Below, one piece after another: positions 1-64,000 of a DNA stretch of 64,000 nt (the first letter of the stretch is position 1; the number at the start of each line of letters is the position of its first letter). The notes beneath the pieces are model-generated. The model saw only the letters and a list, made by a program, of their open reading frames with translations. It ran no database searches and was not told where the DNA came from. This DNA comes from Nitrospiraceae bacterium (lineage in GTDB: Bacteria > Nitrospirota > Nitrospiria > Nitrospirales > UBA8639). The position numbers and the translations under genes are program-made. Location of the stretch: the NCBI GenBank assembly GCA_020632635.1, contig JACKFE010000002.1:495625-559624 (forward strand). Reading direction: 5' to 3'.

Positions 1-1
1 G

Positions 2-808
2 CAGGGCTATCCGCAGGATCCCAATAGCCCTCTCGGCTATCCCACACAAGATCCCTATGCCCAACAATCGTATCCCACGGATCCCTATGCTCAGCCCGCA
101 TACCCGCAAGCTCCTTCTGGGCAAGCCTATCCGGAAACGGCTTACAATCAACAATATCCCACCGGCCAATCGGATTCCCAAACGGGAACGGAAATCGGAA
201 TCCAGACTCAGGGAACAGGAACCCCAATCGGATTGGACGTGGTGATGGTCAAGAAAACGATACGGAATGGCGCGTCGGTCGTCCTTCCGATCAAAGATGG
301 CGATGCACTCAAGGACGGACGAGGGAATGCGGCAGCCGGCGATAAGTTCCGTGTCATGTTCCGCCCGAATTCTGACGGGTATGTGTACGTGATTGCCATC
401 GATGGGTCAGGATGGGCGCAAGGTATTTTCCCGCCCCCGACTTCACCATTGGCCAATCCTGTGAAGGCGGGGCAACAGTACGTTCTACCGGAAGGCAATA
501 ATTGGTTCAGCCTCGATCAATATAAAGGCATTGAAACACTCTTCTTCGTCGCCTCACCGGAAAAACGTGATGACATCGAAGAAGTACTCCAAAGCATCAC
601 CGGGCGCGAGAGGCCTGCCTCGGAAAACCCGCAACAAGTCACCAAAGTGGCGATGGTTCCATATGGGGTGGGAGGGGCCAGGCCGGGGAAAACCCCATTC
701 AATGTGAAATCAGGGACCGATCAGGATCAGACCATTATTCCAACGAGTTATCTGGCACAACAAGCTGGACAGGATCTTCGGTTGACCCGATGGTTCCGCC
801 ATGAATAA
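2..808 (+). CDS. Secreted/lipoprotein paralog with a P/Y/Q-rich region and a C-terminal DUF4384-like domain; 5' end cut by the window edge
   Basis: Frame 2 is open from nt 2 (QGYPQDPNSPLGYPTQDPYAQQSYP...) and runs into listed ORF 233..808. The C-terminal ~190 aa are collinear with and highly similar to the C-terminus of the next gene. It has the motif GDKFRVMFRPxxDGYVYVIAxDGSxWAQGIFP. Confidence 0.75.
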   Translation, partial: QGYPQDPNSPLGYPTQDPYAQQSYPTDPYAQPAYPQAPSGQAYPETAYNQQYPTGQSDSQTGTEIGIQTQGTGTPIGLDVVMVKKTIRNGASVVLPIKDGDALKDGRGNAAAGDKFRVMFRPNSDGYVYVIAIDGSGWAQGIFPPPTSPLANPVKAGQQYVLPEGNNWFSLDQYKGIETLFFVASPEKRDDIEEVLQSITGRERPASENPQQVTKVAMVPYGVGGARPGKTPFNVKSGTDQDQTIIPTSYLAQQAGQDLRLTRWFRHE

Positions 809-861
809 GGTCAATTGTTGGTGATCCCCTCGAAAACACGAAAAAACGGAACGGCACGGTT

Positions 862-2265
862 ATGACACGATCCCCCATTGCCTCTCGTCTGACGCCCCTG
901 TTACTCGCAAGCCTTCTGAGCGGATGTGCGGCTTTGCCCTTTATCATTCCACCGCTGGTGGAGTTCGGTGCGAACCTTCTGTCAACGGCGGCGACCAATT
1001 ATGGAGAATCCCACCAGCAAAACATGCAAAACCTGCTGACGTCGCTTCGTCAGACGACTAACCCCTCTTATACCCCGGGGATTGTGACCGATCCATACGG
1101 ACAGGGTGGATATGGACAAACCGGATATCCCAACCAGGATTATCCTGATCAACAAGGATATGGCGGCTATCAAACCTATCCTTCCTCACCGGCTTATGGT
1201 CAACAACCCTATGATCCCTATCAAGGTCAACAACCGGGCTACGGGGGAGGCACACCCTATCCAACGGACCCGTACGCCAGCCAAGGTCAACCGGTTGATC
1301 CCTCTTTCGGTTCTCCGATCTATCCTGGCCAACAGGCCTCTGCACCGGGATATCCTGTAAATCCGCAACCCTCGTACCCTCAACAAGGTGAGGCAGGCAG
1401 TGGCTATCCGGGATACCAAAATTCTTATCCGAACCAGCCACAGTATCCGAATCAACCGGCGTATCCCAATAACCAAAATCCCTATCCACAACAGCCCTAT
1501 ATTGAACAGGGCCAACCCTACCCAGGGACTTCATACCCGACCAACCCGCCGACGCAACCCTCTTACAACCCGTATGACCATGCAGGACTGTCTTCGCCAT
1601 CTGGATATCCAAATCAACCCACTGAGTCCCTGGAAAATCCGATACCGAGCGAGACTCAACCGGTTCAGCCTGCTGCGGAGCCCATCAGTTTGGACGTGCT
1701 GCTCGTCAAAAAACACCTGGTCAATGGCGTTCAGTCGTATCTTCCGATCAAAGACGGAGACGTACTTATGGACGGGCGCGGAAACCCGCAAGCCGGCGAT
1801 AAGTTCCGTGTCATGTTCCGCCCCCACCAAGATGGCTACGTGTACGTGATCGCCGTGGATGGGTCGGCCTGGGCACAGGGGATCTTTCCTTCCGCCTCCA
1901 CGCCATTCGCGAACCCTGTCAAAGCCGGGCAGCAATACATCTTGCCCGAAGGCAACAACTGGTTCAGTCTCGATCAATTCAAGGGCATTGAAACCATCTT
2001 TTTTGTCACTTCTCCGGCACCCCGGAAAGATATCGAAGACATTCTCACGACCATCACCGGACGCGAACGGAGTCCGCTTGAAAAACCTCAGGCCGTCAGC
2101 GAACCCGCCATCGTGCCACATGGCTATTCCGGAACGAGACCCGGAAATTCACCATTTGCCGTACAAACTTCGACTCAGCAAAAACACGAACTGCTCCCAA
2201 CCACCTATTTCGTCCAAACCGCCGGCGAAGACCTCCGCATCACCCGTTGGTTCAGACATCAGTAA
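862..2265 (+). CDS. Lipoprotein with a long P/Y/Q/G-rich low-complexity region and a C-terminal DUF4384-like domain
   Basis: 467-aa ORF with a lipobox-like N-terminus (LLLASLLSGCAA). About 200 aa of GYPxQ/PYxQ repeats. The C-terminal domain is paralogous to gene 2..808. Confidence 0.8.
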   Translation: MTRSPIASRLTPLLLASLLSGCAALPFIIPPLVEFGANLLSTAATNYGESHQQNMQNLLTSLRQTTNPSYTPGIVTDPYGQGGYGQTGYPNQDYPDQQGYGGYQTYPSSPAYGQQPYDPYQGQQPGYGGGTPYPTDPYASQGQPVDPSFGSPIYPGQQASAPGYPVNPQPSYPQQGEAGSGYPGYQNSYPNQPQYPNQPAYPNNQNPYPQQPYIEQGQPYPGTSYPTNPPTQPSYNPYDHAGLSSPSGYPNQPTESLENPIPSETQPVQPAAEPISLDVLLVKKHLVNGVQSYLPIKDGDVLMDGRGNPQAGDKFRVMFRPHQDGYVYVIAVDGSAWAQGIFPSASTPFANPVKAGQQYILPEGNNWFSLDQFKGIETIFFVTSPAPRKDIEDILTTITGRERSPLEKPQAVSEPAIVPHGYSGTRPGNSPFAVQTSTQQKHELLPTTYFVQTAGEDLRITRWFRHQ

Positions 2266-2534
2266 AAGATTTCACATCTTCATACTAACTCCCTGCAATA
2301 GGAATGTGAGTAAGTACGGTGATCATTTCGGAATCGAATAACGACTTCGATAAAAAAGGCAACGAACCGCAGGCTGCACCGACACGCCTGACGACCAACG
2401 TGTTTTGTTCTTCACCTTATAAAAAGGCAGGATGAACTCATGTGTAGACGGTCTCTCTCTCCCCTTGTTCGAAATACCTCCAAAAAGAGGCGATCCGCCA
2501 GACTCTCCTCGCGATCATCACGATCCTCACGATT

Positions 2535-4727
2535 TTGTGGATGCCTGGACTTCAGGCGTCGGCCTCGGCACAAACACCATTTGAACAAGCGTGTTTCAAT
2601 GCCATTCAAGGCAAAATTCCTTGGTCACGAGAGGGATCAACCACGTGGCATCCGCCTAACCTGGAGACGTTGTGCCGTGGGGTCAGTCATTACCAAGCCC
2701 GCATCCTCTGCTTCCAAAATGGCATCGCCGGACACAACGATTGGAGACGAGCGACCCAGGAATGTCAGAACGTCGGCATCGCGACCGCCTCGGAACAAGC
2801 CTGCTTCAACGCCGTCCAGAATAAAATCCCCTGGTCACGAAATGGATCAACGGCATGGAGTCCGTTGAACGTCGAGGCATTATGCCGCGGAGTCGACAAC
2901 CACTCGGCCCGCATCACCTGCTTTCAGAACGGTATCGCCGCACACAACGACTGGAACCGGGCGACAAAAGAATGTCAAAGCGTCGGAATCGCCGCCGCAA
3001 TTCAACCAAAGGCGCCTGCGGTGCAGGCGCAGCCCCTACCAGGCATTCCCAGGCTCACACAACCACCGTCAGTGGGTGACACCATCAGCGCCAAGGACGA
3101 TTTGGGCAACAGCCTAGGATGCCTGAGCATCAAGGGGCAGCCCTTGATGTCCGACGGGACGATCAATATCGTGACCCATTCGTCCTGTGACCTCAGGTGG
3201 GTGAATAACAACAACCGTGTCCAGACTTCCATCAACCGGGAGGCCTATTGCCTGGATATCAGTCCCCAGAAGGCCGGCCCCGGATGGGGTGGGCAGAACA
3301 TCATCGCCGCCCCGTGCCATGATACCCCAAGCCAGAAATGGCAGTATGAAAATCTCAAAGACTTGGTTTCGACCTACAACGGCGCCAAGATCTTTCTGTT
3401 TGTGGACGTCAGGTACGGCCGCAACGACGTGGCTGGATGGTCAAGCGGGCGCTTTCGTTGGTCTGCCAGCATACTCAGCAAACCCTACTATGTTCCTATG
3501 CTCAATGGCGTGATTGGACAGCCTCAAGACGATGGATCGATCCTTTATCCAAACAAGGATGGAAGTTATGTCAAACGGTTACCGAATGGGGTACTCCAAA
3601 ACTTTTCAGCTCCTCCGGGTTTTCGTCCCTTCAGCTTGATCACTCAACATGAAAAGTCCCCACAAATCAAACATGTCATGCAACTGGTAACGACCATCAA
3701 GTCTGGGGACTCGACGGTGGTAGACACGAACATCAAAGGGTTCGTAGAGGCTTTTAATTCCCGTGGCGAAATCGGTGATTACGACCATCCCAGCGGAATC
3801 ACGATGACACCACGAGGGCGATTAGTGTTTGCCATGGCCAGGGGTGGCCAAAGCCACTCCAATTATGGAGTATTGATTTACAGCTCTCCGAATATTTTGA
3901 ATGACTCCTCACCCACGTGGGAGATGAAGGAAGTACTGGGTTGGCATCCAAACAGCATACAAGCCGTTGGAGAAATCGTCGTGGTCTCTCACCGGGTACA
4001 TGACGGTTCAACGACTATCGACTTCTTTCTGCTTCCAACCCCAGGAGTCAGCGAAGGCTTCCAACACCTTCACTATCTATCGAAGGACAGCACAAATAAT
4101 CCCTTGCCTGGTGGAGAAGCGGTCGGCCTCACCTACAATGAAAAGGAAGAACGGTTTTATCTGGCAATCGGTGACGGATCCGTGACCGGCAATCCGATGG
4201 GAAATCTATCCGTCTACCGTACCGAAGTGGGAGAAAGTCTCTTAAATAGCCGCACCCGTTTTACCCCTTGGGGTCAATGGGCCACATATGAATTCTCGAA
4301 TTCGGGGCAGGGCAACCACCTCGTTACCGATACCGAAGGAAAGATGTATTCACTCGCCACGCTCAGCAGTCATGACCAGCCATCCAATGGAGAAATCGCG
4401 AAATGGTGCGGAACAGGGCATTTTTCGGCGCAATTCAAGGATCATCTGGTAGCTGTGCCCTATAGACTTCCCCATGGGAGTACCTACCATTCCACGGTAG
4501 GGATTACGCAGAATCAATGCATTACCCACAGACCCTCATGGCGATTTGGGGGTGGTGTCGCCCCTCTGCCGGATGGTTCTATGGTCGCCCTTTGGGCGGG
4601 ACGATGGAATGTCTTGTTCGAAAATCTAGCCGGCTTAATTGCAGGGGCGGACAGCGGTACATTTGGCAACAGTTTTGTTTTCTCGGACGATGATTTCGAA
4701 TATGCCTACCAAATCCTGCGTCCTTGA
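2535..4727 (+). CDS. Large secreted protein with two tandem 70-aa Cys repeats, a ricin/QxW-like segment and a large C-terminal domain; start codon uncertain
   Basis: 730-aa ORF. The hydrophobic signal-like segment (TLLAIITILTILWMPGLQASASA) begins upstream of the first canonical start (TTG at 2535) in the same frame. It carries the QKWQYE motif, and its C-terminal region shares motifs with the middle of gene 57693..59861. Confidence 0.7.
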   Translation: MWMPGLQASASAQTPFEQACFNAIQGKIPWSREGSTTWHPPNLETLCRGVSHYQARILCFQNGIAGHNDWRRATQECQNVGIATASEQACFNAVQNKIPWSRNGSTAWSPLNVEALCRGVDNHSARITCFQNGIAAHNDWNRATKECQSVGIAAAIQPKAPAVQAQPLPGIPRLTQPPSVGDTISAKDDLGNSLGCLSIKGQPLMSDGTINIVTHSSCDLRWVNNNNRVQTSINREAYCLDISPQKAGPGWGGQNIIAAPCHDTPSQKWQYENLKDLVSTYNGAKIFLFVDVRYGRNDVAGWSSGRFRWSASILSKPYYVPMLNGVIGQPQDDGSILYPNKDGSYVKRLPNGVLQNFSAPPGFRPFSLITQHEKSPQIKHVMQLVTTIKSGDSTVVDTNIKGFVEAFNSRGEIGDYDHPSGITMTPRGRLVFAMARGGQSHSNYGVLIYSSPNILNDSSPTWEMKEVLGWHPNSIQAVGEIVVVSHRVHDGSTTIDFFLLPTPGVSEGFQHLHYLSKDSTNNPLPGGEAVGLTYNEKEERFYLAIGDGSVTGNPMGNLSVYRTEVGESLLNSRTRFTPWGQWATYEFSNSGQGNHLVTDTEGKMYSLATLSSHDQPSNGEIAKWCGTGHFSAQFKDHLVAVPYRLPHGSTYHSTVGITQNQCITHRPSWRFGGGVAPLPDGSMVALWAGRWNVLFENLAGLIAGADSGTFGNSFVFSDDDFEYAYQILRP
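2583..3002 (+). repeat. Tandem in-frame duplication, 2 x 210 nt (70 aa each)
   Basis: EQACFNAIQGKIPWSREGSTTWHPPNLETLCRGVSHYQARILCFQNGIAGHNDWRRATQECQNVGIATAS is followed by the near-identical EQACFNAVQNKIPWSRNGSTAWSPLNVEALCRGVDNHSARITCFQNGIAAHNDWNRATKECQSVGIAAA. The unit boundary is at 2792/2793. Confidence 0.9.
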
Positions 4728-4929
4728 TGCAAAACTCGAATGTCAGCCCCTGCTTCTGCAGCACCCATTGGGTAAGGCAAGAGCACGATTGGGGCTCTTT
4801 CAATTGGGAGGACAAGTATTGCCACCAACTCATTGTTTAACAGAATTTATCTAAAATACAACAAGCACCTGTCGTCAAGATGAGTGAACGAACGGAACCC
4901 TTTAAACCTATTTCAGTCAGAAGGAACGA

Positions 4930-5434
4930 GGTAAGTGGAGGAAATTAATTGCAATAGCTGGGAGGAGTTTGAAGAGAAGGGTTCAGCTCTCTCATACCTG
5001 CGGTCACATCTCTAACCGAAAAACCTTGGGTACTTGAAGAATATTCCTCTGATGATGCGGCCAGACCTCAGCCTCCTCCCGGCTACGAATTCATGGTATA
5101 TCTTCGGCACCATGGCTTTCCTTCACCGCTCTTAGATTGGACTCAATCCCCTTATGTTGCCGCCTTTTTTGCATTTCGGTCTAAACCAACCCCCACAGAT
5201 GAGGATAGGAATGTCGCGATCTATTCCTATGTAGAATACCCTGAAGGCGAGAAAAGGGTTTCTGGGCATACGGCTTCATTAGTTGGACTTGGGCCCTATA
5301 TTTTGACTCATAAAAGACATTACACCCAACAATGCGAATACACCATTTGCAAAAAAGATGTAGACCAAAATTATGTCTATTGCCCCCACGAGGAAGCCTT
5401 TTCTAGAAATACCGAAAGCCAAGACCACCTGTAG
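4930..5434 (+). pseudogene. Degraded FRG-domain gene fragment
   Basis: ORF 5093..5434 contains the FRG-type core RHHGFPSPLLDWTQSPYVAAFFAF. The expected upstream part (NSWEEFEEK...) lies in another frame, and there is no intact full-length ORF. Confidence 0.5.
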
Positions 5435-5701
5435 GCCAAAGCCTTCGATTGGTCGGGGCATTCCTTCAATCTGTTGGACATATTCTTTCTGCATCACCCT
5501 AATGCGTCTCTTCAAAATCCGCATATTTCTTGCCTATCCTGGCTATTCTGTCTACACAGCATAAACTTTGCAAAGTATCTCGTTAGGTTCTGACATATCA
5601 TCGCCTGGAGTGACGAGGCACGGCCTGTCGCCTCCCTCGCGATACGTGAAACGAACAGAATATTCATTGCGGCTTCATTAGAATCATGAGGAATCTCGGT
5701 C

Positions 5702-7243
5702 ATGATGGTACGGATTCAGATAGTGGTTGTCATGTTGGTGCTTTGGCCTCTGCACGCCGGGGCAGGCTTCACCTTCGATCATGTCGTGCAGAAAGCCAAA
5801 CTCCTGGCGGAACAACCGTATGAAGCCCCTGTCCCGGTTTCGAAGTTTATGCGTGAATTGCCCTATGACGCCTATCAGGGCATTCGATTTAATCCGGACC
5901 GGAGTCTCTGGAAAGAGAGCCGATCGAATTTCCAGGTGATGTTCGTTCCACCAGGCCTGTATTACACCCATCCCGTGACCTTGAATGTCATTGATGCCGA
6001 AGGACCGCATACGCTCTCCTTCAAAAAAGCCGACTTTGTCTTTGCCGATCCCGAAGTCGAAAAACGCGTGCCGGCCGATCTGGGATATGCCGGATTCAAA
6101 CTCACCTTTCCGTTAAATAAGAAAAACGAACAGAACCAGTTCTTGGTTTTCGCTGGCGGCAGTTATTTTCGAGGAGTCGGAAAAGACAACGTCTTTGGTC
6201 TTTCGGGACGGGGACTCGCGATCGATACCGGTCTCCCAAGCGGGGAAGAATTCCCCGCCTTCATTGAATTCTGGTTGGTGCGCCCCGCTCCGGAGGCCAC
6301 GGACATGGAGGTCTATGGTTTGCTGGACAGCCCAAGCTTGAGCGGGGCTTACCGGTTCCATATTTTTCCGGGCAATCCGACCACCATCAAAGTCCAGACC
6401 TTTCTTTTCCCCAAAAAAACCATCCAATTAGCGGGGATGGCCCCTCTGTCGAGCATGTTTTTTTACGGAGAAAACACACCCCGACCGGCTGGAGAGTGGC
6501 GCCGGGAAGTGCATGACTCTGATGGATTGCAAATTCATGATGGGATGAGCGGCGAATGGCTCTGGCGCCCCTTGCTGAATCCGAATACGCTGGAAATGGA
6601 CTTTTTTAGCACCCACAACGTTCAAGGGTTCGGCTTGCTGCAACGAGATGGGCAATTTTCTAATTATGAAGATCTAGGCACACATTATGAAAAGCGGCCA
6701 AGCGCCTGGGTGGAACCGCAAGGTGACTGGAAACAAGGAAAAATCACACTCGTTCAACTTCCCACGGCCGACGAAACCCATGACAACATTGTCGCGTTTT
6801 GGTCACCCAACGGTCCCCTATCGCCAGGCACACCACTCGAACTGGCCTACCATGTAGGCTTTGGAAAAGGCGACATCGCTCAGAACCCCTTGGCCGTGGC
6901 CATCAACACCTTTATCGGTGACGGCAATCGGATTGGTGGTGGGCACGTCCCACAAGCTTATCGCATGATCATCGATTTTGCCGGTGGTCCACTGAGTAAG
7001 TTGCCCGAGCACGCTCCTATCAATGGCCAGGTGACTGCGTTGGAGGGAGGAGAAATTTTAGAGCATTTTGTGGAGTATCATGAACCGGTCAAAGGGTGGC
7101 GATTATCCATCCTTGCCAAACCCGCTCATAAAAAACCGCTGCATGTTCGCGCATTCTTGAATACCGATTCGACAACGTTGAGTGAAACCTGGACCTACCG
7201 GTTACCGCCCAACAATCACATTCTCGCCGAGGAAAAAGAATAA
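5702..7243 (+). CDS. opgG: Periplasmic glucan biosynthesis protein G (OpgG/MdoG family)
   Basis: 513 aa with a signal peptide. It is collinear with E. coli MdoG as I recall it (GLSARGLAIDTxLPSGEEFPxF, HDSDGL, GFGLLQRD, DETxDNIVAFW, LSETWTYxLP). Confidence 0.92.
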   Translation: MMVRIQIVVVMLVLWPLHAGAGFTFDHVVQKAKLLAEQPYEAPVPVSKFMRELPYDAYQGIRFNPDRSLWKESRSNFQVMFVPPGLYYTHPVTLNVIDAEGPHTLSFKKADFVFADPEVEKRVPADLGYAGFKLTFPLNKKNEQNQFLVFAGGSYFRGVGKDNVFGLSGRGLAIDTGLPSGEEFPAFIEFWLVRPAPEATDMEVYGLLDSPSLSGAYRFHIFPGNPTTIKVQTFLFPKKTIQLAGMAPLSSMFFYGENTPRPAGEWRREVHDSDGLQIHDGMSGEWLWRPLLNPNTLEMDFFSTHNVQGFGLLQRDGQFSNYEDLGTHYEKRPSAWVEPQGDWKQGKITLVQLPTADETHDNIVAFWSPNGPLSPGTPLELAYHVGFGKGDIAQNPLAVAINTFIGDGNRIGGGHVPQAYRMIIDFAGGPLSKLPEHAPINGQVTALEGGEILEHFVEYHEPVKGWRLSILAKPAHKKPLHVRAFLNTDSTTLSETWTYRLPPNNHILAEEKE

Positions 7244-7491
7244 TGGCCTCCACACTTGCCGAACACACGCTTTCTAAAATATGCGATTATCTTTCGGCTA
7301 TGGGGATATCCCTCACTCGGGACGTCACCCTGCACGCGCTCGCGCTGGTCGAAGAAGGCCTGGCATCCCAGACAACGGACCCCGCCTCATTTGTCATGAA
7401 GCGAGTGAGGGAACACTTTGGAATTCACGACCTCACGCTTCCTCCTGCGGCCCCCCCCATCAAGCGGGGGAGTATGAGATTTGAACAATGA
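7243..7491 (+). CDS. Small hypothetical protein (82 aa) wedged between opgG and opgH
   Basis: Its ATG overlaps the opgG stop (TAATG), and its stop overlaps the opgH start (ATGA). No family recognised. Confidence 0.45.
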   Translation: MASTLAEHTLSKICDYLSAMGISLTRDVTLHALALVEEGLASQTTDPASFVMKRVREHFGIHDLTLPPAAPPIKRGSMRFEQ

Positions 7492-9629
7492 AAACCCCTG
7501 ACGCCCTATTCGAAACACTTCATCGTCCGGTCACCGCCGACGTGCCCACGAGCTGGAAACTCACGGCCTATTTCCGCCGGACCTTGCTCACCCTGCTGGT
7601 CTTCACGCAAACCGTGGTGGCGACCTCATACATGACCGCCGTCCTTCCCTACCACGGGGGAAATGTGGTGGAACTGGGCATCATCGCCCTATTTTTTCTT
7701 CTATTTGGGTGGATTTCGATCGGATTTTGGATTGGCATGTTCGGTTTTATCATCCGCATGTCCGGAGGCGACCCGCATGCTCCGCTCGCCCGCCATCCCT
7801 TGACGGAACTGGAAACCCAACCGATGGCCCGCACAGCCGTCGTGATGCCGATCTATCATGAACCTATTGCCCGGACCTTCGCCGGGATTCGCTCGGTGTA
7901 TCGATCATTGGAGCAAACCGGACGGATTGAGCATTTTGATTTCTTCATTCTGTCCGACAGTCGAAACCCCGATGTCTGGTTGGCCGAACAAGCTAGCTGG
8001 CATCGGCTCTGTCAGGAATTGGGAGCGGACAACCGCCTATTTTACCGGCGACGATCTCTGAACCAACATTATAAAAGCGGGAATATTGCCGACTTTCTCC
8101 GTCGTTGGGGCCGGAACTATGACTATATGGTCGTACTTGATGCCGATAGTCTCATGGGTGGCGAGACCCTGGTCAAGATGGTGCAACTCATGCAAGCCGA
8201 ACCACAAATGGGTATCCTGCAAACCAGTCCCACGTTGCTGAATGCCCGTTCGATGTTTGCTCGGGTTCAACAGTTCGCGAACCAAGTCTATGGCCCGTTA
8301 TTTACGACGGGCTTAGCCTCGCTTCAACTGGGTGAAGCAGTCTACTGGGGTCATAATGCGATCATGCGCACGCAGGCCTTCATGCGGCATGGGGGACTGA
8401 AACGACTCAACGGGCCAGGGCTCTTCCACGGCCCGATTCTTAGTCACGATTTTGTGGAAGCCGCCTTGATGGGGCGCGCAGGATATGAGGTGTGGCTCGA
8501 GCCTGATTTATTGAACAGCTATGAAGAATCCCCTCCGACCTTAGTCGATGATTTGCAGCGCGATAAACGGTGGGCCAAAGGGAATCTGCAACATCTTTGG
8601 GTCATGCTCTTTGAGCCACGATTACGTCTGGCTCACCGCATGGCTTTCTTGAACGGAATTATGTCCTATCTCGCCTCTCCGTTATGGTTGGCCTTTCTAA
8701 CCCTGACCACCATCGAGGCGGCTCGTCTCGTCCTGTATCCCATCGACTATTTTCCCGAACCCCATAGCTTATTTCCTCTGTGGCCTGAATGGAATCCGGA
8801 TTGGGCGATCGGACTGGCCGGCAGTACGTTCTTCCTGTTGTTTGTGCCAAAAGTTTTGGCCATCATCGATGTGGCGCGGAGTCGTCGACGGAAGCACCAT
8901 GGTGGCCTGATCCGGCTACTGGCCAGTGTCTTCTTGGAAATTTTTGTCTCATCTTTGTTGGCCCCCATTCGCATGCTGGCGCATACTCGCTTTGTTCTGG
9001 AATCCTTGCTCAACGTAACATTGCGGTGGGCTGGACAGAATCGGACGGATGAGACCAGCTGGTGGGCCGCCATTCTTCATCAAGCGCCTGGCACATTGAT
9101 TGCGGGGTCCTGGGCTGCCTTCGCCTTTTGGCTTGATGACATGTTTTTATATTGGTCCTTGCCGGTAGCCGTGCCGTTGATCCTTGCGGCACCCACTTCG
9201 GTGTTTCTCAGCCGGGTTGGCCCCGGCGACTGCCTGAAACGTTGGAAATTTTGTCTGGTGCCGGAGGAACAGCATGGTTCACCCTTATTGAGCGGGATGA
9301 ACGGAAAACCATCAACGGGACCAGAGGTCTCCAGTTCATCCTCTCCCTCGGTACAAGCCATCATCGACCCTGTCCTCAATCAGGTGCACCAAGCCTTGGC
9401 TCATGCCCATCGAGGTGGAAAAAAACAGGAAATGATCCTGGCACTTCGCAATCGATGTTTTCAAAATGGTCCATACGCCCTGACCCCAAAAGAGCTCAGT
9501 CATCTCGTCCGAGACCGAGCCAGCCTGCAATGGCTGCACGAACAGGCCTGGCAGGCCTTACCCGACTCCTACTGGGGCAAAGCCCTTCAACGTCATTTCC
9601 ACCACCGAACAGAATTGGCGATCAACTAA
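7488..9629 (+). CDS. opgH: Glucan biosynthesis glucosyltransferase H (OpgH/MdoH, GT2)
   Basis: 713 aa with multiple TM segments. GT2 motifs VLDADSLM and LQRDKRWAKGNLQH. Sits downstream of opgG. Confidence 0.92.
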   Translation: MKTPDALFETLHRPVTADVPTSWKLTAYFRRTLLTLLVFTQTVVATSYMTAVLPYHGGNVVELGIIALFFLLFGWISIGFWIGMFGFIIRMSGGDPHAPLARHPLTELETQPMARTAVVMPIYHEPIARTFAGIRSVYRSLEQTGRIEHFDFFILSDSRNPDVWLAEQASWHRLCQELGADNRLFYRRRSLNQHYKSGNIADFLRRWGRNYDYMVVLDADSLMGGETLVKMVQLMQAEPQMGILQTSPTLLNARSMFARVQQFANQVYGPLFTTGLASLQLGEAVYWGHNAIMRTQAFMRHGGLKRLNGPGLFHGPILSHDFVEAALMGRAGYEVWLEPDLLNSYEESPPTLVDDLQRDKRWAKGNLQHLWVMLFEPRLRLAHRMAFLNGIMSYLASPLWLAFLTLTTIEAARLVLYPIDYFPEPHSLFPLWPEWNPDWAIGLAGSTFFLLFVPKVLAIIDVARSRRRKHHGGLIRLLASVFLEIFVSSLLAPIRMLAHTRFVLESLLNVTLRWAGQNRTDETSWWAAILHQAPGTLIAGSWAAFAFWLDDMFLYWSLPVAVPLILAAPTSVFLSRVGPGDCLKRWKFCLVPEEQHGSPLLSGMNGKPSTGPEVSSSSSPSVQAIIDPVLNQVHQALAHAHRGGKKQEMILALRNRCFQNGPYALTPKELSHLVRDRASLQWLHEQAWQALPDSYWGKALQRHFHHRTELAIN

Positions 9630-9712
9630 CCGTTCGCGTTGTACTCATGCGCCACAATGCCACAGCTTGAGAACTCCACGGGTATGAATGAACATTCTCG
9701 TACAGTGGACTT

Positions 9713-9739
9713 ACGGAGCACCGGAATCCGGCACTCCGT
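9713..9739. terminator. Imperfect hairpin between convergent genes
   Basis: acggagcaccgg-aat-ccggcactccgt forms a stem of 6+4 bp with a 2-nt internal mismatch. There is no clear U-tract. Confidence 0.3.
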
Positions 9740-9821
9740 TCTATCGTCCAATACTCATCAAGCAGGATGGATGCTCGACGTTTTTCAATAACCCTTGCCG
9801 ACCGTTCCTGCCAAGCTGCCC

Positions 9822-11036
9822 TTAATAGCCTTTACGAGTGTTCCCCGGATCATATTGGGCCTTTTGCAATTCGTCTTCAGGGACCTTAAGGAGGCGCCAT
9901 GGCATACCAGGAACATTGCTCGATTGCAGCTGTCCATTGACGCTAATCAGGAATTTGCCGGATGTCCGGTGCTTCAAATGGTAGGTGAGAGGGACTTCGA
10001 CATTGGTTAGCTTTCCCTCAGGACCATACCCTTGTTGCGTGCCGGTCTCGGCCACTTGAGTATCCCAGAGATCATTGATGTTGGTGGGACTTCCTGCCCC
10101 TGGGACCAACCCTTGGCCAAGAACAATATTGCCGCCCACAATGGAAAGGTTGGCACGCGTCCATCGATTAACAATCTGAGCGGAATAGTTCGGCGGGTGG
10201 CCGGTGGGAGAAAGAGAAGAAGGCACAAGAATGACCCATTGATTATCAAGAGCCGAACTGTTGATGGCCCCTGTTTGAACCACCCCCCCATTAGCCATAA
10301 GACCACGCGCGGCACTCTTTTCTACGATGCGAATAAATCGTTGCGTTGGCAGAAACTGAAAATAGGGTGGCATGGGACTCACACCGGGTGTGGTGGGACT
10401 CATAGGGTTTTCTGGAACAGCCGGGGCAGGGGCTGAAGCTTTATATAATGGGACAGACGGAATTTTTGAGGGAAAAAAGGCTAAACCGATCCGCCAAGGC
10501 TTCCCGCGTACAGAGCTCAGCACGGTCATTCCGTTTTGGCTGATCAAGTATTTGCCGGTCTGCCGGTGTTTGATATGGTAATTCAGTGGACCATAGACAT
10601 CGCTCTCCCTCCCGTCAGGCCCAATCGCTTTTTGATTCCCCATGTCCCCAGCTTCGATATTCCACAGGTAACTAAGATTATCAAATGTTTCTGATAGGCC
10701 TGTGAGCCTGGGCGTGGGGATAAAACTCGGCACACCATTATCGACAGACAAATACTCCTTCATCCAACGATTCACAATATACACCGATGTACTATCAACG
10801 CCGGTTCTGCTGTCGATAGCCGGGAGCAACCACCACTGCGCGCTCCACCAGCCTGGCTGAAATCCACTGACCGCCACTTTTCGAGTCTCGATATTGATGC
10901 CACCCCCAGAGCTGGCATCAAGAATGCGGACAAGTTGGTTGGTATCCTGAGCCATCACAGCACCGGCAAATCCCATCACGAATACCAGGCTCCCCATGAC
11001 CATGACACCCACGACGTGCCGAACAAAGGCACTCAT
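9822..11036 (-). CDS. Secreted protein made of two tandem ~170-aa repeats with beta-trefoil-like QxW motifs
   Basis: Start chosen at the internal Met (MSAFVRHVVGVMVMGSLVFVMGFAGAVMAQD), which gives a signal peptide. Internal duplication: VNRWMKEYLSVDNG...PLNYHIKHRQTGKYLISQNG versus VNRWTRANLSIVGG...PLTYHLKHRTSGKFLISVNG. Confidence 0.7.
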   Translation of the reverse strand: MSAFVRHVVGVMVMGSLVFVMGFAGAVMAQDTNQLVRILDASSGGGINIETRKVAVSGFQPGWWSAQWWLLPAIDSRTGVDSTSVYIVNRWMKEYLSVDNGVPSFIPTPRLTGLSETFDNLSYLWNIEAGDMGNQKAIGPDGRESDVYGPLNYHIKHRQTGKYLISQNGMTVLSSVRGKPWRIGLAFFPSKIPSVPLYKASAPAPAVPENPMSPTTPGVSPMPPYFQFLPTQRFIRIVEKSAARGLMANGGVVQTGAINSSALDNQWVILVPSSLSPTGHPPNYSAQIVNRWTRANLSIVGGNIVLGQGLVPGAGSPTNINDLWDTQVAETGTQQGYGPEGKLTNVEVPLTYHLKHRTSGKFLISVNGQLQSSNVPGMPWRLLKVPEDELQKAQYDPGNTRKGY

Positions 11037-11593
11037 GATCGTCTCCACTCGACTTCCGATGCCCTTGAATATTCTCAAATTGAGCCGACAACCTCCCATA
11101 GACATGCTGTGCCTCCCCTCTGTTCCCGATCGCTGGAATGAATAACCAGAATAAATGTTTTTTGAATGAAGAAAATGTATCGGCATACTTTCACTGCGGT
11201 CAACCAACCCAATCAATCATCCTGACTCCTCGATTGATCTAGGACCATGTCGAGGCTTTATAAAGACCCAGGTATCTCTGAGTGTTGGTCGATTCCTCCA
11301 GAAAACGGTTCAAAGGTCATCACTCATCATTTATGTTGAACGATGCCCTTGGCCATTTCCTCATCCATCTAAGATTTTCTTTCTTCCCCTAGTTCATTTG
11401 AGGGGGTCGAGATTAAAGAGTGACCTGGGTTTTCCTCATCACGTAAAATCGGGAAAGACTTGGGAGGACCAATACTCCTCATTCAAATTCTGTGAAGAAG
11501 ATTGGCGTGAACCGTTAGTCTTTGATGTTCGACTGACTGGTTATTCTGAGCATTTCATTTCTTCACTCCTTCTCGTATAAAGGAACGTTCCCC

Positions 11594-13540
11594 ATGCCCC
11601 TACATCATGTCGTCGCCAAACTGTGTTTCGTGCTGACCATTGGACTGTTGACCACTGTAATCATCGCCCCGGCTTGGGCCACCGTCCCGATGAATTCGGT
11701 GACTTTGGACAAAGCCGCATATTTCCTCGGACCGGACGGCGAAACCATTCTATTGCAAGCAGGGGACTATTCTTTGGAACCCTTGGCCGATGGCCTCATG
11801 GTTCACCCAGCCGGAGACCAACAAACTATTGCCGTCCAAGGCTCCTTAAAACTCCATAACCTGGATCTACAGGAACCGGTAGCCACGTCGATCCCCGGAC
11901 AACCGGAGAGTGAAACCGCCGACAGACATATCTTGGCCCTGCTCCTCCCGGGAGGAATGACGGTCGAAGCTGACGGCACATACAGCGGCATCCGCTCACG
12001 TGCGGTCAGCCCGCAGGAACTCATCACGGACCCCATGACGGTCTACCTAGACAAACCAATCCATTTTCAATCGGCGGAAGACCAGGATATCGTTCCCCCG
12101 GTCGGCACCTACAATGTGGAATTAGCCGATCAGAAGATTCGTTTGATAGCCATGGATGGCAATGGGGATTTCCTGCTTGAGACTCAAAAAAGTTCCCACG
12201 AAGGCGGTCTACAAGTGCCTGTCGCCCTCTCACTCCCTGGGGCCGCGGGAGAGGAAGCAGACTTGCACTACGTCGTACTGCTGCTTCCCGATGGGGCGAA
12301 CTTCCAAGCCCTTGGAACGTATAGTGGCGTCCGTCCACGCGGACTATTCGACTTTGTCGGCAAGGCCGTCCAAAGTGCCGGTCGTGAGGTGAACAAATTC
12401 GGAAAAAATGCCGGGCGGACCATTCAACAAGCTAAGAAAACGGTGGACAATGCCACACGCCCCATCGGACAAACCATCAATAAGTCCGTGCAAGACGTGG
12501 GGAAAGGACTCGGTCAAGCCAAACAAAATCTTGATAAGGCCACCCGGCCTATCGGACAGGGTATCAACAAGGCCGCTCAAGACGTGGGAAAGGGTCTGAA
12601 TCAAGCCGGAAAAGATGTGGGACGATTTGCCCAGCAAGCCGCGCTGGAAGCTAAAAAGCAGGCAGAATGGTTGGCCAAACAAGCGGCGATGGGTGCGCTG
12701 GAAGTGGCCAAAGCCGCTTGCAAAGCCGGATTAACCGCCAGCCGGATTGCGGCTGACATTCAGGGAAGGATTCTGGGACCGATTATGGGTGCGTTAGCCA
12801 AGGCCTTCCAATTAGACAAAACCCAAACGGCTCTCCGCCAAGCGTTACAGGTCATTAAACAAAAACAAGGCCCCGCCATCCAGGAAGCAATCAATGCCGG
12901 CCTCACGATCACTGAACCCAAAAATCTCAAGACCGTCAAACAATTAATGGACCCCAACCAGATGTGCGAAAGCCCAGGGGCCACCGTTCAACACACATTC
13001 AAAACCATGATTGGGGCACCTCTTCGCGCAGCCCTCACCAAGTCACAAAACGCGAACCCATCTCCCATCCGCTCCCGTGGGACATTCGCCTCGGCCAACA
13101 TCGGAATCGGGGGCAATCTCGCCAAGGTGGGTGGAGGTGAGTTGGGCGTCAGTTATGCCTTTGACTTTGTGCATACACCCCATTGGTATCTGGACCTGGC
13201 CGCCATGCTCAAAACCAACGTAGGCGGCGGCGGTGGGGTCTCCATCGGAATTTTCCCAAAAGTGAATCCCGATGCCGTCGGCGGGTGGTTTCTCGGAGTG
13301 GGTGTCGGATTTCCATTTCCTCATCCCAAATTGGCAAAAGCCATGGATGCCGGCTTGGATGTCTTTTTCGAATTCCCCTTGCAAATTACCCCTCCCTTTA
13401 ATTTCAAGTGGAATTTGACATCTCCACAATTTTTCTTGGACCACTTTCAAGGATTCTCCGTGAGTGTAGGAGCCGGGAAGAGCGTCTCGCCTGTCGATAT
13501 TGCCCTGAAAGCCGGCGTGGGAATCAAGCTGACGAAATAA
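11594..13540 (+). CDS. Secreted protein with two tandem copies of the shared N-terminal module, K/Q/A-rich helical repeats and a Gly-rich C-terminal domain
   Basis: Signal peptide (…IIAPAWATVP). Module copy 1 is ~11699..12004 (ends GTYSGIRSRA) and copy 2 is ~12035..12343 (ends GTYSGVRPRG). Repeats of ATRPIGQxINKxxQDVGKGL. The C-terminus is similar to that of gene 27923..29293. Confidence 0.8.
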   Translation: MPLHHVVAKLCFVLTIGLLTTVIIAPAWATVPMNSVTLDKAAYFLGPDGETILLQAGDYSLEPLADGLMVHPAGDQQTIAVQGSLKLHNLDLQEPVATSIPGQPESETADRHILALLLPGGMTVEADGTYSGIRSRAVSPQELITDPMTVYLDKPIHFQSAEDQDIVPPVGTYNVELADQKIRLIAMDGNGDFLLETQKSSHEGGLQVPVALSLPGAAGEEADLHYVVLLLPDGANFQALGTYSGVRPRGLFDFVGKAVQSAGREVNKFGKNAGRTIQQAKKTVDNATRPIGQTINKSVQDVGKGLGQAKQNLDKATRPIGQGINKAAQDVGKGLNQAGKDVGRFAQQAALEAKKQAEWLAKQAAMGALEVAKAACKAGLTASRIAADIQGRILGPIMGALAKAFQLDKTQTALRQALQVIKQKQGPAIQEAINAGLTITEPKNLKTVKQLMDPNQMCESPGATVQHTFKTMIGAPLRAALTKSQNANPSPIRSRGTFASANIGIGGNLAKVGGGELGVSYAFDFVHTPHWYLDLAAMLKTNVGGGGGVSIGIFPKVNPDAVGGWFLGVGVGFPFPHPKLAKAMDAGLDVFFEFPLQITPPFNFKWNLTSPQFFLDHFQGFSVSVGAGKSVSPVDIALKAGVGIKLTK

Positions 13541-13723
13541 TAAATGTCCTTTTTTGAAACTGATAAAAAGGGCATCACGTCTTTCACGTGCCCCAGCACG
13601 CTTACAGTCATGGAACGAGACATTCTCTGTTATAATATCCATCAAACACCATCCATCCCGATGATCACCAAGGGAAAGGCTGGAAAATGGGCTTTTACTT
13701 CTTATTGCCTTGAGGAATGCTTT

Positions 13724-14500
13724 ATGACATGGATCAACACCCTTCGTTCATCCTTCGCTCTTACTTTGGCAACATGCCTGCTGACCTTCAACCCTATTCA
13801 AGCCTTGGCGGAGTCAGCATACACGCCCGATGATCCGGCGTTTGAGAAGGCTATAGAGAAGGTCGTTGAGAAGTACATAATTACCCACCCGGAGGTCATT
13901 GAACTCACCCTTCAAGGGTTACAGGCCAAACGGGAAGCGGAAAAACAGGACCAGATCCGCACAGTCATTGCAACCAAACAGGATGACCTGTTAAACGACC
14001 CCGACTCGCCCGTAAGCGGGAATCCCAATGGGGATGTGACCGTCGTGGAATTTTTTGACTACCGGTGTGGCTATTGTAAACGGGTCGCGGCTGCAGTGAC
14101 CCAGCTCCAAAAAGACGACCCAGAGGTACGTATTGTGTACAAAGACTTTCCCATTTTGGGAGAAGCCTCTGAACTCGCTGCTCGGGCGGCCCTGGCCGCT
14201 GGGTTACAGAACAAACATCTGGCGTTTCATGAAGCGTTATTGGCCAGTAAACACGAAGTCAACAAGAATGAACTGTTGCGAATTGCCAAGGAAGTCGGGC
14301 TTGACATCCAACGTCTTGAAAAGGATATGGCCAAACCCGAATGGGAAGCTGTGATCAAAAAAAACCGGGCTTTGGCCTCAGCCTTAGGTATCACGGGGAC
14401 ACCAGGCTTCATCGCAGGGACCGAACTCGTTCCAGGGGCTGTGAACCTAGATGGTCTGAAGTCACTTGTTTCCCAGGCACGAAATGTCTCACAACCCTAA
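13724..14500 (+). CDS. DsbA-family thiol:disulfide oxidoreductase (periplasmic)
   Basis: Start set at the internal ATG at 13724, giving signal peptide MTWINTLRSSFALTLATCLLTFNPIQALA. Thioredoxin-fold active site FFDYRCGYCKR. TGTPGF cis-Pro region. Confidence 0.8.
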   Translation: MTWINTLRSSFALTLATCLLTFNPIQALAESAYTPDDPAFEKAIEKVVEKYIITHPEVIELTLQGLQAKREAEKQDQIRTVIATKQDDLLNDPDSPVSGNPNGDVTVVEFFDYRCGYCKRVAAAVTQLQKDDPEVRIVYKDFPILGEASELAARAALAAGLQNKHLAFHEALLASKHEVNKNELLRIAKEVGLDIQRLEKDMAKPEWEAVIKKNRALASALGITGTPGFIAGTELVPGAVNLDGLKSLVSQARNVSQP

Positions 14501-15112
14501 TACGTCTTTCTTTCTAGCACATCCGGCACAGAACCTTCCTCCAGCAATAGACTGAATGAGTCGAGCATTGGAATTTGCGCAACCGGGAACATTTCTTGAC
14601 TACCCTTACCTCTTTCCCATCTCAGTTTTTCTTTAGATTTTCCCCACCCACCCTGAACCCCCTTTTTCCTTTCAATATAGTGAGGTTCGAATAACAAAAA
14701 AGAGATTGCAGAAAATCACGGAGAAGAGTAACGTACCTCTTCGCATAATGATTACACTCTCTCCCCTGAGGAATCGTTGGTATGTTGACCGTGCTTTGCT
14801 TATGCGGTTTTCATGGCTCTGATTCTCATAGGCTTTCCTGTCTTTTCTCTCAAAAAATCCGTTCACTAGTCTGGAGAATAAACCTCTCGGAAAAGACTTC
14901 AGCCTCTTTTCCTCAAGAAATATCTTTCTATATCTATTTCAAAGACTTACACATTTTGAACCTTTTATCCCTTCCGTTCGACGGACCATTGACGTCAAAA
15001 ATTCCGGTTTATAGAAACTCGCTTCGGTAGACCGACAAAAATGGCACTTATGGATTTGACTCCTGGCAACCTCCATTCTCCTCTCCCCACCAGCAACCCC
15101 GGGATGGACATG

Positions 15113-15178
15113 CCCTGGGATGGCTTTCGGCACGGCTGTGATCCTCCTGAGATCAGGATCGCCTCAATGTTCTCTTCG
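15113..15178 (+). promoter_or_regulatory. Conserved ~65-nt 5'-region element, copy A (core GGCTGTGATCCTC)
   Basis: Aligns with 17390..17455 with an identical 13-nt core. It lies ~200 nt upstream of the start at 15345. The core plus flank (gatcctcctga) resembles an anti-Shine-Dalgarno sequence. Confidence 0.3.
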
Positions 15179-15344
15179 TGCATCCCTAGCCGGCCACTGA
15201 GTCTCTTGCCCTCGTGGCCATCGTTTGCTTGTCATTTTTCCTACTTTCCCCATTTCCTTAAGCCAGTGCTTCGATTTTGTGCAAGAACACTTCGGTTTAC
15301 CAACTTTATCTGTTTGGCTCATTTTTCCTTCAAAGGAGTCCGCA

Positions 15345-17219
15345 ATGTTTGGCCGTCTTCCTCTCTCTTGTCTAATCCTGGCTTCTTGTCTTGGTGTCCT
15401 GGCAGTAGGCGAAGTTCCTGTTATCTCAATCTCCCTGGCGGGTGAACACCCCTCAAAAGAGACGATTGAAGAGTTCACCCTGCCTGCCATTGAACTTCCC
15501 AGCTCCCTCCATTTTGAGGCACCTGATGGCAGGGAAATTCAAATTTCTGCGGGCACCTATGGATTGTTCTCCGATCAACCCTCTACCTTGACACTTCTTC
15601 CGGAATCGGACAGTGCCCCGACTACAATCCGGGCGGAGGAAATCATACTCGCCGAAGAACTCAGTGCTCCGGTTGCCAGAATACTCATAGAAAATGATCA
15701 GACGACACACCTCCTCCTCTTGTTACCGACTGGACAAGGGTTGGAGGCAATAGGGTCTGTCAGCCAGGTTACCTCACGAGGGAATTTTAGTTTTAATCGG
15801 AAAGCCAGTGCTTCAGCGATTAGCCAAACTCTGACAACACCCAATACTTCAGTTGCCTCTTCCTCAATACAGCGTGAGGCCGTCATAGGGAAATCTCCGG
15901 GAGAAACACTCATTCCCGACGGCCTTCCTACGGGGCTCCCAGGACAAGCACCATTTGGAGTCAGGGTATTGGGCGTCGTCTATGACCCCAAGGCTCCCAA
16001 CCGCCAAGGCCTTCGAGAATTGGTAAACCGACCGGAAATTCTTCGTCAAACCATCACAGCTGCGTGGGAATCTTCACGAAGCAACACCTGCGATGACCTG
16101 AGAGCTCGGTTAGGGCAGGGAGACCTCATCTATTCAGGGGTCACCCTGTATGACCTTGTCTGTAACATGGGGGAAATCACCGATTTTGCCATGCAATCCC
16201 AGGGTCCTTCTTCCGTCGTGTTGCACCTCAACATCCCCGGAAATTATTTGGAGTTTACGAGCACTACTCCCAGTGCCTTGGGAAGTTACGCGGATCCTCG
16301 GTTTTCCGTTCGATATGACCTGCGCGTCATGCTCACACTGTCCATTTCTGGTGGAGACCGCCTCATACGCGTCCAAAAGGCCGCCGCAAGCATCCAGAAC
16401 GCCAAATTGGACTCGCATGGTCTCGTCGGTGATTTGATCCTGACACTCGGGAATTTCTTCACCAATGGAAAACTCACTCCCCTCGCGGAATCCGCCTTGA
16501 ATAGCGCACGGGTTGATCTGACACGGCAAGTGAGCACAAAAATCGAGCCGGCCAATGCGCTGCTAAAAACGCCACCCGGCATGACCTATGCGGGGCGGTG
16601 GGTACGACGGAACACGCTCATTATCGTGTATGCTCCCCTGCCTGGTCCCCTCCCTCTTCAAAATGGGTGGGTGGCCGGTACCATACGATGGAAAAAAGAA
16701 TATGGGGCGACCAATCCCCCTTCCTGTTCGGGACTTTCGTTTAGGTCTACAGTCCAAACAGGGCCGGCCCCCCTTGAAGACCCGGATACCGGGTCCGTCG
16801 GACCGCCACCAACCAAAATCATCGATGGAAGCACCACCGCAGGCCCCTTCCTGGAACAAGGCGGGGAATATACCTGCGCTTATAAGGTGGCCGGATTGTT
16901 CGCCGGAATTCCGAACACTGTCCAGGGGCAAGCACGTGGTCTCACCACCGCGTTGCAATCCAACAACCAATTCTTGGTCACCGGGATAAAGATGGCCCCC
17001 AAAGGTTGGAATGGGCGCATCAATCCCACTCCCGGAACCGCCGGGAAAGATTTTTCCCTAGACCTGTTTATGACGAGTCCCGGCGTGGCTGTGATCACTG
17101 GGAAACAATTCGTGACCCCCAAAAACCCGGGCGATCCAGCTCCATTTCGCCGAGTGATTCAAGGTTCTGTCAAACGACAATCGGGCATTTTTCAACAAAC
17201 ACCGACATTACGCCGATGA
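15345..17219 (+). CDS. Secreted protein with the shared N-terminal module and a large uncharacterised C-terminal region
   Basis: ATG at 15345 is preceded by AAGGAG (15332-15337). Signal peptide MFGRLPLSCLILASCLGVLAVGE. The module ends LLLLPTGQGLEAIGSVSQVTSRG. Confidence 0.8.
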   Translation: MFGRLPLSCLILASCLGVLAVGEVPVISISLAGEHPSKETIEEFTLPAIELPSSLHFEAPDGREIQISAGTYGLFSDQPSTLTLLPESDSAPTTIRAEEIILAEELSAPVARILIENDQTTHLLLLLPTGQGLEAIGSVSQVTSRGNFSFNRKASASAISQTLTTPNTSVASSSIQREAVIGKSPGETLIPDGLPTGLPGQAPFGVRVLGVVYDPKAPNRQGLRELVNRPEILRQTITAAWESSRSNTCDDLRARLGQGDLIYSGVTLYDLVCNMGEITDFAMQSQGPSSVVLHLNIPGNYLEFTSTTPSALGSYADPRFSVRYDLRVMLTLSISGGDRLIRVQKAAASIQNAKLDSHGLVGDLILTLGNFFTNGKLTPLAESALNSARVDLTRQVSTKIEPANALLKTPPGMTYAGRWVRRNTLIIVYAPLPGPLPLQNGWVAGTIRWKKEYGATNPPSCSGLSFRSTVQTGPAPLEDPDTGSVGPPPTKIIDGSTTAGPFLEQGGEYTCAYKVAGLFAGIPNTVQGQARGLTTALQSNNQFLVTGIKMAPKGWNGRINPTPGTAGKDFSLDLFMTSPGVAVITGKQFVTPKNPGDPAPFRRVIQGSVKRQSGIFQQTPTLRR

Positions 17220-17389
17220 CCCCTAACCAAGAGGTTGAACCCTTTCGCTTATCTCTTCGACCTATCATCGCCAGACGAAAACCGGCCGAGGATCATTCCC
17301 AAAGAGCCCACAAAGAAAGAGACCCGATGAAATTCAGGAAAATTCATTTTTCGCAATTGCAACCAACCTGCAATCTCAACCTGAAGATT

Positions 17390-17455
17390 CCTTGGGGTCG
17401 ATACCGTCATGGCTGTGATCCTCAGCGATCAAGAGATCCCAGATTTTCTCGAAGC
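17390..17455 (+). promoter_or_regulatory. Conserved ~65-nt 5'-region element, copy B
   Basis: Same core GGCTGTGATCCTC (17411-17423). It lies ~240 nt upstream of the start at 17660. Confidence 0.3.
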
Positions 17456-17659
17456 CGAGCTCCTTTTTCCATCAATCCTCCCGTTATTTTTCGTTCCCTG
17501 GAAAATGGAAAGACGTCTCTCCAATTTCTCTTGACGATCTTTTTCTATCCACAACCCTATACCCTAGCCTCTTTCCTGTTCGACAAGCCTCTCAAAAGAC
17601 TTCTCTTCTCCTACGGATTCTTTGATGATTTTCATCTAATAAATTTTATGAGGTGACCA

Positions 17660-18865
17660 ATGATGACATTCTCCAGGTTTATGCGCTATGGAATGACCAC
17701 CGCAATTCTGACCACGGCGGTCTCCATTCCGGCTATCGCCTTTGTCGGACAAGACCCAACAATCATCCAACAGAGTTGTCAACTGACTCAGGTCTCGGCC
17801 CGGCTCGGTCCTGACGGCAGCACTCATTATTCTATCCTCGGAACTTGTAACGGCAGCTCAATCAGTGGGGAATTGGCCTATGCCTCCAACCATCAGACAG
17901 CCGAAAAATTTTCGTATCGAGGAGCCCAATTTACTACGAGGGCCATCTGTCCGGAAGACCCATGGATTTCCTCGACAACATGCGAAGACCAACAGGTTAT
18001 CGCAAAAGGGGCCGATCCCGGTTCCCTTCTTCAATTTCCAGTCCCCTTGTCCCGTCACGTCGTAAGGTCATCCGAGGTCTTTCAGCATGCAAAGACTCAT
18101 GCTACGAAGCCTAACCCACCAGGCCCACCGGTGAAAGCCAGAGCTGAGATTCGATTCGGCCGCAATACCACGGTCTTTTGGCTCGGTCCTGGCCAGGAAG
18201 GTCAATTCGGTCCGTATCTGAATTTTGTCGTAGAAGCTCGGCCGAAAGGGGCGGAAGGCGCAGCCTGGACCAGCCTTGGAGGCACGAAACGGCATACCGC
18301 TCCAGACTACCGACTATCAGTAAAACTGCCCGAACCAATTGCCGGGTTTCCAGGGTGGGAATTGCGGGCTTGCTCCACCACAGTATTAGCCAAGACCTGC
18401 ACCGGTCCGTTTATTCCCACACTCGCCGCTCTGTCCGATCGTCAGACGACAGAAAATGCGAAACGTCACACTTCCCCTCCTGTCACGGTCACGCCTCAAG
18501 CGACTATGAAAGTCCCCACGCCTCAACTTGGAGGTGCTCAAGGCTCAACTCCCCACACCCCTCCCGCGAGTAGTTCCTCTCCGCCACCGATTCGGTCGTT
18601 TGGAAAAGCCAAACCCTCTTCCCCCATAGATAGTACCGCCCTCAATCCGCAACCCTTACCCCCTAAATCCCTCGGAATCATACAGGCTCCATCGCCGGGG
18701 AGCTCGTCCGCCTTAAATCCACAACCACTTCCTCCGAAGTCTTTTGGTTTCGGAAAGATTCTGAGACGAGGCATACCGGAAGGGGAAACCTCCCCGGAGG
18801 AGTCGCAGGCTGAAAACGAACCAGCTTCGGATGGATCCATTTCTGAGGAAAAGAATTCACCATGA
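17660..18865 (+). CDS. Secreted protein with a C-terminal ALNPQPLPPKS repeat, an ILRRGI motif and an acidic tail
   Basis: 401 aa with a signal peptide (…AVSIPAIAFVGQD). C-terminus: SFGKAKPSSP...ALNPQPLPPKSLG...ALNPQPLPPKSFGFGKILRRGIPEGETSPEESQAENE. The stop overlaps the lnt start (ATGA). Confidence 0.75.
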   Translation: MMTFSRFMRYGMTTAILTTAVSIPAIAFVGQDPTIIQQSCQLTQVSARLGPDGSTHYSILGTCNGSSISGELAYASNHQTAEKFSYRGAQFTTRAICPEDPWISSTTCEDQQVIAKGADPGSLLQFPVPLSRHVVRSSEVFQHAKTHATKPNPPGPPVKARAEIRFGRNTTVFWLGPGQEGQFGPYLNFVVEARPKGAEGAAWTSLGGTKRHTAPDYRLSVKLPEPIAGFPGWELRACSTTVLAKTCTGPFIPTLAALSDRQTTENAKRHTSPPVTVTPQATMKVPTPQLGGAQGSTPHTPPASSSSPPPIRSFGKAKPSSPIDSTALNPQPLPPKSLGIIQAPSPGSSSALNPQPLPPKSFGFGKILRRGIPEGETSPEESQAENEPASDGSISEEKNSP

Positions 18866-20526
18866 TAACCTTGGAAAAATGGGCCTCGTCAGTTTCGACT
18901 CGGAGAGGTTTTGGTTTTCCCTTGTCGTCACTCAATGACTGGGGCCTGGCCCTCATCTATACCTGTCTAGGGGCATTCCTATTTGTCTTGGCATATCCGC
19001 CCTGGAACTTGGGTGTACTCACCGGATGGATGGCATTCATTCCGCTATTGGCCTGCGTGGCCCACACCACCTACGTCCGTGCGGGAATGTTGGGATGGCT
19101 CTTTGGCCTGATAGCCAATCTCGGGGTTTTTCATTGGCTTTTGGCAGTTCCAGGCTTTCACTGGTACCACTTTTTTCTATTGGACGCCTATCTGGCCCTG
19201 TATCCGGCCGTGTGGGCATTGCTCGCTTGTCGATTCGCTCACGGGTCGTGGATGGCCCATCTGGCCCTCGCCGGAGCATGGGTAGTCTTGGACTACCTTC
19301 GTGGCCATGCCGGCTTTCTGGCCTTGCCATGGATCACACTGGCTCAATCGCAAATCGCGAACCTCCCTCTCCTACAATCCGCTCAGATTTTCGGGGAACC
19401 GGTCGTCACCTTTTTTGTCATATTGGGTAATTTGGTGCTCTGGAATGCCCTGGCTAAAAAAGAATTCCGAACCGCCTGGATCTGTGCCTGGCCAATCATC
19501 ACAGCCATGGCTTTGGGAGCAATCAGCCTCATCTCCAATGAAATGGAAGAACATCAAACAATTATCGTCGGAGCTTTGAAAACGGAATATCCTGCCAACC
19601 AGGTTGCAATGACTGATCCGACAGTCCGCTTTGAAAATTTGATGCGCTTTCTTACCAAGGAAACTCCTCGGGAAGTCAGGCTGATCGCCCTGCCAGAATC
19701 GACTCTGATCAACCCTCGACGGTTTCCAGCACAGATCGACAGGCTCCAAAAACTGGCCGAAGGACGAAACCTCACGCTGATAACCGGTATCGCGGAGAAC
19801 ACCAAATTTGACCGTTCCCCAGTGGATGAACTCTTTCCCTCCTCCGCATTGAGAAGCGGAGCGTGGATTTTCACTCCTGACAGACAGATTCCTGAGCATT
19901 ATGAAAAATCACGTTTAGTTCCATTTGCGGAAGAAATGCCCCTGCGACAATGGATAACATGGCCGACTTGGCTCATTCCGCCTCTTCCTGAAGTCGCTCG
20001 GGCACAAAGCCCTCTGACCTTTGCTATTCCCGGAAATATCCGCGTGGGAATCATGATCTGTTGGGAATCACTCTTTTCGGACCATGCCAGAACACTCATC
20101 CAAGACGAGGCCGCAATTCTGGTCATGCTGGCCAACGAGGGCTGGTTTACGGATCCGGCCAGCGCTCAGCACATTCTCACGGCATACATGCGCGCAGTGG
20201 AGACGCACCGACCGGTGATGGTCTCCAGTAATATGGGCGCTCCTCTTGTGATTGATCCGTTCGGCCGGCGGCTGAACACGACGGCGTCAGTCCCTGGGAT
20301 GGAGTGGGCCACAGCCCCAATTCCCCTCCTGAGGGAACCAACCTTCTACGTGAGGCATGGCGACGTCTTCGTCTTTGGGTGCGGTCTTTTCCTCGTGTCG
20401 ATAGGATTTTTTCAGAGTCTTCGCAATCTCACAACGAGATGCAGCTTTCTTACGAGAAGGAAAAAGATCAACCCTCATACTTCAAAACGAGATTTGACTT
20501 GCGGAAAGAGGTCCTCCGCCTGGTGA
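18862..20526 (+). CDS. lnt: Apolipoprotein N-acyltransferase
   Basis: N-terminal polytopic membrane region plus a C-terminal CN-hydrolase domain. Lnt-like blocks: LPESTL, YEKSRLVPFAEEMP, IMICWESLF, LANEGWF. Confidence 0.88.
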   Translation: MITLEKWASSVSTRRGFGFPLSSLNDWGLALIYTCLGAFLFVLAYPPWNLGVLTGWMAFIPLLACVAHTTYVRAGMLGWLFGLIANLGVFHWLLAVPGFHWYHFFLLDAYLALYPAVWALLACRFAHGSWMAHLALAGAWVVLDYLRGHAGFLALPWITLAQSQIANLPLLQSAQIFGEPVVTFFVILGNLVLWNALAKKEFRTAWICAWPIITAMALGAISLISNEMEEHQTIIVGALKTEYPANQVAMTDPTVRFENLMRFLTKETPREVRLIALPESTLINPRRFPAQIDRLQKLAEGRNLTLITGIAENTKFDRSPVDELFPSSALRSGAWIFTPDRQIPEHYEKSRLVPFAEEMPLRQWITWPTWLIPPLPEVARAQSPLTFAIPGNIRVGIMICWESLFSDHARTLIQDEAAILVMLANEGWFTDPASAQHILTAYMRAVETHRPVMVSSNMGAPLVIDPFGRRLNTTASVPGMEWATAPIPLLREPTFYVRHGDVFVFGCGLFLVSIGFFQSLRNLTTRCSFLTRRKKINPHTSKRDLTCGKRSSAW

Positions 20527-20555
20527 CCGGTAGAACCGCATGCTTTAGTAGGAGA

Positions 20556-22376
20556 ATGAAAATGAGATGCTCTGGAATAACTCGAATTTCTCTTCTAATC
20601 GTATTTTTTTTGGGAAGCCTTGCTCCCCTTTCATCAACCTGGGGGAGGCTCGCCCCGTACGACGGCATTGGTGGGCCAGGGGGAAATCCATTTTCCTTGG
20701 AATGCGGGCAATCAGCGATCTTGGTCGGAATAATAGGCCGATCCGGTTCGGTGATCGATCAGCTTGGAGGGTTATGCGTCAAGATCGATCCCGCGTCAGG
20801 CACCTGGGTCGGCGGGGTGTATGAAACAGCTCGAGCTGGCGGCAACGGGGGAGTTCCCTTCAAACAGGTATGTTCGGTAGGCGAGGCCTTAGCGGGTATC
20901 GAGGGAGCGACACGTTATTTTAGCGGGACCCTCCTGGTCTCCTCGCTCAAAATCGTCTGTATCCGGTTGCGGATTCGAATCGAGGACCAGCCTTCCATCA
21001 TGGGATACCGTCTGGTTGGCATTTATGGTGATCACGATCCGTTAAAAACAAGTGCCCTACAAGACTTGTGCTACCCACTCCTCTCGGGAACCAACCGTTC
21101 ACAGGATCAATGGAGTCCTGTTGGACTCAAGCTAGAGGGCCGGTCTGGCGTATACCTTGATCGCATTCACATACACTGCGGAAGCCTCCCCTTCGCCAAA
21201 GAAGGCTACAAAATCACCTTTGCCGCCAAACCTTCTGGTGTCATCCCAGAAGGGACTCCCCTGAAAATTACTTGGAGGGCGACTGGACCGATTCCAGAGC
21301 TTACACCTCCCCTTCAAGCCAGTTGGGTCATATTGGACCACACCCATAGCCGATCAGGAGTCATCGGTTCTCAGCCCGCCAAGATGACGCAGCCCTGTGC
21401 CTTTGCCAAAGCACCTTGTATCGACTCGTGGACCTCTTCACTCTCCGGGTTTGAGGTGACGTTTCTAAACCTTCCTCCCGCCAAATACTCTATCGTAGTG
21501 ACCGTGAGACCAAACGCAGGTGGCAACCAATCAGAAGGTCAATGGGAATTCGAAGTCAAAGACAATATCCTGCGGAAGATCTCTCTGTCGCCAAACCCCA
21601 TTGGTAGTGGCAGCACTACCACTGCAACGTTTGAGTTGGTTGGCCCAGCCCCCCTAAGCGGAAAAACCATTTATCTTTCTAGCTCCAACTCGGAACTGGT
21701 TCCAATACCCGAAACCTTAGTCATCCCAGAAGGGACCACCTCAGCCACGCTTCTTCTCAAGGCCAACTCGTTGACACTTGCCGGACAAACGACGATCCGT
21801 GCCTCCACCCGCAAGCCGGTGAAGGCCCTGGTTCCCTATAGTGCAAACTCGAAAATTTTCCAACGAGGAATACCTGATACAAGAGAAATATCTGATCAGG
21901 CAGCCCCGGAGGAAGATGCGACAGAACATCAGGCTCCAATCTTGGAGGGTCCAGCCCCAGAGCCACTTCCCCTAACCGATGAGGAAAAATCCGTCCAGTC
22001 GCTAGAGGACAAAGAAGCCCAAGATGCTTCTCCGCTCGACTCCCAAGTGACTGAACGTGGCATTAAGAGTTTTGGGAAACGCAATCTTTCCTCCCCAACC
22101 TTGCCAATCCTTTCACTCAAACCCAATCAAGGAACGATGCGAACCACACCCGAGGGTGCCAAGACTCCACCCCCTCCAGGAGTTCCCATACCCTATCCTA
22201 ATATTCCAAAGGAAAATGTCCTCAGCGGACCCTCCTCGATTCAAGAAAGGATGAAAATTGATACCCAGACTTTATCGAGGCCTGGCTCCACGAAAGAAAT
22301 CATACTGACCGTTCAATCATCGGCAAATCGCATCAACCCAACACTCAGGCCTACATTGCCGTCATTACAAAAATAA
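20556..22376 (+). CDS. Secreted protein with an N-terminal jacalin-like lectin domain, Ig-like middle regions and a C-terminal FQRGI motif plus acidic/Pro-rich tail
   Basis: ATG at 20556 follows TAGGAG. Signal peptide MKMRCSGITRISLLIVFFLGSLAPLSSTWG. GGPGGNPFSLECGQSAILVGIIGRSGSVIDQLGGLC is similar to the C-terminal domain of gene 52575..53543. Confidence 0.75.
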   Translation: MKMRCSGITRISLLIVFFLGSLAPLSSTWGRLAPYDGIGGPGGNPFSLECGQSAILVGIIGRSGSVIDQLGGLCVKIDPASGTWVGGVYETARAGGNGGVPFKQVCSVGEALAGIEGATRYFSGTLLVSSLKIVCIRLRIRIEDQPSIMGYRLVGIYGDHDPLKTSALQDLCYPLLSGTNRSQDQWSPVGLKLEGRSGVYLDRIHIHCGSLPFAKEGYKITFAAKPSGVIPEGTPLKITWRATGPIPELTPPLQASWVILDHTHSRSGVIGSQPAKMTQPCAFAKAPCIDSWTSSLSGFEVTFLNLPPAKYSIVVTVRPNAGGNQSEGQWEFEVKDNILRKISLSPNPIGSGSTTTATFELVGPAPLSGKTIYLSSSNSELVPIPETLVIPEGTTSATLLLKANSLTLAGQTTIRASTRKPVKALVPYSANSKIFQRGIPDTREISDQAAPEEDATEHQAPILEGPAPEPLPLTDEEKSVQSLEDKEAQDASPLDSQVTERGIKSFGKRNLSSPTLPILSLKPNQGTMRTTPEGAKTPPPPGVPIPYPNIPKENVLSGPSSIQERMKIDTQTLSRPGSTKEIILTVQSSANRINPTLRPTLPSLQK

Positions 22377-22408
22377 CCACATATCTAACGAGGACCACCA
22401 ACAACCCC

Positions 22409-23080
22409 ATGAAATCCCTGGCCTTTCTTCTCCAAACCCTTCTCCTTCTATTCGTATTAGAAATCGTGTTGGCCAGTTCCTGGGCACACACAAGCCAAGG
22501 AATGGAATCTTCATCACCATATTCAGTCCTACAAATTGATCACCCGATGGAGTTCCAAATGGAGGACAATCAGATTGTTCATCTCCCGCCTGATACCTAC
22601 GCCGTCTTTTCCGATGAAGCAGATCGTCTTCACATTCGCTCCCTTTCTATCAATACCTCCTACAACATTCCTGCAAACCTCATCTCTCATCAGGAATCGC
22701 TTCGAATTCCCCTAGCCCTCGTCATTGTCGAATCGGATAAGAGCAGACATATCACCCTGCTACTCCCGGATGGCCGAGGGTTGGATGCTATCGGAACAAC
22801 AATCATGATTCAGAGTCGGGGAGTAGGTCCTGGAGCCTCTTTTCAATTTTCACGAGAAAAGCGCTATACCGGCGTCATCCTCCAACAAGGCCGTGTCGCC
22901 ACCGACAACGACTGGAACGAAAAGGACTCCGTTTCGTCTACCGGCCCCTCAGACCAACCGCCCGAATCAACGCCCTCCTACGGAAAGGTGACGTTAGACA
23001 AAGGCCGTTTTCAACTCGATAGAGACGCTCGTCGTGTCTTATTCAGGAGATGCAAGACATGTTGGAAGTCACAGCAATAA
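22409..23080 (+). CDS. Small secreted protein made of the shared N-terminal module and a short tail
   Basis: Signal peptide (…LEIVLASSWA). The module ends HITLLLPDGRGLDAIGTTIMIQSRG. Confidence 0.75.
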   Translation: MKSLAFLLQTLLLLFVLEIVLASSWAHTSQGMESSSPYSVLQIDHPMEFQMEDNQIVHLPPDTYAVFSDEADRLHIRSLSINTSYNIPANLISHQESLRIPLALVIVESDKSRHITLLLPDGRGLDAIGTTIMIQSRGVGPGASFQFSREKRYTGVILQQGRVATDNDWNEKDSVSSTGPSDQPPESTPSYGKVTLDKGRFQLDRDARRVLFRRCKTCWKSQQ

Positions 23081-23343
23081 ACCATGAGACCCAGATAAAT
23101 CCCGGGCAAATGGCGCCGCTGATTCAAGGACAGCCAAAACGCCCCCTCCTGCGCATGCCGAGGGTTGGACCTGGGGCCATACGGCGACGCGGAATCGAGG
23201 GCGAACAACCGGATAACAGCACGAGTGAACAACCACCGACGGAACCCGGACATCGAAAGGAGAAGGCCCCCCGGGTGAATAAGCCCTTGACCGGAATGGA
23301 TCTGAATGAACTCAGGTTTCTGATCGCTGAGGAGAGCCAGTAG
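23050..23343 (+). CDS. Possible small ORF, or a frameshifted C-terminal extension of the preceding gene, carrying IRRRGIEGE and an acidic tail
   Basis: It contains the island-wide motif (AIRRRGIEGEQPDNSTSEQPPTE) but has no signal peptide of its own. It overlaps the end of 22409..23080 in another frame. Confidence 0.35.
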   Translation: MQDMLEVTAINHETQINPGQMAPLIQGQPKRPLLRMPRVGPGAIRRRGIEGEQPDNSTSEQPPTEPGHRKEKAPRVNKPLTGMDLNELRFLIAEESQ

Positions 23344-23424
23344 ATCATAAGCCGGCATGGGCAATTTCTGCGAAATAGAGAGTCAACAAGCGCAGTACAC
23401 CATCAACTTACACAGGAGACAAAC

Positions 23425-23856
23425 ATGCGTCACACAATGGCGGTTCTTGCAGTCGGCATCGCTATCTGGTTCTTCGGTCTGCCCCTCAACGCGCAGGCAA
23501 AACCCAAGTCCCAAGTCTTCGGGTGCACAACGGCAGATCTCAATACGAACTTCGGATCATCATGTACCCATCAAGCGGAGCAGGATATTTTGCAGGGACA
23601 TTCCTATATTCATATCTTGGTGTGTGAAGGCGGCCAGATGAAGTGCTGCACAATTAGCTCGACGAATCAAATCCAAACTTGTCGAAGACCAGCTGGTTCT
23701 GCCGCGTTGTTAGGGGGGGTCAACAAATTCAATCAGGGTCAGGTGTTCAGACGCGGAATCGAGAGCGAAGAGGAAGCCGACGAAGAAACGACGATTCCAA
23801 CATGGCTGACGGAGTCCTGGTTAAAAGAGCATGAAGGAGAAAAGCCGTCGAAGTAA
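23425..23856 (+). CDS. Small Cys-containing secreted protein with a C-terminal FRRGIESEEEADEE tail
   Basis: 143 aa. Signal peptide MRHTMAVLAVGIAIWFFGLPLNAQA. Six Cys in the mature part. RRGI plus acidic tail motif. Confidence 0.7.
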   Translation: MRHTMAVLAVGIAIWFFGLPLNAQAKPKSQVFGCTTADLNTNFGSSCTHQAEQDILQGHSYIHILVCEGGQMKCCTISSTNQIQTCRRPAGSAALLGGVNKFNQGQVFRRGIESEEEADEETTIPTWLTESWLKEHEGEKPSK

Positions 23857-24205
23857 GCAGGCGGGGGGGCTGGGCCATCCTTCCCCCCCAAGTACCGTTT
23901 TTCGAAAAGAGATCATCCTATGATGGTTATGATCGACTGGATTATCTGTAGTGATTCGGGTGGAATGACTGTTTCCCAGTCTTCTCGCCCAGAAACTCCT
24001 GAAACACCCTTGAGAATAAACACCATTACACGAAATCAATCCTCGAATTCTCTCATCGCCTGCGACCATCGGACTCAACAAAGCGGAACATCGTCCACCA
24101 AACGTGTTCGGTATCTTTCTCACGGGGGTTCATGAAAAGCAACTGAGGAGTAAGGAGAAGTATGTATCCCTAATTTCGTCCGGACAAACCCAAGGAGAAT
24201 CGTAC

Positions 24206-27200
24206 ATGAACATAAAACTTTCGCTTGTCTTGGTCTGGGGATTACTCGTAGGAGGAACCCTCGTCGTCCATCCTCCCTCCGTTGGGGCCATCGGCGGGCA
24301 ATTCGGGTTGGAATTTGCCATTGACGCGCCCTGGCGGCTGGAGCCGATTCCCACACAGATCCCTGCGGCACAACGCTTTGGATTAATCAAATACGGACCC
24401 ATTCCCATCGTCATTGCATTCCATGATGCCATTTTCGACGATGAGCGAGGATTCATCGCGAAACAATTTGTCGGACAGATTCATGTCGGGGCATTAAAGG
24501 AAATCCGTGTCGTAGAACGGAGCGCCCAAGATGGCCCCATTCCCACCACCGTCATTCCCCTACCCCAGTTACGGGAAATAGAAAGCAAACGAACGGTTTC
24601 GACCGCTCAAAGCGAACCCCCACATAAGGTGTGTCATCCGTACCTCGGAGAAGATTGTCGCTCCTTACATTGGATCAATGATACCCATGAATGGCATGCG
24701 ATGTTTTGGTATACACCGAAGAAACCCATCTCACCAGGGACCAATATCCAACTCGAAGTCACCGTGGTCACCGAGTACAGTGGGGATAAACGGGAGTTCA
24801 CCAACTTTCTGGTCGTCCATGCGGGCGAGGCCCCGTTACCTCGCTTCAGCAATGACTGGTTATATGGAGATTTTCATTATCACTCGCAAATGTCGGACAA
24901 CGAGGGAGAATCCGCCTATTCCTACCGGAACGTCGTGCGGGCTCTGGGCGCCATGGGGATGGATTTCGTGTTTGCGACCGATCATGCCTCCGGCGGTGTG
25001 CAGGTCGACGGGGGTGTCGATGTGTTTCGCTGCGGCAGTCAAGAGGGATTCAAATGCATTCCCAACCCCAATACGTGCCCCCTGCTCAAACAGCCCAGTC
25101 CGTGCAAAAAATTTGCGTGGACCGAAGCCCGGGATCTGAATTCGGCACGCTTTGCCGCCGCCAAACTGATTCTCTATGGGGCCGATGGCGCCAATGAAGC
25201 CATTGCCAAAGATTCCGATACCGGCGGGATCGCGAATCTCCGTTCACGTGGGTTGCTGCCCCAGGTCTTTATGGGTGAAGAGCTGGATGCCTGGCCGGAG
25301 ATGTCAGCCGAAGAGCAACGTCTGGGAATTATCCGATTCGGCGACGGCCTCCAGTACAAATGGCCCGATTCGAACAAATGCATCAGCAAAAAAGGCTTGG
25401 ATGCCTGCCGCACCATCTATTCCAAGCCTTACGCCGAGCGGGACCACCGAAGCTTCCTCGTTCTGGACGAACAAGGAATTCCCATCGAAGAAACCATCGA
25501 AGCGGAGCTGGGCGGCAGGCACATCTCTCTTTTCGGATCGGAGTTCAGTCTGGAAGGGATGGCAAAGGTCGTCAACGCCTTCGCTCCGGACGGCACCAAA
25601 CCGTTTGGTTCCCGCCAACACATCGTATATATGCCCTTCAACGCAGCCGGGGGAACCCCCATCATCCGAGACCATCGCGGGTTCATCTCCAGCGACACCA
25701 GCAAATTCGGGGGGGGAACCCGTCGCCTGGAAGAAGTCGCAGGAGAGATGCAATCCAAAGGAGTTGGGTTTTTGGCCCACCCGCTGGTCAGCCGTGGTCC
25801 GGGGGGACCAGGCCCCGACGTGGTTCCGTATTCTCAAATCGCGCTGGATCGGGCGTGGAGTTCTCCGGCCATTCTGGGACTGCAATTTTGGAATGAAAAC
25901 GACCGGCGCTTCGCCGGACCGACCAGACTTGAACCGGCCGTGATGTTCGACAACGATCGAAAATACGTGTACAACCTTCCCTGGGACCGGTTCAGAGTTT
26001 CCGATCCGAACTGGTATTGGAAACGAGGCACCGTTCATCATGGTCAACAACTCTACGACGAACTGTATCACAGCACCTTCACCTGGGATCAGTACCTTCG
26101 CAAAGGCCTGGACCCGTTACAGACACAAGGTCTGAACTGGTTGTCTAAAGGTGAACCGCGCAAGTGGTTTATGGCTGGCGGGTCTGATTCTCATGGTGAT
26201 TTGAACTATCGTCGGTACGGTCGGCCCTGCAACGGCCAATGGTGTGATGCCCCCGTCGGCGATACGGCCATCGGCAAACCCCGCAACTTGGTATTAGTCG
26301 GTTCCCCGCAAGGGGCACCAACACCCGCGCTTCCCAATGTGAAACGACATACGAATCAACAGGTCATCGACTCGCTTCGAGCGGGACAGTTCGGAGTCAC
26401 CGACGGGCCCGCCTTGCGTATTGCCATTGATAAAAATCGCAACGGCAAGATTGACGAGTCTGACTATCAAATGGGCTCGACCTTCAACTTCTACCCTGGT
26501 GAACACATTCCGCTACTCATTGAATGGAAATCTTCGCCGGAATTCGGCCCGATTTCCCAGGTCGACGTGTACGTCGGCACCCAGGCCAATACGTTTGCGC
26601 CCAAGGACCACGGACCAATCCTGCCACGAGGTCCGAATCGCAATGCCGAATATGGAGGGTACCGGCCAGACCCATCCAGCGTCCTTCAGATCAAGTTGAT
26701 GGATAATACCGTCACCAATACCGACGGCAATCAGGGTGGGAATTTGGCACCCAACATTACCGCAGAAACACCGTTCCATGGTCAGGCCCAGGTCTTTCTG
26801 GGTCCCAACCAATTCGGTCTCGCTCAACGGGACCACGCCTTGTTCTATGTCAGGGCCTTTGCCAAAACCAGTGGGCTCATCTTTGCCAACAACAAATTTC
26901 TGTTTCAATGTCCGAAGACCGACCTGGCGGGCAACAGTTGCAGCGGTCGGCTGGCCTACTCTAACCCGATTTGGGGGAGATACCAGGTTTCTTGTCCAGC
27001 AAAACAACATCCTTTGCCGAGCACCCAACCGGGGGTGTTGCAATTTTTCAAATCCTCTCCCTCCCTCGATAGCGATAACAATCATGTGCCAGACACCTGC
27101 GAGCGGGAGATTGCCGATCCCTGTCCGCCCGCGCCAGTCGTTGGTGGAGGTGGTCCCGGTGGACGACTGGGACAATTGACTCCGCTCGGCCAAGCCGGTC

Positions 27201-27565
27201 AGCCTGGAGTTGCCGTTGATCCCAGCCGCACCCCAAATACGCCGCAACCGGCGAAAGCCATCCCGGCCAATTCATGCCAGATGGTGAAAGCCCTTGCCGT
27301 GCCATCTCACGTGACAGACGTTCTGCCCTCCGGAGTCCTTCAAGCAGACGGAGTCCTGACTCCTTCCACCTCCCCAACTCCTACTCCACCGTCACCCGGA
27401 ACCGTGAAGCCGGTTATCCCAAAAGTGTTCAAATCCATCCCCTTCGGCATTCGGAAACGAGGGATTGACGAGGCTCCTTCTCACGAACCGGAAGCGGAAC
27501 TTCCTGCTGCTGAACCCATGCCGAATCAATCGGAAGGTGAAATACAGCCCGAGGCAGGCAACTAA
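24206..27565 (+). CDS. Large secreted PHP-domain-like metal-dependent phosphoesterase with a C-terminal Pro-rich region, RKRGI motif and acidic tail
   Basis: ATG at 24206 follows AAGGAG. Signal peptide MNIKLSLVLVWGLLVGGTLVV. PHP-like motifs YGDFHYHSQMSDNEG, FVFATDHASG and AGGSDSHGD. The C-terminus is FGIRKRGIDEAPSHEPEAE. Confidence 0.7.
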   Translation: MNIKLSLVLVWGLLVGGTLVVHPPSVGAIGGQFGLEFAIDAPWRLEPIPTQIPAAQRFGLIKYGPIPIVIAFHDAIFDDERGFIAKQFVGQIHVGALKEIRVVERSAQDGPIPTTVIPLPQLREIESKRTVSTAQSEPPHKVCHPYLGEDCRSLHWINDTHEWHAMFWYTPKKPISPGTNIQLEVTVVTEYSGDKREFTNFLVVHAGEAPLPRFSNDWLYGDFHYHSQMSDNEGESAYSYRNVVRALGAMGMDFVFATDHASGGVQVDGGVDVFRCGSQEGFKCIPNPNTCPLLKQPSPCKKFAWTEARDLNSARFAAAKLILYGADGANEAIAKDSDTGGIANLRSRGLLPQVFMGEELDAWPEMSAEEQRLGIIRFGDGLQYKWPDSNKCISKKGLDACRTIYSKPYAERDHRSFLVLDEQGIPIEETIEAELGGRHISLFGSEFSLEGMAKVVNAFAPDGTKPFGSRQHIVYMPFNAAGGTPIIRDHRGFISSDTSKFGGGTRRLEEVAGEMQSKGVGFLAHPLVSRGPGGPGPDVVPYSQIALDRAWSSPAILGLQFWNENDRRFAGPTRLEPAVMFDNDRKYVYNLPWDRFRVSDPNWYWKRGTVHHGQQLYDELYHSTFTWDQYLRKGLDPLQTQGLNWLSKGEPRKWFMAGGSDSHGDLNYRRYGRPCNGQWCDAPVGDTAIGKPRNLVLVGSPQGAPTPALPNVKRHTNQQVIDSLRAGQFGVTDGPALRIAIDKNRNGKIDESDYQMGSTFNFYPGEHIPLLIEWKSSPEFGPISQVDVYVGTQANTFAPKDHGPILPRGPNRNAEYGGYRPDPSSVLQIKLMDNTVTNTDGNQGGNLAPNITAETPFHGQAQVFLGPNQFGLAQRDHALFYVRAFAKTSGLIFANNKFLFQCPKTDLAGNSCSGRLAYSNPIWGRYQVSCPAKQHPLPSTQPGVLQFFKSSPSLDSDNNHVPDTCEREIADPCPPAPVVGGGGPGGRLGQLTPLGQAGQPGVAVDPSRTPNTPQPAKAIPANSCQMVKALAVPSHVTDVLPSGVLQADGVLTPSTSPTPTPPSPGTVKPVIPKVFKSIPFGIRKRGIDEAPSHEPEAELPAAEPMPNQSEGEIQPEAGN

Positions 27566-27696
27566 CCAAAGGATGAACAAACCCCAAGCAAGAAGGTGCC
27601 CATGAATTCGTATATTTCTAGACGAGATCAACTCCCTACTCTTGAAACCGGGTAAGTCTGCACGAGACTCCTCCACCGAAATCCGCCTGAAACCCC

Positions 27697-27730
27697 GGCT
27701 GGGCTTTCATAACGAAAGCCCAGCCTTTTT
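27697..27730 (+). terminator. Rho-independent terminator
   Basis: Perfect 12-bp stem ggctgggctttc / gaaagcccagcc, loop ataac, followed by TTTTT. It lies downstream of gene 24206..27565. Confidence 0.85.
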
Positions 27731-27922
27731 CTCTCAATTTCTCCACAAAACCCCTTTTGCCTTGACATTTCCTAGCAATTCCCTTTTAGTGGACCGATCC
27801 CAATACAACGACATTCTGAAAAGTGCCAAAACGGGTGAACCGAACCTCCCATGAGATCGACTCATGGGATAGATGACTATTTTTTTACTTCTTTCTAAAT
27901 AATAAATGAAGGGATACAGCCA

Positions 27923-29293
27923 ATGACCTTCCCGCAACCCAAACAACTTTTGTATTCGTTGCTCGCCTGCGTATCGTTGCAGGCCGGTCTTCCTTTCGCT
28001 CACGCCTCAGTGCCGGATGAGACAACGACCATCACACTGGACAAAGCCGTTCACTTTTTAGGGACGGACGGCAGCGATGTCGTGGCTAATCCAGGGGAAT
28101 ACAGCGTCGAAACGGCGCAGGAATGGCTCCGGCTCATTCCAGGCACTCAACGCCGGGACGCCCTCCTAATCGAATCGCAAAAAGGTACCCATGAAGTCGG
28201 TGTCGAAGTGCCGATCGTGATCTCCACACCAGGGACCGAACCTGATGCATTAGACGTACACGTGGTCCAATACCTGAACCCGGATGGCACCAGTCTGGTC
28301 GCCACAGGCACATATAGCGGGATTCAATCCCGTGGACTCTTCGATGCCGCCAAGAAAGCCGCCGCCCAAGCTAGAGCAAGAGCCGAAGCAGCCAGACGGG
28401 CAGCAGCCGCGAAAGCAGCGGCGGCGGCAGCGAAAGCCAAACAGGTGGCTGAAGCGGCTCGCATGGCTGCCTTGAAGGCCAAACAAGAAGCGGAACGGAT
28501 CGCCAAAGAAGCCGCCGCCCAAGCCACTCAACTGGCCAAAATTGCGGCTTGCAAGGCAACGGTCGGTGCCTTAAAGGCCGGAAAAGCTGTGGCGACGTTC
28601 ATGCAACAAGTTATCCCCACCGCTAAACAACGGAAGACCAGCGCTGACAACAGCTTTAAACACGATGCCAACTTCCGGGATCAATTACTGTCGCAAATCA
28701 CCAATAAGCTTCAGGCCCACCAGCAAAAAGTCCCGGAATTAAAGCGAATCGCGATCGCCATGAATAACCCCCAAAACCGGGCAAAACTGGATGCCATTTT
28801 CGGAACCGATCAATTCTGTACGGATTCCATTGGAGAGATGCAGCGAAAACTCATTCAGGCCGGCTTGGCTCCAAACTTTGCCTTGATTCAAAGCCGAGGA
28901 GTTGATGATCCCCACTTTTATATTGGCTATCAAATCACCCTGGGCGGTGGTGTTGCAGCAGGCGCGCAAGCCGGGTTGATGGGAGTCGTGGATTTTCATG
29001 GCAATGGGGGAAAATATTGGTTCATCGGACCCCAGGCCATTACCAATGCCGCCGTGGGCTTAACCGCGGAGGTGGCCTTTTATCCTAGTGTGCCGCTGAG
29101 CTCCTTTGATGGATGGGGAGCCGGTGTGGGCATTTCTGCGGGTCCACCATCCAAAATTGTTTCCGGTGCTGTAGATGTGATGCTGGACGAGACCGTCAAG
29201 AAGTTTCAGGGCTTCGGATTTGGTCCTGGAGTCGGAGTCGGCCTTTCACCGGTTGATGGGGCCTTCTCCTACACCCATTCCTGGAAGTATTAA
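27923..29293 (+). CDS. Secreted protein with the shared N-terminal module, an Ala/Lys-rich helical region and a Gly-rich C-terminal domain
   Basis: Signal peptide (…GLPFAHASVP). The module ends LVATGTYSGIQSRGLFD. AAKKAAAQARARAEAARRAAAAKAAAAAAKAK. The C-terminus is similar to that of gene 11594..13540. Confidence 0.8.
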   Translation: MTFPQPKQLLYSLLACVSLQAGLPFAHASVPDETTTITLDKAVHFLGTDGSDVVANPGEYSVETAQEWLRLIPGTQRRDALLIESQKGTHEVGVEVPIVISTPGTEPDALDVHVVQYLNPDGTSLVATGTYSGIQSRGLFDAAKKAAAQARARAEAARRAAAAKAAAAAAKAKQVAEAARMAALKAKQEAERIAKEAAAQATQLAKIAACKATVGALKAGKAVATFMQQVIPTAKQRKTSADNSFKHDANFRDQLLSQITNKLQAHQQKVPELKRIAIAMNNPQNRAKLDAIFGTDQFCTDSIGEMQRKLIQAGLAPNFALIQSRGVDDPHFYIGYQITLGGGVAAGAQAGLMGVVDFHGNGGKYWFIGPQAITNAAVGLTAEVAFYPSVPLSSFDGWGAGVGISAGPPSKIVSGAVDVMLDETVKKFQGFGFGPGVGVGLSPVDGAFSYTHSWKY

Positions 29294-29385
29294 TACTCTC
29301 ATAATACACGGTGATAAAAAATCAAGAGGACCGGCCCTGCTTCGCCAATCTAGTTCGTTAAAATGACTGCCGAAAGGAATGTTCC

Positions 29386-29892
29386 ATGGCAAGACTGCAC
29401 TCCCTTCCACGCATCATCACCCTCATCAGCCTGCTTACTGGCATCGGAAGTTCCCAGGCTTTGGCGGCTGATGTGAGTCCAAATATCCAGGATCGGTATT
29501 CTTCTCCATCAAAGGGGAGAGTGTTGTTGCCATCGGAGAAGCCCCGAACGCCCAAACAGCCCCCAACGATTGAACAACGTTTGGATTATCTGACGTCGAA
29601 AATAGCAACCCTGGAGCAGACCGTTACCACCCTTCAGAGTCAAGTCATTGTTCAAACCCAACAGATTGCCCAACTGCGTCAAGTCATTTCCGTGCACTCA
29701 TCCGGCGCCGTCACGATACAAGCTCCCAACATCCTCAACATCTCTGCCGGCAGTACAGTAAAGCTGGAAGCGAGTTTGGTCGATGTCAAAGCCGGGCTGA
29801 CGGGCGTGCATGGCGTCTTGAAGGCAGATACGGTTATTACCACGAATGTGATCTCGCCATCCTATTCACCTGGCGCCGGAAATATTTGGTAA
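29386..29892 (+). CDS. Secreted coiled-coil protein with a short beta-helix/spike-like C-terminus (paralog of 43966 and 45476)
   Basis: Signal peptide (…GIGSSQALAADV). Heptad region LDYLTSKIATLEQTVTTLQSQVIVQTQQIAQLRQVI. C-terminus VTIQAPNILNISAGSTVKLEASLVDVKAG... Confidence 0.65.
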   Translation: MARLHSLPRIITLISLLTGIGSSQALAADVSPNIQDRYSSPSKGRVLLPSEKPRTPKQPPTIEQRLDYLTSKIATLEQTVTTLQSQVIVQTQQIAQLRQVISVHSSGAVTIQAPNILNISAGSTVKLEASLVDVKAGLTGVHGVLKADTVITTNVISPSYSPGAGNIW

Positions 29893-30439
29893 ATCAAAAA
29901 GTCCGACAGTCCCTAAAAATCTAAGGATTCAGCACCAGCATCACACCTCGTTGCACCAGTAGAACTATAGCACCGCTACTGACGTTGACCGTATCATTGA
30001 AGTCGATCCCCCGAACGGTTCCTTGCCCAACTCCCCTAAATGGCACAAACCAGTTGTCCACCTCTACCATGGAGCGGAGGGAGGCAGGAATACAGAGCCC
30101 CCCACTCATTGGGAATGGTAGTGGAAAATGTATAATCCATACACATGCCAGACATCCCTGTCGCAGTAACCGTATTGGTTGCGAACCGGAACACGACCAG
30201 TCACTCAATCTCAAAAATTTTAGTTGTTGATGATGACGAAGACATTCGTTCCGTCATTAGAGAAATCCTTCCATGGAGAAGGTGACAAGGTTGCCTTGCC
30301 GCCTTCGGTGAAAAGGAGGCGGGATGTTTGGGGACAGAAATTTTTCATAGTGTCTTGCTGGATCCGATGCGGGAAAATAAAACGATGGCGTAGGGGTCAA
30401 CCTAGGACTTCCAAATATTTCGAACTCAAAACCTGTGGA

Positions 30440-31258
30440 TTAAGGGAGGGGAATCTCTCTGAGGACAGGGTTACCTTGATTCTGCTTGATGGCCTCCTCC
30501 TCAACCCTATCAGCCTCTGTCTGTGTTTGATTCTTCCCTGACATTGGCGGAATGGCTGCCGGAGGCGATTGATCTTCCTGAAGCGGAGAAGGGTTTTCTT
30601 GCCCCGGCTGAAAGCTTTGGACAGGAGGCCAGCCTTCCTGCTCCTTGGGGGTATATAGCCGATGCACTTCTTTGTTTATTTCTTCTACAACGTATTCATG
30701 CCTCAGAGCCTTGGAGGAGCCGGTTCCCGGAGTGTCGTAAAGGATATGGCCTTTCCGGATACTCACAACCGGCAGCCCATCGTTTCCATATACCAGATCC
30801 TCGATAATCCGAAACCGTCCAGACGGACAATCCACTATAGGACAATCAATGGCTGTATTCTGATGAACAAACAGAAGATCCCGGCTTCCTACCTGGAATT
30901 GGGGTATATGGGAAACCTCCAAGTACCGGCCATCGGATGCCTGTCCGCCCAAAAATCGCAGCGTTAAATGAGTCCCTTCTGCAGAACGCCCTTTCAGCAA
31001 ATATTCGATTCGATAAGTAACATATGTCGAGGGTACAACATTGGGAGCATCAGGACTTTCTCGACTCTCACGAAATTCCAGTTTCTCCACCGTTCCCGAA
31101 AAAATAAATCCGGCCTCTTTCACCATGTAGGAGAGGGACGGTTCCGAGCCCGGCTCCCTCATCACCCCCTGGCTATACCCAGGATGTCCCAGTATCAGCG
31201 TCCAGGCTACCACAACCAGGATGAGTGGGGATCCATAGGCAGGCCTCGCATTACACAT
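30440..31258 (-). CDS. Secreted protein, paralog family A (CPxVDCxxGRFR domain plus a P/E-rich tail)
   Basis: 272 aa with a signal peptide. TYVTYRIEYLLKGRSAEGTHLTLRFLGG...DCPIVDCPSGRFRII aligns with gene 32620..33780. Confidence 0.7.
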   Translation of the reverse strand: MCNARPAYGSPLILVVVAWTLILGHPGYSQGVMREPGSEPSLSYMVKEAGFIFSGTVEKLEFRESRESPDAPNVVPSTYVTYRIEYLLKGRSAEGTHLTLRFLGGQASDGRYLEVSHIPQFQVGSRDLLFVHQNTAIDCPIVDCPSGRFRIIEDLVYGNDGLPVVSIRKGHILYDTPGTGSSKALRHEYVVEEINKEVHRLYTPKEQEGWPPVQSFQPGQENPSPLQEDQSPPAAIPPMSGKNQTQTEADRVEEEAIKQNQGNPVLREIPLP

Positions 31259-31443
31259 GGCTCAAGGCTCCTCGGCAGCCCCATCTGTTGTGAACGGTCA
31301 ACATAAAGCGATGTTTCTCATTGAAAAATTGTACGCTCAACTCCTGAAACAGCTCAACATTGTCATCCCATTCACCTCCAGAGAGCGGGTAGAACGAAGA
31401 TCTACCCGCTCCCTTTGGTTCATCCAAGTCAGAGGACGTGCCA

Positions 31444-32532
31444 CTAATTGATCCGAATCCCCACATACGAGGAATTATTCGCCTCATTGCTTTCCGCAAT
31501 GGCGTTATCGGGATCAATGATCGCGCCTATGTGGTAATTAGCCCCACTCGTTAAATCATTGGGAATCGTAAGAGTGGTATTTTTCGTGGTATACACGGTG
31601 TTTCGACACACCGAAACACTGCCGGTGCCAATATGCCGGTCCCAGGTCGTAATCAGATCATTGGTTGAAATATAGTATTTCACTGGAACATTATTCTTGC
31701 ATCCTGATCCCAAGTTTTCATACGACATTTCAAGGCGTATTGGTTGGCCTTTGTTTACACGATATCGTGGTTCGCCTGCATCATTGAACGAAGACACCAC
31801 ACTCGTTCCCGCCGAATTCCAAACCCTGGTCCGTGCATGGGTGCTGTATTCTCCACTGGATCCGGTCCATCGCCAATGGGCGATGGCCACATCATTGGTA
31901 TTGTTATCGTTTCCGTACAGATCGACGGCGCCGTTACTGGCATCTTCTCCGGGATAAGCATACGCGGTAGAGCCGTTCGCATGCATATGGGTGCTATCTG
32001 AACCCATCGCGTTATAGGTATAGGACACGTGCTTCAGCCCAAGCGCATGGCCCAATTCATGAACGGCGACCGTCTGAAAGGAGCGAGAACCTCCTCCATA
32101 CCCCGAGAGGGTCTTTTTGTTATGGGTATAGTGGTAAGGCGTGGTGTTTCTAAAGACCACATCCGCTTCAACCAGATGCCCGGTCAAACAGGTATACCAA
32201 TAGTAGGCCACGGCCGGAGCATTCAGGTTGTCCGTCCACCAGACTTCATTTTGGAAATTCCCCTTTCCCACCCCCGGTTCGTTATAGCTCAACGTGAAGG
32301 TAAATTTGCTGGGATTTTGGTTCCAAAGGTTAATTGACTCCGTCAAGGCATTTCTCCAGGGTCCGGCCGGGAATCCTGTACCGGACGCTCGCATCTGCAC
32401 CGAATTAGATCCCCATTTCTGTGTGATCCCGGCACATTTAATTTTCTCGTATGAATGACCCACCGCCGGGGAACAAACCGTGACCAGTAGAGACAACAAC
32501 ACAAAATGTTTGATTTTCATTTCTTCCTCCAT
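31444..32532 (-). CDS. Secreted metzincin-type zinc metalloprotease with a C-terminal CARDB-like domain
   Basis: Signal peptide. HELGHALGLKH (HExxHxxGxxH), with NAMG downstream. The C-terminus ends ...IIDPDNAIAESNEANNSSYV, typical of CARDB. Confidence 0.75.
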   Translation of the reverse strand: MEEEMKIKHFVLLSLLVTVCSPAVGHSYEKIKCAGITQKWGSNSVQMRASGTGFPAGPWRNALTESINLWNQNPSKFTFTLSYNEPGVGKGNFQNEVWWTDNLNAPAVAYYWYTCLTGHLVEADVVFRNTTPYHYTHNKKTLSGYGGGSRSFQTVAVHELGHALGLKHVSYTYNAMGSDSTHMHANGSTAYAYPGEDASNGAVDLYGNDNNTNDVAIAHWRWTGSSGEYSTHARTRVWNSAGTSVVSSFNDAGEPRYRVNKGQPIRLEMSYENLGSGCKNNVPVKYYISTNDLITTWDRHIGTGSVSVCRNTVYTTKNTTLTIPNDLTSGANYHIGAIIDPDNAIAESNEANNSSYVGIRIN

Positions 32533-32619
32533 CAGTCGAGATAATGATGTTCAAAGTGAAATGGCTTAAACTTTATGTCCTAATCAATTCTGAGATTCTG
32601 CGCATGAACCCAAAGGATT

Positions 32620-33780
32620 TCAGGGTTGGAGATTTCCCATAGGCCCTGGATCCTCCTCGCCATCGAATAGCATATTTCCTTCCAACGGCAGGATTTCCTC
32701 TTCTTCCGCTCCTCCCGACTCAATCCCGCGTGGAATGACACGAAGAGGCTTTTGGATTTTAAGATTCGGAAGTAGTGGCCGTTGAATTTCCAAGTTCGGT
32801 TTGATCTGCAAATTGGGCTTCAATCCGCCTGGAGGCCCTTCTTTGAACACGGGATTCATGGCATTTTTCATCAACCATTCAGCTTCTTGTTTATCGAACT
32901 CATTCAAAGGGGCAGCCTCCGGTCGCTCAGGCGCCACTCGCATAGTGGGAGCCTGAGGAGAATGAGGGCGAAGTTTCAACGCCTGGCCTGGCCGCATACT
33001 CTGGACCGGTTTCAGCGCCGCGAGTTTTTCCGGCCGGATTTTGGCTTTTTCCTGGGCCACACGATCTCGGAATTTGAGCATATTTAAATGCTCCCCTGGA
33101 ATTCTCAACTGTTCGCCTTGGTTATATTGCCCCTTGCCTTGTTCTGCTCCCTCCGCGTCATCAGGGTCAATTTCAAAATTAAACGGCAAATTGCCGATCT
33201 TATTATTCATCACCTCAGGCAGCCGATGTTGTTTGCCAAAGAAGATATTTCCTTGAGCTGTCAGTCTGACTTCATGCCCGTCATTGGTAAACATGTGATT
33301 ATTGATCACCCGGAAACGCCCCTTGTCGCAGTCGACCAAAGGACAGTCCGACTCTCCGTTACTTTGGACAAACACCAAATCCCGTTCCCCCACATCAAAC
33401 AGAGGGGAATTCGACACAACCAGAATACGGCCATCCTTGGCCGGTCCACCCAAAAAGCGCAGCGTTACGTTTTTACCTTCGGTGGCTTGTCCCTTTTCGA
33501 TATTTTCAATTTGATAGGTCACAAATGTTTGGGGCAGCTCGCCTTCTTCCGATTCGGTTCCTTGAGCCATCCCGTATTCCACCTTCGAAACCACTCCTTG
33601 AAAAATCAGTTCGGCCTGATCGGTCATGGTCCTCAAGCTTGTTCGCGGCGGTTCATGGGCATGCGCGACTGGGTTGAAGCAGGCGACTCCTGCCACTGCC
33701 AATGCCGTGATCCATCCCATGGTGGAGATAGCTCTTCTTGTCTGACTGTGTTCTCTAACCATTGTGTTGCTCCTTCTCAA
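32620..33780 (-). CDS. Secreted protein, paralog family A, with a C-terminal LQIKP repeat, IPRGIESGG motif and acidic tail
   Basis: 386 aa. TFVTYQIENIEKGQATEGKNVTLRFLGG...DCPLVDCDKGRFRVI. Tail: KPNLQIKPNLEIQRPLLPNLKIQKPLRVIPRGIESGGAEEEE. Confidence 0.7.
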   Translation of the reverse strand: MRRSNTMVREHSQTRRAISTMGWITALAVAGVACFNPVAHAHEPPRTSLRTMTDQAELIFQGVVSKVEYGMAQGTESEEGELPQTFVTYQIENIEKGQATEGKNVTLRFLGGPAKDGRILVVSNSPLFDVGERDLVFVQSNGESDCPLVDCDKGRFRVINNHMFTNDGHEVRLTAQGNIFFGKQHRLPEVMNNKIGNLPFNFEIDPDDAEGAEQGKGQYNQGEQLRIPGEHLNMLKFRDRVAQEKAKIRPEKLAALKPVQSMRPGQALKLRPHSPQAPTMRVAPERPEAAPLNEFDKQEAEWLMKNAMNPVFKEGPPGGLKPNLQIKPNLEIQRPLLPNLKIQKPLRVIPRGIESGGAEEEEILPLEGNMLFDGEEDPGPMGNLQP

Positions 33781-34463
33781 TGAGTGATTTCATCATGAGA
33801 CACCTGTGTCTCTGTCCATTTTCTTTTTCTGCTTCACCAATCCCTGACAACCCCAGGGAATCAACCTGAAACTTCCTCAGGCAGAAAGAGGGCCGGTGGC
33901 CCCCGAGAACCCTTCCGACACGAATGCATGACAGTTTGGCTATTCATGAGTTCCCTCACCGACGCTGTACTGCGTCCAATTTGGTATGCCTGTCGGTTAT
34001 TTTTCGTTTTTCAAGTGGTATGTCGCTCTCCCTTTGATTTTGGTTCAATGATTTTTTCGTATTCACCAACCACCAGGCATTATGCCTTTATCAATTTTCA
34101 TACCAATCGAAAAACCCCAAAAAATCCGCAAAACGGAGGGTTCTTCTTGCCGGTCTCTCTCGAAAAATTCCCTTTGAGATACAAGTCGTATCTTATGGGA
34201 TACGAACCAACGCGATTGCCGACGGGATCACGATTCCAATACACCTGGACCTTGCCGACGATCTTCTTTGGGACGCCCTCTGTTTTGGACAACGGTCTTT
34301 TCAAAGACGAGTCATTCACTCTCCTCATTAATTGGAGGCTGATATCTTTCACCTTCCTTCCCATGATCCATATTGATACATTGCATCCATCGATCTGGAT
34401 TGTTGGACAATTCAAAAATCATTTGATGTAACGCATCGCCCTGTTCTCCCCAAGACATTCGGC

Positions 34464-36185
34464 ATGGCAAGGATTGTGACTCACCAGCACTCTCATCCCT
34501 TCAGAGTCAATCTTGGAATTGGCTTGGTTCTTCTCATCGCTGTCCTAATCGTTACCTGGCCTTTAGCCCTTCATTGGAAACAAACGGTAGGATTAGGCAC
34601 CGAACAAGAAGCGACAGTTCCACTGTTTAATGCCTGGACTCTTTGGTGGGTAGGCGATCGCGTAGGGCATGGATTCGCCCACTTTTGGCAGGCGCCCATT
34701 TTTTTCCCCAGTGAAGGGACCTTCACATTTTCTGAACCTCAACCTCTGACAGGCATGTTGGCATTCCTGGCCAGCCGCTGGCTGCCTTCTCCAATTGCCG
34801 CATACAACGGAGCGATTTTATTCTGTCTCTGGCTCAATGGAGTATTCGGGTACCGGTTGGGCCGAGCCTTCCAGATTCCCTGGTGGCCGGCCTTGTTGGG
34901 TGGATTACTCTTCATCAGCCTCCCGGTCACACAAAAATTCTTGGGAGTTCTTCCCCTCATTCCCTTGTTCGGTGTGTTATGGGCGCTGGAAGGATTCATC
35001 CGATTCGGGCGCGAAGGATCATGGCGGACAGCCATCTGGACCGGCATTGGCTTACTCGTTCTCCTCTTCACTTCCCAACAACTGGCACTCTTATTCGTTC
35101 TGTTCATGTTCCCAGCCGGGCTCCTGGCCTTGGCCCAACAACATATGTCCTCCGGAGCGGTTCTCAAATTGGGAGGGGTCGCCATGGGGGTTCTGTTGGT
35201 GGCCGGCTGGTATGCCTGGTATCCCATAACCCTACATCAATCATTAGACTTCACACGGTCTGAACATCTGGTCAATCTGCTCTCCGCCCGTTTTTCGGAT
35301 TATCTTTCTAAGCCTATTTCCGGCTCCTTTCCCTTCCCTCCGCGGGAAGACCTTCTCTCGGACACCGGAGGCCTCTTCCCGGGATTCGTGCTGATCGCAA
35401 TGGCAGGTTGGGGGGGGATTCAGGGGATTAAAAGCAGCGAGTCATACGGATGGACGTGGTATGCCATCGGAAGCGGAACCATGGCTTTCCTGCTGTCGTT
35501 GGGCACCCATTCCGTTCTTGACGGAGGAATGACTTTGGGGTTCCTACGGGATTGGGTGCCTGGGTTTCATGAATTACGAAGTCCGTTTCGATTTGCTATT
35601 TTTGTGCAGATATTCCTGGGCTTGTTGGGTGTGCTTGGGATTCGGCATCTCTATATTCACAATACGGCTTGGATTCATCGGATCATACTTGGGCTTATCA
35701 TGGTGTGTGGGATGGCCGAAAATCTGTCAGTCCCCCAACCACTGGCCCATGTTCCTACTTCATCGCCTTCTCCGTGGACAACATGGCTGAGCACACATCC
35801 AGAACGCCGGATTCTCGCCCATGTCCCCTTTCCCTCCGGCCTTCACGTCTCCGATTATCAAATCGAAACCACCCGGATGCTGGCGCAGACGATCCATCAC
35901 AAACCTCTTATTAACGGATACTCCGGATTTTTTCCCCCGGGCTATATCCAATTCCAATCAGATATGGCCAAGAATTTCCCTTCTCCGTTTTTGCTCTGTT
36001 TTCTAGGCAACGAACTGAAGGTCGACACGCTCGTTATCGACCGATCCTGGCAGGAAGCCCATCGCGACCAAATGGAAGCATTTCCTGAACTATCGAAGAT
36101 TGCTTACGATGACGAGGATGTGGTGATTATCGAGATCGGACCGTCGCAGGAGACCTGTCCTCCGTTAACAGCCCCTCTACCCTGA
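34464..36185 (+). CDS. Polytopic integral membrane protein, possibly a GT-C-type glycosyltransferase
   Basis: 573 aa with more than 10 hydrophobic segments followed by a soluble C-terminal part. It is convergent with a polyprenyl-phosphate-type GT2 gene. No specific family recognised. Confidence 0.5.
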   Translation: MARIVTHQHSHPFRVNLGIGLVLLIAVLIVTWPLALHWKQTVGLGTEQEATVPLFNAWTLWWVGDRVGHGFAHFWQAPIFFPSEGTFTFSEPQPLTGMLAFLASRWLPSPIAAYNGAILFCLWLNGVFGYRLGRAFQIPWWPALLGGLLFISLPVTQKFLGVLPLIPLFGVLWALEGFIRFGREGSWRTAIWTGIGLLVLLFTSQQLALLFVLFMFPAGLLALAQQHMSSGAVLKLGGVAMGVLLVAGWYAWYPITLHQSLDFTRSEHLVNLLSARFSDYLSKPISGSFPFPPREDLLSDTGGLFPGFVLIAMAGWGGIQGIKSSESYGWTWYAIGSGTMAFLLSLGTHSVLDGGMTLGFLRDWVPGFHELRSPFRFAIFVQIFLGLLGVLGIRHLYIHNTAWIHRIILGLIMVCGMAENLSVPQPLAHVPTSSPSPWTTWLSTHPERRILAHVPFPSGLHVSDYQIETTRMLAQTIHHKPLINGYSGFFPPGYIQFQSDMAKNFPSPFLLCFLGNELKVDTLVIDRSWQEAHRDQMEAFPELSKIAYDDEDVVIIEIGPSQETCPPLTAPLP

Positions 36186-36962
36186 TGATGACAACCGTCG
36201 AGTACGGTAGCGGTATAACGTCCTGATTGACTGCAGACCATCTCTCCATCTGATTTTTTTCCCGTCGGCTTTACTCCGGGGAGCATAGGAAATAGGAACT
36301 TCTGTGATCCGCCAATGTTGTTGGGCGATTTTTAACGTCAACTCCAGTTCCATATCGAAGCCTGACTCTTCCAGAGTGATGGCCTCCAGGACTTCCTTTT
36401 TCAAGACCTTGTATCCTGTCCAGACGTCGGTGATCGCCAATCCCGTCAACGCATTGGCGAGGCCAGTAAACATCTTGTTGCCCCAATAAGATATCAATGG
36501 CCACGTTCCCTGCCATTCCCCCAAAAATCGAGAGCCGTAGACGACATCCGCCTGATCAGTCAGCAAGGGCTCCAAGAGACGAGGATAGGCTTGAGGATCA
36601 TATTCCAAATCGGCGTCTTGTACGATTAGGATGCTGCCTTTGGCATTTTGAAATCCAGTCTTCAGGGCCGCGCCTTTTCCTTGGTTCGATGAGTGAACAA
36701 TGACCTGGACAGGCGCCAATTCGGCCAGACACTGATCAGACGATTCCCCTCGTACATTTTCACGACCGCAGCCAGGCCCGAACCGCTCCTGAAGCCACTC
36801 CCGTGTCCCATCGTTGGATCCATCATCCACGATAATCAGTTCTTTGAAGATCTCCGTTTTTTGAACTCGCTTCACAATCGCTTCAATGGTTTTTCGCTCG
36901 TTATAAACCGGCATCACGATACTAACCAGTTGTATTTTTGATTTTTTTTCGTTTTGAACCAT
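36177..36962 (-). CDS. Family 2 glycosyltransferase (polyprenyl/dolichyl-phosphate sugar synthase-like)
   Basis: VSIVMPVYNERKTIEAIV, IIVDDGSNDGT and QDADLEYDP are classic GT2 (GT-A) motifs. Confidence 0.8.
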   Translation of the reverse strand: MVQNEKKSKIQLVSIVMPVYNERKTIEAIVKRVQKTEIFKELIIVDDGSNDGTREWLQERFGPGCGRENVRGESSDQCLAELAPVQVIVHSSNQGKGAALKTGFQNAKGSILIVQDADLEYDPQAYPRLLEPLLTDQADVVYGSRFLGEWQGTWPLISYWGNKMFTGLANALTGLAITDVWTGYKVLKKEVLEAITLEESGFDMELELTLKIAQQHWRITEVPISYAPRSKADGKKIRWRDGLQSIRTLYRYRTRRLSSSG

Positions 36963-37145
36963 GGCCGGTCGCCTTCCGACTCACAAATACAAATAATGAA
37001 ACTCTTTTGGCTAGCCTACCATGAACTTTTCCATAATTCTCTTTTCCGTCATTGCTTTTTCCGCAAAGTCGACTACAATGATCCCTCGACGGTTTGGGAC
37101 GGTCCCACTTTCTGTTCATGGGATTTTTCACCACAGGAGTAGGAC

Positions 37146-37667
37146 ATGAATGCACGACTTTCCTCAATCCCTTCATCGCATAGTCAGAGTCGTACGAAGA
37201 GCGTGCTACGCCGATTGAGCCGGGCCAAGGCGCTTCGCTTTTGTGGAACCCTGTGCTTCCTCCTTACGGTCATGGGATGCCGTGGTTCAGATGCTCCCCC
37301 GGTGTCTCATGGTGGTCCGGTTCACGATCACGTCAGCTTGGTCGATACCCTTCGAACACAAGGCTTCACCGTTGAACCCACGGGTCCGGTCACACAACCA
37401 TTTTTCCCTGTACCCGGACAAACCCTCCACGTGGAGGGTCAGGACATCCAAGTCTTTGAATTCTCCGATGCGGACGCCGCCAAATCTCAGGCTGAGGAAA
37501 TTTCCCCGGATGGAATGACTGTTGGACAAACGGCTGTGCAATGGGTTCATCCTCCTCATTTTTTCACCGCAGGAAAAATTATCGTCTTGTACGTGGGCAC
37601 AGACCGTAAGTTTCTCAATCAAATAAAGACGGTGCTCGGGGAACCCATTACCCAACACGTCCCTTAA
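37146..37667 (+). CDS. Hypothetical lipoprotein
   Basis: 173 aa. N-terminal basic region then CFLLTVMGCRG (lipobox-like). No family recognised. Confidence 0.55.
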   Translation: MNARLSSIPSSHSQSRTKSVLRRLSRAKALRFCGTLCFLLTVMGCRGSDAPPVSHGGPVHDHVSLVDTLRTQGFTVEPTGPVTQPFFPVPGQTLHVEGQDIQVFEFSDADAAKSQAEEISPDGMTVGQTAVQWVHPPHFFTAGKIIVLYVGTDRKFLNQIKTVLGEPITQHVP

Positions 37668-37770
37668 CCCCATGCCAATATTTAAAAAGTATAGAAAGAC
37701 TCAGCCAACACTCGCGGGATACCGTGCAGATATCCCGGTCTATCCATCATCAAACTCAAGGAGGTTGCAC

Positions 37771-38298
37771 ATGAGAGGGAAAATCCTGACCGGATTTCTT
37801 GCTCTGATTGCTCTTGGATTATTGGCCCTGAATGTTCAGGTCAGTAACGCACACAAATGGGGCAATTGGCATTGGGACAAAAGCACCATCAACATGTGGG
37901 TGTATGGGAGCAAACAAACCGAATCGAAAGCCGCCATTAAAGATTGGGATGACCATACCGACCTCAAGCTCCCATTAAAATCATCGCATACCGATGTCAG
38001 TGTCTTCGGGGCCAATGCGGGCAATACGGGCTGGGCGGGCCTGGCCTCCATCAAAGAATACGAATTTGATTGGTGGGATAAATGGTGCTGGTGCAGGATT
38101 AAACATGCCCATGCACAATTTAACACCTATTACAATTATTCAAGCGCCAGCGTGCAGGGTGTGCAATGTCAGGAAGTGGGGCATACATTCGGGCTGGACC
38201 ATAGTGCAACCAATGGATGCATGGCGAAAGGCTATTACAGCCCCAACTCGAATTACACCAACAGTCACAATTGGTCTGACATTAATTCGATGTATTAA
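37771..38298 (+). CDS. Small secreted metzincin-like (snapalysin/M7-M10-like) protein with an atypical QExxHxxGxxH motif
   Basis: ATG at 37771 follows AAGGAGG. Signal peptide MRGKILTGFLALIALGLLALNVQVSNA. The motif is VQCQEVGHTFGLDHS, with Gln where the first zinc-ligand His is expected. Confidence 0.55.
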   Translation: MRGKILTGFLALIALGLLALNVQVSNAHKWGNWHWDKSTINMWVYGSKQTESKAAIKDWDDHTDLKLPLKSSHTDVSVFGANAGNTGWAGLASIKEYEFDWWDKWCWCRIKHAHAQFNTYYNYSSASVQGVQCQEVGHTFGLDHSATNGCMAKGYYSPNSNYTNSHNWSDINSMY

Positions 38299-38357
38299 CC
38301 ACGCAAGGGCACCTGGTAGATCACTCAATGATCGTACACACCACAAGGAGAGCACCT

Positions 38358-39236
38358 ATGAACTCGAACTCTTTCAATCGGTTTCTTCAAGGAACCATTG
38401 CGATCTTGTTTCTGGCCTTTGCCGGACAAGTCGGATATCAATATGCGTTCCATAAACCCGAACCGGTCCTGATGGCGGCCTGGGCGTTTGAACCTCGTAA
38501 TCTTGCAGAGGCCAAAGGGTTGGCTCAAGAGGTTGTTGAAGCCCAAGTTACCAATATTGAGCGTGCCGATGACTTAGTCATTCCTGCTCCGGGAGAGCCC
38601 GGGAATGTTGAACGAATTGCCATTGAAGTCGTCAGTATGAAGGTCAAGGGGGCCATGAAAGGACAGCCGGCCCAAGACATTCAAGTTTTCCGGACGGCTG
38701 GCATTCCTGTCACCCGGAATGACATGCCGAACATGAAGGATGCCCCGCCCAAACCCAGAGGAGCGTCCAATCCCCCCTCTCGACCGACCCCATTCGTGGC
38801 GAACACCATTAACATTCATGATGACCAAGCGTACAAGGTAGGGGAAAGTTACGTCATGTTTTTACGTAATGGCCCTCAAGTCAAGGTAAAAGGCCAAAAA
38901 GTCGCCACAAAAATTCTGTTAAATCCCAGCACACGGTTCCGGGTTGAACCAGACAATAGAATCACCCCAACTATTCCTGACGGACTGGGGCAATCTTTTA
39001 AGGGAAAGGCGTTGCAGCAATTTAAAGCCGACATTCAGCAAATTACGGAACGGGCTCCAATCCCAGGGAAACTTCCTGGCCAATTCGTTCTACCCAAGCT
39101 TCAGATCAAACCGGGTATCCAACCAGGTCTGATTCGGCCAAGAGGCCTAGAAGGGGCACCAGCTCCGGAAGGCATGGAGGAGGAATTGGGGGAAATGGAA
39201 GTACCTACGGAGGGTGAAGCTCCCGAGCTCCAATAA
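38358..39236 (+). CDS. Secreted protein, distant member of paralog family A, with a LQIKP motif, RPRGLEG and an acidic tail
   Basis: ATG at 38358 follows AAGGAG. Signal/anchor segment TIAILFLAFAGQVGYQYA. Tail: LPKLQIKPGIQPGLIRPRGLEGAPAPEGMEEELGEME. Confidence 0.65.
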   Translation: MNSNSFNRFLQGTIAILFLAFAGQVGYQYAFHKPEPVLMAAWAFEPRNLAEAKGLAQEVVEAQVTNIERADDLVIPAPGEPGNVERIAIEVVSMKVKGAMKGQPAQDIQVFRTAGIPVTRNDMPNMKDAPPKPRGASNPPSRPTPFVANTINIHDDQAYKVGESYVMFLRNGPQVKVKGQKVATKILLNPSTRFRVEPDNRITPTIPDGLGQSFKGKALQQFKADIQQITERAPIPGKLPGQFVLPKLQIKPGIQPGLIRPRGLEGAPAPEGMEEELGEMEVPTEGEAPELQ

Positions 39237-39272
39237 TCCTGACAGGCTCATTATTTCACCTTGTTATTTACC

Positions 39273-39311
39273 TGAACCCCCTGGGAAATTATCATTTCCC
39301 AGGGGGTTCAG
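39273..39311 (+). terminator. Strong hairpin downstream of gene 38358..39236
   Basis: 17-bp perfect stem ctgaaccccctgggaaa / tttcccagggggttcag around a short central loop. No obvious U-tract follows. Confidence 0.55.
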
Positions 39312-40205
39312 ACTTCTCAGGGTATCAGCGGAAAAACCCATCTGAACCGTTTACGAGAATTCATATTTCTTTCCCTGTCACAATGGAAAACTCACACAGA
39401 TTCCCCTTGTATACAAACATAAGATCCGTCAACGCATTGACAACACCCGTCAAACTGTCTGAGTCAGTGATTCACCAATCCAAGGGTCAGTGTTGTGAGC
39501 ACGGATTCATTACTGGCTTTTCGCACTCATCACACCCATTGGCCTATATTTGGAAGACTGAGCCCATCAACATCACCAAACAGTACATTCCCATGGGTTT
39601 CGCTTACCTCTATGACGTCCCCAATCTCTCATCCCCTGCCTTTGCTTTTGAATACCTCCGTTCGGAGGCTTCTTCGTTAAAATCTCACTTGGCATCAAGA
39701 TTGCTTTTTCTTTAATCAGAAAAAGGGAATTCCCTTATTTCTAGGTAAAGAGATGCCAAAACCCCACAAATGGGGAATTTAACAAACACTGATTTTGTAT
39801 TAAAAATTTTTGCTGAGGACTCAATGACAAAGCAACAAGACTCTAAAAAGCGGACGTTCCTCCTCTCAACATGGGGCCACCTGGGCCTTTCAGGGCTCAT
39901 TGGGGAATGGGAAACAAGACTAGCCAATAAGTATCCTGCGCAAGGCGGCCAAACTGTTCGGCGACCTGCGCCACTCAAAAAACCAAAACCCGTAGACCCC
40001 GCGTAGAATCCCAAACTCTCTTTTCTCCCCCAACTCATCACACTCTTTTATAGCTTGCCCCACAATCGGCCAGACTTCGCGCTCTTAGTCCACCCTTGAA
40101 ACCCATTCAGCACCTTCGCCGCCAAGGATTGCGCATACTGACTAATTCTCGTAAGGTATACCTCTAACCTATCTAAACAGGTGTTTTCTCGAGTCCGAGA
40201 GAGTC

Positions 40206-41390
40206 GTGAGAATCAATATGAACCGCTTCCTTGTAACCCTCATCATGGGTGTCTGTTATCTCGTAACCTCCGTCACGGTGGGAGTCGCAGGACAACCTAA
40301 TATTGTATTAAGTCGTGCCCTCCACTTTCCTGCTCCAGATGGAACGTCAATCGCCCTCAGTCCCGGAAAATATTTTATCGAACAGGCCGGATCTACCACA
40401 CTGCGACTGATCCCTGAGGGAACCTCTCCCGGGGCTGCCCAGGTGATCCACGCCGATGCATTAACTCATGAACAATATGAATTGTTCTCACCCATGGCTC
40501 TCACCCGACCGCAGAAAAATAACGAATATCTCATTGAACTGCTCATGCCTGGTGGCATTCGGCTAGAAGCCAAAGGGTCGACTCATGCTCCCCCATCCGG
40601 CCCCTCGCTCAGAACCGAACCTGTGCCCACAGCCTCAACACCAGACGTTCCACCTTCGCCTCACGTTCCGGTCGTCGAAACTCCGAAATCTGTTCATCCC
40701 ATCGCACAAGAGCCTATATTAGAAGATTCGATGGCCACAGCAAGCTCTCCTAGCATTACTTCAACTTCGGTACCGGTTCTTCCGTATCAGGCCCCAGAAG
40801 TCGCATCTCAAGGCAAACGCATCATTGTTGACAAACAAGAGACGGGAAAAGATCCAATTTTTCTTTCAGTCCTCTCCCCGGATCATATCGGCTTGACCAT
40901 TTTTGAACAGCCCGCGCTCTTTTGGTTTATCGGGAATCAAACCGATCATCCCGTAGACGTCATGATCACCGATGAAAATAATACGCAAATGCTCTTGGAT
41001 GTCCGCATGCTTCCGCCCATTCGGCCAGGCATTCACAAAGTTGAACTCAAAGATTATGGGATAAAACTTCACCCAGACACGACGTATCAGTGGAAAATCA
41101 TGCTGCAAGGTTCCACTCAAGGAGAATCTCTGGTCACCAGTGGATGGATCATGAGAATTACGCCACCTTCAAACCTGATCAATATCCCGCAACAGCCGAC
41201 CTTGCAAGCCGCGCCCCTGGAACAATTGATGGAAGCCGGCTTGTGGTACGATGCCTTTTGGGCATTGTCGGAACGCATTCAATCTCATCCTACTGACACC
41301 ATTGCTCTCGAACAGCGTGCAGGCCTTTTTGAACAAGTCGGACTGTTTCCCCCGGCCCAACATGACCGGTCCCATATTCAAGGACCATAG
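40206..41390 (+). CDS. Secreted protein with the shared N-terminal module (divergent) and a C-terminal DUF928-like domain
   Basis: Alternative ATG at 40218 (MNRFLVTLIMGVCYLVTSVTVGVAG). Module: LSRALHFPAPDGTSIALSPGKYFIEQ...IELLMPGGIRLEAKGS. DUF928-like blocks: PALFWFI, TTYQWKI, AGLWYDAFWAL. Confidence 0.75.
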   Translation: MRINMNRFLVTLIMGVCYLVTSVTVGVAGQPNIVLSRALHFPAPDGTSIALSPGKYFIEQAGSTTLRLIPEGTSPGAAQVIHADALTHEQYELFSPMALTRPQKNNEYLIELLMPGGIRLEAKGSTHAPPSGPSLRTEPVPTASTPDVPPSPHVPVVETPKSVHPIAQEPILEDSMATASSPSITSTSVPVLPYQAPEVASQGKRIIVDKQETGKDPIFLSVLSPDHIGLTIFEQPALFWFIGNQTDHPVDVMITDENNTQMLLDVRMLPPIRPGIHKVELKDYGIKLHPDTTYQWKIMLQGSTQGESLVTSGWIMRITPPSNLINIPQQPTLQAAPLEQLMEAGLWYDAFWALSERIQSHPTDTIALEQRAGLFEQVGLFPPAQHDRSHIQGP

Positions 41391-41756
41391 AAGGTTTTTC
41401 ACCGACCAATGTGTTATTCCCTACCTTCCGTTTTTCGTTCCAGGATTTTTTCTCTCCCCTTATGAACACAAGGCGCCCCCGGCCCAGAAGATAATTTTTC
41501 TTATCTGACCTCCCCAGGCTGCAGAAAATCTCTTTCCCCTTCAATTTCTTCTGATAAGCATCGAAAAAAAATGAAATCGTACATTGCAATACCGGGTCCT
41601 TTCCATGTCCACTTCGCCTCAAGTACGCTCCCCCAATCCAAGAAATTCCATATAACAAAGATACGCCGACAATGAACCCTACCCCCTTGATAAACGACTC
41701 ACATGAAATAGGCTCATGGTCCAACGATGACTATTTTTTTTAGGGAGAACCGAACA

Positions 41757-43073
41757 ATGCAACCGCACACCCCCACACCAGCCAATATCCAACCTTCCCG
41801 AAGAGAGTTTCTCAAGAAGGCTGGAATTCTCACAGGTGGAATCCTGGCCTTGGGCCTGCCACTTCCACTCAGACAGGCCTCATCCGCCTTGGCGGCTGCA
41901 CCGCCATCTGATTCCGTCCGTTACGCTTTGGATCTTGGGGGCCAAATCGCAGGCCCGATCATCTCCTTGGATAGTGGATTTACTTCTGGGCAAGTGGTGG
42001 AAGGACGGCTGGGCCAATCTTTGTCTTCCAAGAAACATCTGGCCACCATTGTGCCTGAGGACGTCTTTCTCGAATGTAGAAATAATATGACCAAGGATTT
42101 CTATCTCTGGATCCAACAGGCATTGGGCGAACAGGCGCCAAAAAGAAGCGGAGGCATTCTGACCATGAGCATGGGAAACCAACTCTTGGACCGGCAAATG
42201 TTTACCGACGCGTTCATCACTGAGGTCACGTTCCCCGCCCTGGATCGGACTTCGACCATTCAGGCCTCAATTGGTCTGAAATTGAAGCCCCGGCAATGGA
42301 GCTATCAATCCGGAGGCAGCCAGATAGCCTTTCCAACAGGAGTCAATCTAGGCGGGTGGCTGTCCTCTCATTTCCGCGTCGGAATCTCCGGACTGGAATC
42401 CGCATGCGCCCATATTGTGAAAGTGGACTCTTTGGTCTGGAAACAATCCCTGAGCATGGCCCCGGACAGGCTTTCGTTCACCAGCGGACCCATTCAGACA
42501 CCAAATCTGGTCGTAACTCTCCCTCGCACACAGGCCGGTCCCTTTACCGAATGGTTTAAACAATTCGTCATTAATGGAAAATCTTCCGATTCCGACGAAC
42601 GTTCAGGGTCATTGGAGTTCCTGGCACCTGACCAGCAAACGGTATTATTCAAACTGAACTTTGAACATCTCGGTATTTTTCGGATGTCGCCCATAACCCT
42701 TTCCCCCACCAACGCCACCCCACTCGTCAAAGTAGAAATGTACTGCGAAACCCTGAGATTGACCGAATTCCCCAGCCCAGGACCGGCACAAACGCCCCTG
42801 ACACCGGCAATGGTTCTGGGAGTCTACCGCCACAACCCGGTCCAAAACGCTTGGCATGAAGGCTCGATTACTCAGGAGGGCGCCACACTCCGCTGGACGA
42901 ATAAAGCTGGAGCCACTTGGCGATTGGTACCCGACCTTGCCAACCAGCGGTTATTGGCTGAAGGACCCGATAACCCGTATGCCCAATATGGGTCAAAGGA
43001 ATTCAAATTGATCATGGAAAACGGCTTTATCAAAGGGTTCGCCTTCGGCGGGGGAACATACCTGAAACAATAA
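41757..43073 (+). CDS. Tat-exported protein with two tandem phage tail-tube (gp19/TIGR02241-like) domains and an extra C-terminal domain
   Basis: ATG at 41757 follows AGGGAG. Twin-arginine motif SRREFLKKAG. The pattern FxLDLGG...(E)VVE...KKH...FLEC...FYLWIQQAL...GGILTM...DAFITEVTFPALD...IGLKLKP resembles tube proteins. Paralog of 61223..62314. Confidence 0.55.
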   Translation: MQPHTPTPANIQPSRREFLKKAGILTGGILALGLPLPLRQASSALAAAPPSDSVRYALDLGGQIAGPIISLDSGFTSGQVVEGRLGQSLSSKKHLATIVPEDVFLECRNNMTKDFYLWIQQALGEQAPKRSGGILTMSMGNQLLDRQMFTDAFITEVTFPALDRTSTIQASIGLKLKPRQWSYQSGGSQIAFPTGVNLGGWLSSHFRVGISGLESACAHIVKVDSLVWKQSLSMAPDRLSFTSGPIQTPNLVVTLPRTQAGPFTEWFKQFVINGKSSDSDERSGSLEFLAPDQQTVLFKLNFEHLGIFRMSPITLSPTNATPLVKVEMYCETLRLTEFPSPGPAQTPLTPAMVLGVYRHNPVQNAWHEGSITQEGATLRWTNKAGATWRLVPDLANQRLLAEGPDNPYAQYGSKEFKLIMENGFIKGFAFGGGTYLKQ

Positions 43074-43309
43074 GGTCGCAGACCAAACAAGCATGCATGC
43101 AATCGTTATTCATGCATGGAAGTACGTCATATGATCTGATCAGGCAAAGAAATGAAGATCTGTACTCTCTGCCTCATTTTTACCCCTAGGTTGTTGCTTT
43201 TCACCTGAGGGTCTCAGGACGCCGACCTCATCCTTCAACAATAACTAAAAGAGGTGACGAGAGACACGTTGGGGAATCGTGGAGTGAGCGGGCAAGGAAC
43301 ACGCCAGCA

Positions 43310-43662
43310 ATGACGGCAAAGCATATGTCCATTGATGAATATGACCAATTGCTGCTTCAATCCGGAAACGCTTCAATACTCCTCCTCAATAATAGTGCCA
43401 TGCCTATCAATGGAAAAATTCTTTCCCTGGTTCAGGATCAGCCTCAATTGTATGGTCCATGGCACTTGCGGAGTATCATCACAATCCCGCACAAAATGAT
43501 TGGCACATGAGCATGAGCTGGATCGAACAAGATCAAGCCAGTAATCTGCGAGGAAGCTCCTGGATGTGTGGGCTTTCGTTCAATACATTCTTCTCGTTAA
43601 TTATTTCTCCCAAAACACTCTTCTCTCCCTTTTCATCTCAGTACCGTACGAATTTATTCTAA
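43310..43662 (+). pseudogene. Frameshifted remnant resembling the C-terminal domain of gene 41757..43073
   Basis: Two overlapping short ORFs. LAEYHHNPAQNDWHMSMSWIEQD compares with LGVYRHNPVQNAWHEGSITQEG of the upstream gene. Confidence 0.35.
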
Positions 43663-43965
43663 GTCGGTTCAGACTGACACGGAGTACGGCTTTTCCATCT
43701 GTCTCTTTCTGCGTGAACGCTTGGAATAAATACCTACCTCATTCTTCGTAAATATTGAATCTTGTGCCGAAAAATCTCCTCAAACTGTGGAAATTGACTT
43801 CACACTCGTGACTTGGCCTCTTTACACTAACCGTTAGCAACCCCCACACAATTTCATCCAATAAATGGGCTTGAACCTCCCAAGACCTTCAAGCGACTGA
43901 CTTGAAAAATATGGAAACCCAATGATTCCCCATTCAATCCTGTTCACCCTTGAAAGGAATGACAT

Positions 43966-44535
43966 ATGCGGATACTCATTTTCACGTTCATCGTCAGCTT
44001 GTGGCTTCACGGATCCCTTGCGCATGCGGCTGATCCACAAAACACCAAACAGGTTCTCGAGTTACAACGACAAGTGTCGATCCTCCAACAGGAAGTCACA
44101 CGCCTAACAAGGATCATAGATGCGTCGCCAGACGGCACCATACGCATCACCGCGCCCCAGCACAAACAGGAAACGACAGGAGGCAATGTCCAAACCTCCA
44201 TCAGTGGACAACAGGTCTTGCACATCGGGCAGGCTGTTTCTGAACGGATCGGCACCACACAATCCATTGCAATCGGAACCACCCAGTCTGTCTCTGTCGA
44301 ACAAGATGCGCAGCACACCGCAGGACGCAATGCCATTCACCAAGCGGGTGGCGATCTCACATTGATGGCCGGGAAACGTACGATCATCACGGCGGGCGAT
44401 CAATTGATCCTAAAAACGGGACAAGCCTCGATCATACTGAATAAAAACGGAGATATTCTCCTGCAAGGCAAGGACATCCAAATCAAGGGGTCTGGCCAGG
44501 TCAACATGAAAGGATCAAAGGTCACCACACAATAA
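43966..44535 (+). CDS. Secreted coiled-coil protein with a VgrG/gp5-needle-like beta-helical C-terminus
   Basis: Signal peptide MRILIFTFIVSLWLHGSLAHA. Heptads VLELQRQVSILQQEVTRLTRII. C-terminus: GDLTLMAGKRTIITAGDQLILKTGQASIILNKNGDILLQGKDIQIKGSGQVNMKGSKV. Confidence 0.65.
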   Translation: MRILIFTFIVSLWLHGSLAHAADPQNTKQVLELQRQVSILQQEVTRLTRIIDASPDGTIRITAPQHKQETTGGNVQTSISGQQVLHIGQAVSERIGTTQSIAIGTTQSVSVEQDAQHTAGRNAIHQAGGDLTLMAGKRTIITAGDQLILKTGQASIILNKNGDILLQGKDIQIKGSGQVNMKGSKVTTQ

Positions 44536-44704
44536 GGAGGCTATGGCAGTGAGAGATCGCTCTTGAGAAATGGGGCGACTGCAAACAATGCCATTCTGAC
44601 ACTTATCGCTCAAAACGATTCACGATGGCATGTCGCTGTGTATCGGGGAAGGCAGTGGCTTGTTGATTCTCATGTTCCCCTAGTACAGAAAGGAGTTGGT
44701 ACCC

Positions 44705-45373
44705 ATGAAACACTCATGTCCAACCACCCTCACCCTTCTAAAGAATCTGGGTCTCTCGGCCCTTGTATTCACCTTTGTCGTGGGCTGCTCAACCACACAG
44801 ACGCCCCCATCCGAAATCGCCTCGGTGGAAGAAATCCAGGAGGTCGAAGCGGGCAATGACCCAGCCATGGAGGGAACGGATGCGGGAGCCCCTCAAGACT
44901 GCGTGGACAATGATGAACGACCGGCCTGTCACGTAAAATCCAGAGGACTCGGATTTGTTCCCATTAAGGTGAAAAGTGAAACCACCCAACGATGTCTGCG
45001 CCCGAACGGCGGAAGCACTGCCGAAAATGTCGAAATTATCATGTCGACTTGTTCAGAGACGAAAAGCCGCCGGTGGTACCGGGAGCAAGGGGTGTATGCA
45101 GGCGGGGACAAGATCATCAACTTGAACTCCGGAAAATGTATCGAACGAGTCGGGACCGTCCTGCGACAACGGACTTGCGCCAACTCATCTAACCCCACCA
45201 GTGCCCACAACCAAACTTGGGTCTTTCAAGGAACTCCTCCCTTCGGAAGCGGAGACTTTTTGAAGTCCTGGACATCGGAAGGCGGATGCGCCCGAGCCAT
45301 GAATGCAACGAACGTCCGAATGTCGACGTGCCAAAACGATGCAAACCGACGCTGGTATCAATCGGCCTTTTAA
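44705..45373 (+). CDS. Lipoprotein with a ricin-type beta-trefoil lectin domain
   Basis: ATG at 44705 follows AAAGGAG. Lipobox ALVFTFVVGCS. Three QxW-like motifs (RRWYRE, QTWVFQ, RRWYQS) with paired Cys. Confidence 0.75.
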   Translation: MKHSCPTTLTLLKNLGLSALVFTFVVGCSTTQTPPSEIASVEEIQEVEAGNDPAMEGTDAGAPQDCVDNDERPACHVKSRGLGFVPIKVKSETTQRCLRPNGGSTAENVEIIMSTCSETKSRRWYREQGVYAGGDKIINLNSGKCIERVGTVLRQRTCANSSNPTSAHNQTWVFQGTPPFGSGDFLKSWTSEGGCARAMNATNVRMSTCQNDANRRWYQSAF

Positions 45374-45475
45374 GAGAACCAAATACCTGTCAACCACTTA
45401 GGCAGGAAGGAGGCATTCTCCTTCCTGCCCAGGCAAAACGTGACGTTGGACCTTACGACAAGAGGAGTTTCTCTC

Positions 45476-46012
45476 ATGAGACCATTCCAAATCCCCCTCA
45501 TCGCATTGTTGTTTGCGCTACAATTATCTGTCGCCTTGGCAGCGGATCCCAGCTTTCGGCAGGCCCAGCCGCATCAGATGGCTCCCCAACGGGGCAGCAC
45601 GATTCCTCAATTGCAACTGACACCAGACTATCTCTACCAACAAATCACGGCTCTCCAACAGCAGGTCGTCACCCTTCAAGGTCAAGTAAATCTCCTGCGG
45701 TCCGTGGTTCAGGTTTCTCAAACGGAAACGACGATCCAAGCTGAAAATCTCAGCCTAAAAGCCACGAAGGCTCTAGCCCTGAACTCAGGAAAGGACACCA
45801 CTCTCACCGTTGAGAATGAATTCACACTCACTAGCGCCAAAGACTTGCTGATCAAAAGTGGGAAAACTGCCAACGTGGAAGGTGGCGCCCTTTTGAACCT
45901 CAAAGCCCCACAGGTCAAACTGAATAATGGCAGCAAACCAATGGCCACCGTCGGAAGTATTGTGTCCGGAGGAAAAGTTATCTCAGGGAGTCCAACCATT
46001 TTCGGCCCCTAA
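45476..46012 (+). CDS. Secreted coiled-coil protein with a spike/needle-like C-terminus (paralog of 29386 and 43966)
   Basis: ATG at 45476 follows AGAGGAG. Signal peptide MRPFQIPLIALLFALQLSVALAA. Heptads ITALQQQVVTLQGQVNLLRSVV. C-terminus: LLNLKAPQVKLNNGSKPMATVGSIVSGGKVISGSPTIFGP. Confidence 0.65.
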   Translation: MRPFQIPLIALLFALQLSVALAADPSFRQAQPHQMAPQRGSTIPQLQLTPDYLYQQITALQQQVVTLQGQVNLLRSVVQVSQTETTIQAENLSLKATKALALNSGKDTTLTVENEFTLTSAKDLLIKSGKTANVEGGALLNLKAPQVKLNNGSKPMATVGSIVSGGKVISGSPTIFGP

Positions 46013-46058
46013 GTTGTCCATTATGCCTCGATCACTCAACAAGAGGAGTATGCCTATC

Positions 46059-48167
46059 ATGACTCGATACCCCCTATGCCTGCTGACTTGTCTCTTGGCT
46101 GTCATCTGTTGGCCCCCTCACTCAAGCCTGGGTGCCATAGACGATCCCTTTACCTCCATCCAGCTGGACAAAGCCGTCCACTTTCTGGCGGCCGACGGAA
46201 GTGATGTAGAAGTCGACCCCGGCACCTACAACGTGGAACCCGCAGAAGAGTGGGTTCGATTGGTTCCCGAGAAACGTCGAGATGCGGTCCTCATCGAAGC
46301 GAAGGAGCGGACTCATCCCCTTACCCTTGAGCATCCCTTGGCTATGGCCTTTTCCGGGAACGCTCCCGATGAAGCCGATCATCAGTATGTGATGCTCTTG
46401 TTACCAGGTGGACGGAGCTTGGAAGCCACAGGCACTTACAGTGGAGTCCGCCCCAGAGGGTTCAATCTCGGACAAGCGTTTAACAACGCAAAAAACACGG
46501 CGACTAATGCCTATAACCAAGCCAAATCGACTGCCAATCAAGCGGCCAAAAACGCCGCCAATGCGGCACAACAGGCGGGGCAACAGGCTCAAGAAACCGC
46601 ACAACAAGCAGCTCAACAAGGCCAACAGGCTGCCCAGCAAGCCCAACAGAGAGCCCGGCAGGCGGCTTCGCAGGTGCAACAAGGGATGCAGCAGGGCATG
46701 CAAGACGCGCAAGCGGCAGCGTTGCGTGCGAAACGAGCAGTCGAACAAGGAGCCCGACAAGCCGGTCAGGCCATTGGAGGGGCCATTCAAACTCAAGTCA
46801 ACAATCTCAAAAACAATCCCATGGTCGCCCAACTGGAAAGCGAAATTCAAACCTTGGAGGCAGTCAGAAAGCTCAACCTGGACCCCCTGTTCACTTGTCT
46901 CCGGCAACAATCGGGACAGGGTGCTGCGAACGTACCGCAATTGGTGCAGCGATTTGCCACCAGTCCGCCGGCATTCGCTAACTGGCTTTTTCAAGAGGTC
47001 ATGCAAGAGTGGGAACGGAGCTTTGGGGAGATCATGGCCGAACAACTGCAAACCCTTCGGAATCCCTCCCGCACTGCGCCACAAGGACCGGAAGTGATCG
47101 CCATGGCCTTTCGATCTCTCGAAAAATTAGCCAACAAGGGCCCAGGGGGGCGCTGCCTCATGCAGTTCGTCCGGCCCCACCTGCAGGCGATCCAAGCCAC
47201 ATCTGGACAACTTCAACAGACGATCCAGGCTCAAGGACAACGCATGTTTGACAACCAGGTAGCGCCCATTCTGTATGGGAGCTTGAGTAAACAAATTGGA
47301 GACCTGGTGTCTGCGGCCTTAACCCTGACACCACAAGACATCGCCCGCGCCAAGACCCAATCAAGAGGCATCCCGCTGCAACAACGAGGGACAGCCGATG
47401 GCGGAACGACCTTCAATGGCATCGTGAGCCGAGGGTTTTCCGGAGAAGATGCCAAGGCCCTCTTGGGGGAGATCGTTCCCGGCTTAGGCGACATCATCGA
47501 CATCAAAAATGCGGTATTGGCCGACCAATTACTAAACCCCCGTGAGTTGTCCAGAGCGGCCTCCCAGGTTGAGTCCCTGACGAAATTCCTCAATAACCCT
47601 ACACAACGCCAACAGGCCTTGACCGGTGTCCGGACGGCCTTGGATCCCAACACGCCATGGACGGAATCCTTGTACATCGACATCGGCATGGAGATTATCC
47701 GGGTGGTGGGGAAAAACTACATCGATAGCGAATTACCGGGAGGCGGGAGTTTTCTCATTCGATCGGGAGTGGAACTGCTGGACTTCGGCGAACAAACCGT
47801 GGGGACTGTCGTCCAAAGCGCCGCGGGCCTCGTTCCTGAAGTCGGTGGAATCGTATCCGGCATCGCCAAAGTCACGCCGGACGTCATCTGGAAATTGACC
47901 ATTAACAATCTGATCGTAGGCAGTGTCAAAGCCGGAGCCCATTATGCCTATGGCAAAGTCATCGATGAGGCCAAGAATGCATTGAAAAACAACCAAACCT
48001 ACGCCGCCATTCAACGTCATGCCGGGCCGTTATCAGCACTGCTCCGGTATTTACCCTCGAAACAGCAAATTATTCTTTTGGCCAGTACTCATACGGAGGA
48101 CACCCGCAAAGCCTTGGAACGCTACAACCGCAGCGTGCTGCAACTGGCCGAAGCCGCCGCTCGGTAA
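46059..48167 (+). CDS. Secreted protein with the shared N-terminal module, a Q/A-rich helical region and a large C-terminal domain
   Basis: ATG at 46059 lies ~10 nt after GGAG. Signal peptide MTRYPLCLLTCLLAVICWPPHSSLGA. The module ends LLLPGGRSLEATGTYSGVRPRG. AAQQAGQQAQETAQQAAQQGQQAAQQAQQ. Confidence 0.8.
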   Translation: MTRYPLCLLTCLLAVICWPPHSSLGAIDDPFTSIQLDKAVHFLAADGSDVEVDPGTYNVEPAEEWVRLVPEKRRDAVLIEAKERTHPLTLEHPLAMAFSGNAPDEADHQYVMLLLPGGRSLEATGTYSGVRPRGFNLGQAFNNAKNTATNAYNQAKSTANQAAKNAANAAQQAGQQAQETAQQAAQQGQQAAQQAQQRARQAASQVQQGMQQGMQDAQAAALRAKRAVEQGARQAGQAIGGAIQTQVNNLKNNPMVAQLESEIQTLEAVRKLNLDPLFTCLRQQSGQGAANVPQLVQRFATSPPAFANWLFQEVMQEWERSFGEIMAEQLQTLRNPSRTAPQGPEVIAMAFRSLEKLANKGPGGRCLMQFVRPHLQAIQATSGQLQQTIQAQGQRMFDNQVAPILYGSLSKQIGDLVSAALTLTPQDIARAKTQSRGIPLQQRGTADGGTTFNGIVSRGFSGEDAKALLGEIVPGLGDIIDIKNAVLADQLLNPRELSRAASQVESLTKFLNNPTQRQQALTGVRTALDPNTPWTESLYIDIGMEIIRVVGKNYIDSELPGGGSFLIRSGVELLDFGEQTVGTVVQSAAGLVPEVGGIVSGIAKVTPDVIWKLTINNLIVGSVKAGAHYAYGKVIDEAKNALKNNQTYAAIQRHAGPLSALLRYLPSKQQIILLASTHTEDTRKALERYNRSVLQLAEAAAR

Positions 48168-48218
48168 CACCAAAAAGAGCAAAAGGCAATCAGATTCCTC
48201 GCACCACAAGGAGGCCTT

Positions 48219-50288
48219 ATGAAATTCAAAAAACATACGATCGTATTATCCATGGCCGTGGCGATTCTCGCCTCCTCTATAATAAGCATTGCCCCGGCCC
48301 TAGCCGGTACGATCATTACCTTGGAGCAACCCGTCCACTTTCTGAATGCGGAGGGCAGCGACATCATCCTCGAAGCCGGACAGTATGAACTGGCCTCAGC
48401 CGATGCATGGCTACGCGTAACCCCGAGCGACGGACAAGCCGTCGATGCGCTTCTTTTGGAAGCCGTGACCGCACCACATGAGGAAGCGGTCACGGAACCA
48501 TCGGCCCTTTCGGTCCAAGGAGAACAGGCGGATCGCCATCATTTAGTCTTGTTGTTGCCGGACGGCAAACAACTGGAAGCCGTCGGCACGTATTCCGGCA
48601 TCCGTCCACGAGGAGGGTTACGGACTCTTTCTCCCGCCCGCCGAACGCTCGCACTGAACCAGGCCTCATCTTCCACAAGCCCGAAAGTTTCGTCGAGTAC
48701 GCCGACCATAAACCAAGGACAACTGAGCATCCAACCGGGGCCGAGACTGGGAGGCGGCATCAATGTTCCTCAGCCTCCTCTCCAGACAACCGGGAAACCC
48801 GTGCCGAATCCCCCGATTCTCGTTAGTCCGACAGAAAATTTCGAAATTACCGGTTCCGCCTCCCCACAAAAATATTTCACCTGGCATCCCCCAACGTCAG
48901 GTCCAGGCATCTCGTCCTATCGATTTAAAATGGAGGAGGCCGATAATCCCTCAGGCTATGTCTTGGGTCCGACGCCGGTTCCGGCGACATCGGGGACCAC
49001 CATTGCCACATCCCAAATCATTTCGTATCAGTATCGGGGCAAGCGGATACGATGGAGCGTTCAAGCCTGCACCTCGGATGGCCAATGCAGTGCTCCGGCT
49101 TCCCGGATTCTGGTGTGGTCCACAGGACTTCGCCCCCCGCAATTACGTTTTCCTGAATCCGGAGCCACGGTCACCACCTTACAACCCCGCCTTGAATGGT
49201 CGGAGGTTCGCGAGGCGACGTATTATTTGGTGTGCGTCTCTAAGCCGGGAGTCCAATGCCCATCACGCGAGACCGCGCCTGGCAGCAATCCCCATTCCGT
49301 CGTCATCAAAAGGATTGGTCCGTCGAACACGGTGGCTGCGCCGGACCTCACCCAGTTTTTCGGAGAACAGATGAATTGGACAGTGTCCGCCTGCACCACC
49401 GATGGGAACTGCGCCATCCAACCTCAAGTCCGGCCTATCACGATCGCTCAAGCGCCAACCCTACGCAACGGTGGCATCACGTTACGTCCTAGCCGGGCAT
49501 TCGAATGGGTCTCCAACTCCAACGCACCGCAATTCAAACTGTGTGTCTTTACGCAGGGAACCGCCTGTGCGGCTTCCGGAAATCTATTGGAACAAGACGT
49601 AAGCCGGAACAATGGTAAGTTACAGACCGATATTCCCATCCTGAATCAGCTACGATCAATGGCGGGAAAGGGGGTACGGTGGCAAGTCGCGGCCTGTACC
49701 CCCAGGAAATGTCTTTGGTCCACCCCCGCGACCGTATACATCCCGGAATCCGTGTGGCGGGTCATATTCAGCGTCCGGTATATCGACCTCTTTCATGATT
49801 GTGATGAGGCCAGCCCAGGCGACTTAAAGTTTTCATTCCGGGCAAGCATCAGTCCAGAGAATGGCTACTACGAACGCACGTCCGTGAGTAATTTCGACTT
49901 CGGCAATTATAACAATTTCGAATCGGGAACCCAGATTTACGTTGGAAGGCCATTCGCCACCCTTCCCGAGGCCATCCCAGGCGATGAGATCTCGGTGTGG
50001 GGCGTAGCCTATGATTGCGATCGAGCATCCTGTGGTGAAGAAGTGGTCGAGCTACTGACCACCGGGAGCGACGACAAACTTGGAGACATCCCACGTAGGA
50101 ACTGGAAAAGTCATCGGACCGACTCAGCGAGTCCGCTGGGCTGGCTGGAGAGCGATAACTTGCTCGAAATCCAAAGCCGCAACACCAGTTGCTATGCCCT
50201 GATCCAAGGATTACGAGGAACCGATCAAGGACGCTTTGACCATACGTTTTCCGTCTTCTACGAAGTGCAAAAGACAAAAATCTGGTAG
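48219..50288 (+). CDS. Secreted protein with the shared N-terminal module, three Cys-containing ~90-aa repeats and an unknown C-terminal domain
   Basis: Signal peptide (…IISIAPALAG). The module ends LLLPDGKQLEAVGTYSGIRPRG. Repeats carry RWSVQACTSDGQC, NWTVSACTTDGNC and RWQVAACTPRKC. Confidence 0.8.
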   Translation: MKFKKHTIVLSMAVAILASSIISIAPALAGTIITLEQPVHFLNAEGSDIILEAGQYELASADAWLRVTPSDGQAVDALLLEAVTAPHEEAVTEPSALSVQGEQADRHHLVLLLPDGKQLEAVGTYSGIRPRGGLRTLSPARRTLALNQASSSTSPKVSSSTPTINQGQLSIQPGPRLGGGINVPQPPLQTTGKPVPNPPILVSPTENFEITGSASPQKYFTWHPPTSGPGISSYRFKMEEADNPSGYVLGPTPVPATSGTTIATSQIISYQYRGKRIRWSVQACTSDGQCSAPASRILVWSTGLRPPQLRFPESGATVTTLQPRLEWSEVREATYYLVCVSKPGVQCPSRETAPGSNPHSVVIKRIGPSNTVAAPDLTQFFGEQMNWTVSACTTDGNCAIQPQVRPITIAQAPTLRNGGITLRPSRAFEWVSNSNAPQFKLCVFTQGTACAASGNLLEQDVSRNNGKLQTDIPILNQLRSMAGKGVRWQVAACTPRKCLWSTPATVYIPESVWRVIFSVRYIDLFHDCDEASPGDLKFSFRASISPENGYYERTSVSNFDFGNYNNFESGTQIYVGRPFATLPEAIPGDEISVWGVAYDCDRASCGEEVVELLTTGSDDKLGDIPRRNWKSHRTDSASPLGWLESDNLLEIQSRNTSCYALIQGLRGTDQGRFDHTFSVFYEVQKTKIW

Positions 50289-50341
50289 AGCCATGTGGAA
50301 AATCGGGAATGCATAATCACCCACAAGGGGGACTTGGGACA

Positions 50342-52495
50342 ATGAACATACTGTTAATTCTTCTATTCATGGGCCTGCTCACTAGCGTAAGTGTAGCGGA
50401 ACAAGTTCCCATACAAGACCCTGTTGTCGTTCAATTTACTCAGCCCGTATTCTTTGTGAGTCCCGACGGAACACCCTATCTCGTCATGCCCGATACTTAT
50501 ACGGTGGAGCCGGCGCATCCCTGGCTGCGACTCATTCCAGCAGAACGGAAAGACGCCATTCTCATTGAAGCGGCCACAATCAACCATGAGGAATCTCTAC
50601 AAACTCAGACAGCGGTGATCATCGAATCTGAAACGGGGAAGATACATCTCTTGCTGCTGTTCCCTGATGGAAAAGCGCTGGAGGCGAGAGGATCTTCCAG
50701 CGGAATTCAATCGCGAGCAATCTTGCGGGCAACGCTGTCACAAAGACAAATTCAGCAGGCTTTGACGGCAAAACGTCCCTCCAGCCCTAAGCTCTCTTTT
50801 TCCCCCGTTCCCTCAACATCCAAGCCCACGGTCACGCCCCAACTTCCGGGCAATCCTCAAGTCCAGGTTCAGGGAAGCCCGCCGGTTCCCGTACTGGATC
50901 AACCGGCACCGAATGCTTCTCTCGCCAATCCCGCGTTGTCATTTCGATGGCATCCGCCCTCCACGAATCCTGCCCAAACCCGGTACGAATTATGTGTGGC
51001 TGAAGCTGGCACGGTGTGCGGAGCCGCTCAGACGTCTATCGTATTCAAGACAGTGGAAGCTGCAGCGCAGGCGGGAACCGCTCAATATGAATTGGGAATC
51101 GAACCGCCTGCTGGGTCAGCCCAAAACACAACCGGCACCCCGATCACCATCAACCGGTATGATGTCACACTACCGATTCGGTTCCAGGGAAAACGTCTCC
51201 ACTGGTTAATCAGAGCCTGTGCTCCCAATCCGAATAAACTCGTTCTAGGAGGGGGAATAGCGGAAAGCTGTTCACAGTCGAGCCAAAGAACACTTCAATG
51301 GCCACTGCCCCCACCCAAACTTGAGGAACCAGGGATGAACAGTGTCCTGGAGACACTTCGTCCGACATTCCATTGGGGATATGATGCCCTCCAAGGAGTT
51401 GACTATTTTTTATTGTGTCTCTCCAAACCAGGCATCGCATGCCCTAAACAAGCCACGACAACGGACACTACCCTAGTGGTTCAAGTGCCTGTCAATATAA
51501 GCCAATCGCCAAGATCATACAGCCCATCGAGCGACTGGACATTCTTGAGAAACGGACCCTTTCATTGGACCGTCGCAGCCTGTAACCGCACGTTTGGCTG
51601 TCTCTACCAACAGGCTGTGCGCCAAATCTCCCTGGCAAAGCCAGCCGCTCCCATCCTGATCAGCCCGGCTCCAACCGTCGCACTGGGGCTCACGAATTAT
51701 TATTCCAACGGTAATCCACGATCGGAACATCCTGTATCATTCGCGTGGCAATCCGTTCCCAAGGCCAGTCTGTATAGCATTTGTCTCGCACCAATGGGCC
51801 AACCCTGTGGTCCACCTCCCGGTCCCGCGCCTGAGAGTTCGGGAATGATGTTCCGCTCCGGGACAACTCCAGGCACCAATCTCACCCTCCAACTTCCCAA
51901 CGATTTGTGGTGGGATCACGAACAAGGGACTCGATTCCAATGGACCGTATCGGCCTGTAACAGCGTTGGAGTCTGCACGGCCTCCTCACCCCGCCCGGTT
52001 CAATTCAAAGTTTCGATCCATAGCTTTGCCAATCTCTATCCCACGTTTCAATCCAGCCAGTGCACGAATTGTCACGGCATGGCCAATCACAATGCCAAAT
52101 ATCAGCAACATGTCAGTGCAGGCCGATTTCCAGCCGGAACCAATCCCACGACCGGAACGATTTGCGCCAATTGTCACACGGCGGAACGGGGCTTTGCCGA
52201 CGGGTGGAGAGCCCCCTCGGCAAGCTTGGACTTCACCGGCAAAACGTTCGGTGAGACCTGTTCCATGATTCGACACGGAGCCACTTACACACAAAAGGGG
52301 ATGAAACAGCATCTTCTGACAGACGAGCTGGTAACCTGGGCGGTCAGGCATTTACCGGGGAATCCGGTTGTCAATCTCGCATTGTGGGTCCAACGAGTTA
52401 CCAATTGGCTCTCCAAGGCCAATGATTACGAATACCCGTCGGGACGTCCGGAACCGTACACGGTGCGCTGCGGTTCACTGCCAATCGGGGAATAA
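50342..52495 (+). CDS. Secreted protein with the shared N-terminal module, Cys-containing repeats and a C-terminal domain with two CxxCH heme-binding motifs
   Basis: ATG at 50342 (alternative 50309). Signal peptide MNILLILLFMGLLTSVSVAEQ. The module ends LLLFPDGKALEARGSSSGIQSRA. Repeats: HWLIRACAPN, HWTVAACNRTFGC, QWTVSACNSVGVC. Heme motifs: CTNCHG and CANCHT. Confidence 0.8.
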   Translation: MNILLILLFMGLLTSVSVAEQVPIQDPVVVQFTQPVFFVSPDGTPYLVMPDTYTVEPAHPWLRLIPAERKDAILIEAATINHEESLQTQTAVIIESETGKIHLLLLFPDGKALEARGSSSGIQSRAILRATLSQRQIQQALTAKRPSSPKLSFSPVPSTSKPTVTPQLPGNPQVQVQGSPPVPVLDQPAPNASLANPALSFRWHPPSTNPAQTRYELCVAEAGTVCGAAQTSIVFKTVEAAAQAGTAQYELGIEPPAGSAQNTTGTPITINRYDVTLPIRFQGKRLHWLIRACAPNPNKLVLGGGIAESCSQSSQRTLQWPLPPPKLEEPGMNSVLETLRPTFHWGYDALQGVDYFLLCLSKPGIACPKQATTTDTTLVVQVPVNISQSPRSYSPSSDWTFLRNGPFHWTVAACNRTFGCLYQQAVRQISLAKPAAPILISPAPTVALGLTNYYSNGNPRSEHPVSFAWQSVPKASLYSICLAPMGQPCGPPPGPAPESSGMMFRSGTTPGTNLTLQLPNDLWWDHEQGTRFQWTVSACNSVGVCTASSPRPVQFKVSIHSFANLYPTFQSSQCTNCHGMANHNAKYQQHVSAGRFPAGTNPTTGTICANCHTAERGFADGWRAPSASLDFTGKTFGETCSMIRHGATYTQKGMKQHLLTDELVTWAVRHLPGNPVVNLALWVQRVTNWLSKANDYEYPSGRPEPYTVRCGSLPIGE

Positions 52496-52574
52496 ACAGA
52501 CAGAGAATCAGAGGAGAAAACCCAGGTACGACAACAAAAATCTCAATACACCTTGATTTAGGGAGGGCGAAATC

Positions 52575-53543
52575 ATGCAAATTCCCAAATGTAAAATTCT
52601 GTTAATGATAGCCGGAACATTAATGGGTTGGTGGCTGGCAGGCCTCGCCCCAGCCTTGGCCGACACCACCGTGACCTTGGAGCAACCCATTCACTTTTTG
52701 AATGCCGAAGGCAGTGACATCGTCCTCGATGCCGGACAGTATGAACTCGCGTCAACCGATACCTGGCTGCGCGTGACTCCGAGCGAAGGGCAAGCGGTCG
52801 ATGCGCTGCTCTTGGAAGCCCAAGCAGCCACCCATGATGAGTCGCTCACCGAACCACTGGCGGTTTCCGCGCAAGGCGAATCGCCAGATGTGCACCACCT
52901 GGCCCTGTTGCTGCCGGGCGGGAAACGATTGGAGGCCATTGGAACCTACAGCGGCCTCCGATCAAGAGGCACGTTTTCGTTGCTAACGATTCAGCGATTA
53001 AGAACCTTGAGTTCAACCTCACAAAGCACGACACCGACTGAATATTCTACTCCCCTATTTGGTGGGTCGGGAGGCACCCGGAGCTATAACCTGGATTGCG
53101 GTACCCAATCCGTCCTTGTGGGAGTGGTTTACAAGTCTGGGATGTGGCTTGATGCCATTGGGAGTATTTGTCAGCAAATCAATCCCCAAACCGGCGCCTT
53201 AGGAAATGAGTTTACCAGAGGGCCAGTTGGGGGAAGTGGGGGAATTGCCAAGATAGCCCGATGTAACAACGGCCAGGTTGTTCAGGGGTTCAAGGCCCGT
53301 TCGGGCCAGTTCGTCCATGGTGGGAGCCTACTCTGCAGTCCATGGGACCAGGCAGCCAAGGCACCCCAATACTCGGAATGTTTCGCCGGCTGCCCTTTAG
53401 GGAGGTTCAAAAGCTTCGGAGCCGGTGGTACTCAATCTGACATATTTTTCTGCCCAAGCGGAAAGGCCGGGAAGGCTTTTCGCGGAAAATATGGGTGGTA
53501 TATCGACAGCCTCCGCTTTGTGTGTGATTTATGGGATAAATAA
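52575..53543 (+). CDS. Secreted protein with the shared N-terminal module and a jacalin-like lectin domain
   Basis: Signal peptide (…WWLAGLAPALADT). The module ends LLLPGGKRLEAIGTYSGLRSRG. GGSGGTRSYNLDCGTQSVLVGVVYKSGMWLDAIGSIC is similar to the N-terminal domain of gene 20556..22376. Confidence 0.8.
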   Translation: MQIPKCKILLMIAGTLMGWWLAGLAPALADTTVTLEQPIHFLNAEGSDIVLDAGQYELASTDTWLRVTPSEGQAVDALLLEAQAATHDESLTEPLAVSAQGESPDVHHLALLLPGGKRLEAIGTYSGLRSRGTFSLLTIQRLRTLSSTSQSTTPTEYSTPLFGGSGGTRSYNLDCGTQSVLVGVVYKSGMWLDAIGSICQQINPQTGALGNEFTRGPVGGSGGIAKIARCNNGQVVQGFKARSGQFVHGGSLLCSPWDQAAKAPQYSECFAGCPLGRFKSFGAGGTQSDIFFCPSGKAGKAFRGKYGWYIDSLRFVCDLWDK

Positions 53544-53592
53544 CATGGGGCGCGGCAACATCAGAAGCCAATTTCGATAGGGCCGGGGTCGA

Positions 53593-53616
53593 GGCGGACA
53601 GGGCACTCTGTCCGCC
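53593..53616 (+). terminator. GC-rich hairpin downstream of gene 52575..53543
   Basis: ggcggacag-ggcact-ctgtccgcc forms a 9-bp stem. The downstream T-run is weak. Confidence 0.4.
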
Positions 53617-53684
53617 CCGCCCGCTCTTTCCTAGGCCACCACAAAATACAGCATCTATTGCAACAAGCATAAAGGAGACCGTTC

Positions 53685-54314
53685 ATGAGAATGCCTTTTA
53701 CATTAGCCATTGGGATCTTGTGCCTGAGCATGGGAAGCCCCGGCTCAACAGGAGCTGCCCCCAATCCCGATCTAGAAGCGCTGGCTCAAGGTTCTGTGGT
53801 GCAGTTCAGCGGGACGGAGCGGATCTCCCAGCCGTTTGTGTTCGACTTGGATATCACCGCCCCTCACCCTGCCCTCGATTTTGACAATATCGTCGGGCGG
53901 CCCTTTCAGATTGCCGTAGCTCGAGGCCGGGCGGTGGCCGGGATGGTAGAACGGGTAGAACAGAGGGGAGTGTCCGGTCGACAAGGCCAGTATCGCATCC
54001 GCCTCGTGCCGGCCCCCAATTGCCCGGTCGTCTTGGGAAGCATGTGGAACGGAAAAGACCTGTCTCCCACTCAGCAGCCACCGAATAAATTCCTGTCACT
54101 GTTCCAAAGCCGTTCGACAACCGGTACGTTAAATGAAATTCTCTTCGACGCCACGCAGGACAAGGAACGGTTGATCATGCGGTCCGGCAATCAGTATCTC
54201 TCCCTGAGCCCGCAAGGCATCACCGCCTCCACAGCTATCACCGTTCCCACAACGACAGTTCCCAAGCTTCAATCTTCGCCTCGATTGAATTTTCAGAACA
54301 GGCCAAATAGGTAA
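53685..54314 (+). CDS. Signal-peptide-bearing miniature VgrG-like protein (N-terminal gp27-like start fused to a gp5 OB-end/needle-start segment)
   Basis: Signal peptide MRMPFTLAIGILCLSMGSPGSTGAAP. VQFSGTERISQPFVFDLDITAP...IVGRPFQIAV...GQYRIRLVPAP matches the VgrG N-terminus pattern. It is followed directly by PVVLGSMWNGKDLSP...LNEILFDATQDKERLIM, matching the PxVxGSLWNG...NExxFDDxxGxE block. Confidence 0.6.
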   Translation: MRMPFTLAIGILCLSMGSPGSTGAAPNPDLEALAQGSVVQFSGTERISQPFVFDLDITAPHPALDFDNIVGRPFQIAVARGRAVAGMVERVEQRGVSGRQGQYRIRLVPAPNCPVVLGSMWNGKDLSPTQQPPNKFLSLFQSRSTTGTLNEILFDATQDKERLIMRSGNQYLSLSPQGITASTAITVPTTTVPKLQSSPRLNFQNRPNR

Positions 54315-54409
54315 ACCAAATGCGTCAGGCTCCCTCCCCCTCTAATATAACGCTCCCCATACCTGCCATTATGAGAAGGGAGACGTAGTCTTTAAAGGAG
54401 GTTAATGCC

Positions 54410-57400
54410 ATGAGACGATTTCTTATCATCTCCATGTGGTTCCTCATCGGTAGTTTGATGGCTATAGATTCTCATCTCGAAGCCGGGAGTGACCTTCATC
54501 TTCCGCAGGTGACGCTAAACCAGTCGACCTCATTTCTCGGCTCGGATGGGGACACTATCGAAGTGCCATCTGGAACGTACACAGTGGAACAGGCTGATAA
54601 CTGGATTCGACTCCAACAAGACGAGCGTCGTGATGCCATCATCCTGCAGGCGAGCCCCCTAACACATATAGAGCCTGTCACCCATTCACAAGCCATACTG
54701 AAACAACACGGATTCAACGAATTTCAGCTCATGCTACTACTCCCAGATGGAACCGGCCTCACTGTCACGGGACAGAGCCAGTTAACATCACGAGGGATTT
54801 CGGCGCTGGCCCGTTCACCGACTTCTCCAAAAAGCGCTGGGGGAAAAAGTACCCTTCCTCAGGGCCTTGGATCGGCATCAGCCGGCATTCCCCAAGTGAC
54901 CCAAGCTCGGCCAACCGTGGACGTTCCCACATCCACCGCCTCGCCACTCTTTGAAGCGACTTACTTGCCCTCGTTTAAAGGGACGCGCATGCTGGAAGGT
55001 CGCGTCTCACGCCTCCCCGTCAGCGCCTTTCACCAGCAAATCATTACTAGTACGACCGGGCTCGAACTGCGGACCCGATGCCTGGGTGAGAACGACACGG
55101 GTATGATCGTCGACATGTCCTCCAATCCCATGACCGATACCTTGGAGCCGATCCCCAGAGGACTGTCGCACACCCTACCTCCGACGAGACTGACCACTCT
55201 CTACAATGACGATCATCCCTCGGCAGAAGGGAACCATCTGGGAAGTTATATTTGTGCAACCTGCCAATCTCCTGCGCCACCTACCTCGATTCGAGCCACA
55301 GTGTACGTTTTCAGCCAACGTCGGGCTACGGCCTATTGTACGTTGGAAAAGAAAGAACCCACCGGCTGGCAACCGCTGACCAACCCTCCGTTTCAACATT
55401 TTGGCGGGACCCTGGTGGATGTCGGCCCGCTCCAACCACATGACTACCTGGAAGTTCAAACCCAAGACTTCACCGGATGGCCGGACTATCAAGCCAAGGA
55501 TTATGATACCCGCATGCTTCTCTTCCAACCGACCAGTCCGGCAAACGGATTACTCTATAACGAAAATGCCCGTTCGGATCGTGATCCCAAAATCGTCATT
55601 CCCAATAGCGCCTGGAGCCATGGATCCAATTACGTGTTACTTGGAAAATCTCAGCCACACACTCAATCTAACAAAGGGGTCGAGGTGAACATTGACCTCG
55701 TACGTGGACCGTTGAACCATGGCCAATCTTCTCATACATTTGGCACCTCCCATCTTCTCTCACCAGGTCGGTACTATGTGTGGCTGTATGCGAAAACCAC
55801 TTCGCCGGTCGGGACTCCAACCCCGAAGCCCCATTCGTCCGCCGACATGAACAGGGCTCTTGAGAATGGATTTACCTGCCCACCGATCATTACCCCCAAG
55901 TCGTCCACAAAAAATCCTCAGTTGAGGGGAACGCTCAACTCCAGGGCATTCGACTTTCGGATTATCGCCAAGCAAAACGGCGCTTGGACAGAACGAAAAC
56001 GCCGGACAATCCTGAAAGGCCAAATGGGTGCGAAGGCGGGAGATCTGAATCTTTTCCTCATGGACCTCGATGTGCCCATTCCCACCGAGATCGCCGTTGA
56101 AGTTCAACATCCAACTCAAGATGTGGAATTTTTCCCACAATGGCGGGTTATGCGGAATCCGGATGCCAGTGATTTCACGGTGGCATCTTTTAATACCCTC
56201 TACGACTCCGGTTCACCTCATGCAAGGAAAACCCGTAATGCGGCCAACCTCCTAGCTTCCCGTGGCATGATTCAACCTGGCACCGGGGCCATTCTTGAGC
56301 CCACTGACCAGGCACCCTGGCAATGGGATGCTGATCTCATTGGTCTGCAAGAACTCAGAGACGGAGATGACGATGGATTTGCGGAATACTTTTACGCGGA
56401 TGTTTTTGCCCGAGAAGCGATGCAGATGGGCTCTCGATCCTGGAATGTCATTCGAGGGCAGGACGAAGACTTCCCGAATGCGGTGGCCACCGATGGGCGG
56501 GGTCCGGTGTTTATCACCGAGCACCTTTGGAGGAGTGGGAATGCCAACAACATTTTCCTTCCGAATTCACTTCTGAAGAAAGCCCGTTGCAAGACCTATG
56601 ACCGAACCAATGAATATGAATGTGCCTTGGAGGATGGAGCCAGCGATTTTGTCAAGACGTTTGGCATCCCGGGTCAAATCAGTATCCCACGTTATCGGTC
56701 AGTGACCGCATCCGGACAGCAAGAAGCTGATCGGCCGATCATGGTAGTCAATCTTCATTTGGCTGACGGATCCTCCGGTTGGTTGAAGAGACGCAACCAA
56801 CTCAATAATCTCATGACCAAACTCCGCACCTTTCTCAAGGAAAACCCCTCGGCCTTTAACAGTGAGGGGAAAAACCACCCACACCATTACCAAAATCGAA
56901 TCCTCTTACTCGGCGATTTCAATTGGTCTGCGCATCATTGCGGCGAGCACTATTGGTTCTTGCACACCCTTCGGGAAGCGTTCGGCTATGCGGTGGACGT
57001 ATCGATGGCTGCCAATGACAATGACATGCATGATCGCATGGGCGCCATCGGCTCCAATGGTATTCCACAGAACTGGGAAAGTGCCAAAAGTTGGAAAAAG
57101 GACCCGTCCCGCCATACCAAGTTTCCCTGGTGGATGACTACCCACCGAGGGAAAGCAGGGAACCTGTATGACCGGAATGAACGGTACGATGCCATGATGT
57201 TAGTCGGAGCCGGATGGGCCTATGACGATCCGGTCCGAGAGTATGAAGTTCTGTGGGATCGAAACGGCAATAATCCATTGAATGGTGACTCAAAGGGTGG
57301 TGTGGAAATGGCCGACACGGGGAACCTCGTCACCCAAAATGGGTACCGCCCTCAATATGCGTTGAAATGCCGAAAACCAAGTTGCGAGGAGGAAGATCGG

Positions 57401-57484
57401 ACGAACTCAACGAAACCAGGCGACCCGGCCTTAGATTCTGATCATTTACCCATTCGAGCACGACTTCGGGTTTTTATCCGATAA
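54410..57484 (+). CDS. Secreted protein with the shared N-terminal module, a large middle region and a C-terminal endonuclease/exonuclease/phosphatase (EEP) domain
   Basis: Signal peptide (…LMAIDSHLEAG). The module ends LLLPDGTGLTVTGQSQLTSRG. EEP motifs: FTVASFNTL, LIGLQEL, VVNLHL, LLGDFNW, LDSDHLPIRARL. Confidence 0.8.
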   Translation: MRRFLIISMWFLIGSLMAIDSHLEAGSDLHLPQVTLNQSTSFLGSDGDTIEVPSGTYTVEQADNWIRLQQDERRDAIILQASPLTHIEPVTHSQAILKQHGFNEFQLMLLLPDGTGLTVTGQSQLTSRGISALARSPTSPKSAGGKSTLPQGLGSASAGIPQVTQARPTVDVPTSTASPLFEATYLPSFKGTRMLEGRVSRLPVSAFHQQIITSTTGLELRTRCLGENDTGMIVDMSSNPMTDTLEPIPRGLSHTLPPTRLTTLYNDDHPSAEGNHLGSYICATCQSPAPPTSIRATVYVFSQRRATAYCTLEKKEPTGWQPLTNPPFQHFGGTLVDVGPLQPHDYLEVQTQDFTGWPDYQAKDYDTRMLLFQPTSPANGLLYNENARSDRDPKIVIPNSAWSHGSNYVLLGKSQPHTQSNKGVEVNIDLVRGPLNHGQSSHTFGTSHLLSPGRYYVWLYAKTTSPVGTPTPKPHSSADMNRALENGFTCPPIITPKSSTKNPQLRGTLNSRAFDFRIIAKQNGAWTERKRRTILKGQMGAKAGDLNLFLMDLDVPIPTEIAVEVQHPTQDVEFFPQWRVMRNPDASDFTVASFNTLYDSGSPHARKTRNAANLLASRGMIQPGTGAILEPTDQAPWQWDADLIGLQELRDGDDDGFAEYFYADVFAREAMQMGSRSWNVIRGQDEDFPNAVATDGRGPVFITEHLWRSGNANNIFLPNSLLKKARCKTYDRTNEYECALEDGASDFVKTFGIPGQISIPRYRSVTASGQQEADRPIMVVNLHLADGSSGWLKRRNQLNNLMTKLRTFLKENPSAFNSEGKNHPHHYQNRILLLGDFNWSAHHCGEHYWFLHTLREAFGYAVDVSMAANDNDMHDRMGAIGSNGIPQNWESAKSWKKDPSRHTKFPWWMTTHRGKAGNLYDRNERYDAMMLVGAGWAYDDPVREYEVLWDRNGNNPLNGDSKGGVEMADTGNLVTQNGYRPQYALKCRKPSCEEEDRTNSTKPGDPALDSDHLPIRARLRVFIR

Positions 57485-57692
57485 GGTCGCGATACCTTGC
57501 AGCTTGCTCATGGCGGAACTCAGATCAGAGGTGAGCGATGAAGTGGATCTGACGTTCACACACAGCGCCCCTCGTCATCGGAGATCCAAAACCAGAGTCC
57601 CACGTGACGAAAGCTGCAACCGTCGCCTGGGTTGAAAACTCCGGTTCTCCCGGCTAGGCCTTAATCTCGATCACGACAGGTTAGGAGGGAAT

Positions 57693-59861
57693 ATGCGAGC
57701 ATATTGGACAGTTATTCTTTTGAGCTTGATGATCCATGCAAGCATGGGCACGGTCTATTCAGCATCCGCTCCACCGAAAATTTCTGTGGAAACGCCTATA
57801 TACTTCTCTGCCGCCGACGGGAGTGAAATGCTTCTCACACCTCACGTCTATTCGGTGCAAAGTCGAGATCCATTCCTAGAAATGCGACCCGTCGGGGCAG
57901 ACAGAAAAGAGACGATATTACTCAACGCGACCATCGGCACCCACCAGGAGTCTGTTGGGTCAACTACTGCCTTCCTCACAACAGGAGATGAAGAGAATTC
58001 GTATCATCTTGTTCTGTTGAAGCCGGAGGGAACCGCTTACGAGGCTATCGGCACGACGACAAGTCTCCGCTCCAGGGGAACCACGACACGCCTCACCCCA
58101 ATCCGTGTACAGTCTCTCCTGCAAAATCTGAAGAGCCAGACTGTACCGCTCAACAGACCGCCCCTTTTCCCCATCCCGACTATCCCGCCATCAGAGGTAC
58201 AGACCACGAACCCGTGCGTTCGGGATGTTCGCGAGGATTTCCTCAAAATACGGACGCATGGCGATAAACTCGGGTTCCGTCATACTCAATCACCCGGAGC
58301 CTATACTGGAAGTGGCAGTTCTCATTATCAGGGCATTCAACGATTGGGCAATTATCTGGCCATATCCGGCAGTGCAGCCCATGCCGGTGAAATTATGGTC
58401 GTCGAAATGCAGTCCAGAGCAAAGACCGGCCGGTTTCGTTCCAATCGGCTCTCCTCAAATACGCCCCCCAACAATGACCGGGTTATCAAAGTCATTGAAG
58501 CCAGTCGCACCCTGACTCACGCTGGTGGATTTCAGATCATGGGAGAGGTGCTGGCCGTCGGGGTAGAAGGAAGCAATCAATCCGAAGTGGTGTTCTATAA
58601 CATCAAAGATCCGACCAATCCACAAGAGCTGTACCGGATTTCGCGTTCGGGAACCATCGGAGGGTTTAGCGAGAAACCCAGTGCCGGAGCAACAGCCCTG
58701 GTACAACGCCCGGATGGTCGCTTTCTCCTACTAGTCGGACGGTCGGATTCCAACGTTCTGGATTTCTACCTCTCCCGAAATGCCAATATCCTGACCAACA
58801 CATTTGTCCACGTCGATTCCTGGCACGAGCATGAACTGCAAGGCATGGATCGGGAATTTGGAAACTATCAGAACATCAACTTCGTCCGGCAATGTGACGG
58901 CCAGGTCTTTGTTGTTGGACTTCATAAAAACGTGAACCTAGGAGGCATCCTCAGCGGAGGAGAGGATTGGGCCGATTTGTTTAAACTGGAACTGCTTCAA
59001 ATCGGACAAATCGGAAATCCCGGTATCCTCCGTCATCATACGGTCGTTACGAAAATCGCGAACCGGCATCTGTACTGCCATGACATCTGCGACTTCGATG
59101 CAGGCGCTGGCGTGTATGTCGATTCACAGGGAGAATTGTTCATCTATGGAGTGGAACATTGGCGGCACAAGGGCATTGTCCGGTTCAATGAATTCAGGCC
59201 GGTTCCCTCATCCGTCTCACCTCCCCTGCTCGACCTCAATCAGACCTGGATCGAACTCTATGACGACCGTGCCTTTGGCGATCGCAGTATCATGATCGAT
59301 TTCCGTGACCATTCATTGAGAAATTTTTCTGACTATGATCAAGTTGAAGGATTCGAGGACAAAACCTCCTCCGCCAAGTGGGTCATTCCCTCGGGTTGGC
59401 AATACTTGCTGTTTGAGGACAAATCATTCAAGGGACGCTTGCTCAGACTGTCCGGGACCGGCGGTCTAGGAGCCATTTCCGACTTCAGCCCCAGAGATTG
59501 GAACGATACAGTCTCATCCTCAAAATTTTCTCCCGTCACGATCACACAACTCGGCCAAGCCTGGGTCGAACTTTTCGATGATCATACGTTTAAAGACCGG
59601 CGTCTGAGGATAAACGGAGGTTCGGCTGGAATTTCTAATTACCAAAATATCACTGTGGAAGGACAACGAGGATTTGGGGACAACGTCTCTTCAGCCCGAT
59701 ACATGATCCCCAATGGTTTGGTTTACCGCTTATATGAACATGACTCTTATCGGGGAAAAACCTTGGATTTGGTAGGCACCGGACGAATCGAGGAAATTCC
59801 TGATTTCACTACCCGAAGCTTCAATGACCAAGTCTCTTCGTCCAGATTTATCACACCATAG
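57693..59861 (+). CDS. Secreted protein with the shared N-terminal module, a middle domain related to the C-terminus of gene 2535..4727, and two beta-gamma-crystallin domains
   Basis: Signal peptide (…MIHASMGTVYSA). The module ends LLKPEGTAYEAIGTTTSLRSRG. Four Greek-key motifs: LYDDRAFGDR, LFEDKSFKGR, LFDDHTFKDR, LYEHDSYRGK, each followed by VSSxK/R[FY]. Confidence 0.8.
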   Translation: MRAYWTVILLSLMIHASMGTVYSASAPPKISVETPIYFSAADGSEMLLTPHVYSVQSRDPFLEMRPVGADRKETILLNATIGTHQESVGSTTAFLTTGDEENSYHLVLLKPEGTAYEAIGTTTSLRSRGTTTRLTPIRVQSLLQNLKSQTVPLNRPPLFPIPTIPPSEVQTTNPCVRDVREDFLKIRTHGDKLGFRHTQSPGAYTGSGSSHYQGIQRLGNYLAISGSAAHAGEIMVVEMQSRAKTGRFRSNRLSSNTPPNNDRVIKVIEASRTLTHAGGFQIMGEVLAVGVEGSNQSEVVFYNIKDPTNPQELYRISRSGTIGGFSEKPSAGATALVQRPDGRFLLLVGRSDSNVLDFYLSRNANILTNTFVHVDSWHEHELQGMDREFGNYQNINFVRQCDGQVFVVGLHKNVNLGGILSGGEDWADLFKLELLQIGQIGNPGILRHHTVVTKIANRHLYCHDICDFDAGAGVYVDSQGELFIYGVEHWRHKGIVRFNEFRPVPSSVSPPLLDLNQTWIELYDDRAFGDRSIMIDFRDHSLRNFSDYDQVEGFEDKTSSAKWVIPSGWQYLLFEDKSFKGRLLRLSGTGGLGAISDFSPRDWNDTVSSSKFSPVTITQLGQAWVELFDDHTFKDRRLRINGGSAGISNYQNITVEGQRGFGDNVSSARYMIPNGLVYRLYEHDSYRGKTLDLVGTGRIEEIPDFTTRSFNDQVSSSRFITP

Positions 59862-60450
59862 GAACCCTCTAGACTTGAGCACCTACTCCATCTCGATACG
59901 CCGCCGTATCTCTTTCGATACGACCGACCGTCGATATTCCTGAAATTGTATACGCCTTCGCCTCCAGTGTACTCATTTTCCCTGTCATCATCCATAGATA
60001 CCTAAAACCAACCAAGCCATGAATCCACTGGGCTCAGATGGCATAAGGGTTGCGTAACCCATTGAACAAGAACACGCGCTGGGATGACAACGATGACAAA
60101 GAAAGAGAATCATCCACCAGATTTCCTTGATGCCGATCTCCCTACCATAGGAGCACGGTCGATCTCTTATCGGAGTGTCAAAATCAGAAGGGACCGTTCG
60201 CTCTACCCCATTGAAAGCATAGATAAAACGATGGTTATGAGAAAAACGGCTGTCCGTCTCTTGGAATCACCTGAGGGGGAACTCTCCGACTGGACGAATC
60301 ACTTTCTATCCTGTGATTCAAGGATCTTGTGCAGGCCGAATATCCCCATGATGCATATACGTTCGCTGTCTCACAAAAGACATTTTTTGTCCCAAATGTG
60401 CCAATTTCATGACATGGTCTGAATAGCCGCTTGACGAGGAGGGAAGCCCC

Positions 60451-60666
60451 ATGGATGACATCATGAGCATTTCTCGATCATTGGAAAAAGGGATGTACAT
60501 TTTGCGGGAAGGCGATTGCCTATGGAGAATCGATGAAAAAGGCAGGGTCGAGGACATGGCCACGGGCCTGACTCGAGTCTTCGAACAACTGGCTTTTATT
60601 CAGCAATGGAAAACGCCGTCACGAGGCATTTTTGAGGAACATCCCCAACAAGATCCGTCAATTTAA
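60451..60666 (+). CDS. Hypothetical small ORF (71 aa)
   Basis: An ORF only, with no signal peptide. It contains PSRGIFEE, which resembles the island motif. Weak support. Confidence 0.25.
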   Translation: MDDIMSISRSLEKGMYILREGDCLWRIDEKGRVEDMATGLTRVFEQLAFIQQWKTPSRGIFEEHPQQDPSI

Positions 60667-61222
60667 CAGGCAACGATACGGTGCAGTCCGATCTGCTTTC
60701 AGGTATTTCCTGTATCCCCTCCCCCTCGAGTGCCTAAGAAGAGTAAATCCAAATGCATCTGCCTTCACCTTTTAGGTAGGAACGACTCTCGGTCTCATTG
60801 AGAAAATTTGAATGTCAAAAAATACAAAGGATTTCGCTACTGCAGGGATCAATATGACTGAAAAAAATTGATAAGGCTCATACCCGACGGAATAACGAAC
60901 CATAGTTCAAGTGTGGGAGGGATGCCTCGCCCTACGAGACAGCATGCGGATGTGGCACATCAATAATGTGATCGTCGACTGTTATGTTCGGAGGCATACC
61001 AAAATCTTTGAGCTCCTTTCCGGCATGCCAGGCAGGGAATTCCGTTTCCTAATTTTCCTCACACATTAATTTCTTGTCAGGCCCATTTCGCTCACCTCCT
61101 GCCCGGAATGACGCCTACAGCACATCGTCCTCTTACATCCTCCCCTATTCCTTAACACCTTACGACGTTCAAAACATTCGGGTGGATGATTGCGCTGCCC
61201 AAGCCCTACCAATTTTGAGGCT

Positions 61223-62314
61223 TCACCCAAACTCGGGGACGACCTTTTCGCAATACATTTCAACCTGCACATACCCCGGCTTGTCAGGAAGTCGCACCAC
61301 ACTCACGATACCAAGATGCTCAAGGTGGAGCGTAAAAACCACTGTATTGTTTTGAGTGGGGGATAACCATCGCAGGGTTCCCTTTTTTTCAAACCTGTCC
61401 GCATTCAACCCCTTAATGACAAAATTGGCATGCCAATCATAAAAGGGCTGGGCCTGAGTTTCGGGAAGCACTACCTTTACATTTGAATAATCTTGAGGCT
61501 TCGTTCCCGGAAAGCCGGAAACCGTCGGATTTGGAGGAAGGAGGCCTGCGGAAAATATTGGGGTCTCGACTCGGGCGACTTGTTGAATGCCCCCCCAACC
61601 ATCAATAGAAAAATGAAAATAGCCTTTCAACGGGGTACTAGACATAGAAGGCTTGACGAATTGAGAGGCCGCATAGCTTCCAGAAACACGTTGAGTTTGC
61701 ATGACACCGATAGTCACACGAAGGGACGCTGAGTGCCCAGGTAAAGCAATATCGGCATCTGGGAACGATAACTCCCGCAAAAAGCCCCCAGAAAATTGGA
61801 GCTCATTTCCTTGTTCTGCAAAGCGATCCTTCATGAAGATTGAACCGGTAATCGCCTGAGTGGCTCCTTGAAGGCTGTTGACCAGCCAGTTATTAAATGA
61901 CTGGCCTGGAACAGGAAGGTAATAGAACACCAGATCACGGTATGTGAATCCCTGAATGTGTTTGAAAATCCGACCCTCCATCCCCTGCTGGCCGGAAGAG
62001 GATCGTCCCGCTGCTTCACCTCCCTCAAATCTGAATATCTCCAGAGGGCTCCCACCAAAAGACAATCCAAAGATTTGTGGATATCCCATCAATGGATCGG
62101 GAACAATTTCCCTTGGCGGCGACTGCCGGGACGGCTGAGATATGTCGGCATTGACTTCAGGAATCGACAAGGCTGCTAAGGCTGCCCCAGCCCCTTGGAA
62201 AACCCCAAGGGGAAGGCCAACCGCGGCTAACCCACCCATACTAGCCAGCCAGAGAAATCCCCTCCGTGAGAGAGCCCCATCCGAATCCCGTGGTCCTGGT
62301 TCCGCTGAATTCAT
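61223..62314 (-). CDS. Tat-exported protein with two tandem tail-tube-like domains (paralog of 41757..43073)
   Basis: Twin-arginine motif LSRRGFLWLASMGGLAAVG. Its second domain aligns with that of the paralog: VVLPETQAQPFYDWHANFVIKG...GTLRWLSP...VVFTLHLEHLGIVSV...VQVEMYCEKV versus VTLPRTQAGPFTEWFKQFVING...GSLEFLAP...VLFKLNFEHLGIFRM...VKVEMYCETL. Confidence 0.55.
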   Translation of the reverse strand: MNSAEPGPRDSDGALSRRGFLWLASMGGLAAVGLPLGVFQGAGAALAALSIPEVNADISQPSRQSPPREIVPDPLMGYPQIFGLSFGGSPLEIFRFEGGEAAGRSSSGQQGMEGRIFKHIQGFTYRDLVFYYLPVPGQSFNNWLVNSLQGATQAITGSIFMKDRFAEQGNELQFSGGFLRELSFPDADIALPGHSASLRVTIGVMQTQRVSGSYAASQFVKPSMSSTPLKGYFHFSIDGWGGIQQVARVETPIFSAGLLPPNPTVSGFPGTKPQDYSNVKVVLPETQAQPFYDWHANFVIKGLNADRFEKKGTLRWLSPTQNNTVVFTLHLEHLGIVSVVRLPDKPGYVQVEMYCEKVVPEFG

Positions 62315-62728
62315 CTTTCATTCCCCCGTTTTTAGAGATATGTGTCCGGAAATTTACCACGATGCCAAGGGAATCATTTGGCGCCTTGAGCTTACCAAAT
62401 GAGTCGAAAAATACGCTCTATCGGTTCACGTCGTTCACAGAAACTTTCCTTAACCCTCTCCAGAAAGGGTTTTTGAGGGGGATAATTTGGGAAAAAGGTC
62501 CAACGGAGCAAACCCTGGCTCTTTCGGAAGTTAATCTTTTAAGATGGAAGCGGGTTCAAATGAAAAACTTGAAAATCAATGATTCTACGTATTTCTGAAA
62601 TTAAAGCAAGACTGAAGAAGGGGAGAAACCGATATTTCCATTTGTTTCAGATCACCGAACCATTTCCCCACCACACACGACCTACTGGATAATAAGGCGA
62701 CTGACCCCAAGCTACTCAAATTGACCGT

Positions 62729-64000
62729 ATGAACATCACCTCCCCCTTTGTTTTTCACGTTGCAAAAACTTTCCGATTTCTGACAGTCAATTTAATCATC
62801 GGGATATTTCTTCTTTGGCCCTCTCTGACGACATTCGCCCAGGATATCCAACCTCGCACACTCATCGGACATACTAACGAAATTTTCGGCTTGGCATTTG
62901 ATGCCACCAGCCACACAGTGGCTTCCGCCAGCGCCGATCAGACGATTCGCCTTTGGGATGCGCAGACCGGACGGCTTCAAAAGGAACTGCATGGGCACAC
63001 CGCCACGATTCGTAGCCTGGCCTTTTCACCAAAGGGTCCGTGGCTCGCTTCCGGGGCCAGTGATAAAACAACGAAAGTCTGGGACATCACCACTGGGAAG
63101 GAAGTGGTGTCCTTTAGTTCCGTATTCGGCAATATTCGAGCGGTCGCCTTCTCACCAGATGGGGAAATCCTGGCCAGTACCGGTGACGGAGGAAGTCTCC
63201 GGCTCTTGAACTGGAAGGAGAAAAAAGAATTGAAGGCCATGAAAAGCGGCTTCGGCATTACGTATGCCGTGGCCTTTTCTCCCTCAGATACCCTCATTGC
63301 GACGGGAGGCAGCGATACGGTTGTCCATTTATGGAATCCATCCACCGGACAGCAACAAACCACGCTCAGCGGGCATACCAAATCGGTCCTGGCCGTGGCC
63401 TTTTCCCCTGACGGTAACCTGCTTGCCAGTGGATCGGCCGATGGCACGATTCGCCTCTGGGAACCCAGAACGGGCCGGGAAAGAGGGACGCTCAGCGGAC
63501 ATACCGGAGAAGTCCATGCAGTGGGATTCACCACCAATGGGTCCACCATTGTGTCAGCAGGGACGGATGGCACCGTCCGATTTTGGGACAGCACTACCGG
63601 AAAACCATTGGGAACATTTACAGGGCACCGTGGGCCGGTATGGGCCTTGGCCCTTTCTCCGAACGGATCTTATCTGGCCACGGGAGGGCGAGATCGATCA
63701 ATCCACCTTCAGGCCTCCACCCCTCCCAAGACAGAAAGCCCCAGAATCACCACCGGCCCCATCATTCCACGGGATGCCGACGTGGGGCCGCCCCCCGTCC
63801 CCCCACCGCATGCGGAAGCTGATTTTTTTATCCAGCCTCATCAACTGAAAGCCGGCGATGCACTCACGGTGCATCTTCAAGTCGCCAATACGGGCAAGGG
63901 GCCTCTCTATCGATTCTCAGCTAAAACGACAAGCCCTCTCTCTTTGCTACAGGACAAACACTTTTACTTTGGCAAAATCCTTCCAGGGCAATCCAAGTCT
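62729..64000 (+). CDS. WD40-repeat protein with an N-terminal signal/anchor; 3' end cut by the window edge
   Basis: ATG at 62729, and the frame stays open to nt 64000; it is not in the ORF track because it has no stop. MNITSPFVFHVAKTFRFLTVNLIIGIFLLWPSLTTFAQD is followed by at least 7 WD repeats (GHTxxVxxxAFSPDGxxLASGSxDxTIRLWD). Confidence 0.88.
   Translation, partial: MNITSPFVFHVAKTFRFLTVNLIIGIFLLWPSLTTFAQDIQPRTLIGHTNEIFGLAFDATSHTVASASADQTIRLWDAQTGRLQKELHGHTATIRSLAFSPKGPWLASGASDKTTKVWDITTGKEVVSFSSVFGNIRAVAFSPDGEILASTGDGGSLRLLNWKEKKELKAMKSGFGITYAVAFSPSDTLIATGGSDTVVHLWNPSTGQQQTTLSGHTKSVLAVAFSPDGNLLASGSADGTIRLWEPRTGRERGTLSGHTGEVHAVGFTTNGSTIVSAGTDGTVRFWDSTTGKPLGTFTGHRGPVWALALSPNGSYLATGGRDRSIHLQASTPPKTESPRITTGPIIPRDADVGPPPVPPPHAEADFFIQPHQLKAGDALTVHLQVANTGKGPLYRFSAKTTSPLSLLQDKHFYFGKILPGQSKS

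Follow-up and report, generated by a model that had tools for sequence, protein, structure and literature searches.

The window, i.e. the whole 64-kb stretch of DNA analysed here, raises the question of why one module of about 100 residues heads eleven predicted exported proteins with different tails, and what it does there. Twelve copies in 11 genes had been proposed in a preliminary description of the sequence. The same 12, all on the forward strand, were recovered at the same positions by a profile built from foreign sequences only, namely 142 modules from other organisms, each <60% identical to any window copy. The domain i-E-values were 4e-20 to 8e-41, and the next best of the 927 six-frame ORFs gave E = 1.7. 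A local HMM made from the 12 copies found exactly these 12 when all six frames of the window were searched, and pairwise BLASTP of the 11 module proteins was consistent with this assignment (E 1e-5 to 1e-53).

Outside the window, at least 1,024 protein clusters carry the module, and all identifiable organisms belong to the Nitrospirales; a near-identical partial relative of g15345 (P0008) is named Nitrospira sp. The family further includes tandem forms with 2–3 modules, stand-alone forms consisting of signal peptide, module and a short cationic tail, and the solitary members P0169 and P0117, which are located away from any island.

Table. Module genes and neighbouring genes for predicted exported proteins in the window.
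Feature	Coordinates	Strand	Module (nt)	Other features
g11594	11594..13540	+	11684-12010 and 12026-12349 (tandem)	Signal peptide; tail with basic helical region, internal IRSRG and Gly-rich C-terminal beta domain
g15345	15345..17219	+	15474-15788	Signal peptide; 476-aa tail of no assigned type
g22409	22409..23080	+	22514-22828	Short; signal peptide; 83-aa tail
g27923	27923..29293	+	28016-28342	Signal peptide; tail with Ala/Lys-rich helical region, internal IQSRG and Gly-rich eight-strand beta domain
CCbh1	29386..29892	+		Small, predicted exported; signal peptide, coiled coil, beta-helix
Metzincin	31444..32532	-		Predicted exported; HELGHALGLKH, CARDB domain
g40206	40206..41390	+	40290-40598	Signal peptide; DUF928 domain
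Tube-like protein	41727..43073	+		Phage tail-tube (gp19)-like; canonical twin-arginine signal SRREFLKK
CCbh2	43966..44535	+		Predicted exported; coiled coil and gp5C/VgrG-tip-like beta-helix
Second CCbh2 paralogue	45440..46012	+		Immediately upstream of g46059
g46059	46059..48167	+	46143-46466	Signal peptide; Gln/Ala-rich helical tail
g48219	48219..50288	+	48303-48617	Signal peptide; Cys-containing repeat tail
g50342	50342..52495	+	50414-50725	Signal peptide; repeat tail; CxxCH haem-binding motifs at residues 574 and 608
g52575	52575..53543	+	52659-52976	Signal peptide; Gly-rich tail
VgrG-like protein	53685..54314	+		Truncated; Sec signal peptide; between two module genes
g54410	54410..57484	+	54494-54802	Signal peptide; 890-aa tail with weak endonuclease/exonuclease/phosphatase (EEP) match
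g57693	57693..59861	+	57765-58085	Signal peptide; tail end with beta/gamma-crystallin-like repeats (weak match)

The window modules begin 25–44 residues after the start codon, each directly behind a predicted Sec-type signal peptide, as had been described, and the h-region before each is hydrophobic (Kyte-Doolittle 10-residue mean 2.1–3.2). The start codons chosen earlier for g15345, g46059 and g50342 are sensible. Among the 168 relatives whose N-termini are complete, the median module start is residue 28 (interquartile range 25–29); 167 of these have a hydrophobic h-region and 26 (~15%) a lipobox. As judged from the sequence, the members of this large family are predicted to be Sec-exported and, once mature, would begin with the module.

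The AlphaFold model of the module is confident and all-beta, with a pLDDT of 92.5 for the domain and only ~60 for the junction that follows it. No Pfam or NCBIfam family matched the module at the curated cut-off, and at E <= 0.01 there was a single sub-threshold match, to BACON_2. A profile search of PDB sequences and a search of PHROGs gave no match, and Foldseek comparison of the model with PDB and BFVD revealed no neighbour (PDB TM <= 0.35). The module is a previously undescribed, Nitrospirales-restricted, acidic all-beta domain of ~105 residues, and the earlier statement that it is not a named domain holds at the curated cut-off in these searches.

The constant head and variable tail noted in the window recur far beyond it, the 113 tails from the best 150 relatives falling into 49 BLAST clusters. 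The DNA sequences of g48219 and g52575 are 60–87% identical up to ~nt 420 and at background level beyond, and the break lies exactly at the module end. This break, together with the 49 clusters, shows modular exchange at the junction; the module looks like a portable leader domain, behind which the tail has repeatedly been replaced at a single fixed point. The tails are indeed very diverse, but they are not all unrelated, as had been supposed: g48219 and g50342 have a tail in common (28% identity over 486 aa), as do g11594 and g27923 (25% over 256 aa), and the tail of g52575 is similar to the module-less g20304. Among the labels previously given to the tails, DUF928 in g40206 is solid (E 1e-21; the same architecture of signal peptide, module and DUF928 is seen in 9 loci), and g50342 includes the two CxxCH motifs, along with a weak cytochrome c7 match (E 1e-3). 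In contrast, the EEP match in g54410 (3e-3) and the crystallin match in g57693 (2e-3) are sub-threshold, and the jacalin label found no direct confirmation for g52575; a related representative of g57693 does match Crystall with E 2.7e-12. Binding domains, repeats and haem domains make up most tails of the relatives, together with sequences that have no Pfam match, and hydrolase tails are few (Lipase_3 in 4, Peptidase_M23 in 2, eCIS_core in 1).

The module ends in G[TS]YSG[IV][RQ][SP]R[GA] and a hydrophobic residue, and a strongly basic linker of ~40 residues follows. The ten-residue motif closes 186 of 202 modules, with a hydrophobic next residue in 63%; in g40206 it is degenerate (STHAPPSG). 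The net charge per residue is -0.084 in the module, +0.18 in the next 40 aa and +0.05 in the rest of the tail. The junction is predicted to be flexible or disordered, and so is the internal motif copy in g27923. The junction core, hydrophobic-x-[S/P/R]-R-G-hydrophobic, reappears at other domain boundaries and, within the same islands, close to the C-terminal ends of unrelated exported proteins, and is kept among orthologues of the module-less proteins. With one representative per family, 14 occurrences were observed in exported families lacking the module, as compared with a mean of 2.9 in 500 shuffles, none of which reached 14. Module tails beyond the junction gave 5 (shuffled mean 1.3, reached in 5 of 500), and non-exported families 10 (shuffled mean 7.5, reached in 102 of 500). 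Specific enrichment of the core in other exported proteins of the islands suggests a common processing or recognition site; the cleavage-like motif at the junction could be a binding motif instead of a cleavage site.

Gene order around the module genes is also conserved. CCbh1 is found directly downstream of a g27923-type module gene in 10 loci, the pairing being invariable. The window and loci L001, L003, L004, L037 and L038 share one block, in the order CCbh2, TAT-tube, CCbh2, module genes, VgrG-like, and g46059 is the first module gene behind the spike-tube-spike block in the window. The same blocks recur in diverged Nitrospirales, also in contigs reached via the tube-like protein and not via the module. 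The VgrG-like protein matches Phage_GPD with 41 bits (cut-off 30.1), and a conserved exported metzincin is present in 5 loci.

Among the functions offered in the preliminary description, the reused disordered RxRG junction, the charge contrast between the acidic module and its basic linker, and the preserved order of genes favour a removable or recognised pro-domain, or docking linked to the tail-like proteins. We tentatively read the module as a portable escort or pro-domain whose junction is processed and which may dock cargo to the tail-like proteins. After Sec export, the acidic module would escort or mask the basic downstream part. All members would then pass through one common handling step, probably delivery to a shared partner, for which the co-encoded exported phage-tail homologues are candidates. 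Finally, the junction would be read by an extracytoplasmic factor common to all members, most likely a protease, which would detach the module; as a guess, the exported metzincin of the island might be the reader of the RG junction. By analogy, the order and charge of the parts resemble those of cathelicidin-type precursors, in which a signal peptide and a conserved acidic pro-domain of ~100 aa precede a variable cationic C-terminus freed by a protease, and the stand-alone members come close to this pattern. However, cathelicidins are eukaryotic proteins of cystatin-like fold to which the module shows no homology, and many tails here are large folded domains, not peptides. It counts against an escort or pro-domain that lectin-like domains, an RCC1 propeller and c-type haem cargo have no obvious need for one, that the tandem forms suit a pure pro-piece awkwardly, and that solitary members occur outside any island.

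Permanent docking is a rather unlikely alternative, though one to be reckoned with. The module would remain in place and fix the members to an extracytoplasmic scaffold of exported tail-like proteins (VgrG-like hub, tube and coiled-coil beta-helix spikes), much as the N-terminal anchors of phage receptor-binding proteins or T6SS effector adaptors do. The conserved block order, the CCbh1 pairing and the many conserved polar residues of the module are consistent with such a foot. So are the variable C-termini with lectin-like and enzymatic domains: as with phage anchors and T6SS/eCIS cargo adaptors, a conserved N-terminal part precedes a swappable binding or enzymatic C-terminus, and the genes adjoin tube, spike and hub genes. 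Those systems are assembled in the cytoplasm from parts without signal peptides, whereas every component here has a Sec or TAT signal, and neither sheath nor baseplate genes were seen. Moreover, hhalign detected no homology of the module to any neighbouring family, PHROGs and BFVD gave no sequence or fold match, and members that occur far from tail-like genes, whether as modules on their own, in lipoprotein form or as single genes, fit a foot poorly. Less probable still is a generic BACON-like beta-sandwich spacer or stalk that holds exported domains off the membrane or binds glycans, with no dedicated pathway. The N-terminal placement and the lipoprotein signal of some members would suit it, as would faint Pfam matches obtained when 66 modules were searched at E <= 1 (Glyco_hydro_5_C in 9, best 0.031; BACON_2 in 3, best 5e-5; BACON in 1) and that of g52575 to BACON_2 (E 0.006). 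However, all of these are below the Pfam cut-offs, the Foldseek TM values against PDB do not exceed 0.35, and an invariant Arg junction, acidic-then-basic charge and stand-alone forms would be unusual for a passive spacer.

The logic of polymorphic toxin/effector families, invoked in the preliminary description, would make the module a trafficking domain in inter-bacterial competition. The constant N-terminus, variable C-terminus, paralogue arrays and recombination break at the junction are in line with this, as are the few hydrolase tails, the weak EEP match and a Lipase_3 fragment downstream of a module gene in L035. The classical signal peptide, then regarded as unusual for such a system, is not so, since in MafB, SitA and TpsA/CdiA, too, a conserved N-terminal domain follows a Sec signal (PMC4287609, PMC8546572). 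MafB of Neisseria consists of signal peptide, DUF1020 and variable C-terminus (PMC4287609). It shares with the module proteins a genus- or order-restricted N-terminal domain of undefined function behind the Sec signal, a short conserved motif ending the constant part, island-clustered genes and an outer-membrane crossing route that is not known. However, the two are not related in sequence, neither the DUF1020 nor the TPS model of Pfam matches the module, and DUF1020 is about three times as long, the cloned MafB N-terminal regions comprising ~340–370 residues (PMC4287609). The SitA lipoprotein toxins of Myxococcus likewise have exported, family-defining N-terminal escort domains and modular exchangeable C-termini, but these escort domains are ~375 aa long and always lipidated (PMC8546572), as compared with 105 aa and a lipobox in ~15% of members here. 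MafB has toxin tails, MafI immunity genes and spare cassettes, and SitA cargo comprises nucleases with SitI immunity proteins, delivered by outer-membrane exchange. In contrast, small immunity-like genes were found neither behind the module genes of the window, several of which adjoin each other, nor behind the lipase-tailed P0117, and most tails are not toxin-like. Hence, a canonical polymorphic-toxin system is not supported, and the toxin reading as a whole is very improbable. Equally hard to credit is a role as a signal for outer-membrane translocation that a dedicated transporter would recognise, as TpsB does the TPS domain. Strict mature N-terminal placement, by which the module leaves Sec ahead of all else, and diverse cargo would suit it, and in TpsA/CdiA a conserved domain also stands straight after the Sec signal, before variable C-termini. 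The TPS domain is a ~250-aa beta-helix that requires its TpsB partner; the module, however, is a compact 105-aa domain unmatched by the Pfam Haemagg_act model, and neither a TpsB-like (Omp85/ShlB-type) gene nor one for any other outer-membrane transporter was detected, be it within the window or among the conserved neighbours.

The presence of an undescribed module beside signal-peptide-bearing copies of phage-tail proteins suggests that an as yet unknown way of handling exported proteins exists in the Nitrospirales nitrifiers.

A profile HMM built from the 12 module copies listed in the preliminary description, which lie in 11 genes, detected these copies and no others when the window was searched in all six frames. 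As this search is circular, a second profile was built from 142 modules of other organisms, each less than 60% identical to any window copy. The same 12 copies emerged (domain i-E-values between 4e-20 and 8e-41), and the next match among the 927 six-frame ORFs of the window had E = 1.7. Pairwise BLASTP among the module proteins was consistent with the HMM result. All 11 genes are on the + strand. The module, of about 105 residues, is located just behind a hydrophobic signal sequence, and the first gene, g11594 (genes are named by their start in the window), carries a tandem pair. The alternative starts proposed earlier for 15345, 46059 and 50342 each give a normal N-terminal signal peptide. 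The window matches contig JAGQKA010000006.1 of GCA_020430345.1, and almost identical partial proteins bear the name Nitrospira sp. in NCBI.

When 1.84 billion cluster representatives were searched with HMMER, the module appeared in 1,024 clusters at E ≤ 1e-3 and in 780 at E ≤ 1e-10. Protein length in the best 150 of the 1,024 clusters is 124–1,024 aa, and cluster members are annotated only as "hypothetical protein"; protein searches with the module profile matched just 21 and 15 short proteins. In proteins with complete N-termini, the module starts at a median residue of 28 (interquartile range 25–29). Inspection of 168 such N-termini revealed a hydrophobic h-region in 167, K or R within the first 12 residues in 154, and a lipobox in 26. 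The module proteins are predicted from these sequences to carry a cleavable N-terminal signal peptide and to be exported via Sec.

With one genome taken per GTDB species, 28 loci include the module, all of them from Nitrospirales, Nitrospiraceae or Nitrospira MAGs. Within stretches of up to 20 kb, these loci contain 1–9 modules, most of which are arrayed on one strand. A few family members are found alone or paired among housekeeping genes, namely P0169, a lipoprotein with an RCC1 propeller, and the lipase-tailed P0117, which has a second module gene about 1 kb upstream. The number of module copies per protein is 1 to 3; a relative in locus L038 has three in tandem, and the adjacent gene has two. 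The module was not found in IMG/VR with the patterns used, in GenBank phages or in PLSDB plasmids, and the family is not described in the Nitrospira literature searched.

The module had been recognised as no named domain, and this agrees with searches of the 11 window proteins and 100 relatives, in which no Pfam or NCBIfam model matched it above the curated cut-off. The sole Pfam match among the window modules was a sub-threshold match of g52575 to BACON_2 (16.9 bits versus a cut-off of 25). In a set of 66 modules, sub-threshold matches were to Glyco_hydro_5_C (nine modules), BACON_2 (three) and BACON (one); those to BACON/BACON_2 (PF13004, PF19190; four of the 66) reached E = 5e-5 at best, below the gathering threshold. 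A remote kinship to Ig-like accessory domains is thus possible. An AlphaFold2 model from a 66-sequence alignment (pLDDT 92.5, pTM 0.83) is all-beta with ten strands. Foldseek detected no neighbour of this model in the PDB (best E 0.029, TM 0.30; nothing with TM >0.35) or in BFVD (best E 0.012, TM 0.28), and PDB sequence profiles and PHROGs gave no match to the module. Comparison with 26 neighbour families by hhalign reached a probability of 10.8% at best, for the DUF4384 family, and ≤1% for the tube-, spike- and VgrG-like families. Hence, PHROGs, BFVD and hhalign revealed no likeness to structural or adaptor proteins of phages, eCIS or T6SS. Models in Pfam and NCBIfam for SLH, dockerin, LysM and OmpA-like anchoring domains likewise did not match the module. 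The domain family therefore appears to be new, lacking both a curated model and a solved relative, and the predicted fold is possibly also new.

The tails, i.e. everything following the junction that ends the module, had been described as unrelated from gene to gene. This does not apply to g48219 and g50342 or to g11594 and g27923, each pair having a common tail, or to g52575, whose tail resembles the module-less g20304. As to tail annotations, DUF928 is solid and the haem domain is backed by two CxxCH motifs; EEP and crystallin matches exist, both sub-threshold, and support for jacalin is purely indirect. At the DNA level, g48219 and g52575 are 60–87% identical over the signal peptide and module, and identity falls to background right after the junction. 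The 113 tails of the best relatives form 49 clusters. Pfam matches in relatives include Lipase_3, Peptidase_M23, PAN, CARDB, BTRD1, Lcl_C, crystallin, EGF, Calx-beta and eCIS_core, and most tails have none.

The Gly/aromatic-rich C-terminal domain of g11594 and g27923 is predicted by AlphaFold to form eight long antiparallel strands (pLDDT 85), and in the model it resembles a membrane barrel. No PDB match was obtained by fold or sequence profile, and the best Foldseek matches were GFP-like barrels (E 3.6e-3, TM 0.24–0.29). Assignment as an outer-membrane beta-barrel was dropped, as there was no porin- or OmpX-like Foldseek match and the PDB profile search was empty.

The junction is nearly invariant, with 186 of 202 modules ending in G-[TS]-Y-S-G-[IV]-[RQ]-[SP]-R-[GA] and a hydrophobic residue next in 63%; this stretch is flexible in the AlphaFold model. 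The net charge per residue is −0.084 in the module, +0.18 in the next 40 residues and +0.05 in the remaining tail. Stand-alone members consist of the signal peptide, the module and a short cationic tail. Lying beside a basic linker, the acidic module may mask or solubilise the cationic part until this is released, and the charge pattern parallels that of cathelicidin precursors.

The junction core, [IVLF]x[SPR]RG, reappears within tails. In the g11594/g27923 family, a conserved FAL[IV][RQ]SRG, predicted to be disordered, precedes the Gly-rich C-terminal domain (as I[RQ]SRG in the two window proteins). The core is also present in exported island proteins without the module and is conserved among their orthologues. 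When one representative per family was compared with 500 shuffles, the motif was observed 14 times in exported families without the module (shuffled mean 2.9; 14 or more in 0 of 500 shuffles) and five times in module tails beyond the junction (mean 1.3; five or more in 5 of 500). For non-exported families the count was 10 (mean 7.5; 10 or more in 102 of 500). At least 12 unrelated families of small exported proteins carry the motif 20–40 aa from the C-terminus in the form hydrophobic-hydrophobic-[RSP]-R-G-[IVL]-E-[GS]-E, with an acidic tail after it. No Pfam or NCBIfam model covers this C-terminal tag, which may be a pro-peptide or sorting signal specific to the lineage. The same tag was seen in many ORFs of loci L006–L012 and L028.

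The gene order around the modules is conserved. Counted over the window and the 28 related loci, 10 loci have a helical-tailed module gene and, after it, a gene for a small exported coiled-coil and beta-helix protein of the type found at 29386. No neighbours of module genes are more conserved than such spike-like genes (12–13 loci), and their products match Gp5_trimer_C, DUF2345 and a small Francisella-type TssI weakly. The order spike-like, tube-like, spike-like, module genes and VgrG-like is common to the window, L001, L003 and L004. Contigs fetched from relatives of the tube-like protein provided a check free of ascertainment via the module. Both contigs with a TAT-type tube gene (L037 and L038) include the same block and module genes, one with three tandem modules, and L039, with a distant Sec-type tube relative, has no module block.

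A twin-arginine-type motif was found in 22 of 32 tube relatives, with the canonical [ST]RRE[FL]L in the 18 closest with complete N-termini; more distant relatives have either a Sec-type signal or none. The window protein attains the cut-off of TIGR01409, and no description of a TAT-exported tail-tube protein was found in the literature searched. VgrG-like proteins of other Nitrospirales loci are full length (540–560 aa) and carry Sec signal peptides; the window copy is truncated to 209 aa and is possibly a gene in decay. Searches of the window revealed no genes of the sheath, baseplate or Omp85 type. The conserved gene order suggests that a common handling step involves the exported tail-like proteins.

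Several further genes accompany the islands. An exported metzincin is flanked by two paralogous exported proteins, with a variant metzincin-like protein (QEVGHTFGLDH) nearby, and this block is kept in five loci. Two adjacent DUF4384 paralogues are 65% identical over 191 aa, and two or three DUF4384 genes form a run ahead of module arrays in L010, L013, L018, L020 and L024. In 11 loci, module arrays have as a conserved neighbour a gene for a WD40-repeat protein whose N-terminus includes a hydrophobic segment; the window copy extends past the window end (product of 1,182 aa in the source contig). A DsbA-like oxidoreductase gene lies directly 3' of a module gene, a pairing also present in L008, L012 and L024, and an apolipoprotein N-acyltransferase (Lnt) gene is also within the island. 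One short ORF aligns with the last part of the FRG profile alone (positions 60–90 of 94) and is probably a gene fragment.

Coordinates of features in the window and in related loci
Feature	Source	Position	Strand	Remarks
Tube-like	Window	41727–43073	+	PF06841 (gp19) family; twin-arginine SRREFLKK
Tube-like paralogue	Window	61223–62314	−	PF06841 (gp19) family; twin-arginine SRRGFL
Spike-like	Window	29386–29892, 43966–44535, 45440–46012	+	Sec signal peptide, coiled coil, gp5C/VgrG-tip-like beta-helix
VgrG-like	Window	53685–54314	+	Phage_GPD/Phage_base_V; Sec signal peptide
VgrG-like, full length	L001	12419–14098
VgrG-like, full length	L004	12254–13876
VgrG-like, full length	L005	12057–13703	−
VgrG-like, full length	L037	14180–15796
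Metzincin	Window	31444–32532	−	Exported; CARDB domain; intact HELGHALGLKH
Metzincin block	Window	31444–32532, 37672–38298, 30440–31258, 32620–33780	−, +, −, −
DsbA-like and Lnt	Window	13544–14500 and 18862–20526	+
DUF4384 paralogues	Window	233–808 and 862–2265	+
WD40-repeat protein	Window	62729–64000	+
FRG-like ORF	Window	5093–5434	+
C-terminal domain, g11594	Window	12980–13540	+
C-terminal domain, g27923	Window	28880–29293	+
Three tandem modules	L038	2391–4700
Two modules	L038	4984–6711
C-terminal tag, g23425	Window	Residue 107
C-terminal tag, g38328	Window	Residue 269
C-terminal tag, g17660	Window	Residue 367
C-terminal tag, g32620	Window	Residue 348

The reading that is tentatively favoured, though at somewhat less than even odds, treats the module as a portable escort or pro-domain that is specific to the lineage and forms the mature N-terminus of exported proteins. 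A linear motif, to be read by a common extracytoplasmic factor, would connect it to exchangeable cargo. The sequences show the family and its position, its lack of detected relatives, the exchange of tails, the reuse of the motif and the gene order; export (from sequence), cleavage and docking are inferred. The factor is most probably a protease, which would cleave at the junction. A cut of the MMP type after Gly would fit the island metzincin, given the hydrophobic residue after Gly; cleavage after Arg, of the trypsin or thrombin type, is just as possible.

Gene order is best accommodated if the module is instead a permanent docking foot on a tail-like scaffold, an architecture that would parallel the N-terminal anchor domains of phage receptor-binding proteins. 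However, stand-alone and solitary members are then unexplained, and this role is considered rather unlikely. A broader proposal, judged improbable, is that Nitrospirales build a phage-tail-derived structure outside the cytoplasm, with a gp19-like tube exported via TAT plus a VgrG-like hub and coiled-coil beta-helix spikes exported via Sec, and that the module is its cargo adaptor. At least 10 interchangeable cargo or fibre proteins per genome would dock on it via the module, and hydrophobic-x-x-R-G-hydrophobic would be the maturation site. The faint Pfam matches are the sole basis for regarding the module as a generic BACON-like spacer; such a spacer fits the invariant junction poorly and is quite improbable.

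Polymorphic toxin systems, whose logic of constant head and variable tail the preliminary description had invoked, combine a conserved trafficking N-terminus with variable toxin C-termini (nucleases, deaminases, peptidases, lipases, pore formers) and a cognate immunity gene downstream (PMC3482391). The constant N-terminus, the 49 tail clusters and the homology break at the junction conform to this definition. However, toxin-like tails are a minority among 100 relatives (Lipase_3 in four, Peptidase_M23 in two, eCIS_core in one), and the weak EEP match is the only such tail in the window. Furthermore, no immunity gene lies directly downstream of any window module gene: 46059, 48219, 50342 and 52575 are consecutive module genes with gaps of 51–79 nt, and the others are followed by DsbA-like, spike-like, tube-like or more module genes. 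The gene for P0117 has no same-strand gene downstream. DUF1020 (PF06255) of MafB did not match the module in the 11 window proteins or 100 relatives. A toxin system is thus very unlikely. SitA escort domains (PMC8546572) and TpsA/CdiA follow the same logic behind Sec signals, and the module might serve as a TPS-like outer-membrane secretion signal. This is also highly doubtful, as no transporter gene was found; neither Haemagg_act/TPS nor TpsB (ShlB/POTRA) models of Pfam matched any window protein or conserved neighbour family.

The architectural principle is therefore already known, and it is the domain family itself that appears new. With an RG motif common to the exported proteome of the islands and tight linkage to Sec/TAT-exported phage-tail homologues, not described in the literature searched, the module is more than a routine domain of unknown function.

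In wastewater plants, soils and oceans, nitrite is oxidised by Nitrospira and its relatives, some of which are complete nitrifiers. To our knowledge, hardly any of their surface and secreted proteins have been characterised. The module marks at least 10 exported proteins per genome and at least 1,000 protein clusters overall; hence, with one profile, a large and so far anonymous share of the proteins exported by Nitrospirales can be listed. The fold of the family is likely new, its junction motif is a candidate processing site common to many exported proteins, and the family points to a link with phage-tail homologues that bear signal peptides. If this link holds, it would represent a way of handling exported proteins, or a reuse of phage-tail parts outside the cytoplasm, not found in the literature searched. 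Should a tail-derived extracytoplasmic structure indeed exist, it would amount to a novel type of secretion or surface apparatus, in which tail proteins are put to a new use.

Follow-up and report, generated by a model that had tools for sequence, protein, structure and literature searches.

The acidic module and the motif at its end

The window, that is, the whole stretch of 64,000 nucleotides analyzed here, encodes 12 copies of an acidic all-β module of ~105 amino acids, distributed over 11 genes as delineated by an alignment of the copies. The module directly follows the signal peptide. The copies are listed by coordinates, strand, gene, and the motif at the module end.

11678..12013, + strand, module copy 1 of gene 11594–13540, end IRSRAV at 11990–12007 (module alignment, coordinates checked)
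12026..12349, + strand, module copy 2 of gene 11594–13540, end VRPRGL at 12329–12346, followed by a Lys-rich helical region
15477..15794, + strand, gene 15345–17219, end VTSRGN at 15768–15785
22523..22822, + strand, gene 22409–23080, end IQSRGV at 22808–22825
28022..28345, + strand, gene 27923–29293, end IQSRGL at 28322–28339 (AF2 model)
40299..40613, + strand, gene 40218–41390 (DUF928 cargo), sole copy and subfamily without the motif
46152..46496, + strand, gene 45927–48167, end VRPRGF at 46446–46463
48309..48626, + strand, gene 48219–50288, end IRPRGG at 48600–48617
50420..50728, + strand, gene 50309–52495, end IQSRAI at 50705–50722
52665..52982, + strand, gene 52575–53543, end LRSRGT at 52956–52973
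54500..54811, + strand, gene 54410–57484, end LTSRGI at 54782–54799
57771..58094, + strand, gene 57693–59861, end LRSRGT at 58065–58082

The observation of the earlier note is confirmed and proves stronger than the note could show, and all peptides quoted in it are found at their places. Its claim that every module copy ends in the same short motif applies to 11 of the 12 copies (consensus [ILV]-x-[SP]-R-[GA]); in the gene with the DUF928 cargo, the module terminates in GSTHAPPSGP. Likewise, instances occur in the range of 11990 to 39236 that it had given, but they continue to about 58.1 kb.

The module family comprises more than 1000 representative clusters with module identities of 24 to 53% and has no match in Pfam, NCBIfam, or the PDB. 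All 49 genome loci recovered with it belong to Nitrospirota. Over 188 copies, the consensus module end reads G (187 copies), [TS], Y, S, G, [IV], [RQ], [SP], R, and G (120) or A (42), with the Arg present in 176 of the 188. The hydrophobic position after Gly/Ala varies (L37, F28, T22, I19, V18, A8). In the AF2 model of the module of gene 27923 (pLDDT 87), ten strands are formed, and the motif lies in the coil directly after the last strand with intermediate confidence (about 64–78). R137, G138, and R325 are invariant in the family alignment of 27923 and 11594.

C-terminal, internal, and N-terminal forms

The motif recurs near the C terminus of exported proteins, where it precedes an acidic tail. 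These tags are listed in the same manner.

18758..18862, + strand, tag of gene 17660–18865, ILRRG, then IPEGETSPEESQAENE..., acidic tail of 30 aa
23179..23340, + strand, tag in ORF 23050–23343, IRRRGIEGEQPDN..., remnant of a small Cys-rich tagged family
23743..23853, + strand, tag of gene 23425–23856, VFRRG, then IESEEEADEE..., kept in orthologues L019, L038, and L040
27449..27562, + strand, tag of gene 24206–27565, IRKRG, then IDEAPSHEPEAE..., kept in orthologues L032, L040, and L041
32623..32739, − strand, tag of gene 32620–33762, VIPRG, then IESGGAEEEE...
39132..39233, + strand, tag of gene 38328–39236, IRPRG, then LEGAPAPEGMEEE..., orthologues in L006, L010, and L033

An RG[IL] followed by an acidic tail had been described for these proteins and, in addition, for gene 20439/20556. 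It lies 31 to 36 aa from the C-terminal end in genes 17660, 23425, 24206, 32620 (− strand), and 38328 and is also present in ORF 23050; in gene 20439/20556, however, the motif is 170 aa away from the end and is one of an internal pair. The sequence I[KR]SFGK[AR]xxSSP is indeed common to this gene and 17660. ORF 23050 is only a C-terminal remnant, L042_4985 matching 23080–23247 only (tblastn). Gene 24206–27565 belongs to no Pfam family and gives a weak, below-cutoff match to the CehA/McbA metallohydrolases.

In related loci, the C-terminal form reads G-A-[IV]-x-x-R-G-[IV]-E-G-E-Q-P, followed by a Glu/Pro-rich tail of near-constant length (14–49 aa, median 25). The logo of 36 tags shows the Arg in all, I/V at −3 in 35, and, two positions after the Gly, E in 32. 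The tag is found in nine or more unrelated families, among them the large 24206 family, an S1 protease, and small Cys-rich proteins. Tagged and module genes are grouped in islands. In 36 tag-anchored metagenome loci, DsbA, the S1 protease family, and module genes recur.

Internal and N-terminal instances are as follows.

13067..13084, + strand, gene 11594, internal IRSRGT immediately preceding the Gly-rich C-terminal β domain, Arg invariant in the family alignment
21855..22064, + strand, motif pair of gene 20439/20556–22376, IFQRGI, acidic spacer of 64 aa, VTERGI, then basic KSFGKRN
28886..28903, + strand, gene 27923, internal IQSRGV separating the helical region from the C-terminal β domain, R325 invariant
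44789..44950, + strand, ricin-B lectin lipoprotein 44705–45373, N-terminal variant, acidic stretch, then VKSRGL at 44933–44950
47355..47438, + strand, motif pair of gene 45927, TQSRGI, spacer of 16 aa, IVSRGF, kept in L005, L006, L009, and L014

The internal copies in 11594, 27923, and 45927 had been reported before; the N-terminal instance of gene 44705 is absent from the earlier note. Pairs around acidic spacers are found in W_20439, the 45927 family, L012_50, L039_14410, P0070, and P0072. The N-terminal form consists of a signal peptide, an acidic stretch, and [IV]-x-E-R-[GA]-[IVL], and L042_2920 combines an N-terminal acidic peptide carrying the motif with a C-terminal tag in one protein.

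Module ends and C-terminal tags, treated as one motif from the start, really are one: both have [IV] at −3, R, [GA], and a hydrophobic residue, and in tandem-module homologues an acidic stretch comes after the '...SRGIP' that closes module 1, just as in the C-terminal form. Across the window and the related loci, this Arg-Gly junction motif comprises six residues, (I/V)-x-x-R-(G/A)-(I/V/L/F), for which GAIMRRGIEGEQP and GTYSGIRPRGLFD are example peptides. It is common to nonhomologous exported proteins, so far only of Nitrospirales (nitrifying bacteria), and its sites are module and domain boundaries. Four kinds of anionic segment adjoin it: the N-terminal module, an acidic N-terminal peptide of 20 to 30 aa, an internal acidic spacer with a motif copy at each side, and the C-terminal tail. 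The motif marks where acidic "extra" pieces meet the working part of the protein in many unrelated exported proteins.

Enrichment and charge context

The count against shuffled sequences that the earlier note had named as a check was run in the window with 1000 residue shuffles for each pattern, and both patterns lie above chance. RG[IL][EDP] is observed nine times (shuffle mean 1.8) and [ILVF].[SPRKQ]RG[ILVF] 18 times (shuffle mean 1.3), numbers that none of the shuffles reaches. In the 49 related loci (612 rough genes), RG[ILV][ED] occurs 30 times at 10 to 40 aa from the C-terminal end, compared with ~1.4 expected, and permuted control patterns (GR.., reverse, KG.., RA.., RS..) give one to four matches near the C-terminal end versus 35 for the motif. 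The N-terminal form is observed 25 times versus 2.5, spread over 17 protein clusters, and the signal-peptide–positive set contains 151 motif matches versus 33 in shuffles. For the related loci, both gene calling and signal-peptide testing are crude, and the motif counts overstate the number of independent events because many loci are orthologous. A search of metagenome ORFs by the DNA pattern of the tag alone places it 14 to 34 aa before the stop codon in 24 of 27 cases, the other three being nonterminal chance matches.

The conserved Arg is encoded by all six Arg codons and the Gly by three Gly codons; since all Arg codons are in use, the conservation is at the protein level and not that of a DNA repeat. 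An artefact, meaning a compositional chance match, a repeated DNA element, or a recombination site, could be suspected because the motif had first been defined post hoc and in degenerate form and because module ends are homologous and hence not independent. Shuffles, permuted patterns, codon usage, and the independent metagenome recovery of the tag at C termini refute this reading, which we reject as extremely improbable.

The motif always lies in a predicted linker that is Pro/Gly-rich and exposed and in which the charge switches. Modules have a mean net charge of −8.4 (99% negative), and the 40 aa following the last module one of +7.1. At the tags, the 40 aa upstream contain 13.6% Pro with a mean net charge of the upstream stretch of +2, and the tails contain 26% Asp/Glu and 13% hydrophobic residues with a mean net charge of −5.3; neither a transmembrane helix nor a basic end is found in the tails. 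In the full-length model of 27923, the second motif (R325-G326) falls into residues 321 to 328, the sole interdomain segment with pLDDT below 50.

This constant position at a charge switch, together with the location directly after the last strand of the module at intermediate model confidence, would agree with a motif that needs no trans-acting reader and acts as a structural cap or linker ending the module fold or insulating the acidic from the basic segment; the acidic pieces would then be permanent solubility or charge appendages. We regard this as improbable, as the pattern is present in at least nine module-less families in disordered, otherwise unconserved sequence at N-terminal, internal, and C-terminal sites, where a fold cap is needless, and a charge boundary alone requires no invariant Arg-Gly with I/V at −3.

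Candidate readers and related systems

One linear motif at the boundaries of nonhomologous exported proteins suggests a shared reader, which could be a protease or a recognition machinery. The earlier proposal of a common processing or recognition site stands to this extent, with cleavage being putative, and the motif looks like a so far undescribed cut-here or sorting signal. Two metzincins of the window had been suggested as the proteases.

31444..32532, − strand, metzincin (HELGHALGLKH) with a CARDB domain (Pfam Peptidase_M10 3.7e-6, CARDB 7.6e-8), flanked by paralogues 32620 (tagged) and 30440 (untagged)
37672..38298, + strand, small metzincin-like protein (QEVGHTFGLDH; Pfam Peptidase_M10 4e-5, at the cut-off)

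Both are in the island and adjoin tag-bearing paralogues (32620 and 38328, the latter family being the downstream neighbor of the 37672 family in three of three orthologues), and hence they may be partners or cargo; 31444..32532 is kept as a mere candidate for a reader or partner. Matrixin substrates have a small P1, a hydrophobic P1′, and Pro at P3. Variants of the type 'PRG|L/I' would fit a matrixin-type cut between Gly and Ile/Leu by analogy, and a module-bearing metzincin (L059_2315) is known. Yet conservation peaks on Arg and Gly/Ala, and the would-be P1′ varies at module ends. Furthermore, Gln replaces the first zinc-binding His in the 37672 family (three of three orthologues), homologues of either metzincin are missing from the 36 tag-anchored metagenome loci, and the two families occur in only eight of the 49 module-anchored loci. 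The L059 metzincin looks like cargo because it carries the module itself. The metzincin suggestion is therefore weak, and cleavage by these enzymes is improbable.

No protease consistently co-occurs across loci, and a crude motif scan of 1092 ORFs yields no S8 peptidase. The recurrent S1 family has Ser189/Gly216/Ala226, which does not constitute a basic-specific pocket, and as its N-terminal motif lies ~50 aa before the catalytic domain, a cut there would not create a classical activated N terminus. Exported candidates of the Arg/Lys family do lie nearby: a Peptidase_C14+DUF4384 protein with a signal peptide is encoded ~5 kb left of the window, and in the Nitrospira sp. DJ lineage the gene immediately upstream of the 27923 orthologue encodes a C14 lipoprotein. 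C14 genes occur in a subset of the loci only, four of which are ~95% identical.

These exported or lipoprotein C14 (clan CD) genes near some islands also bear on a different role, in which motif and acidic flank form a docking or sorting signal for export, outer-membrane translocation, or surface attachment. Herein, a transpeptidase of the clan with C14, PorU, and GPI transamidase might cleave off the tail and link the protein to a surface polymer. The C-terminal layout (globular domain, Pro-rich spacer, short signature, tail of restricted length), the C-terminal location in 24 of 27 metagenome ORFs, and the islands of tagged and module genes speak for it. In contrast, the tail differs from all sortase-/exosortase-type signals in its missing transmembrane helix and basic end, the N-terminal, module-end, and internal-pair motifs are unexplained by C-terminal transpeptidation, and no conserved machinery gene is found across loci. 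We consider such a role unlikely. Near-constant tail length and the Pro-rich upstream spacer, as typical of sorting signals, were counted against a cut-site reading.

The motif itself, its positions, conservation, and linker/charge context, and its restriction to Nitrospirales exported proteins are observed; that it is cleaved, which bond would be cut, and what the acidic pieces are for is inferred. Our preferred reading, to which we give about an even chance, is that the motif is a junction signal of Sec-exported proteins, namely an endoproteolytic maturation site that removes anionic pro-segments, probably by a cut after the Arg. The proteins would be exported with these segments still attached, and the segments may hold cationic or membrane-active cargo in solution or prevent it from doing harm. 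A single endopeptidase that reads an extended site (P4 = I/V, P1 = Arg, P1′ = Gly/Ala, P2′ = hydrophobic) would then cut after the Arg and release the mature protein. Enrichment, conservation amid diverging sequence, independence from the protein family, the paired motifs around acidic spacers, accessibility, the charge switch, and the nearby C14 genes speak for this reading, and the lack of a consistently co-occurring protease speaks against it. S4–S2′ subsite recognition by an Arg-specific endopeptidase would give a six-residue footprint centered on a constant Arg with a small residue behind it, as in the motif. Thrombin and LanP recognize a hydrophobic P4, Pro/Ser at P2, Arg at P1, a small P1′, and a hydrophobic P2′. 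V-I-P-R-G-I, I-R-P-R-G-L, and V-R-P-R-G-F fit this footprint residue for residue, as an analogy of specificity only, since the sole S1 family in the islands has Ser189 instead of Asp189.

Comparison systems for the C-terminal tag are LPXTG, PEP-CTERM, GlyGly-CTERM, and PGF-CTERM (sortase, exosortase, rhombosortase, and archaeosortase). They share the lineage-restricted short C-terminal signature on many unrelated exported proteins, the low-complexity spacer, the restricted tail length, and often clustered genes. However, the tail described here is acidic and disordered, the motif is also N-terminal and internal, and a sorting enzyme is only hypothetical.

Polymorphic toxins contain boundary motifs such as VENN in CdiA, PT-TG, and others (Zhang et al. 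2012, PMC3482391). As in the module proteins, a conserved N-terminal part and a short motif precede highly variable C-terminal domains, with many paralogues per genome in islands. The N-terminal part here is the 105-aa acidic β module after a Sec signal peptide rather than a T5SS, T6SS, T7SS, or RHS trafficking domain; conservation is at the protein level only, and the motif also occurs without the module.

The host-targeting motifs PEXEL (RxLxE/Q/D, a cleavage site) and RxLR-dEER of eukaryotic pathogens also place a short Arg motif a few tens of residues after the signal peptide by an acidic stretch and belong to large effector families, but organisms, sequence pattern, and position rules are all different, so that they are an analogy only. 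Eukaryotic proprotein-convertase (kexin/furin) sites differ by their dibasic R-x-K/R-R compared with a single Arg, then Gly/Ala, with I/V at −3; the proteins here are bacterial and periplasmic or extracellular, the crude motif scan shows no S8 peptidase nearby, and cleavage is putative. Like the motif, kexin/furin sites are short basic-residue motifs in linkers of many unrelated secretory proteins, with N-terminal, internal-pair, and C-terminal positions and acidic spacers between two sites. Pro-defensins similarly place an anionic pro-segment by a cationic mature part, and the motif pairs around acidic spacers match the layout of excised connecting peptides.

The acidic module and its C-terminal edge

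The island reaches from ~11.6 kb to 60 kb and consists of genes for signal-peptide proteins, the majority of which have no Pfam or NCBIfam family. Proteins of the window have exact matches on metagenome scaffolds of ENA 'WANG18' and on contig JAGQKA010000006.1 of NCBI GCA_020430345.1, and their homologues are named as MAG proteins of Nitrospirales or Nitrospira. The Nitrospirales are key to nitrite oxidation in soils, oceans, and wastewater plants; to our knowledge, almost nothing is known about the maturation or sorting of their exported proteins.

Eleven window genes carry 12 copies of an acidic module of ~105 aa that directly follows the signal peptide. The copies are 24–53% identical, and 11 of the 12 end in [ILV]-x-[SP]-R-[GA]. 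An exhaustive search with the module profile matched 1023 representative clusters at E ≤0.001 (777 at E ≤1e-10), with the module starting almost always near residue 30. Length-matched homologue searches, which return only matches of about the length of the query, gave 30 short proteins with the module profile and nine fragments with the profile of the C-terminal tag. Two module peptide patterns, scanned against one genome for each of 185,579 species, yielded 49 confirmed loci, all in Nitrospirota (Nitrospirales or Nitrospira); since these patterns contained the motif, the restriction to this taxon applies to canonical members only.

Across 188 copies, the C-terminal edge of the module reads G(187)-[TS]-Y-S-G-[IV]-[RQ]-[SP]-R(176)-[G120/A42]-[LFTIV], beyond which the sequences diverge. 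An AlphaFold2 model predicts, with confidence (pLDDT 87), an all-β module of 10 strands, with the motif in coil just past the last strand. A Foldseek search of this model against the PDB found no relative (best E 0.036, TM ≤0.37), and the full-length model of gene 27923–29293 gave no meaningful PDB match. The C-terminal regions beyond module and motif are unrelated to one another; DUF928 is a solid match among them, and the models for EEP, crystallin, cytochrome c, and lectin match weakly and below cutoff. When all proteins bearing a module or a tag were scanned against Pfam and NCBIfam, neither the module nor the tag nor most of the cargo fell into a family, and a full-text literature search returned no description of motif, module, or tag in Nitrospira.

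Some proteins contain the motif twice. Within the 27923/11594 family (21 sequences, 23–79% identical), R137, G138, and R325 are invariant, and the second motif precedes a C-terminal β-domain; in the predicted full-length model of 27923–29293, residues 321 to 328 form the sole interdomain segment with a pLDDT <50. In homologues with tandem modules, the first module ends in "...SRGIP" followed by an acidic stretch, exactly as in a tag. The module of window gene 40218–41390 (DUF928), together with a subfamily in loci L015, L023, L036, L037, L038, and L042, has no Arg-Gly motif and shows GS[TS]xxPP instead. This motif-free subfamily is a natural negative control for processing experiments.

The C-terminal tag and other positions of the motif

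The earlier note had described, from sequence alone, a short motif shared by module ends and by module-less secreted proteins. All peptides quoted there are present in the window, and the motif is far more frequent than in shuffled sequence: RG[IL][EDP] was observed nine times (shuffle mean 1.8) and [ILVF].[SPRKQ]RG[ILVF] 18 times (mean 1.3 in shuffles of the window residues), counts reached by none of 1000 shuffles in either case. Five module-less window proteins (17660, 23425, 24206, 32620, and 38328) show the hydrophobic/basic-RG[IL]-acidic arrangement 31 to 36 aa from the C terminus. Two further proposed cases proved more complex. In gene 20439/20556, the motif is there, but it is paired with a second copy across an acidic spacer of 64 aa; ORF 23050 does hold a tag but is a gene remnant. 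It corresponds to no more than the final ~60 aa, with the tag, of a Cys-rich family of 170 to 180 aa and overlaps the module gene 22409 (both within 22409–23343); this is probably a deletion or fusion scar. Genes 17660–18865 and 20439–22376 share I[KR]SFGK[AR]xxSSP besides the tag, and 17660 contains a tandem ALNPQPLPPKS[LF]G repeat directly before it.

Among 612 roughly called genes of related loci, RG[ILV][ED] occurs 51 times (19 expected), and 30 times (~1.4 expected) at 10 to 40 aa before the stop codon. Permuted control patterns near the C terminus gave one to four occurrences versus 35 for the motif. The logo of 36 tags reads G-A-[IV]-[MLR]-[RSKP]-R-G-[IV]-E-[GS]-E-[QE]-P, and the tail beyond it spans 14 to 49 aa with 24% Glu, 26% Asp/Glu, ~13–14% Pro, and 13% hydrophobic residues. 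Tags are carried by at least nine unrelated families, including small Cys-rich proteins, a trypsin-fold protease family, the large 24206 family, and the metzincin-adjacent 32620/38328 family. A blind metagenome DNA-pattern scan for [IV]-x-R-R-G-[IV]-E-G-E-Q-P matched 36 stretches, with the pattern in 27 ORFs; in 24 of these it lies 14 to 34 aa from the stop codon, and in the other three, two of which are spurious ORFs of high GC content, it matches by chance at a nonterminal position. These tag-anchored loci also hold module genes (eight loci), DsbA (10), and S1 proteases (seven). Many of the loci studied are orthologous, and the counts given here therefore do not represent independent events.

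A DsbA-like gene regularly lies beside small Cys-rich tagged proteins (window 13544–14500; L062, L068, L069, L071, L072, L086, L087, L089, L093, and L094), which suggests that these are disulfide-rich secreted peptides.

Common to module ends and tags are I/V at position −3 from Arg, the Arg itself, Gly/Ala, and a hydrophobic residue. All six Arg codons are used at the conserved Arg; hence, the signal resides in the protein, and a DNA-level repeat or recombination site is ruled out. The motif is 4.6-fold enriched over shuffles in the signal-peptide–positive set and 2.1-fold in the remainder, where gene calls and the signal-peptide test in related loci are crude and the remainder still includes secreted proteins with miscalled starts.

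Two further arrangements are found. In the N-terminal form, the signal peptide is followed by an acidic stretch of 20 to 30 aa and then by G-E-[VI]-x-E-R-[GA]-[VIL] (25 observed versus 2.5 in shuffles; 17 protein clusters); the window example, gene 44705, had been overlooked in the earlier note. In internal pairs, two motif copies surround an acidic or neutral spacer (window gene 20439, the 45927 family, L012_50, L039_14410, P0070, and P0072). The small protein L042_2920 combines the N-terminal form with a C-terminal tag. After the N-terminal motif, L038:4157–5617, L019:462–2096, L040:4705–6336, and relatives carry another short motif, [IV]-R-D-H-R (ERG[IV]IRDHRG...), which is repeated in L040_4705 after a module (LVRDHRG, IVRDHRA).

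The net charge switches at the motif. Modules have a mean net charge of −8.4 (187 of 188 negative), and the 40 aa beyond the last module a mean of +7.1 (91% positive); the 40 aa upstream of tags average +2 with 13.6% Pro, and the C-terminal tails −5.3. The main rival reading, a sorting or attachment signal, is favored by the Pro-rich spacer and by tails of restricted length; the lack of a transmembrane helix in the acidic tail and the motif instances away from the C terminus speak against it. The six-residue footprint, the exposed linker, the independence of family, the occurrence at N-terminal, internal-pair, and C-terminal sites, and the acidic piece on the outer side together resemble a shared endoproteolytic maturation site. 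Because Arg and the small residue after it are the most conserved positions, and because the hydrophobic residue thereafter varies at module ends, we infer Arg to be P1; cleavage would then occur after Arg, with I/V as P4 and Gly/Ala as P1′. Self-cleavage by the module is not favored since the motif is likewise the signature of at least nine module-less families.

Candidate reader enzymes and likeness to known systems

Two metzincin genes lie in the island, flanked by paralogues that share an N-terminal domain and always border metzincin genes:

31444–32532, minus strand: metzincin with an intact HExxHxxGxxH zinc site (VHELGHALGLKH; Pfam Peptidase_M10, 3.7e-6)
37672–38298: metzincin-like protein with QEVGHTFGLDH (QExxHxxGxxH), the first zinc-binding His being Gln, in the window and both orthologues
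30440–31258, minus strand: flanking paralogue, stops before the tag
32620–33762, minus strand: flanking paralogue, tagged
38328–39236, plus strand: flanking paralogue, tagged

Since the Gln is kept in all three orthologues, it represents a selected variant rather than a sequencing error. Each metzincin adjoins a tag-bearing paralogue, and the three paralogues could be protease partners or inhibitors. The two metzincins had been put forward as possible proteases for the motif; their families occur in eight of 49 module loci and in none of the tag-anchored loci. A different, module-bearing metzincin is found in two tag-anchored loci. In L059:2315–5263 (minus strand) and L076:1–2214, a 982-aa metzincin (AAHEFGHTLGLDH) has its own N-terminal module; thus, a protease can have the module ahead of it in the manner of a prodomain.

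The most recurrent protease of the islands is an S1 family that bears both the N-terminal motif and the tag. It was rejected as an Arg-specific reader on the basis of Ser189/Gly216/Ala226 and of its own N-terminal motif ~50 aa from the catalytic domain, and it looks like cargo. A crude regular expression for the signature of a subtilisin-like (S8) convertase matched none of 1092 neighborhood ORFs.

Family C14 is generally specific for basic P1 residues. The candidates L054:3405–5705 and L036:826–2121 match Pfam Peptidase_C14 at 3.6e-25 and 5.5e-39, respectively, and their sequences show YSGHG and DSCHSG (the His/Cys dyad of a caspase fold) together with a signal peptide. One signal-peptide C14+DUF4384 protein is encoded ~5 kb left of the window, and in one lineage, the gene immediately upstream of the 27923 orthologue encodes a C14 lipoprotein. 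The association of C14 with the islands is patchy.

The motif can be likened to four systems: proprotein-convertase sites with excised acidic connecting peptides, sortase/exosortase signals, polymorphic-toxin boundary motifs, and thrombin/LanP-type specificity. Kexin/furin sites are dibasic (R-x-[KR]-R or KR/RR before the scissile bond), whereas here Arg is preceded by S/P/T at 159 of 188 module ends and by R/K in only 20 of 36 tags. Like the motif, sortase/exosortase signals are short signatures ~20 to 50 aa from the C terminus of many unrelated exported proteins; however, they need a subsequent hydrophobic transmembrane helix and a basic cluster at the extreme C terminus, both absent from these hydrophobic-poor, anionic tails. 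Signals of this kind also go with a dedicated sorting enzyme that tracks them across genomes; the loci compared here comprise flanks of ≤10 kb. The C-terminal domain of the T9SS is a folded β-sandwich of 70 to 100 aa with Pfam/TIGRFAM models, in contrast to the short Glu/Pro-rich tails without a Pfam or NCBIfam match. Polymorphic toxins share the layout of a constant N-terminal region, a short conserved motif, and variable C-terminal domains, but their N-terminal trafficking domain or system (T5SS/FHA, RHS, T6SS, T7SS, and PVC) is absent here, the module matching nothing in Pfam, NCBIfam, or the PDB. The defining features of the likened systems fail: there is no dibasic site, no transmembrane helix or basic tail, and no known trafficking domain. 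We file the motif as a cleavable or sorting junction signal in no named family.

Under proteolytic maturation, the acidic piece, which looks removable and always lies on the outer side of the motif, would be cut off, and such prosegments may hold cationic cargo harmless or soluble until release. A possible, though in our view rather unlikely, extension is a Nitrospirales secretome-wide "proprotein code". Herein, (I/V)-x-x-R-(G/A)-hydrophobic would be read by a dedicated convertase with specificity for Arg, perhaps a C14 peptidase of clan CD that is exported (a hydrolase or even a sortase-like transpeptidase), which would strip anionic prosegments from hundreds of effector-like proteins, including a purpose-built 105-aa acidic β-prodomain of a fold without a solved relative. 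If true, bacteria would have their own equivalent of the prohormone/proprotein convertase system of eukaryotes.

A single short motif characterizes a large class of secreted proteins that lacks annotation: it ends a module family of more than 1000 representative clusters and also marks many module-less proteins, among them proteases, lectins, small disulfide-rich proteins, and putative membrane-active proteins. As a processing or sorting signal, it would allow mature protein termini to be predicted genome-wide, indicate a missing enzyme or machinery, and provide two model-ready families (module and tag) for Pfam/NCBIfam. The layout of anionic prodomain and cationic cargo suggests a reservoir of latent effectors with antimicrobial or lytic activity, which, if real, would bear on competition within nitrifying biofilms.

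Neighboring genes of the island

The border of the island (L054:3405–9033, ~1–7 kb left of the window start; window 245–2265) encodes an exported Peptidase_C14+DUF4384 protein, an ECF sigma factor, a zf-HC2 anti-sigma factor, and three DUF4384 proteins. A TPR and β-barrel protein of four loci was rejected as a Slam/T11SS component, its TPR_Slam match being weak and below cutoff and a DUF560 match being absent. The paralogues 41727–43073 and 61223–62314 (minus strand) have twin-arginine–type leaders (RREFLK and SRRGFLW) and recur in nine module loci; their sole match is a weak, subthreshold one to T4 gp19.

Proteins with Sec signal peptides and phage/T6SS spike parts are encoded at window 53685–54314, 43966–44535, 45476–46012, and 29386–29892 and at L010:11038–12657. 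They include a truncated Phage_GPD (VgrG-like) gene in the window, a full VgrG-like protein of 539 aa (GPD and Phage_base_V) with a signal peptide in L010, and coiled-coil proteins of ~180 aa, one with weak, below-cutoff gp5_C/DUF2345 matches. VgrG-like proteins bearing export signals are unusual. The 43966/45476 family has 21 members across 15 loci.

Follow-up and report, generated by a model that had tools for sequence, protein, structure and literature searches.

Exported tube- and spike-like proteins encoded among module-cargo genes in a secreted-protein island of Nitrospirota

Introduction

Could the inner parts of a CIS serve outside the cytoplasm, apart from sheath and baseplate? The question is raised by an island at 27.9-62.3 kb of the window, i.e. 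the whole 64 kb stretch of Nitrospiraceae DNA that was analysed. The island encodes two tail-tube proteins with Tat signals, three small spikes and one mini-VgrG with signal peptides, eight secreted proteins with a common N-terminal module of ~105 aa, and two zincin/partner cassettes. These are the exported tubes, spikes and mini-VgrG that the initial annotation had listed, all found where it had placed them; its count of at least eight module genes also held, as eight were confirmed by the module HMM. Nearly all products of the island have an N-terminal hydrophobic leader, and a Sec or Tat signal is present on every CIS-like product (tubes, spikes and mini-VgrG). Signal peptides were called from the n/h/AxA pattern, hydrophobicity and conservation across orthologs. 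No description of an exported sheath-less tube/spike arrangement was found in the literature searched. The reading tentatively preferred here, at somewhat less than even likelihood, is that CIS inner parts conserved in Nitrospirota have been redirected to the envelope of the cell, as a sheath-less tube/spike structure with module-tagged cargo.

Tail-tube proteins

The first tube gene, tube1, lies at 41727-43073 (+ strand; start probably at 41757). Its product carries the Tat motif SRREFLKK (TIGR01409 score 17.0 against a cut-off of 16.7) and a C-terminal extension of ~100 aa that is missing in the orthologs. On its own, tube1 matched the Pfam gp19 family below threshold; PF06841 is present in most of its homologs, and the family profile retrieved eCIS tube structures from the PDB, including 8bl4 (6e-7), Afp1 and Pvc1. 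The AF2 model, a monomer like all models built, has an overall pLDDT of 76.6 and mostly exceeds 90 in the core (residues ~60-350). Foldseek matched this model to the tandem tube proteins T5 pb6, P74-26 and DT57C at 1e-7 to 1e-9. The predicted fold is a tandem tube domain.

The second gene, tube2 (61223-62314, - strand), encodes a divergent tandem paralog of 363 aa with an SRRGFL Tat motif. It matched the tube HMM with an E-value of 2.5e-34 over profile positions 16-347; searched alone against Pfam, it gave no match. Its identity is 26-29% to the Nitrospirota tubes compared and 37% to the tube of locus L004. The Tat motifs are kept in all Nitrospirota tube orthologs.

Spike proteins and VgrG

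Three small proteins combine a signal peptide with a coiled coil. SpikeA (43966-44535, + strand, 189 aa; signal peptide ending in AHA before ADP) has a VgrG/gp5-type β-helix according to its family profile, which matched 9mlp ('cytoplasmic protein', 1.9e-9), the central spike of cyanophage A-1(L) (8kea_D, 2.2e-9) and the VgrG 7q5p (1.9e-6) in the PDB. Its Pfam matches to DUF2345 (5.8e-6) and Gp5_trimer_C (1.8e-5) were both below cut-off. SpikeB (45476-46012, + strand, 178 aa; ORF opening at 45440) has a signal peptide ending in ALA before ADP and a β-rich C-terminus; its matches to the Gp5/VgrG proteins of CIS are weak (1.2e-3), and orthologs occur in L001, L003, L005, L007 and metagenome loci. 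Spike1 (29386-29892, + strand, 168 aa) has a short β C-terminus ending in PGAGNIW, is linked to spikeB by the SpikeB HMM (4.9e-7), gave only coiled-coil matches in Pfam and has an ortholog in L039 (15037-15579). The N-terminal signal and coiled coil of spikeA are common to spikeB and spike1 (hhalign 98.6%). The gp27/OB hub is absent from these 'headless' spikes. Among the CIS-like assignments of the initial annotation, those of tube, spikeA and VgrG stood in sequence-profile and structural tests; spikeB and spike1 are weakly supported candidates, as judged from their sequences.

The mini-VgrG (53685-54314, + strand) consists of a signal peptide, the first ~85 residues of the gp27-like domain, the end of the OB-fold and the C-terminus. 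It matched TIGR03361 (5.6e-18) and Phage_GPD (1.7e-10; 41 bits against a gathering cut-off of 30.1), the latter over profile positions 1-71 only. In BLASTP against the 538-aa ortholog of L003, residues 7-112 aligned with 7-112, and 111-201 with 437-527. The mini-VgrG derives, by in-frame internal loss of ortholog residues ~113-436, from a signal-peptide VgrG of ~540 aa, which is intact at full length in relatives. Of the 120 closest VgrGs, practically every one that is complete has a hydrophobic leader of ~25 aa before the conserved NPxL..QGxVVQFxGxE start. The VgrG gene is internally deleted here, frameshifted and split in L002, and none was seen in L005 and L007; therefore, any VgrG-nucleated assembly is not universal. 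Signal-peptide Hcp proteins are encoded at other Nitrospirota loci (L095 and L098).

Module-cargo genes and protease cassettes

The module is a conserved N-terminal β-domain ending in G[TS]YSG[IV]x[SP]R[GA] and followed by a variable C-terminal domain. The family comprises 1026 clusters at 50% identity, and in most of the matches listed the module stands just after the N-terminus (~residue 30). No structural relative of the module was detected. The eight module genes of the island are all on the + strand. The gene at 27923-29293 (456 aa; module HMM 6.6e-38) encodes a signal peptide, the module, an Ala/Lys-rich coiled region and a Gly-rich C-terminus, and its product gave no Pfam match; in L039, where a Tat tube lies two genes upstream, its ortholog immediately precedes that of spike1. 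The gene at 40206-41390 (1.4e-33) combines the module with DUF928 (~1e-22 to 9.8e-22); such a gene also closely precedes the spikeA/tube cassette in L001, L002, L003, L005 and L099. Four consecutive module genes follow at 46056-48167, 48219-50288, 50309-52495 and 52575-53543 (1e-39 to 1e-41), and two more at 54410-57484 and 57693-59861 (both 1e-35). The module island reaches upstream beyond 27923, with three extra genes on the + strand at 11594-13540 (two module copies, 5e-60), 15225-17219 (6e-35) and 22409-23080 (5e-35).

Effector or binding functions had been proposed for the C-termini. The DUF928 assignment is firm; below threshold were EEP at 54410-57484 (Exo_endo_phos2, E 0.0033), β/γ-crystallin at 57693-59861 (Crystall, E 0.0022) and cytochrome, i.e. 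heme, at 50309-52495, which contains two CXXCH motifs. The product of 52575-53543 is weakly jacalin-like (Parkia lectin, E 0.006). A lectin assignment passes for ricin B (Ricin_B_lectin 2.8e-7, 31.2 bits against 29), although on a separate, module-less lipoprotein between spikeA and spikeB (44696-45373, + strand; lipobox VVGC, VKSRGL motif); ricin lectins recur in L099, L100 and L101. Across the family, C-termini of the Lipase_3, M23 and lectin-like types occur, and one matched eCIS_core. Effector-like cargo within the window is only weakly supported by these sequence matches, less well than the initial annotation had suggested.

The two protease/partner cassettes of the initial annotation were confirmed marginally. 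Cassette 1 (30440-33780, - strand) has a zincin with CARDB (31444-32532; Peptidase_M10 27.3 bits against a cut-off of 24, CARDB 7.6e-8) between paralogous secreted partners (30440-31258 and 32620-33780); the genes at 31444 and 32620 have syntenic counterparts in L001/L002. Cassette 2 (37672-39236, + strand) pairs a small zincin (37672/37768-38298; Peptidase_M10 24.0 bits, equal to the cut-off) with a partner (38328-39236) that has an acidic tail after IRPRGL, and its synteny is kept in L001/L003. Between the cassettes lie a multi-pass membrane protein (34464-36185, + strand; at least five hydrophobic 19-mers) and a GT2 glycosyltransferase (36177-36962, - strand; Glycos_transf_2 2.2e-32). This pair has conserved synteny, with orthologs in L001-L003; its membership in the system is uncertain.

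The junction suggests another role for the module, which might be a pro-domain or intramolecular chaperone, or an envelope sorting tag, cut at Arg-Gly/Ala by island proteases and unrelated to tube and spike. The junction motif is found in 148/170 module copies. The form [IVL]x[SPK]RG[ILV] precedes the acidic C-terminal tails of the non-module proteins 24104-27565 and 38328-39236, and a looser RG form, read from the translations, precedes those of 32620-33780 and 17660-18865. The motif [IVL]x[SPK]RG[ILV] also directly follows the signal peptides of L095 and L098 proteins; protease genes of these islands include zincin and trypsin-like types, and a module array in L100 has no tube or spike within 10 kb. 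However, cleavage at the junction is putative, and the reading leaves unexplained that, in loci anchored on spike or tube, the tube and spike genes always lie within module arrays. This role is a serious possibility, less likely than its opposite, and it need not conflict with the tube/spike structure, in which cleavage could be the release step.

Gene order in related loci

The cassette is found in many Nitrospirota contigs. Module genes adjoin the tube in all of the tube-anchored loci L001, L003, L005, L007, L011, L039 and L042; spikeA and spikeB are also in L001, L003, L005 and L007. In the 22 metagenome loci anchored on spikeA, a tube and/or spikeB follows wherever at least ~600 bp is available downstream, immediately adjacent in all such loci but L080. 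In L087 the order is spikeA, tube, spikeB, five module genes and a full VgrG. The VgrG-anchored loci L095, L096 and L098 contain tubes, spikes and/or module genes. The families do co-occur in other genomes, the test on which the initial annotation had staked its proposal. Module genes are dense in these islands, and their adjacency to tube and spike is partly expected.

Alternatively, exported tube, spike, VgrG and Hcp might have been co-opted individually and clustered by a lineage-specific secretome island into no single structure; they might act as adhesins, as structural proteins of the envelope, or as chaperones and carriers in ring or trimer form. Solitary exported tandem tubes, with no spikes or module nearby, occur in Verrucomicrobiota, Chloroflexota, Acidobacteriota, Armatimonadota and Dormibacterota; the tube therefore has a function for which neither spikes nor module are required. 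A solitary signal-peptide VgrG occurs in L097, in a gammaproteobacterium-like context, and VgrG is dispensable in the present genome. The L100 array and the hydrophobic leader on nearly every island product also fit individual co-option. Yet the order DUF928-module gene, spikeA, (tube), spikeB, module genes is conserved though the tubes are only 38-60% identical and synonymous sites are saturated where measured. Individual co-option is also unlikely to bring together three or four CIS-derived families (Hcp, VgrG, tube and spike), as in L095 and L098. This explanation is rather unlikely.

Absence of sheath and selection on the genes

No sheath, baseplate, AAA+ or TssJLM protein was detected by profile scans among the window proteins scanned, and a sheath HMM found no sheath either; the initial annotation was right on this point. 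Neither sheath, baseplate nor ATPase was found in any related Nitrospirota locus, and the window showed neither an energy source nor a conduit through the outer membrane. A sheath was present within the flanks of none of 34 signal-bearing tube loci and 13 of 28 signal-less ones (Fisher p 4.5e-6, phylogeny ignored).

VgrG and effector islands commonly lie apart from the main T6SS cluster, and the genes might supply spare tube, spike or VgrG parts and effectors to a canonical cytoplasmic T6SS or eCIS elsewhere in the genome. PMC8115632 describes a complete T6SS, encoded and expressed, in the cultured relative Nitrospira marina (TssA-M, ClpV, a 151-aa Hcp and a 719-aa VgrG). However, T6SS and eCIS assemble in the cytoplasm, and the conserved Sec or Tat signals would take the CIS-like products out of it; a canonical T6SS may exist elsewhere in the genome but could not use exported proteins. 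Sec signals are also found on the cargo, sheaths stand beside signal-less tube homologs and never beside signal-bearing ones, and the spikes have no hub. Supply of a cytoplasmic machine is therefore very unlikely.

It is scarcely credible that these are unrelated, functionless remnants of prophage or eCIS, the alternative once offered: the deletion in mini-VgrG, the split VgrG of L002 and a frameshifted spikeA in L005 are in line with decay, whereas intact genes and their synteny persist between lineages with saturated synonymous sites (dN/dS 0.11-0.23 at dS >1.3 for tube, spikeA, spikeB and VgrG; 0.12 for spikeA and 0.13-0.15 for spikeB), export signals were gained and conserved, and dozens of contigs, assembled from different samples, carry the genes. 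For tube, spikeA and spikeB, decay is effectively refuted by the intact ORFs, the dN/dS values and the recurrence; mini-VgrG is the exception.

Proposed tube/spike structure

The solitary tubes, the L100 array, a module with no detected relative, the weak spikeB and spike1 and the deleted hub VgrG weaken the preferred reading of an envelope tube/spike structure. On that reading, the tandem tube protein (two paralogs here) would be folded and exported via Tat, and the small spikes, probably trimeric, would be exported via Sec with their coiled coil and VgrG/gp5-type β-helix. By analogy with the siphophage tandem tube proteins, the exported tube might form pseudo-hexameric rings of trimers. Tube rings and spike trimers, with VgrG where intact, would then build a non-contractile, sheath-less structure, either periplasmic or at the cell surface. 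The module would dock on these parts, and proteolytic release would probably take place at the invariant Arg-Gly/Ala junction. Such a structure may carry, stabilise or present module-tagged cargo at the cell envelope of Nitrospirota.

Gene content of the region

The window (G+C about 52%) has its nearest named relatives in Nitrospirales MAGs. From 27.9 to 62.3 kb nearly all of the products start with a hydrophobic leader; a cytoplasmic GT2 glycosyltransferase clearly does not. The CIS-like genes were found where the initial annotation had placed them: two tube genes (tube1, 41727-43073; tube2, 61223-62314 on the minus strand), three spike genes (spike1, 29386-29892; spikeA, 43966-44535; spikeB, 45476-46012), and a gene for a 209-aa VgrG-like protein (mini-VgrG, 53685-54314). 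The region also holds eight genes (starts at 27923, 40206, 46056, 48219, 50309, 52575, 54410 and 57693) for module proteins, in which a common domain of about 105 residues directly follows the signal peptide and precedes variable C-terminal cargo; at least eight had been expected. Three further module genes lie upstream (starts at 11594, with two module copies, 15225 and 22409), so that the feature begins well ahead of 27923. The two expected cassettes of a zincin and a secreted partner are also present (30440-33780 and 37672-39236), with marginal M10 scores at or slightly over the Pfam cut-off.

Envelope-biogenesis genes stand among the first secreted-protein genes of the window (5702-9629, 13544-14500 and 18862-20526), encoding OpgG/MdoG (8e-173), a GT2 resembling OpgH, an oxidoreductase of the DsbA type and Lnt, the apolipoprotein N-acyltransferase. 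The multi-pass membrane protein of 573 aa at 34464-36185 (plus strand) falls in no Pfam family; it is paired with a GT2 gene (36177-36962, minus strand), and this synteny is kept in three comparison loci (L001-L003). Speculatively, the pair might be a polyprenyl-phosphate-sugar synthase and a periplasmic glycosyltransferase, which would glycosylate the Ser/Thr/Pro-rich linkers of the secreted proteins of the island. Two ORFs (39383-39715 and 60084-60422) considered as PAAR or small CIS parts had no family matches and were not gene-like; a search for such parts in the gap at 43.07-43.97 kb found nothing.

Tube proteins and their relatives

Taken alone, tube1 scores under the cut-off of the Pfam gp19 family (PF06841; 22.8 versus 28.2 bits), a domain that is present in the majority of its 32 database homologs. 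The tube family profile matched eCIS tubes in the PDB, namely those of the Streptomyces CIS (8bl4, 5.9e-7), Afp1 (2e-4) and also Pvc1. Structures were predicted as monomers; the core of the AF2 model of tube1 comprises residues ~60-350, with pLDDT mostly >90. The best Foldseek matches of this model were the tandem-domain tubes of T5 (pb6), DT57C, P74-26 (TTP) and SH-Ab15497 (E 1e-7 to 1e-9), with ~330-380 aligned columns, TM up to 0.64 (on the target) and 8-12% identity to the siphophage tubes. The lower ranks held dozens of single-domain tubes (eCIS, T4, Hcp), and the probability was 1.00 for both the tandem and the single tubes. These matches indicate a single chain with two tube domains, as in the siphophage proteins. 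On profile and model, the window tube belongs to the tail tube family with a PF06841/gp19-like fold, a lineage shared with the eCIS (Afp, PVC, AlgoCIS, Streptomyces CIS). The siphophage tandem tubes form trimeric pseudo-hexameric rings, stacked without a sheath; whereas the window tube is chromosomal and predicted to be exported, and neither a virion nor genes for a tape measure or a tail tip accompany it. The likeness may reflect a convergent domain duplication.

Twin-arginine motifs are found in both tube1 (SRREFLKK) and tube2 (SRRGFL) and are kept in Nitrospirota and other phyla; tube1 also passes TIGR01409 (17.0 versus a cut-off of 16.7). By the hallmarks of Tat signals (an S/T-R-R-x-F-L-K motif, a moderately hydrophobic h-region and an AxA site), the tubes are predicted to be exported as Tat substrates. 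The public gene call of tube1 (P0001, 438 aa) probably starts 10 codons later. The ~100-aa C-terminal extension of tube1 (..YRHNPVQNAWHEGSITQEG..; 42780-43073) is missing from the orthologs. A short intergenic ORF downstream (43459-43662) opens with AEYHHNPAQNDWHMSMSWIEQD and resembles this extension, suggesting a degenerate duplicate of it.

The tube alignment A1 was too diverse for a genome scan, and a narrower one (A2) was used. The tandem tube family is present at 67 genome loci in at least eight phyla. The tubes of Myxococcota are leaderless, begin at the tube fold, and adjoin Phage_sheath_1, Pvc16_N and GPD genes, which by gene content is a canonical eCIS context. Tat/Sec-like leaders are found on the tubes of Nitrospirota, Verrucomicrobiota, Chloroflexota, Acidobacteriota, Armatimonadota and Dormibacterota. 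Within the fetched flanks a sheath accompanied none of the 34 signal-bearing tubes and 13 of the 28 signal-less ones (Fisher p 4.5e-6, phylogeny ignored). In phyla other than Nitrospirota the exported tubes stand alone, with no spike, VgrG or module nearby, and neighbour clustering revealed no recurrent neighbour of these solitary tubes. Some signal-less tandem tubes have a PF02353 SAM-dependent methyltransferase fused N-terminally (locus L022, 1326-2951; database proteins P0024-P0026).

VgrG, Hcp and spike proteins

The mini-VgrG matches TIGR03361, a likeness to the T6SS; however, the complete VgrG domain set (Phage_GPD and Phage_base_V) was not found in it. Its match to Phage_GPD covers profile positions 1-71 alone, and the last OB strand is also kept. 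Residues 7-112 align to 7-112 and residues 111-201 to 437-527 of a 538-aa ortholog. The alignment shows an in-frame deletion (residues ~113-436) that removes most of the OB fold along with the gp27-like body. The orthologs in L001 and L003 have, as in the T6SS, full GPD (3e-60) and base_V (1.2e-16) domains with DUF6484, plus a signal peptide. The earlier reading as an exported VgrG relative is retained, with the amendment that the window copy is a deletion derivative of an intact VgrG.

The VgrG clade comprised 190 matches at E <= 1e-20. The best 120 of these were examined, and include short (~540 aa) and long proteins (630-710 aa), the latter retaining DUF2345 as in the T6SS. A ~25-residue hydrophobic leader precedes NPxL..QGxVVQFxGxE in essentially all of the complete VgrGs among these best 120 of 190, and is present in about 100 of the 120. 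No Hcp occurs among the window proteins. At two loci of other Nitrospirota lineages, L095 (8233-8784) and L098 (7701-8234), an Hcp (PF05638, again T6SS-like) has a clear N-terminal signal peptide (..SVAQA|APEF and ..AVAHA|APEF); after it come a conserved CxxCxxCC (PF03692) protein, a ~100-aa protein and then a signal-peptide VgrG. The leaders of the VgrG clade and of these Hcp proteins are hydrophobic and end in AxA-like sites. A solitary 537-aa signal-peptide VgrG (P0297; L097, 10001-11614) lies among metabolic genes in a context unlike that of Nitrospirota, from which exported VgrGs may extend beyond this phylum; the related P0306 is named Gammaproteobacteria.

Three spike-like proteins had been reported, of which spikeA is the best matched. 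Its family profile hit 9mlp (1.9e-9), the central spike of cyanophage A-1(L) (2.2e-9) and several VgrG C-terminal helices, another likeness to the T6SS; spikeA alone stays under the cut-off of the gp5/VgrG beta-helix families (PF22178/PF10106; 25-27 versus ~31 bits). For spikeB and spike1 the resemblance to spike helices is weak (1e-3). These two share with spikeA a signal peptide, an 'AADP' site and a coiled coil (hhalign 98.6%).

Canonical T6SS Hcp and VgrG are signal-less and assembled in the cytoplasm; whereas the counterparts here all have cleavable-looking Sec signals, and in this clade the beta-helix has a gene of its own, where it is joined to a coiled coil. Moreover, no TssBC, TssEFGK, TssJLM or ClpV was found near the Nitrospirota genes.

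Conserved gene order and absence of a sheath

The comparison loci are all from MAGs or metagenomes, with flanks of <=10 kb; signal peptides were predicted from the n/h/AxA pattern, hydrophobicity and ortholog conservation. The tube-anchored loci L001/L006, L002, L003, L005 and L007 share one gene order, running from a DUF928-module gene through spikeA, a Tat tube and spikeB to module genes, with a full VgrG next in L001 and L003. In L039 the Tat tube is accompanied by orthologs of spike1 and of the window genes 24104-27565 and 27923-29293. The spikeA-anchored metagenome scan yielded 22 loci; wherever at least ~600 bp was available downstream, the tube and/or spikeB follows, directly next to spikeA in all but L080, and one locus (L087) reads spikeA, tube, spikeB, five module genes and a full VgrG. 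A VgrG-anchored locus on a 4.0-Mb contig (L096) is syntenic with the window and has an intact VgrG. L095 and L098 combine the signal-peptide Hcp, the CxxCxxCC protein and a long signal-peptide VgrG with Tat tubes and spikeB-like proteins, without a detected sheath; module genes are also found in L098, and a CsgG-like lipoprotein lies close to the L095 cluster. The co-occurrence check proposed by the initial annotation is therefore answered positively, as the CIS-like families and module genes co-locate in many Nitrospirota loci.

Orthologs of the tube, spikeA, spikeB and VgrG share 51-68% identity, with dN/dS of 0.11-0.23, values that are approximate owing to synonymous saturation (dS >1.3). 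This purifying selection, with gene order kept, rules out neutral decay of these four families, and with it the alternative of decayed prophage or eCIS fragments. Frameshifts split spikeA in L005 (9340-9911) and VgrG in L002 (14056-15686) into two ORFs each, which could be real decay or MAG assembly error.

The reported lack of sheath, baseplate, ClpV and TssJLM genes was upheld. None of the scanned proteins of the 64-kb window matched a sheath, baseplate, AAA+ or TssJLM family, and a Pfam scan of window ORFs of ~160 aa or more found no TssEFGK, TssJLM or ClpV. The Myxococcota loci served to build a sheath HMM; divergent sheaths could escape it, and it had no match in the window or the Nitrospirota loci. 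The eCIS sheath, gp25/gp6-like baseplate, tape measure, Afp15-type AAA+ ATPase and Pvc16 are likewise absent from both, which, together with the Tat signal of the tubes, sets the window apart from eCIS. The cargo also differs, in that the window proteins have Sec signals and eCIS cargo has N-terminal packaging signals. Reading the leaders as eCIS 'N-terminal signal peptide' packaging tags was ruled out, as they are classical hydrophobic Sec/Tat signals.

The N-terminal module and its cargo

A search of 1.84 billion representatives with the module profile matched 1026 clusters (50% identity), of which 778 reach E <= 1e-10. The named members are all Nitrospirales or Nitrospira; the proteins are 124-1024 aa long, and most of those listed have the module shortly after the N-terminus (~residue 30). 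It has no Pfam family. The predicted structure is a 10-strand all-beta domain (pLDDT 90.2) with no significant match in the PDB (best E 0.05, TM ~0.3) or BFVD (best E 0.02); a weak BACON_2 match (E 0.006) was disregarded.

Among the C-termini of 85 long members, Lipase_3 (4), M23 peptidase (3), BTRD1, CARDB, PAN, RCC1, crystallin, WSC and one eCIS_core match were identified, and the majority are unannotated. The initial annotation had proposed effector and binding domains for the window cargo. DUF928, for which the literature searched held one unrelated paper, is the only curated cut-off pass among the window module proteins; the EEP, cytochrome (heme), crystallin and jacalin-like lectin hints are sub-threshold in Pfam, NCBIfam and the PDB. 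Ricin-B passes its cut-off on a separate lipoprotein (44696-45373). PDB matches of the C-terminus of the 54410 protein to designed 'Pizza' propellers were disregarded, since no stretch passes on its own. The N-terminal region of the 20304-22376 product (GIGGPGGNPFSLECGQSAILVGIIGRSG..) resembles the C-terminal domain of the module protein 52575-53543 (GGSGGTRSYNLDCGTQSVLVGVVYKSG..), which has a weak jacalin-type lectin match (E 0.006); this suggests that the two share a lectin-like domain.

The family resembles polymorphic toxin systems (Zhang et al. 2012, PMC3482391) in its conserved N-terminal trafficking-type domain, highly variable C-termini, tandem gene arrays, and lipase and peptidase domains. 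It differs in that the module is a new beta fold, most C-termini are unannotated or lectin-like rather than toxins, and no immunity genes for the module proteins were recognised.

The module ends in a G[TS]YSG[IV][RQ][SP]R[GA] motif in 148 of 170 copies. A short motif, [IVL]x[SPKR]R[GA][ILV], is also found elsewhere than in the module: 24104-27565 and 38328-39236 have its strict form ahead of an acidic C-terminal tail of low complexity, 32620-33780 and 17660-18865 have a looser RG form ahead of such a tail, and the motif is internal in the 44696 lipoprotein and also found in L039 (3889-4431). In L095 and L098 it follows a signal peptide and a short acidic stretch (..GSRG.., ..VQERAV..). The motif and the module junction look like a lineage-wide processing or sorting site.

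Two module-anchored loci were chosen solely for contig size; L101 has a tube within the array, whereas L100 has no tube or spike within 10 kb. The association is thus asymmetric: spike and tube genes are always within module arrays, and the converse does not hold.

Interpretation and alternatives

In many Nitrospirota, homologs of the inner CIS parts are encoded close to one another and to members of a polymorphic secreted family; they bear conserved predicted export signals, are under purifying selection, and have no sheath nearby. The initial annotation had proposed a domesticated spike/tube scaffold that docks module cargo. In the model that we infer, the exported tandem tube would form trimeric pseudo-hexameric rings; these, with spike trimers (and VgrG or Hcp where present), would assemble into a non-contractile envelope structure that carries or presents module-tagged cargo, and the Arg-Gly junction would be a release site. 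This model is held tentatively, at slightly under an even chance. It is weakened by the state of VgrG (deleted in the window, split in L002, absent from L005 and L007), by the solitary exported tubes of other phyla, and by the fact that no outer-membrane conduit or energy source was identified in the window.

A possible alternative, with a substantial minority of the probability, is that the module is a pro-domain or sorting tag unconnected with the tube; this overlaps with the envelope-structure model. Nearly as probable is that each protein was co-opted independently inside a secretome island. The tube, spike and VgrG are unlikely to be spare parts for a T6SS encoded elsewhere in the genome: Nitrospira marina has and expresses a complete T6SS, according to the supplement of PMC8115632, but exported proteins cannot enter a cytoplasmic assembly.

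The folds of the parts are known; what appears to be undescribed is their export, the transfer of the spike helix to a coiled coil, and the Nitrospirota cluster without a sheath. The literature searched held nothing on VgrG, Hcp or tail-tube proteins exported by Sec/Tat. To our knowledge, the characterised phage-tail-derived machines (T6SS, eCIS, tailocins) are all built in the cytoplasm and depend on a sheath or virion context. The signal-bearing tube, spike and VgrG, and the Hcp of sister lineages, are never linked to a sheath, which points to a second, extracytoplasmic life of CIS folds. Extending the envelope-structure model, Hcp, VgrG, the tandem tube and the detached spike helices might form a Sec/Tat-exported sheath-less nanostructure, assembling outside the cytoplasm and loading or presenting a large polymorphic family of module-tagged secreted enzymes and lectins; this proposal is less likely than the simpler model, with a minority of the probability. 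If true, it would be a new phage-tail-derived envelope or secretion apparatus working without contraction. Families for follow-up are the signal-peptide VgrG clade, the Tat-exported tandem tubes of at least six phyla, and the unannotated module family (~1000 sequence clusters), in which the Arg-Gly junction is conserved. An extracytoplasmic role of these proteins would concern globally important nitrite oxidisers.
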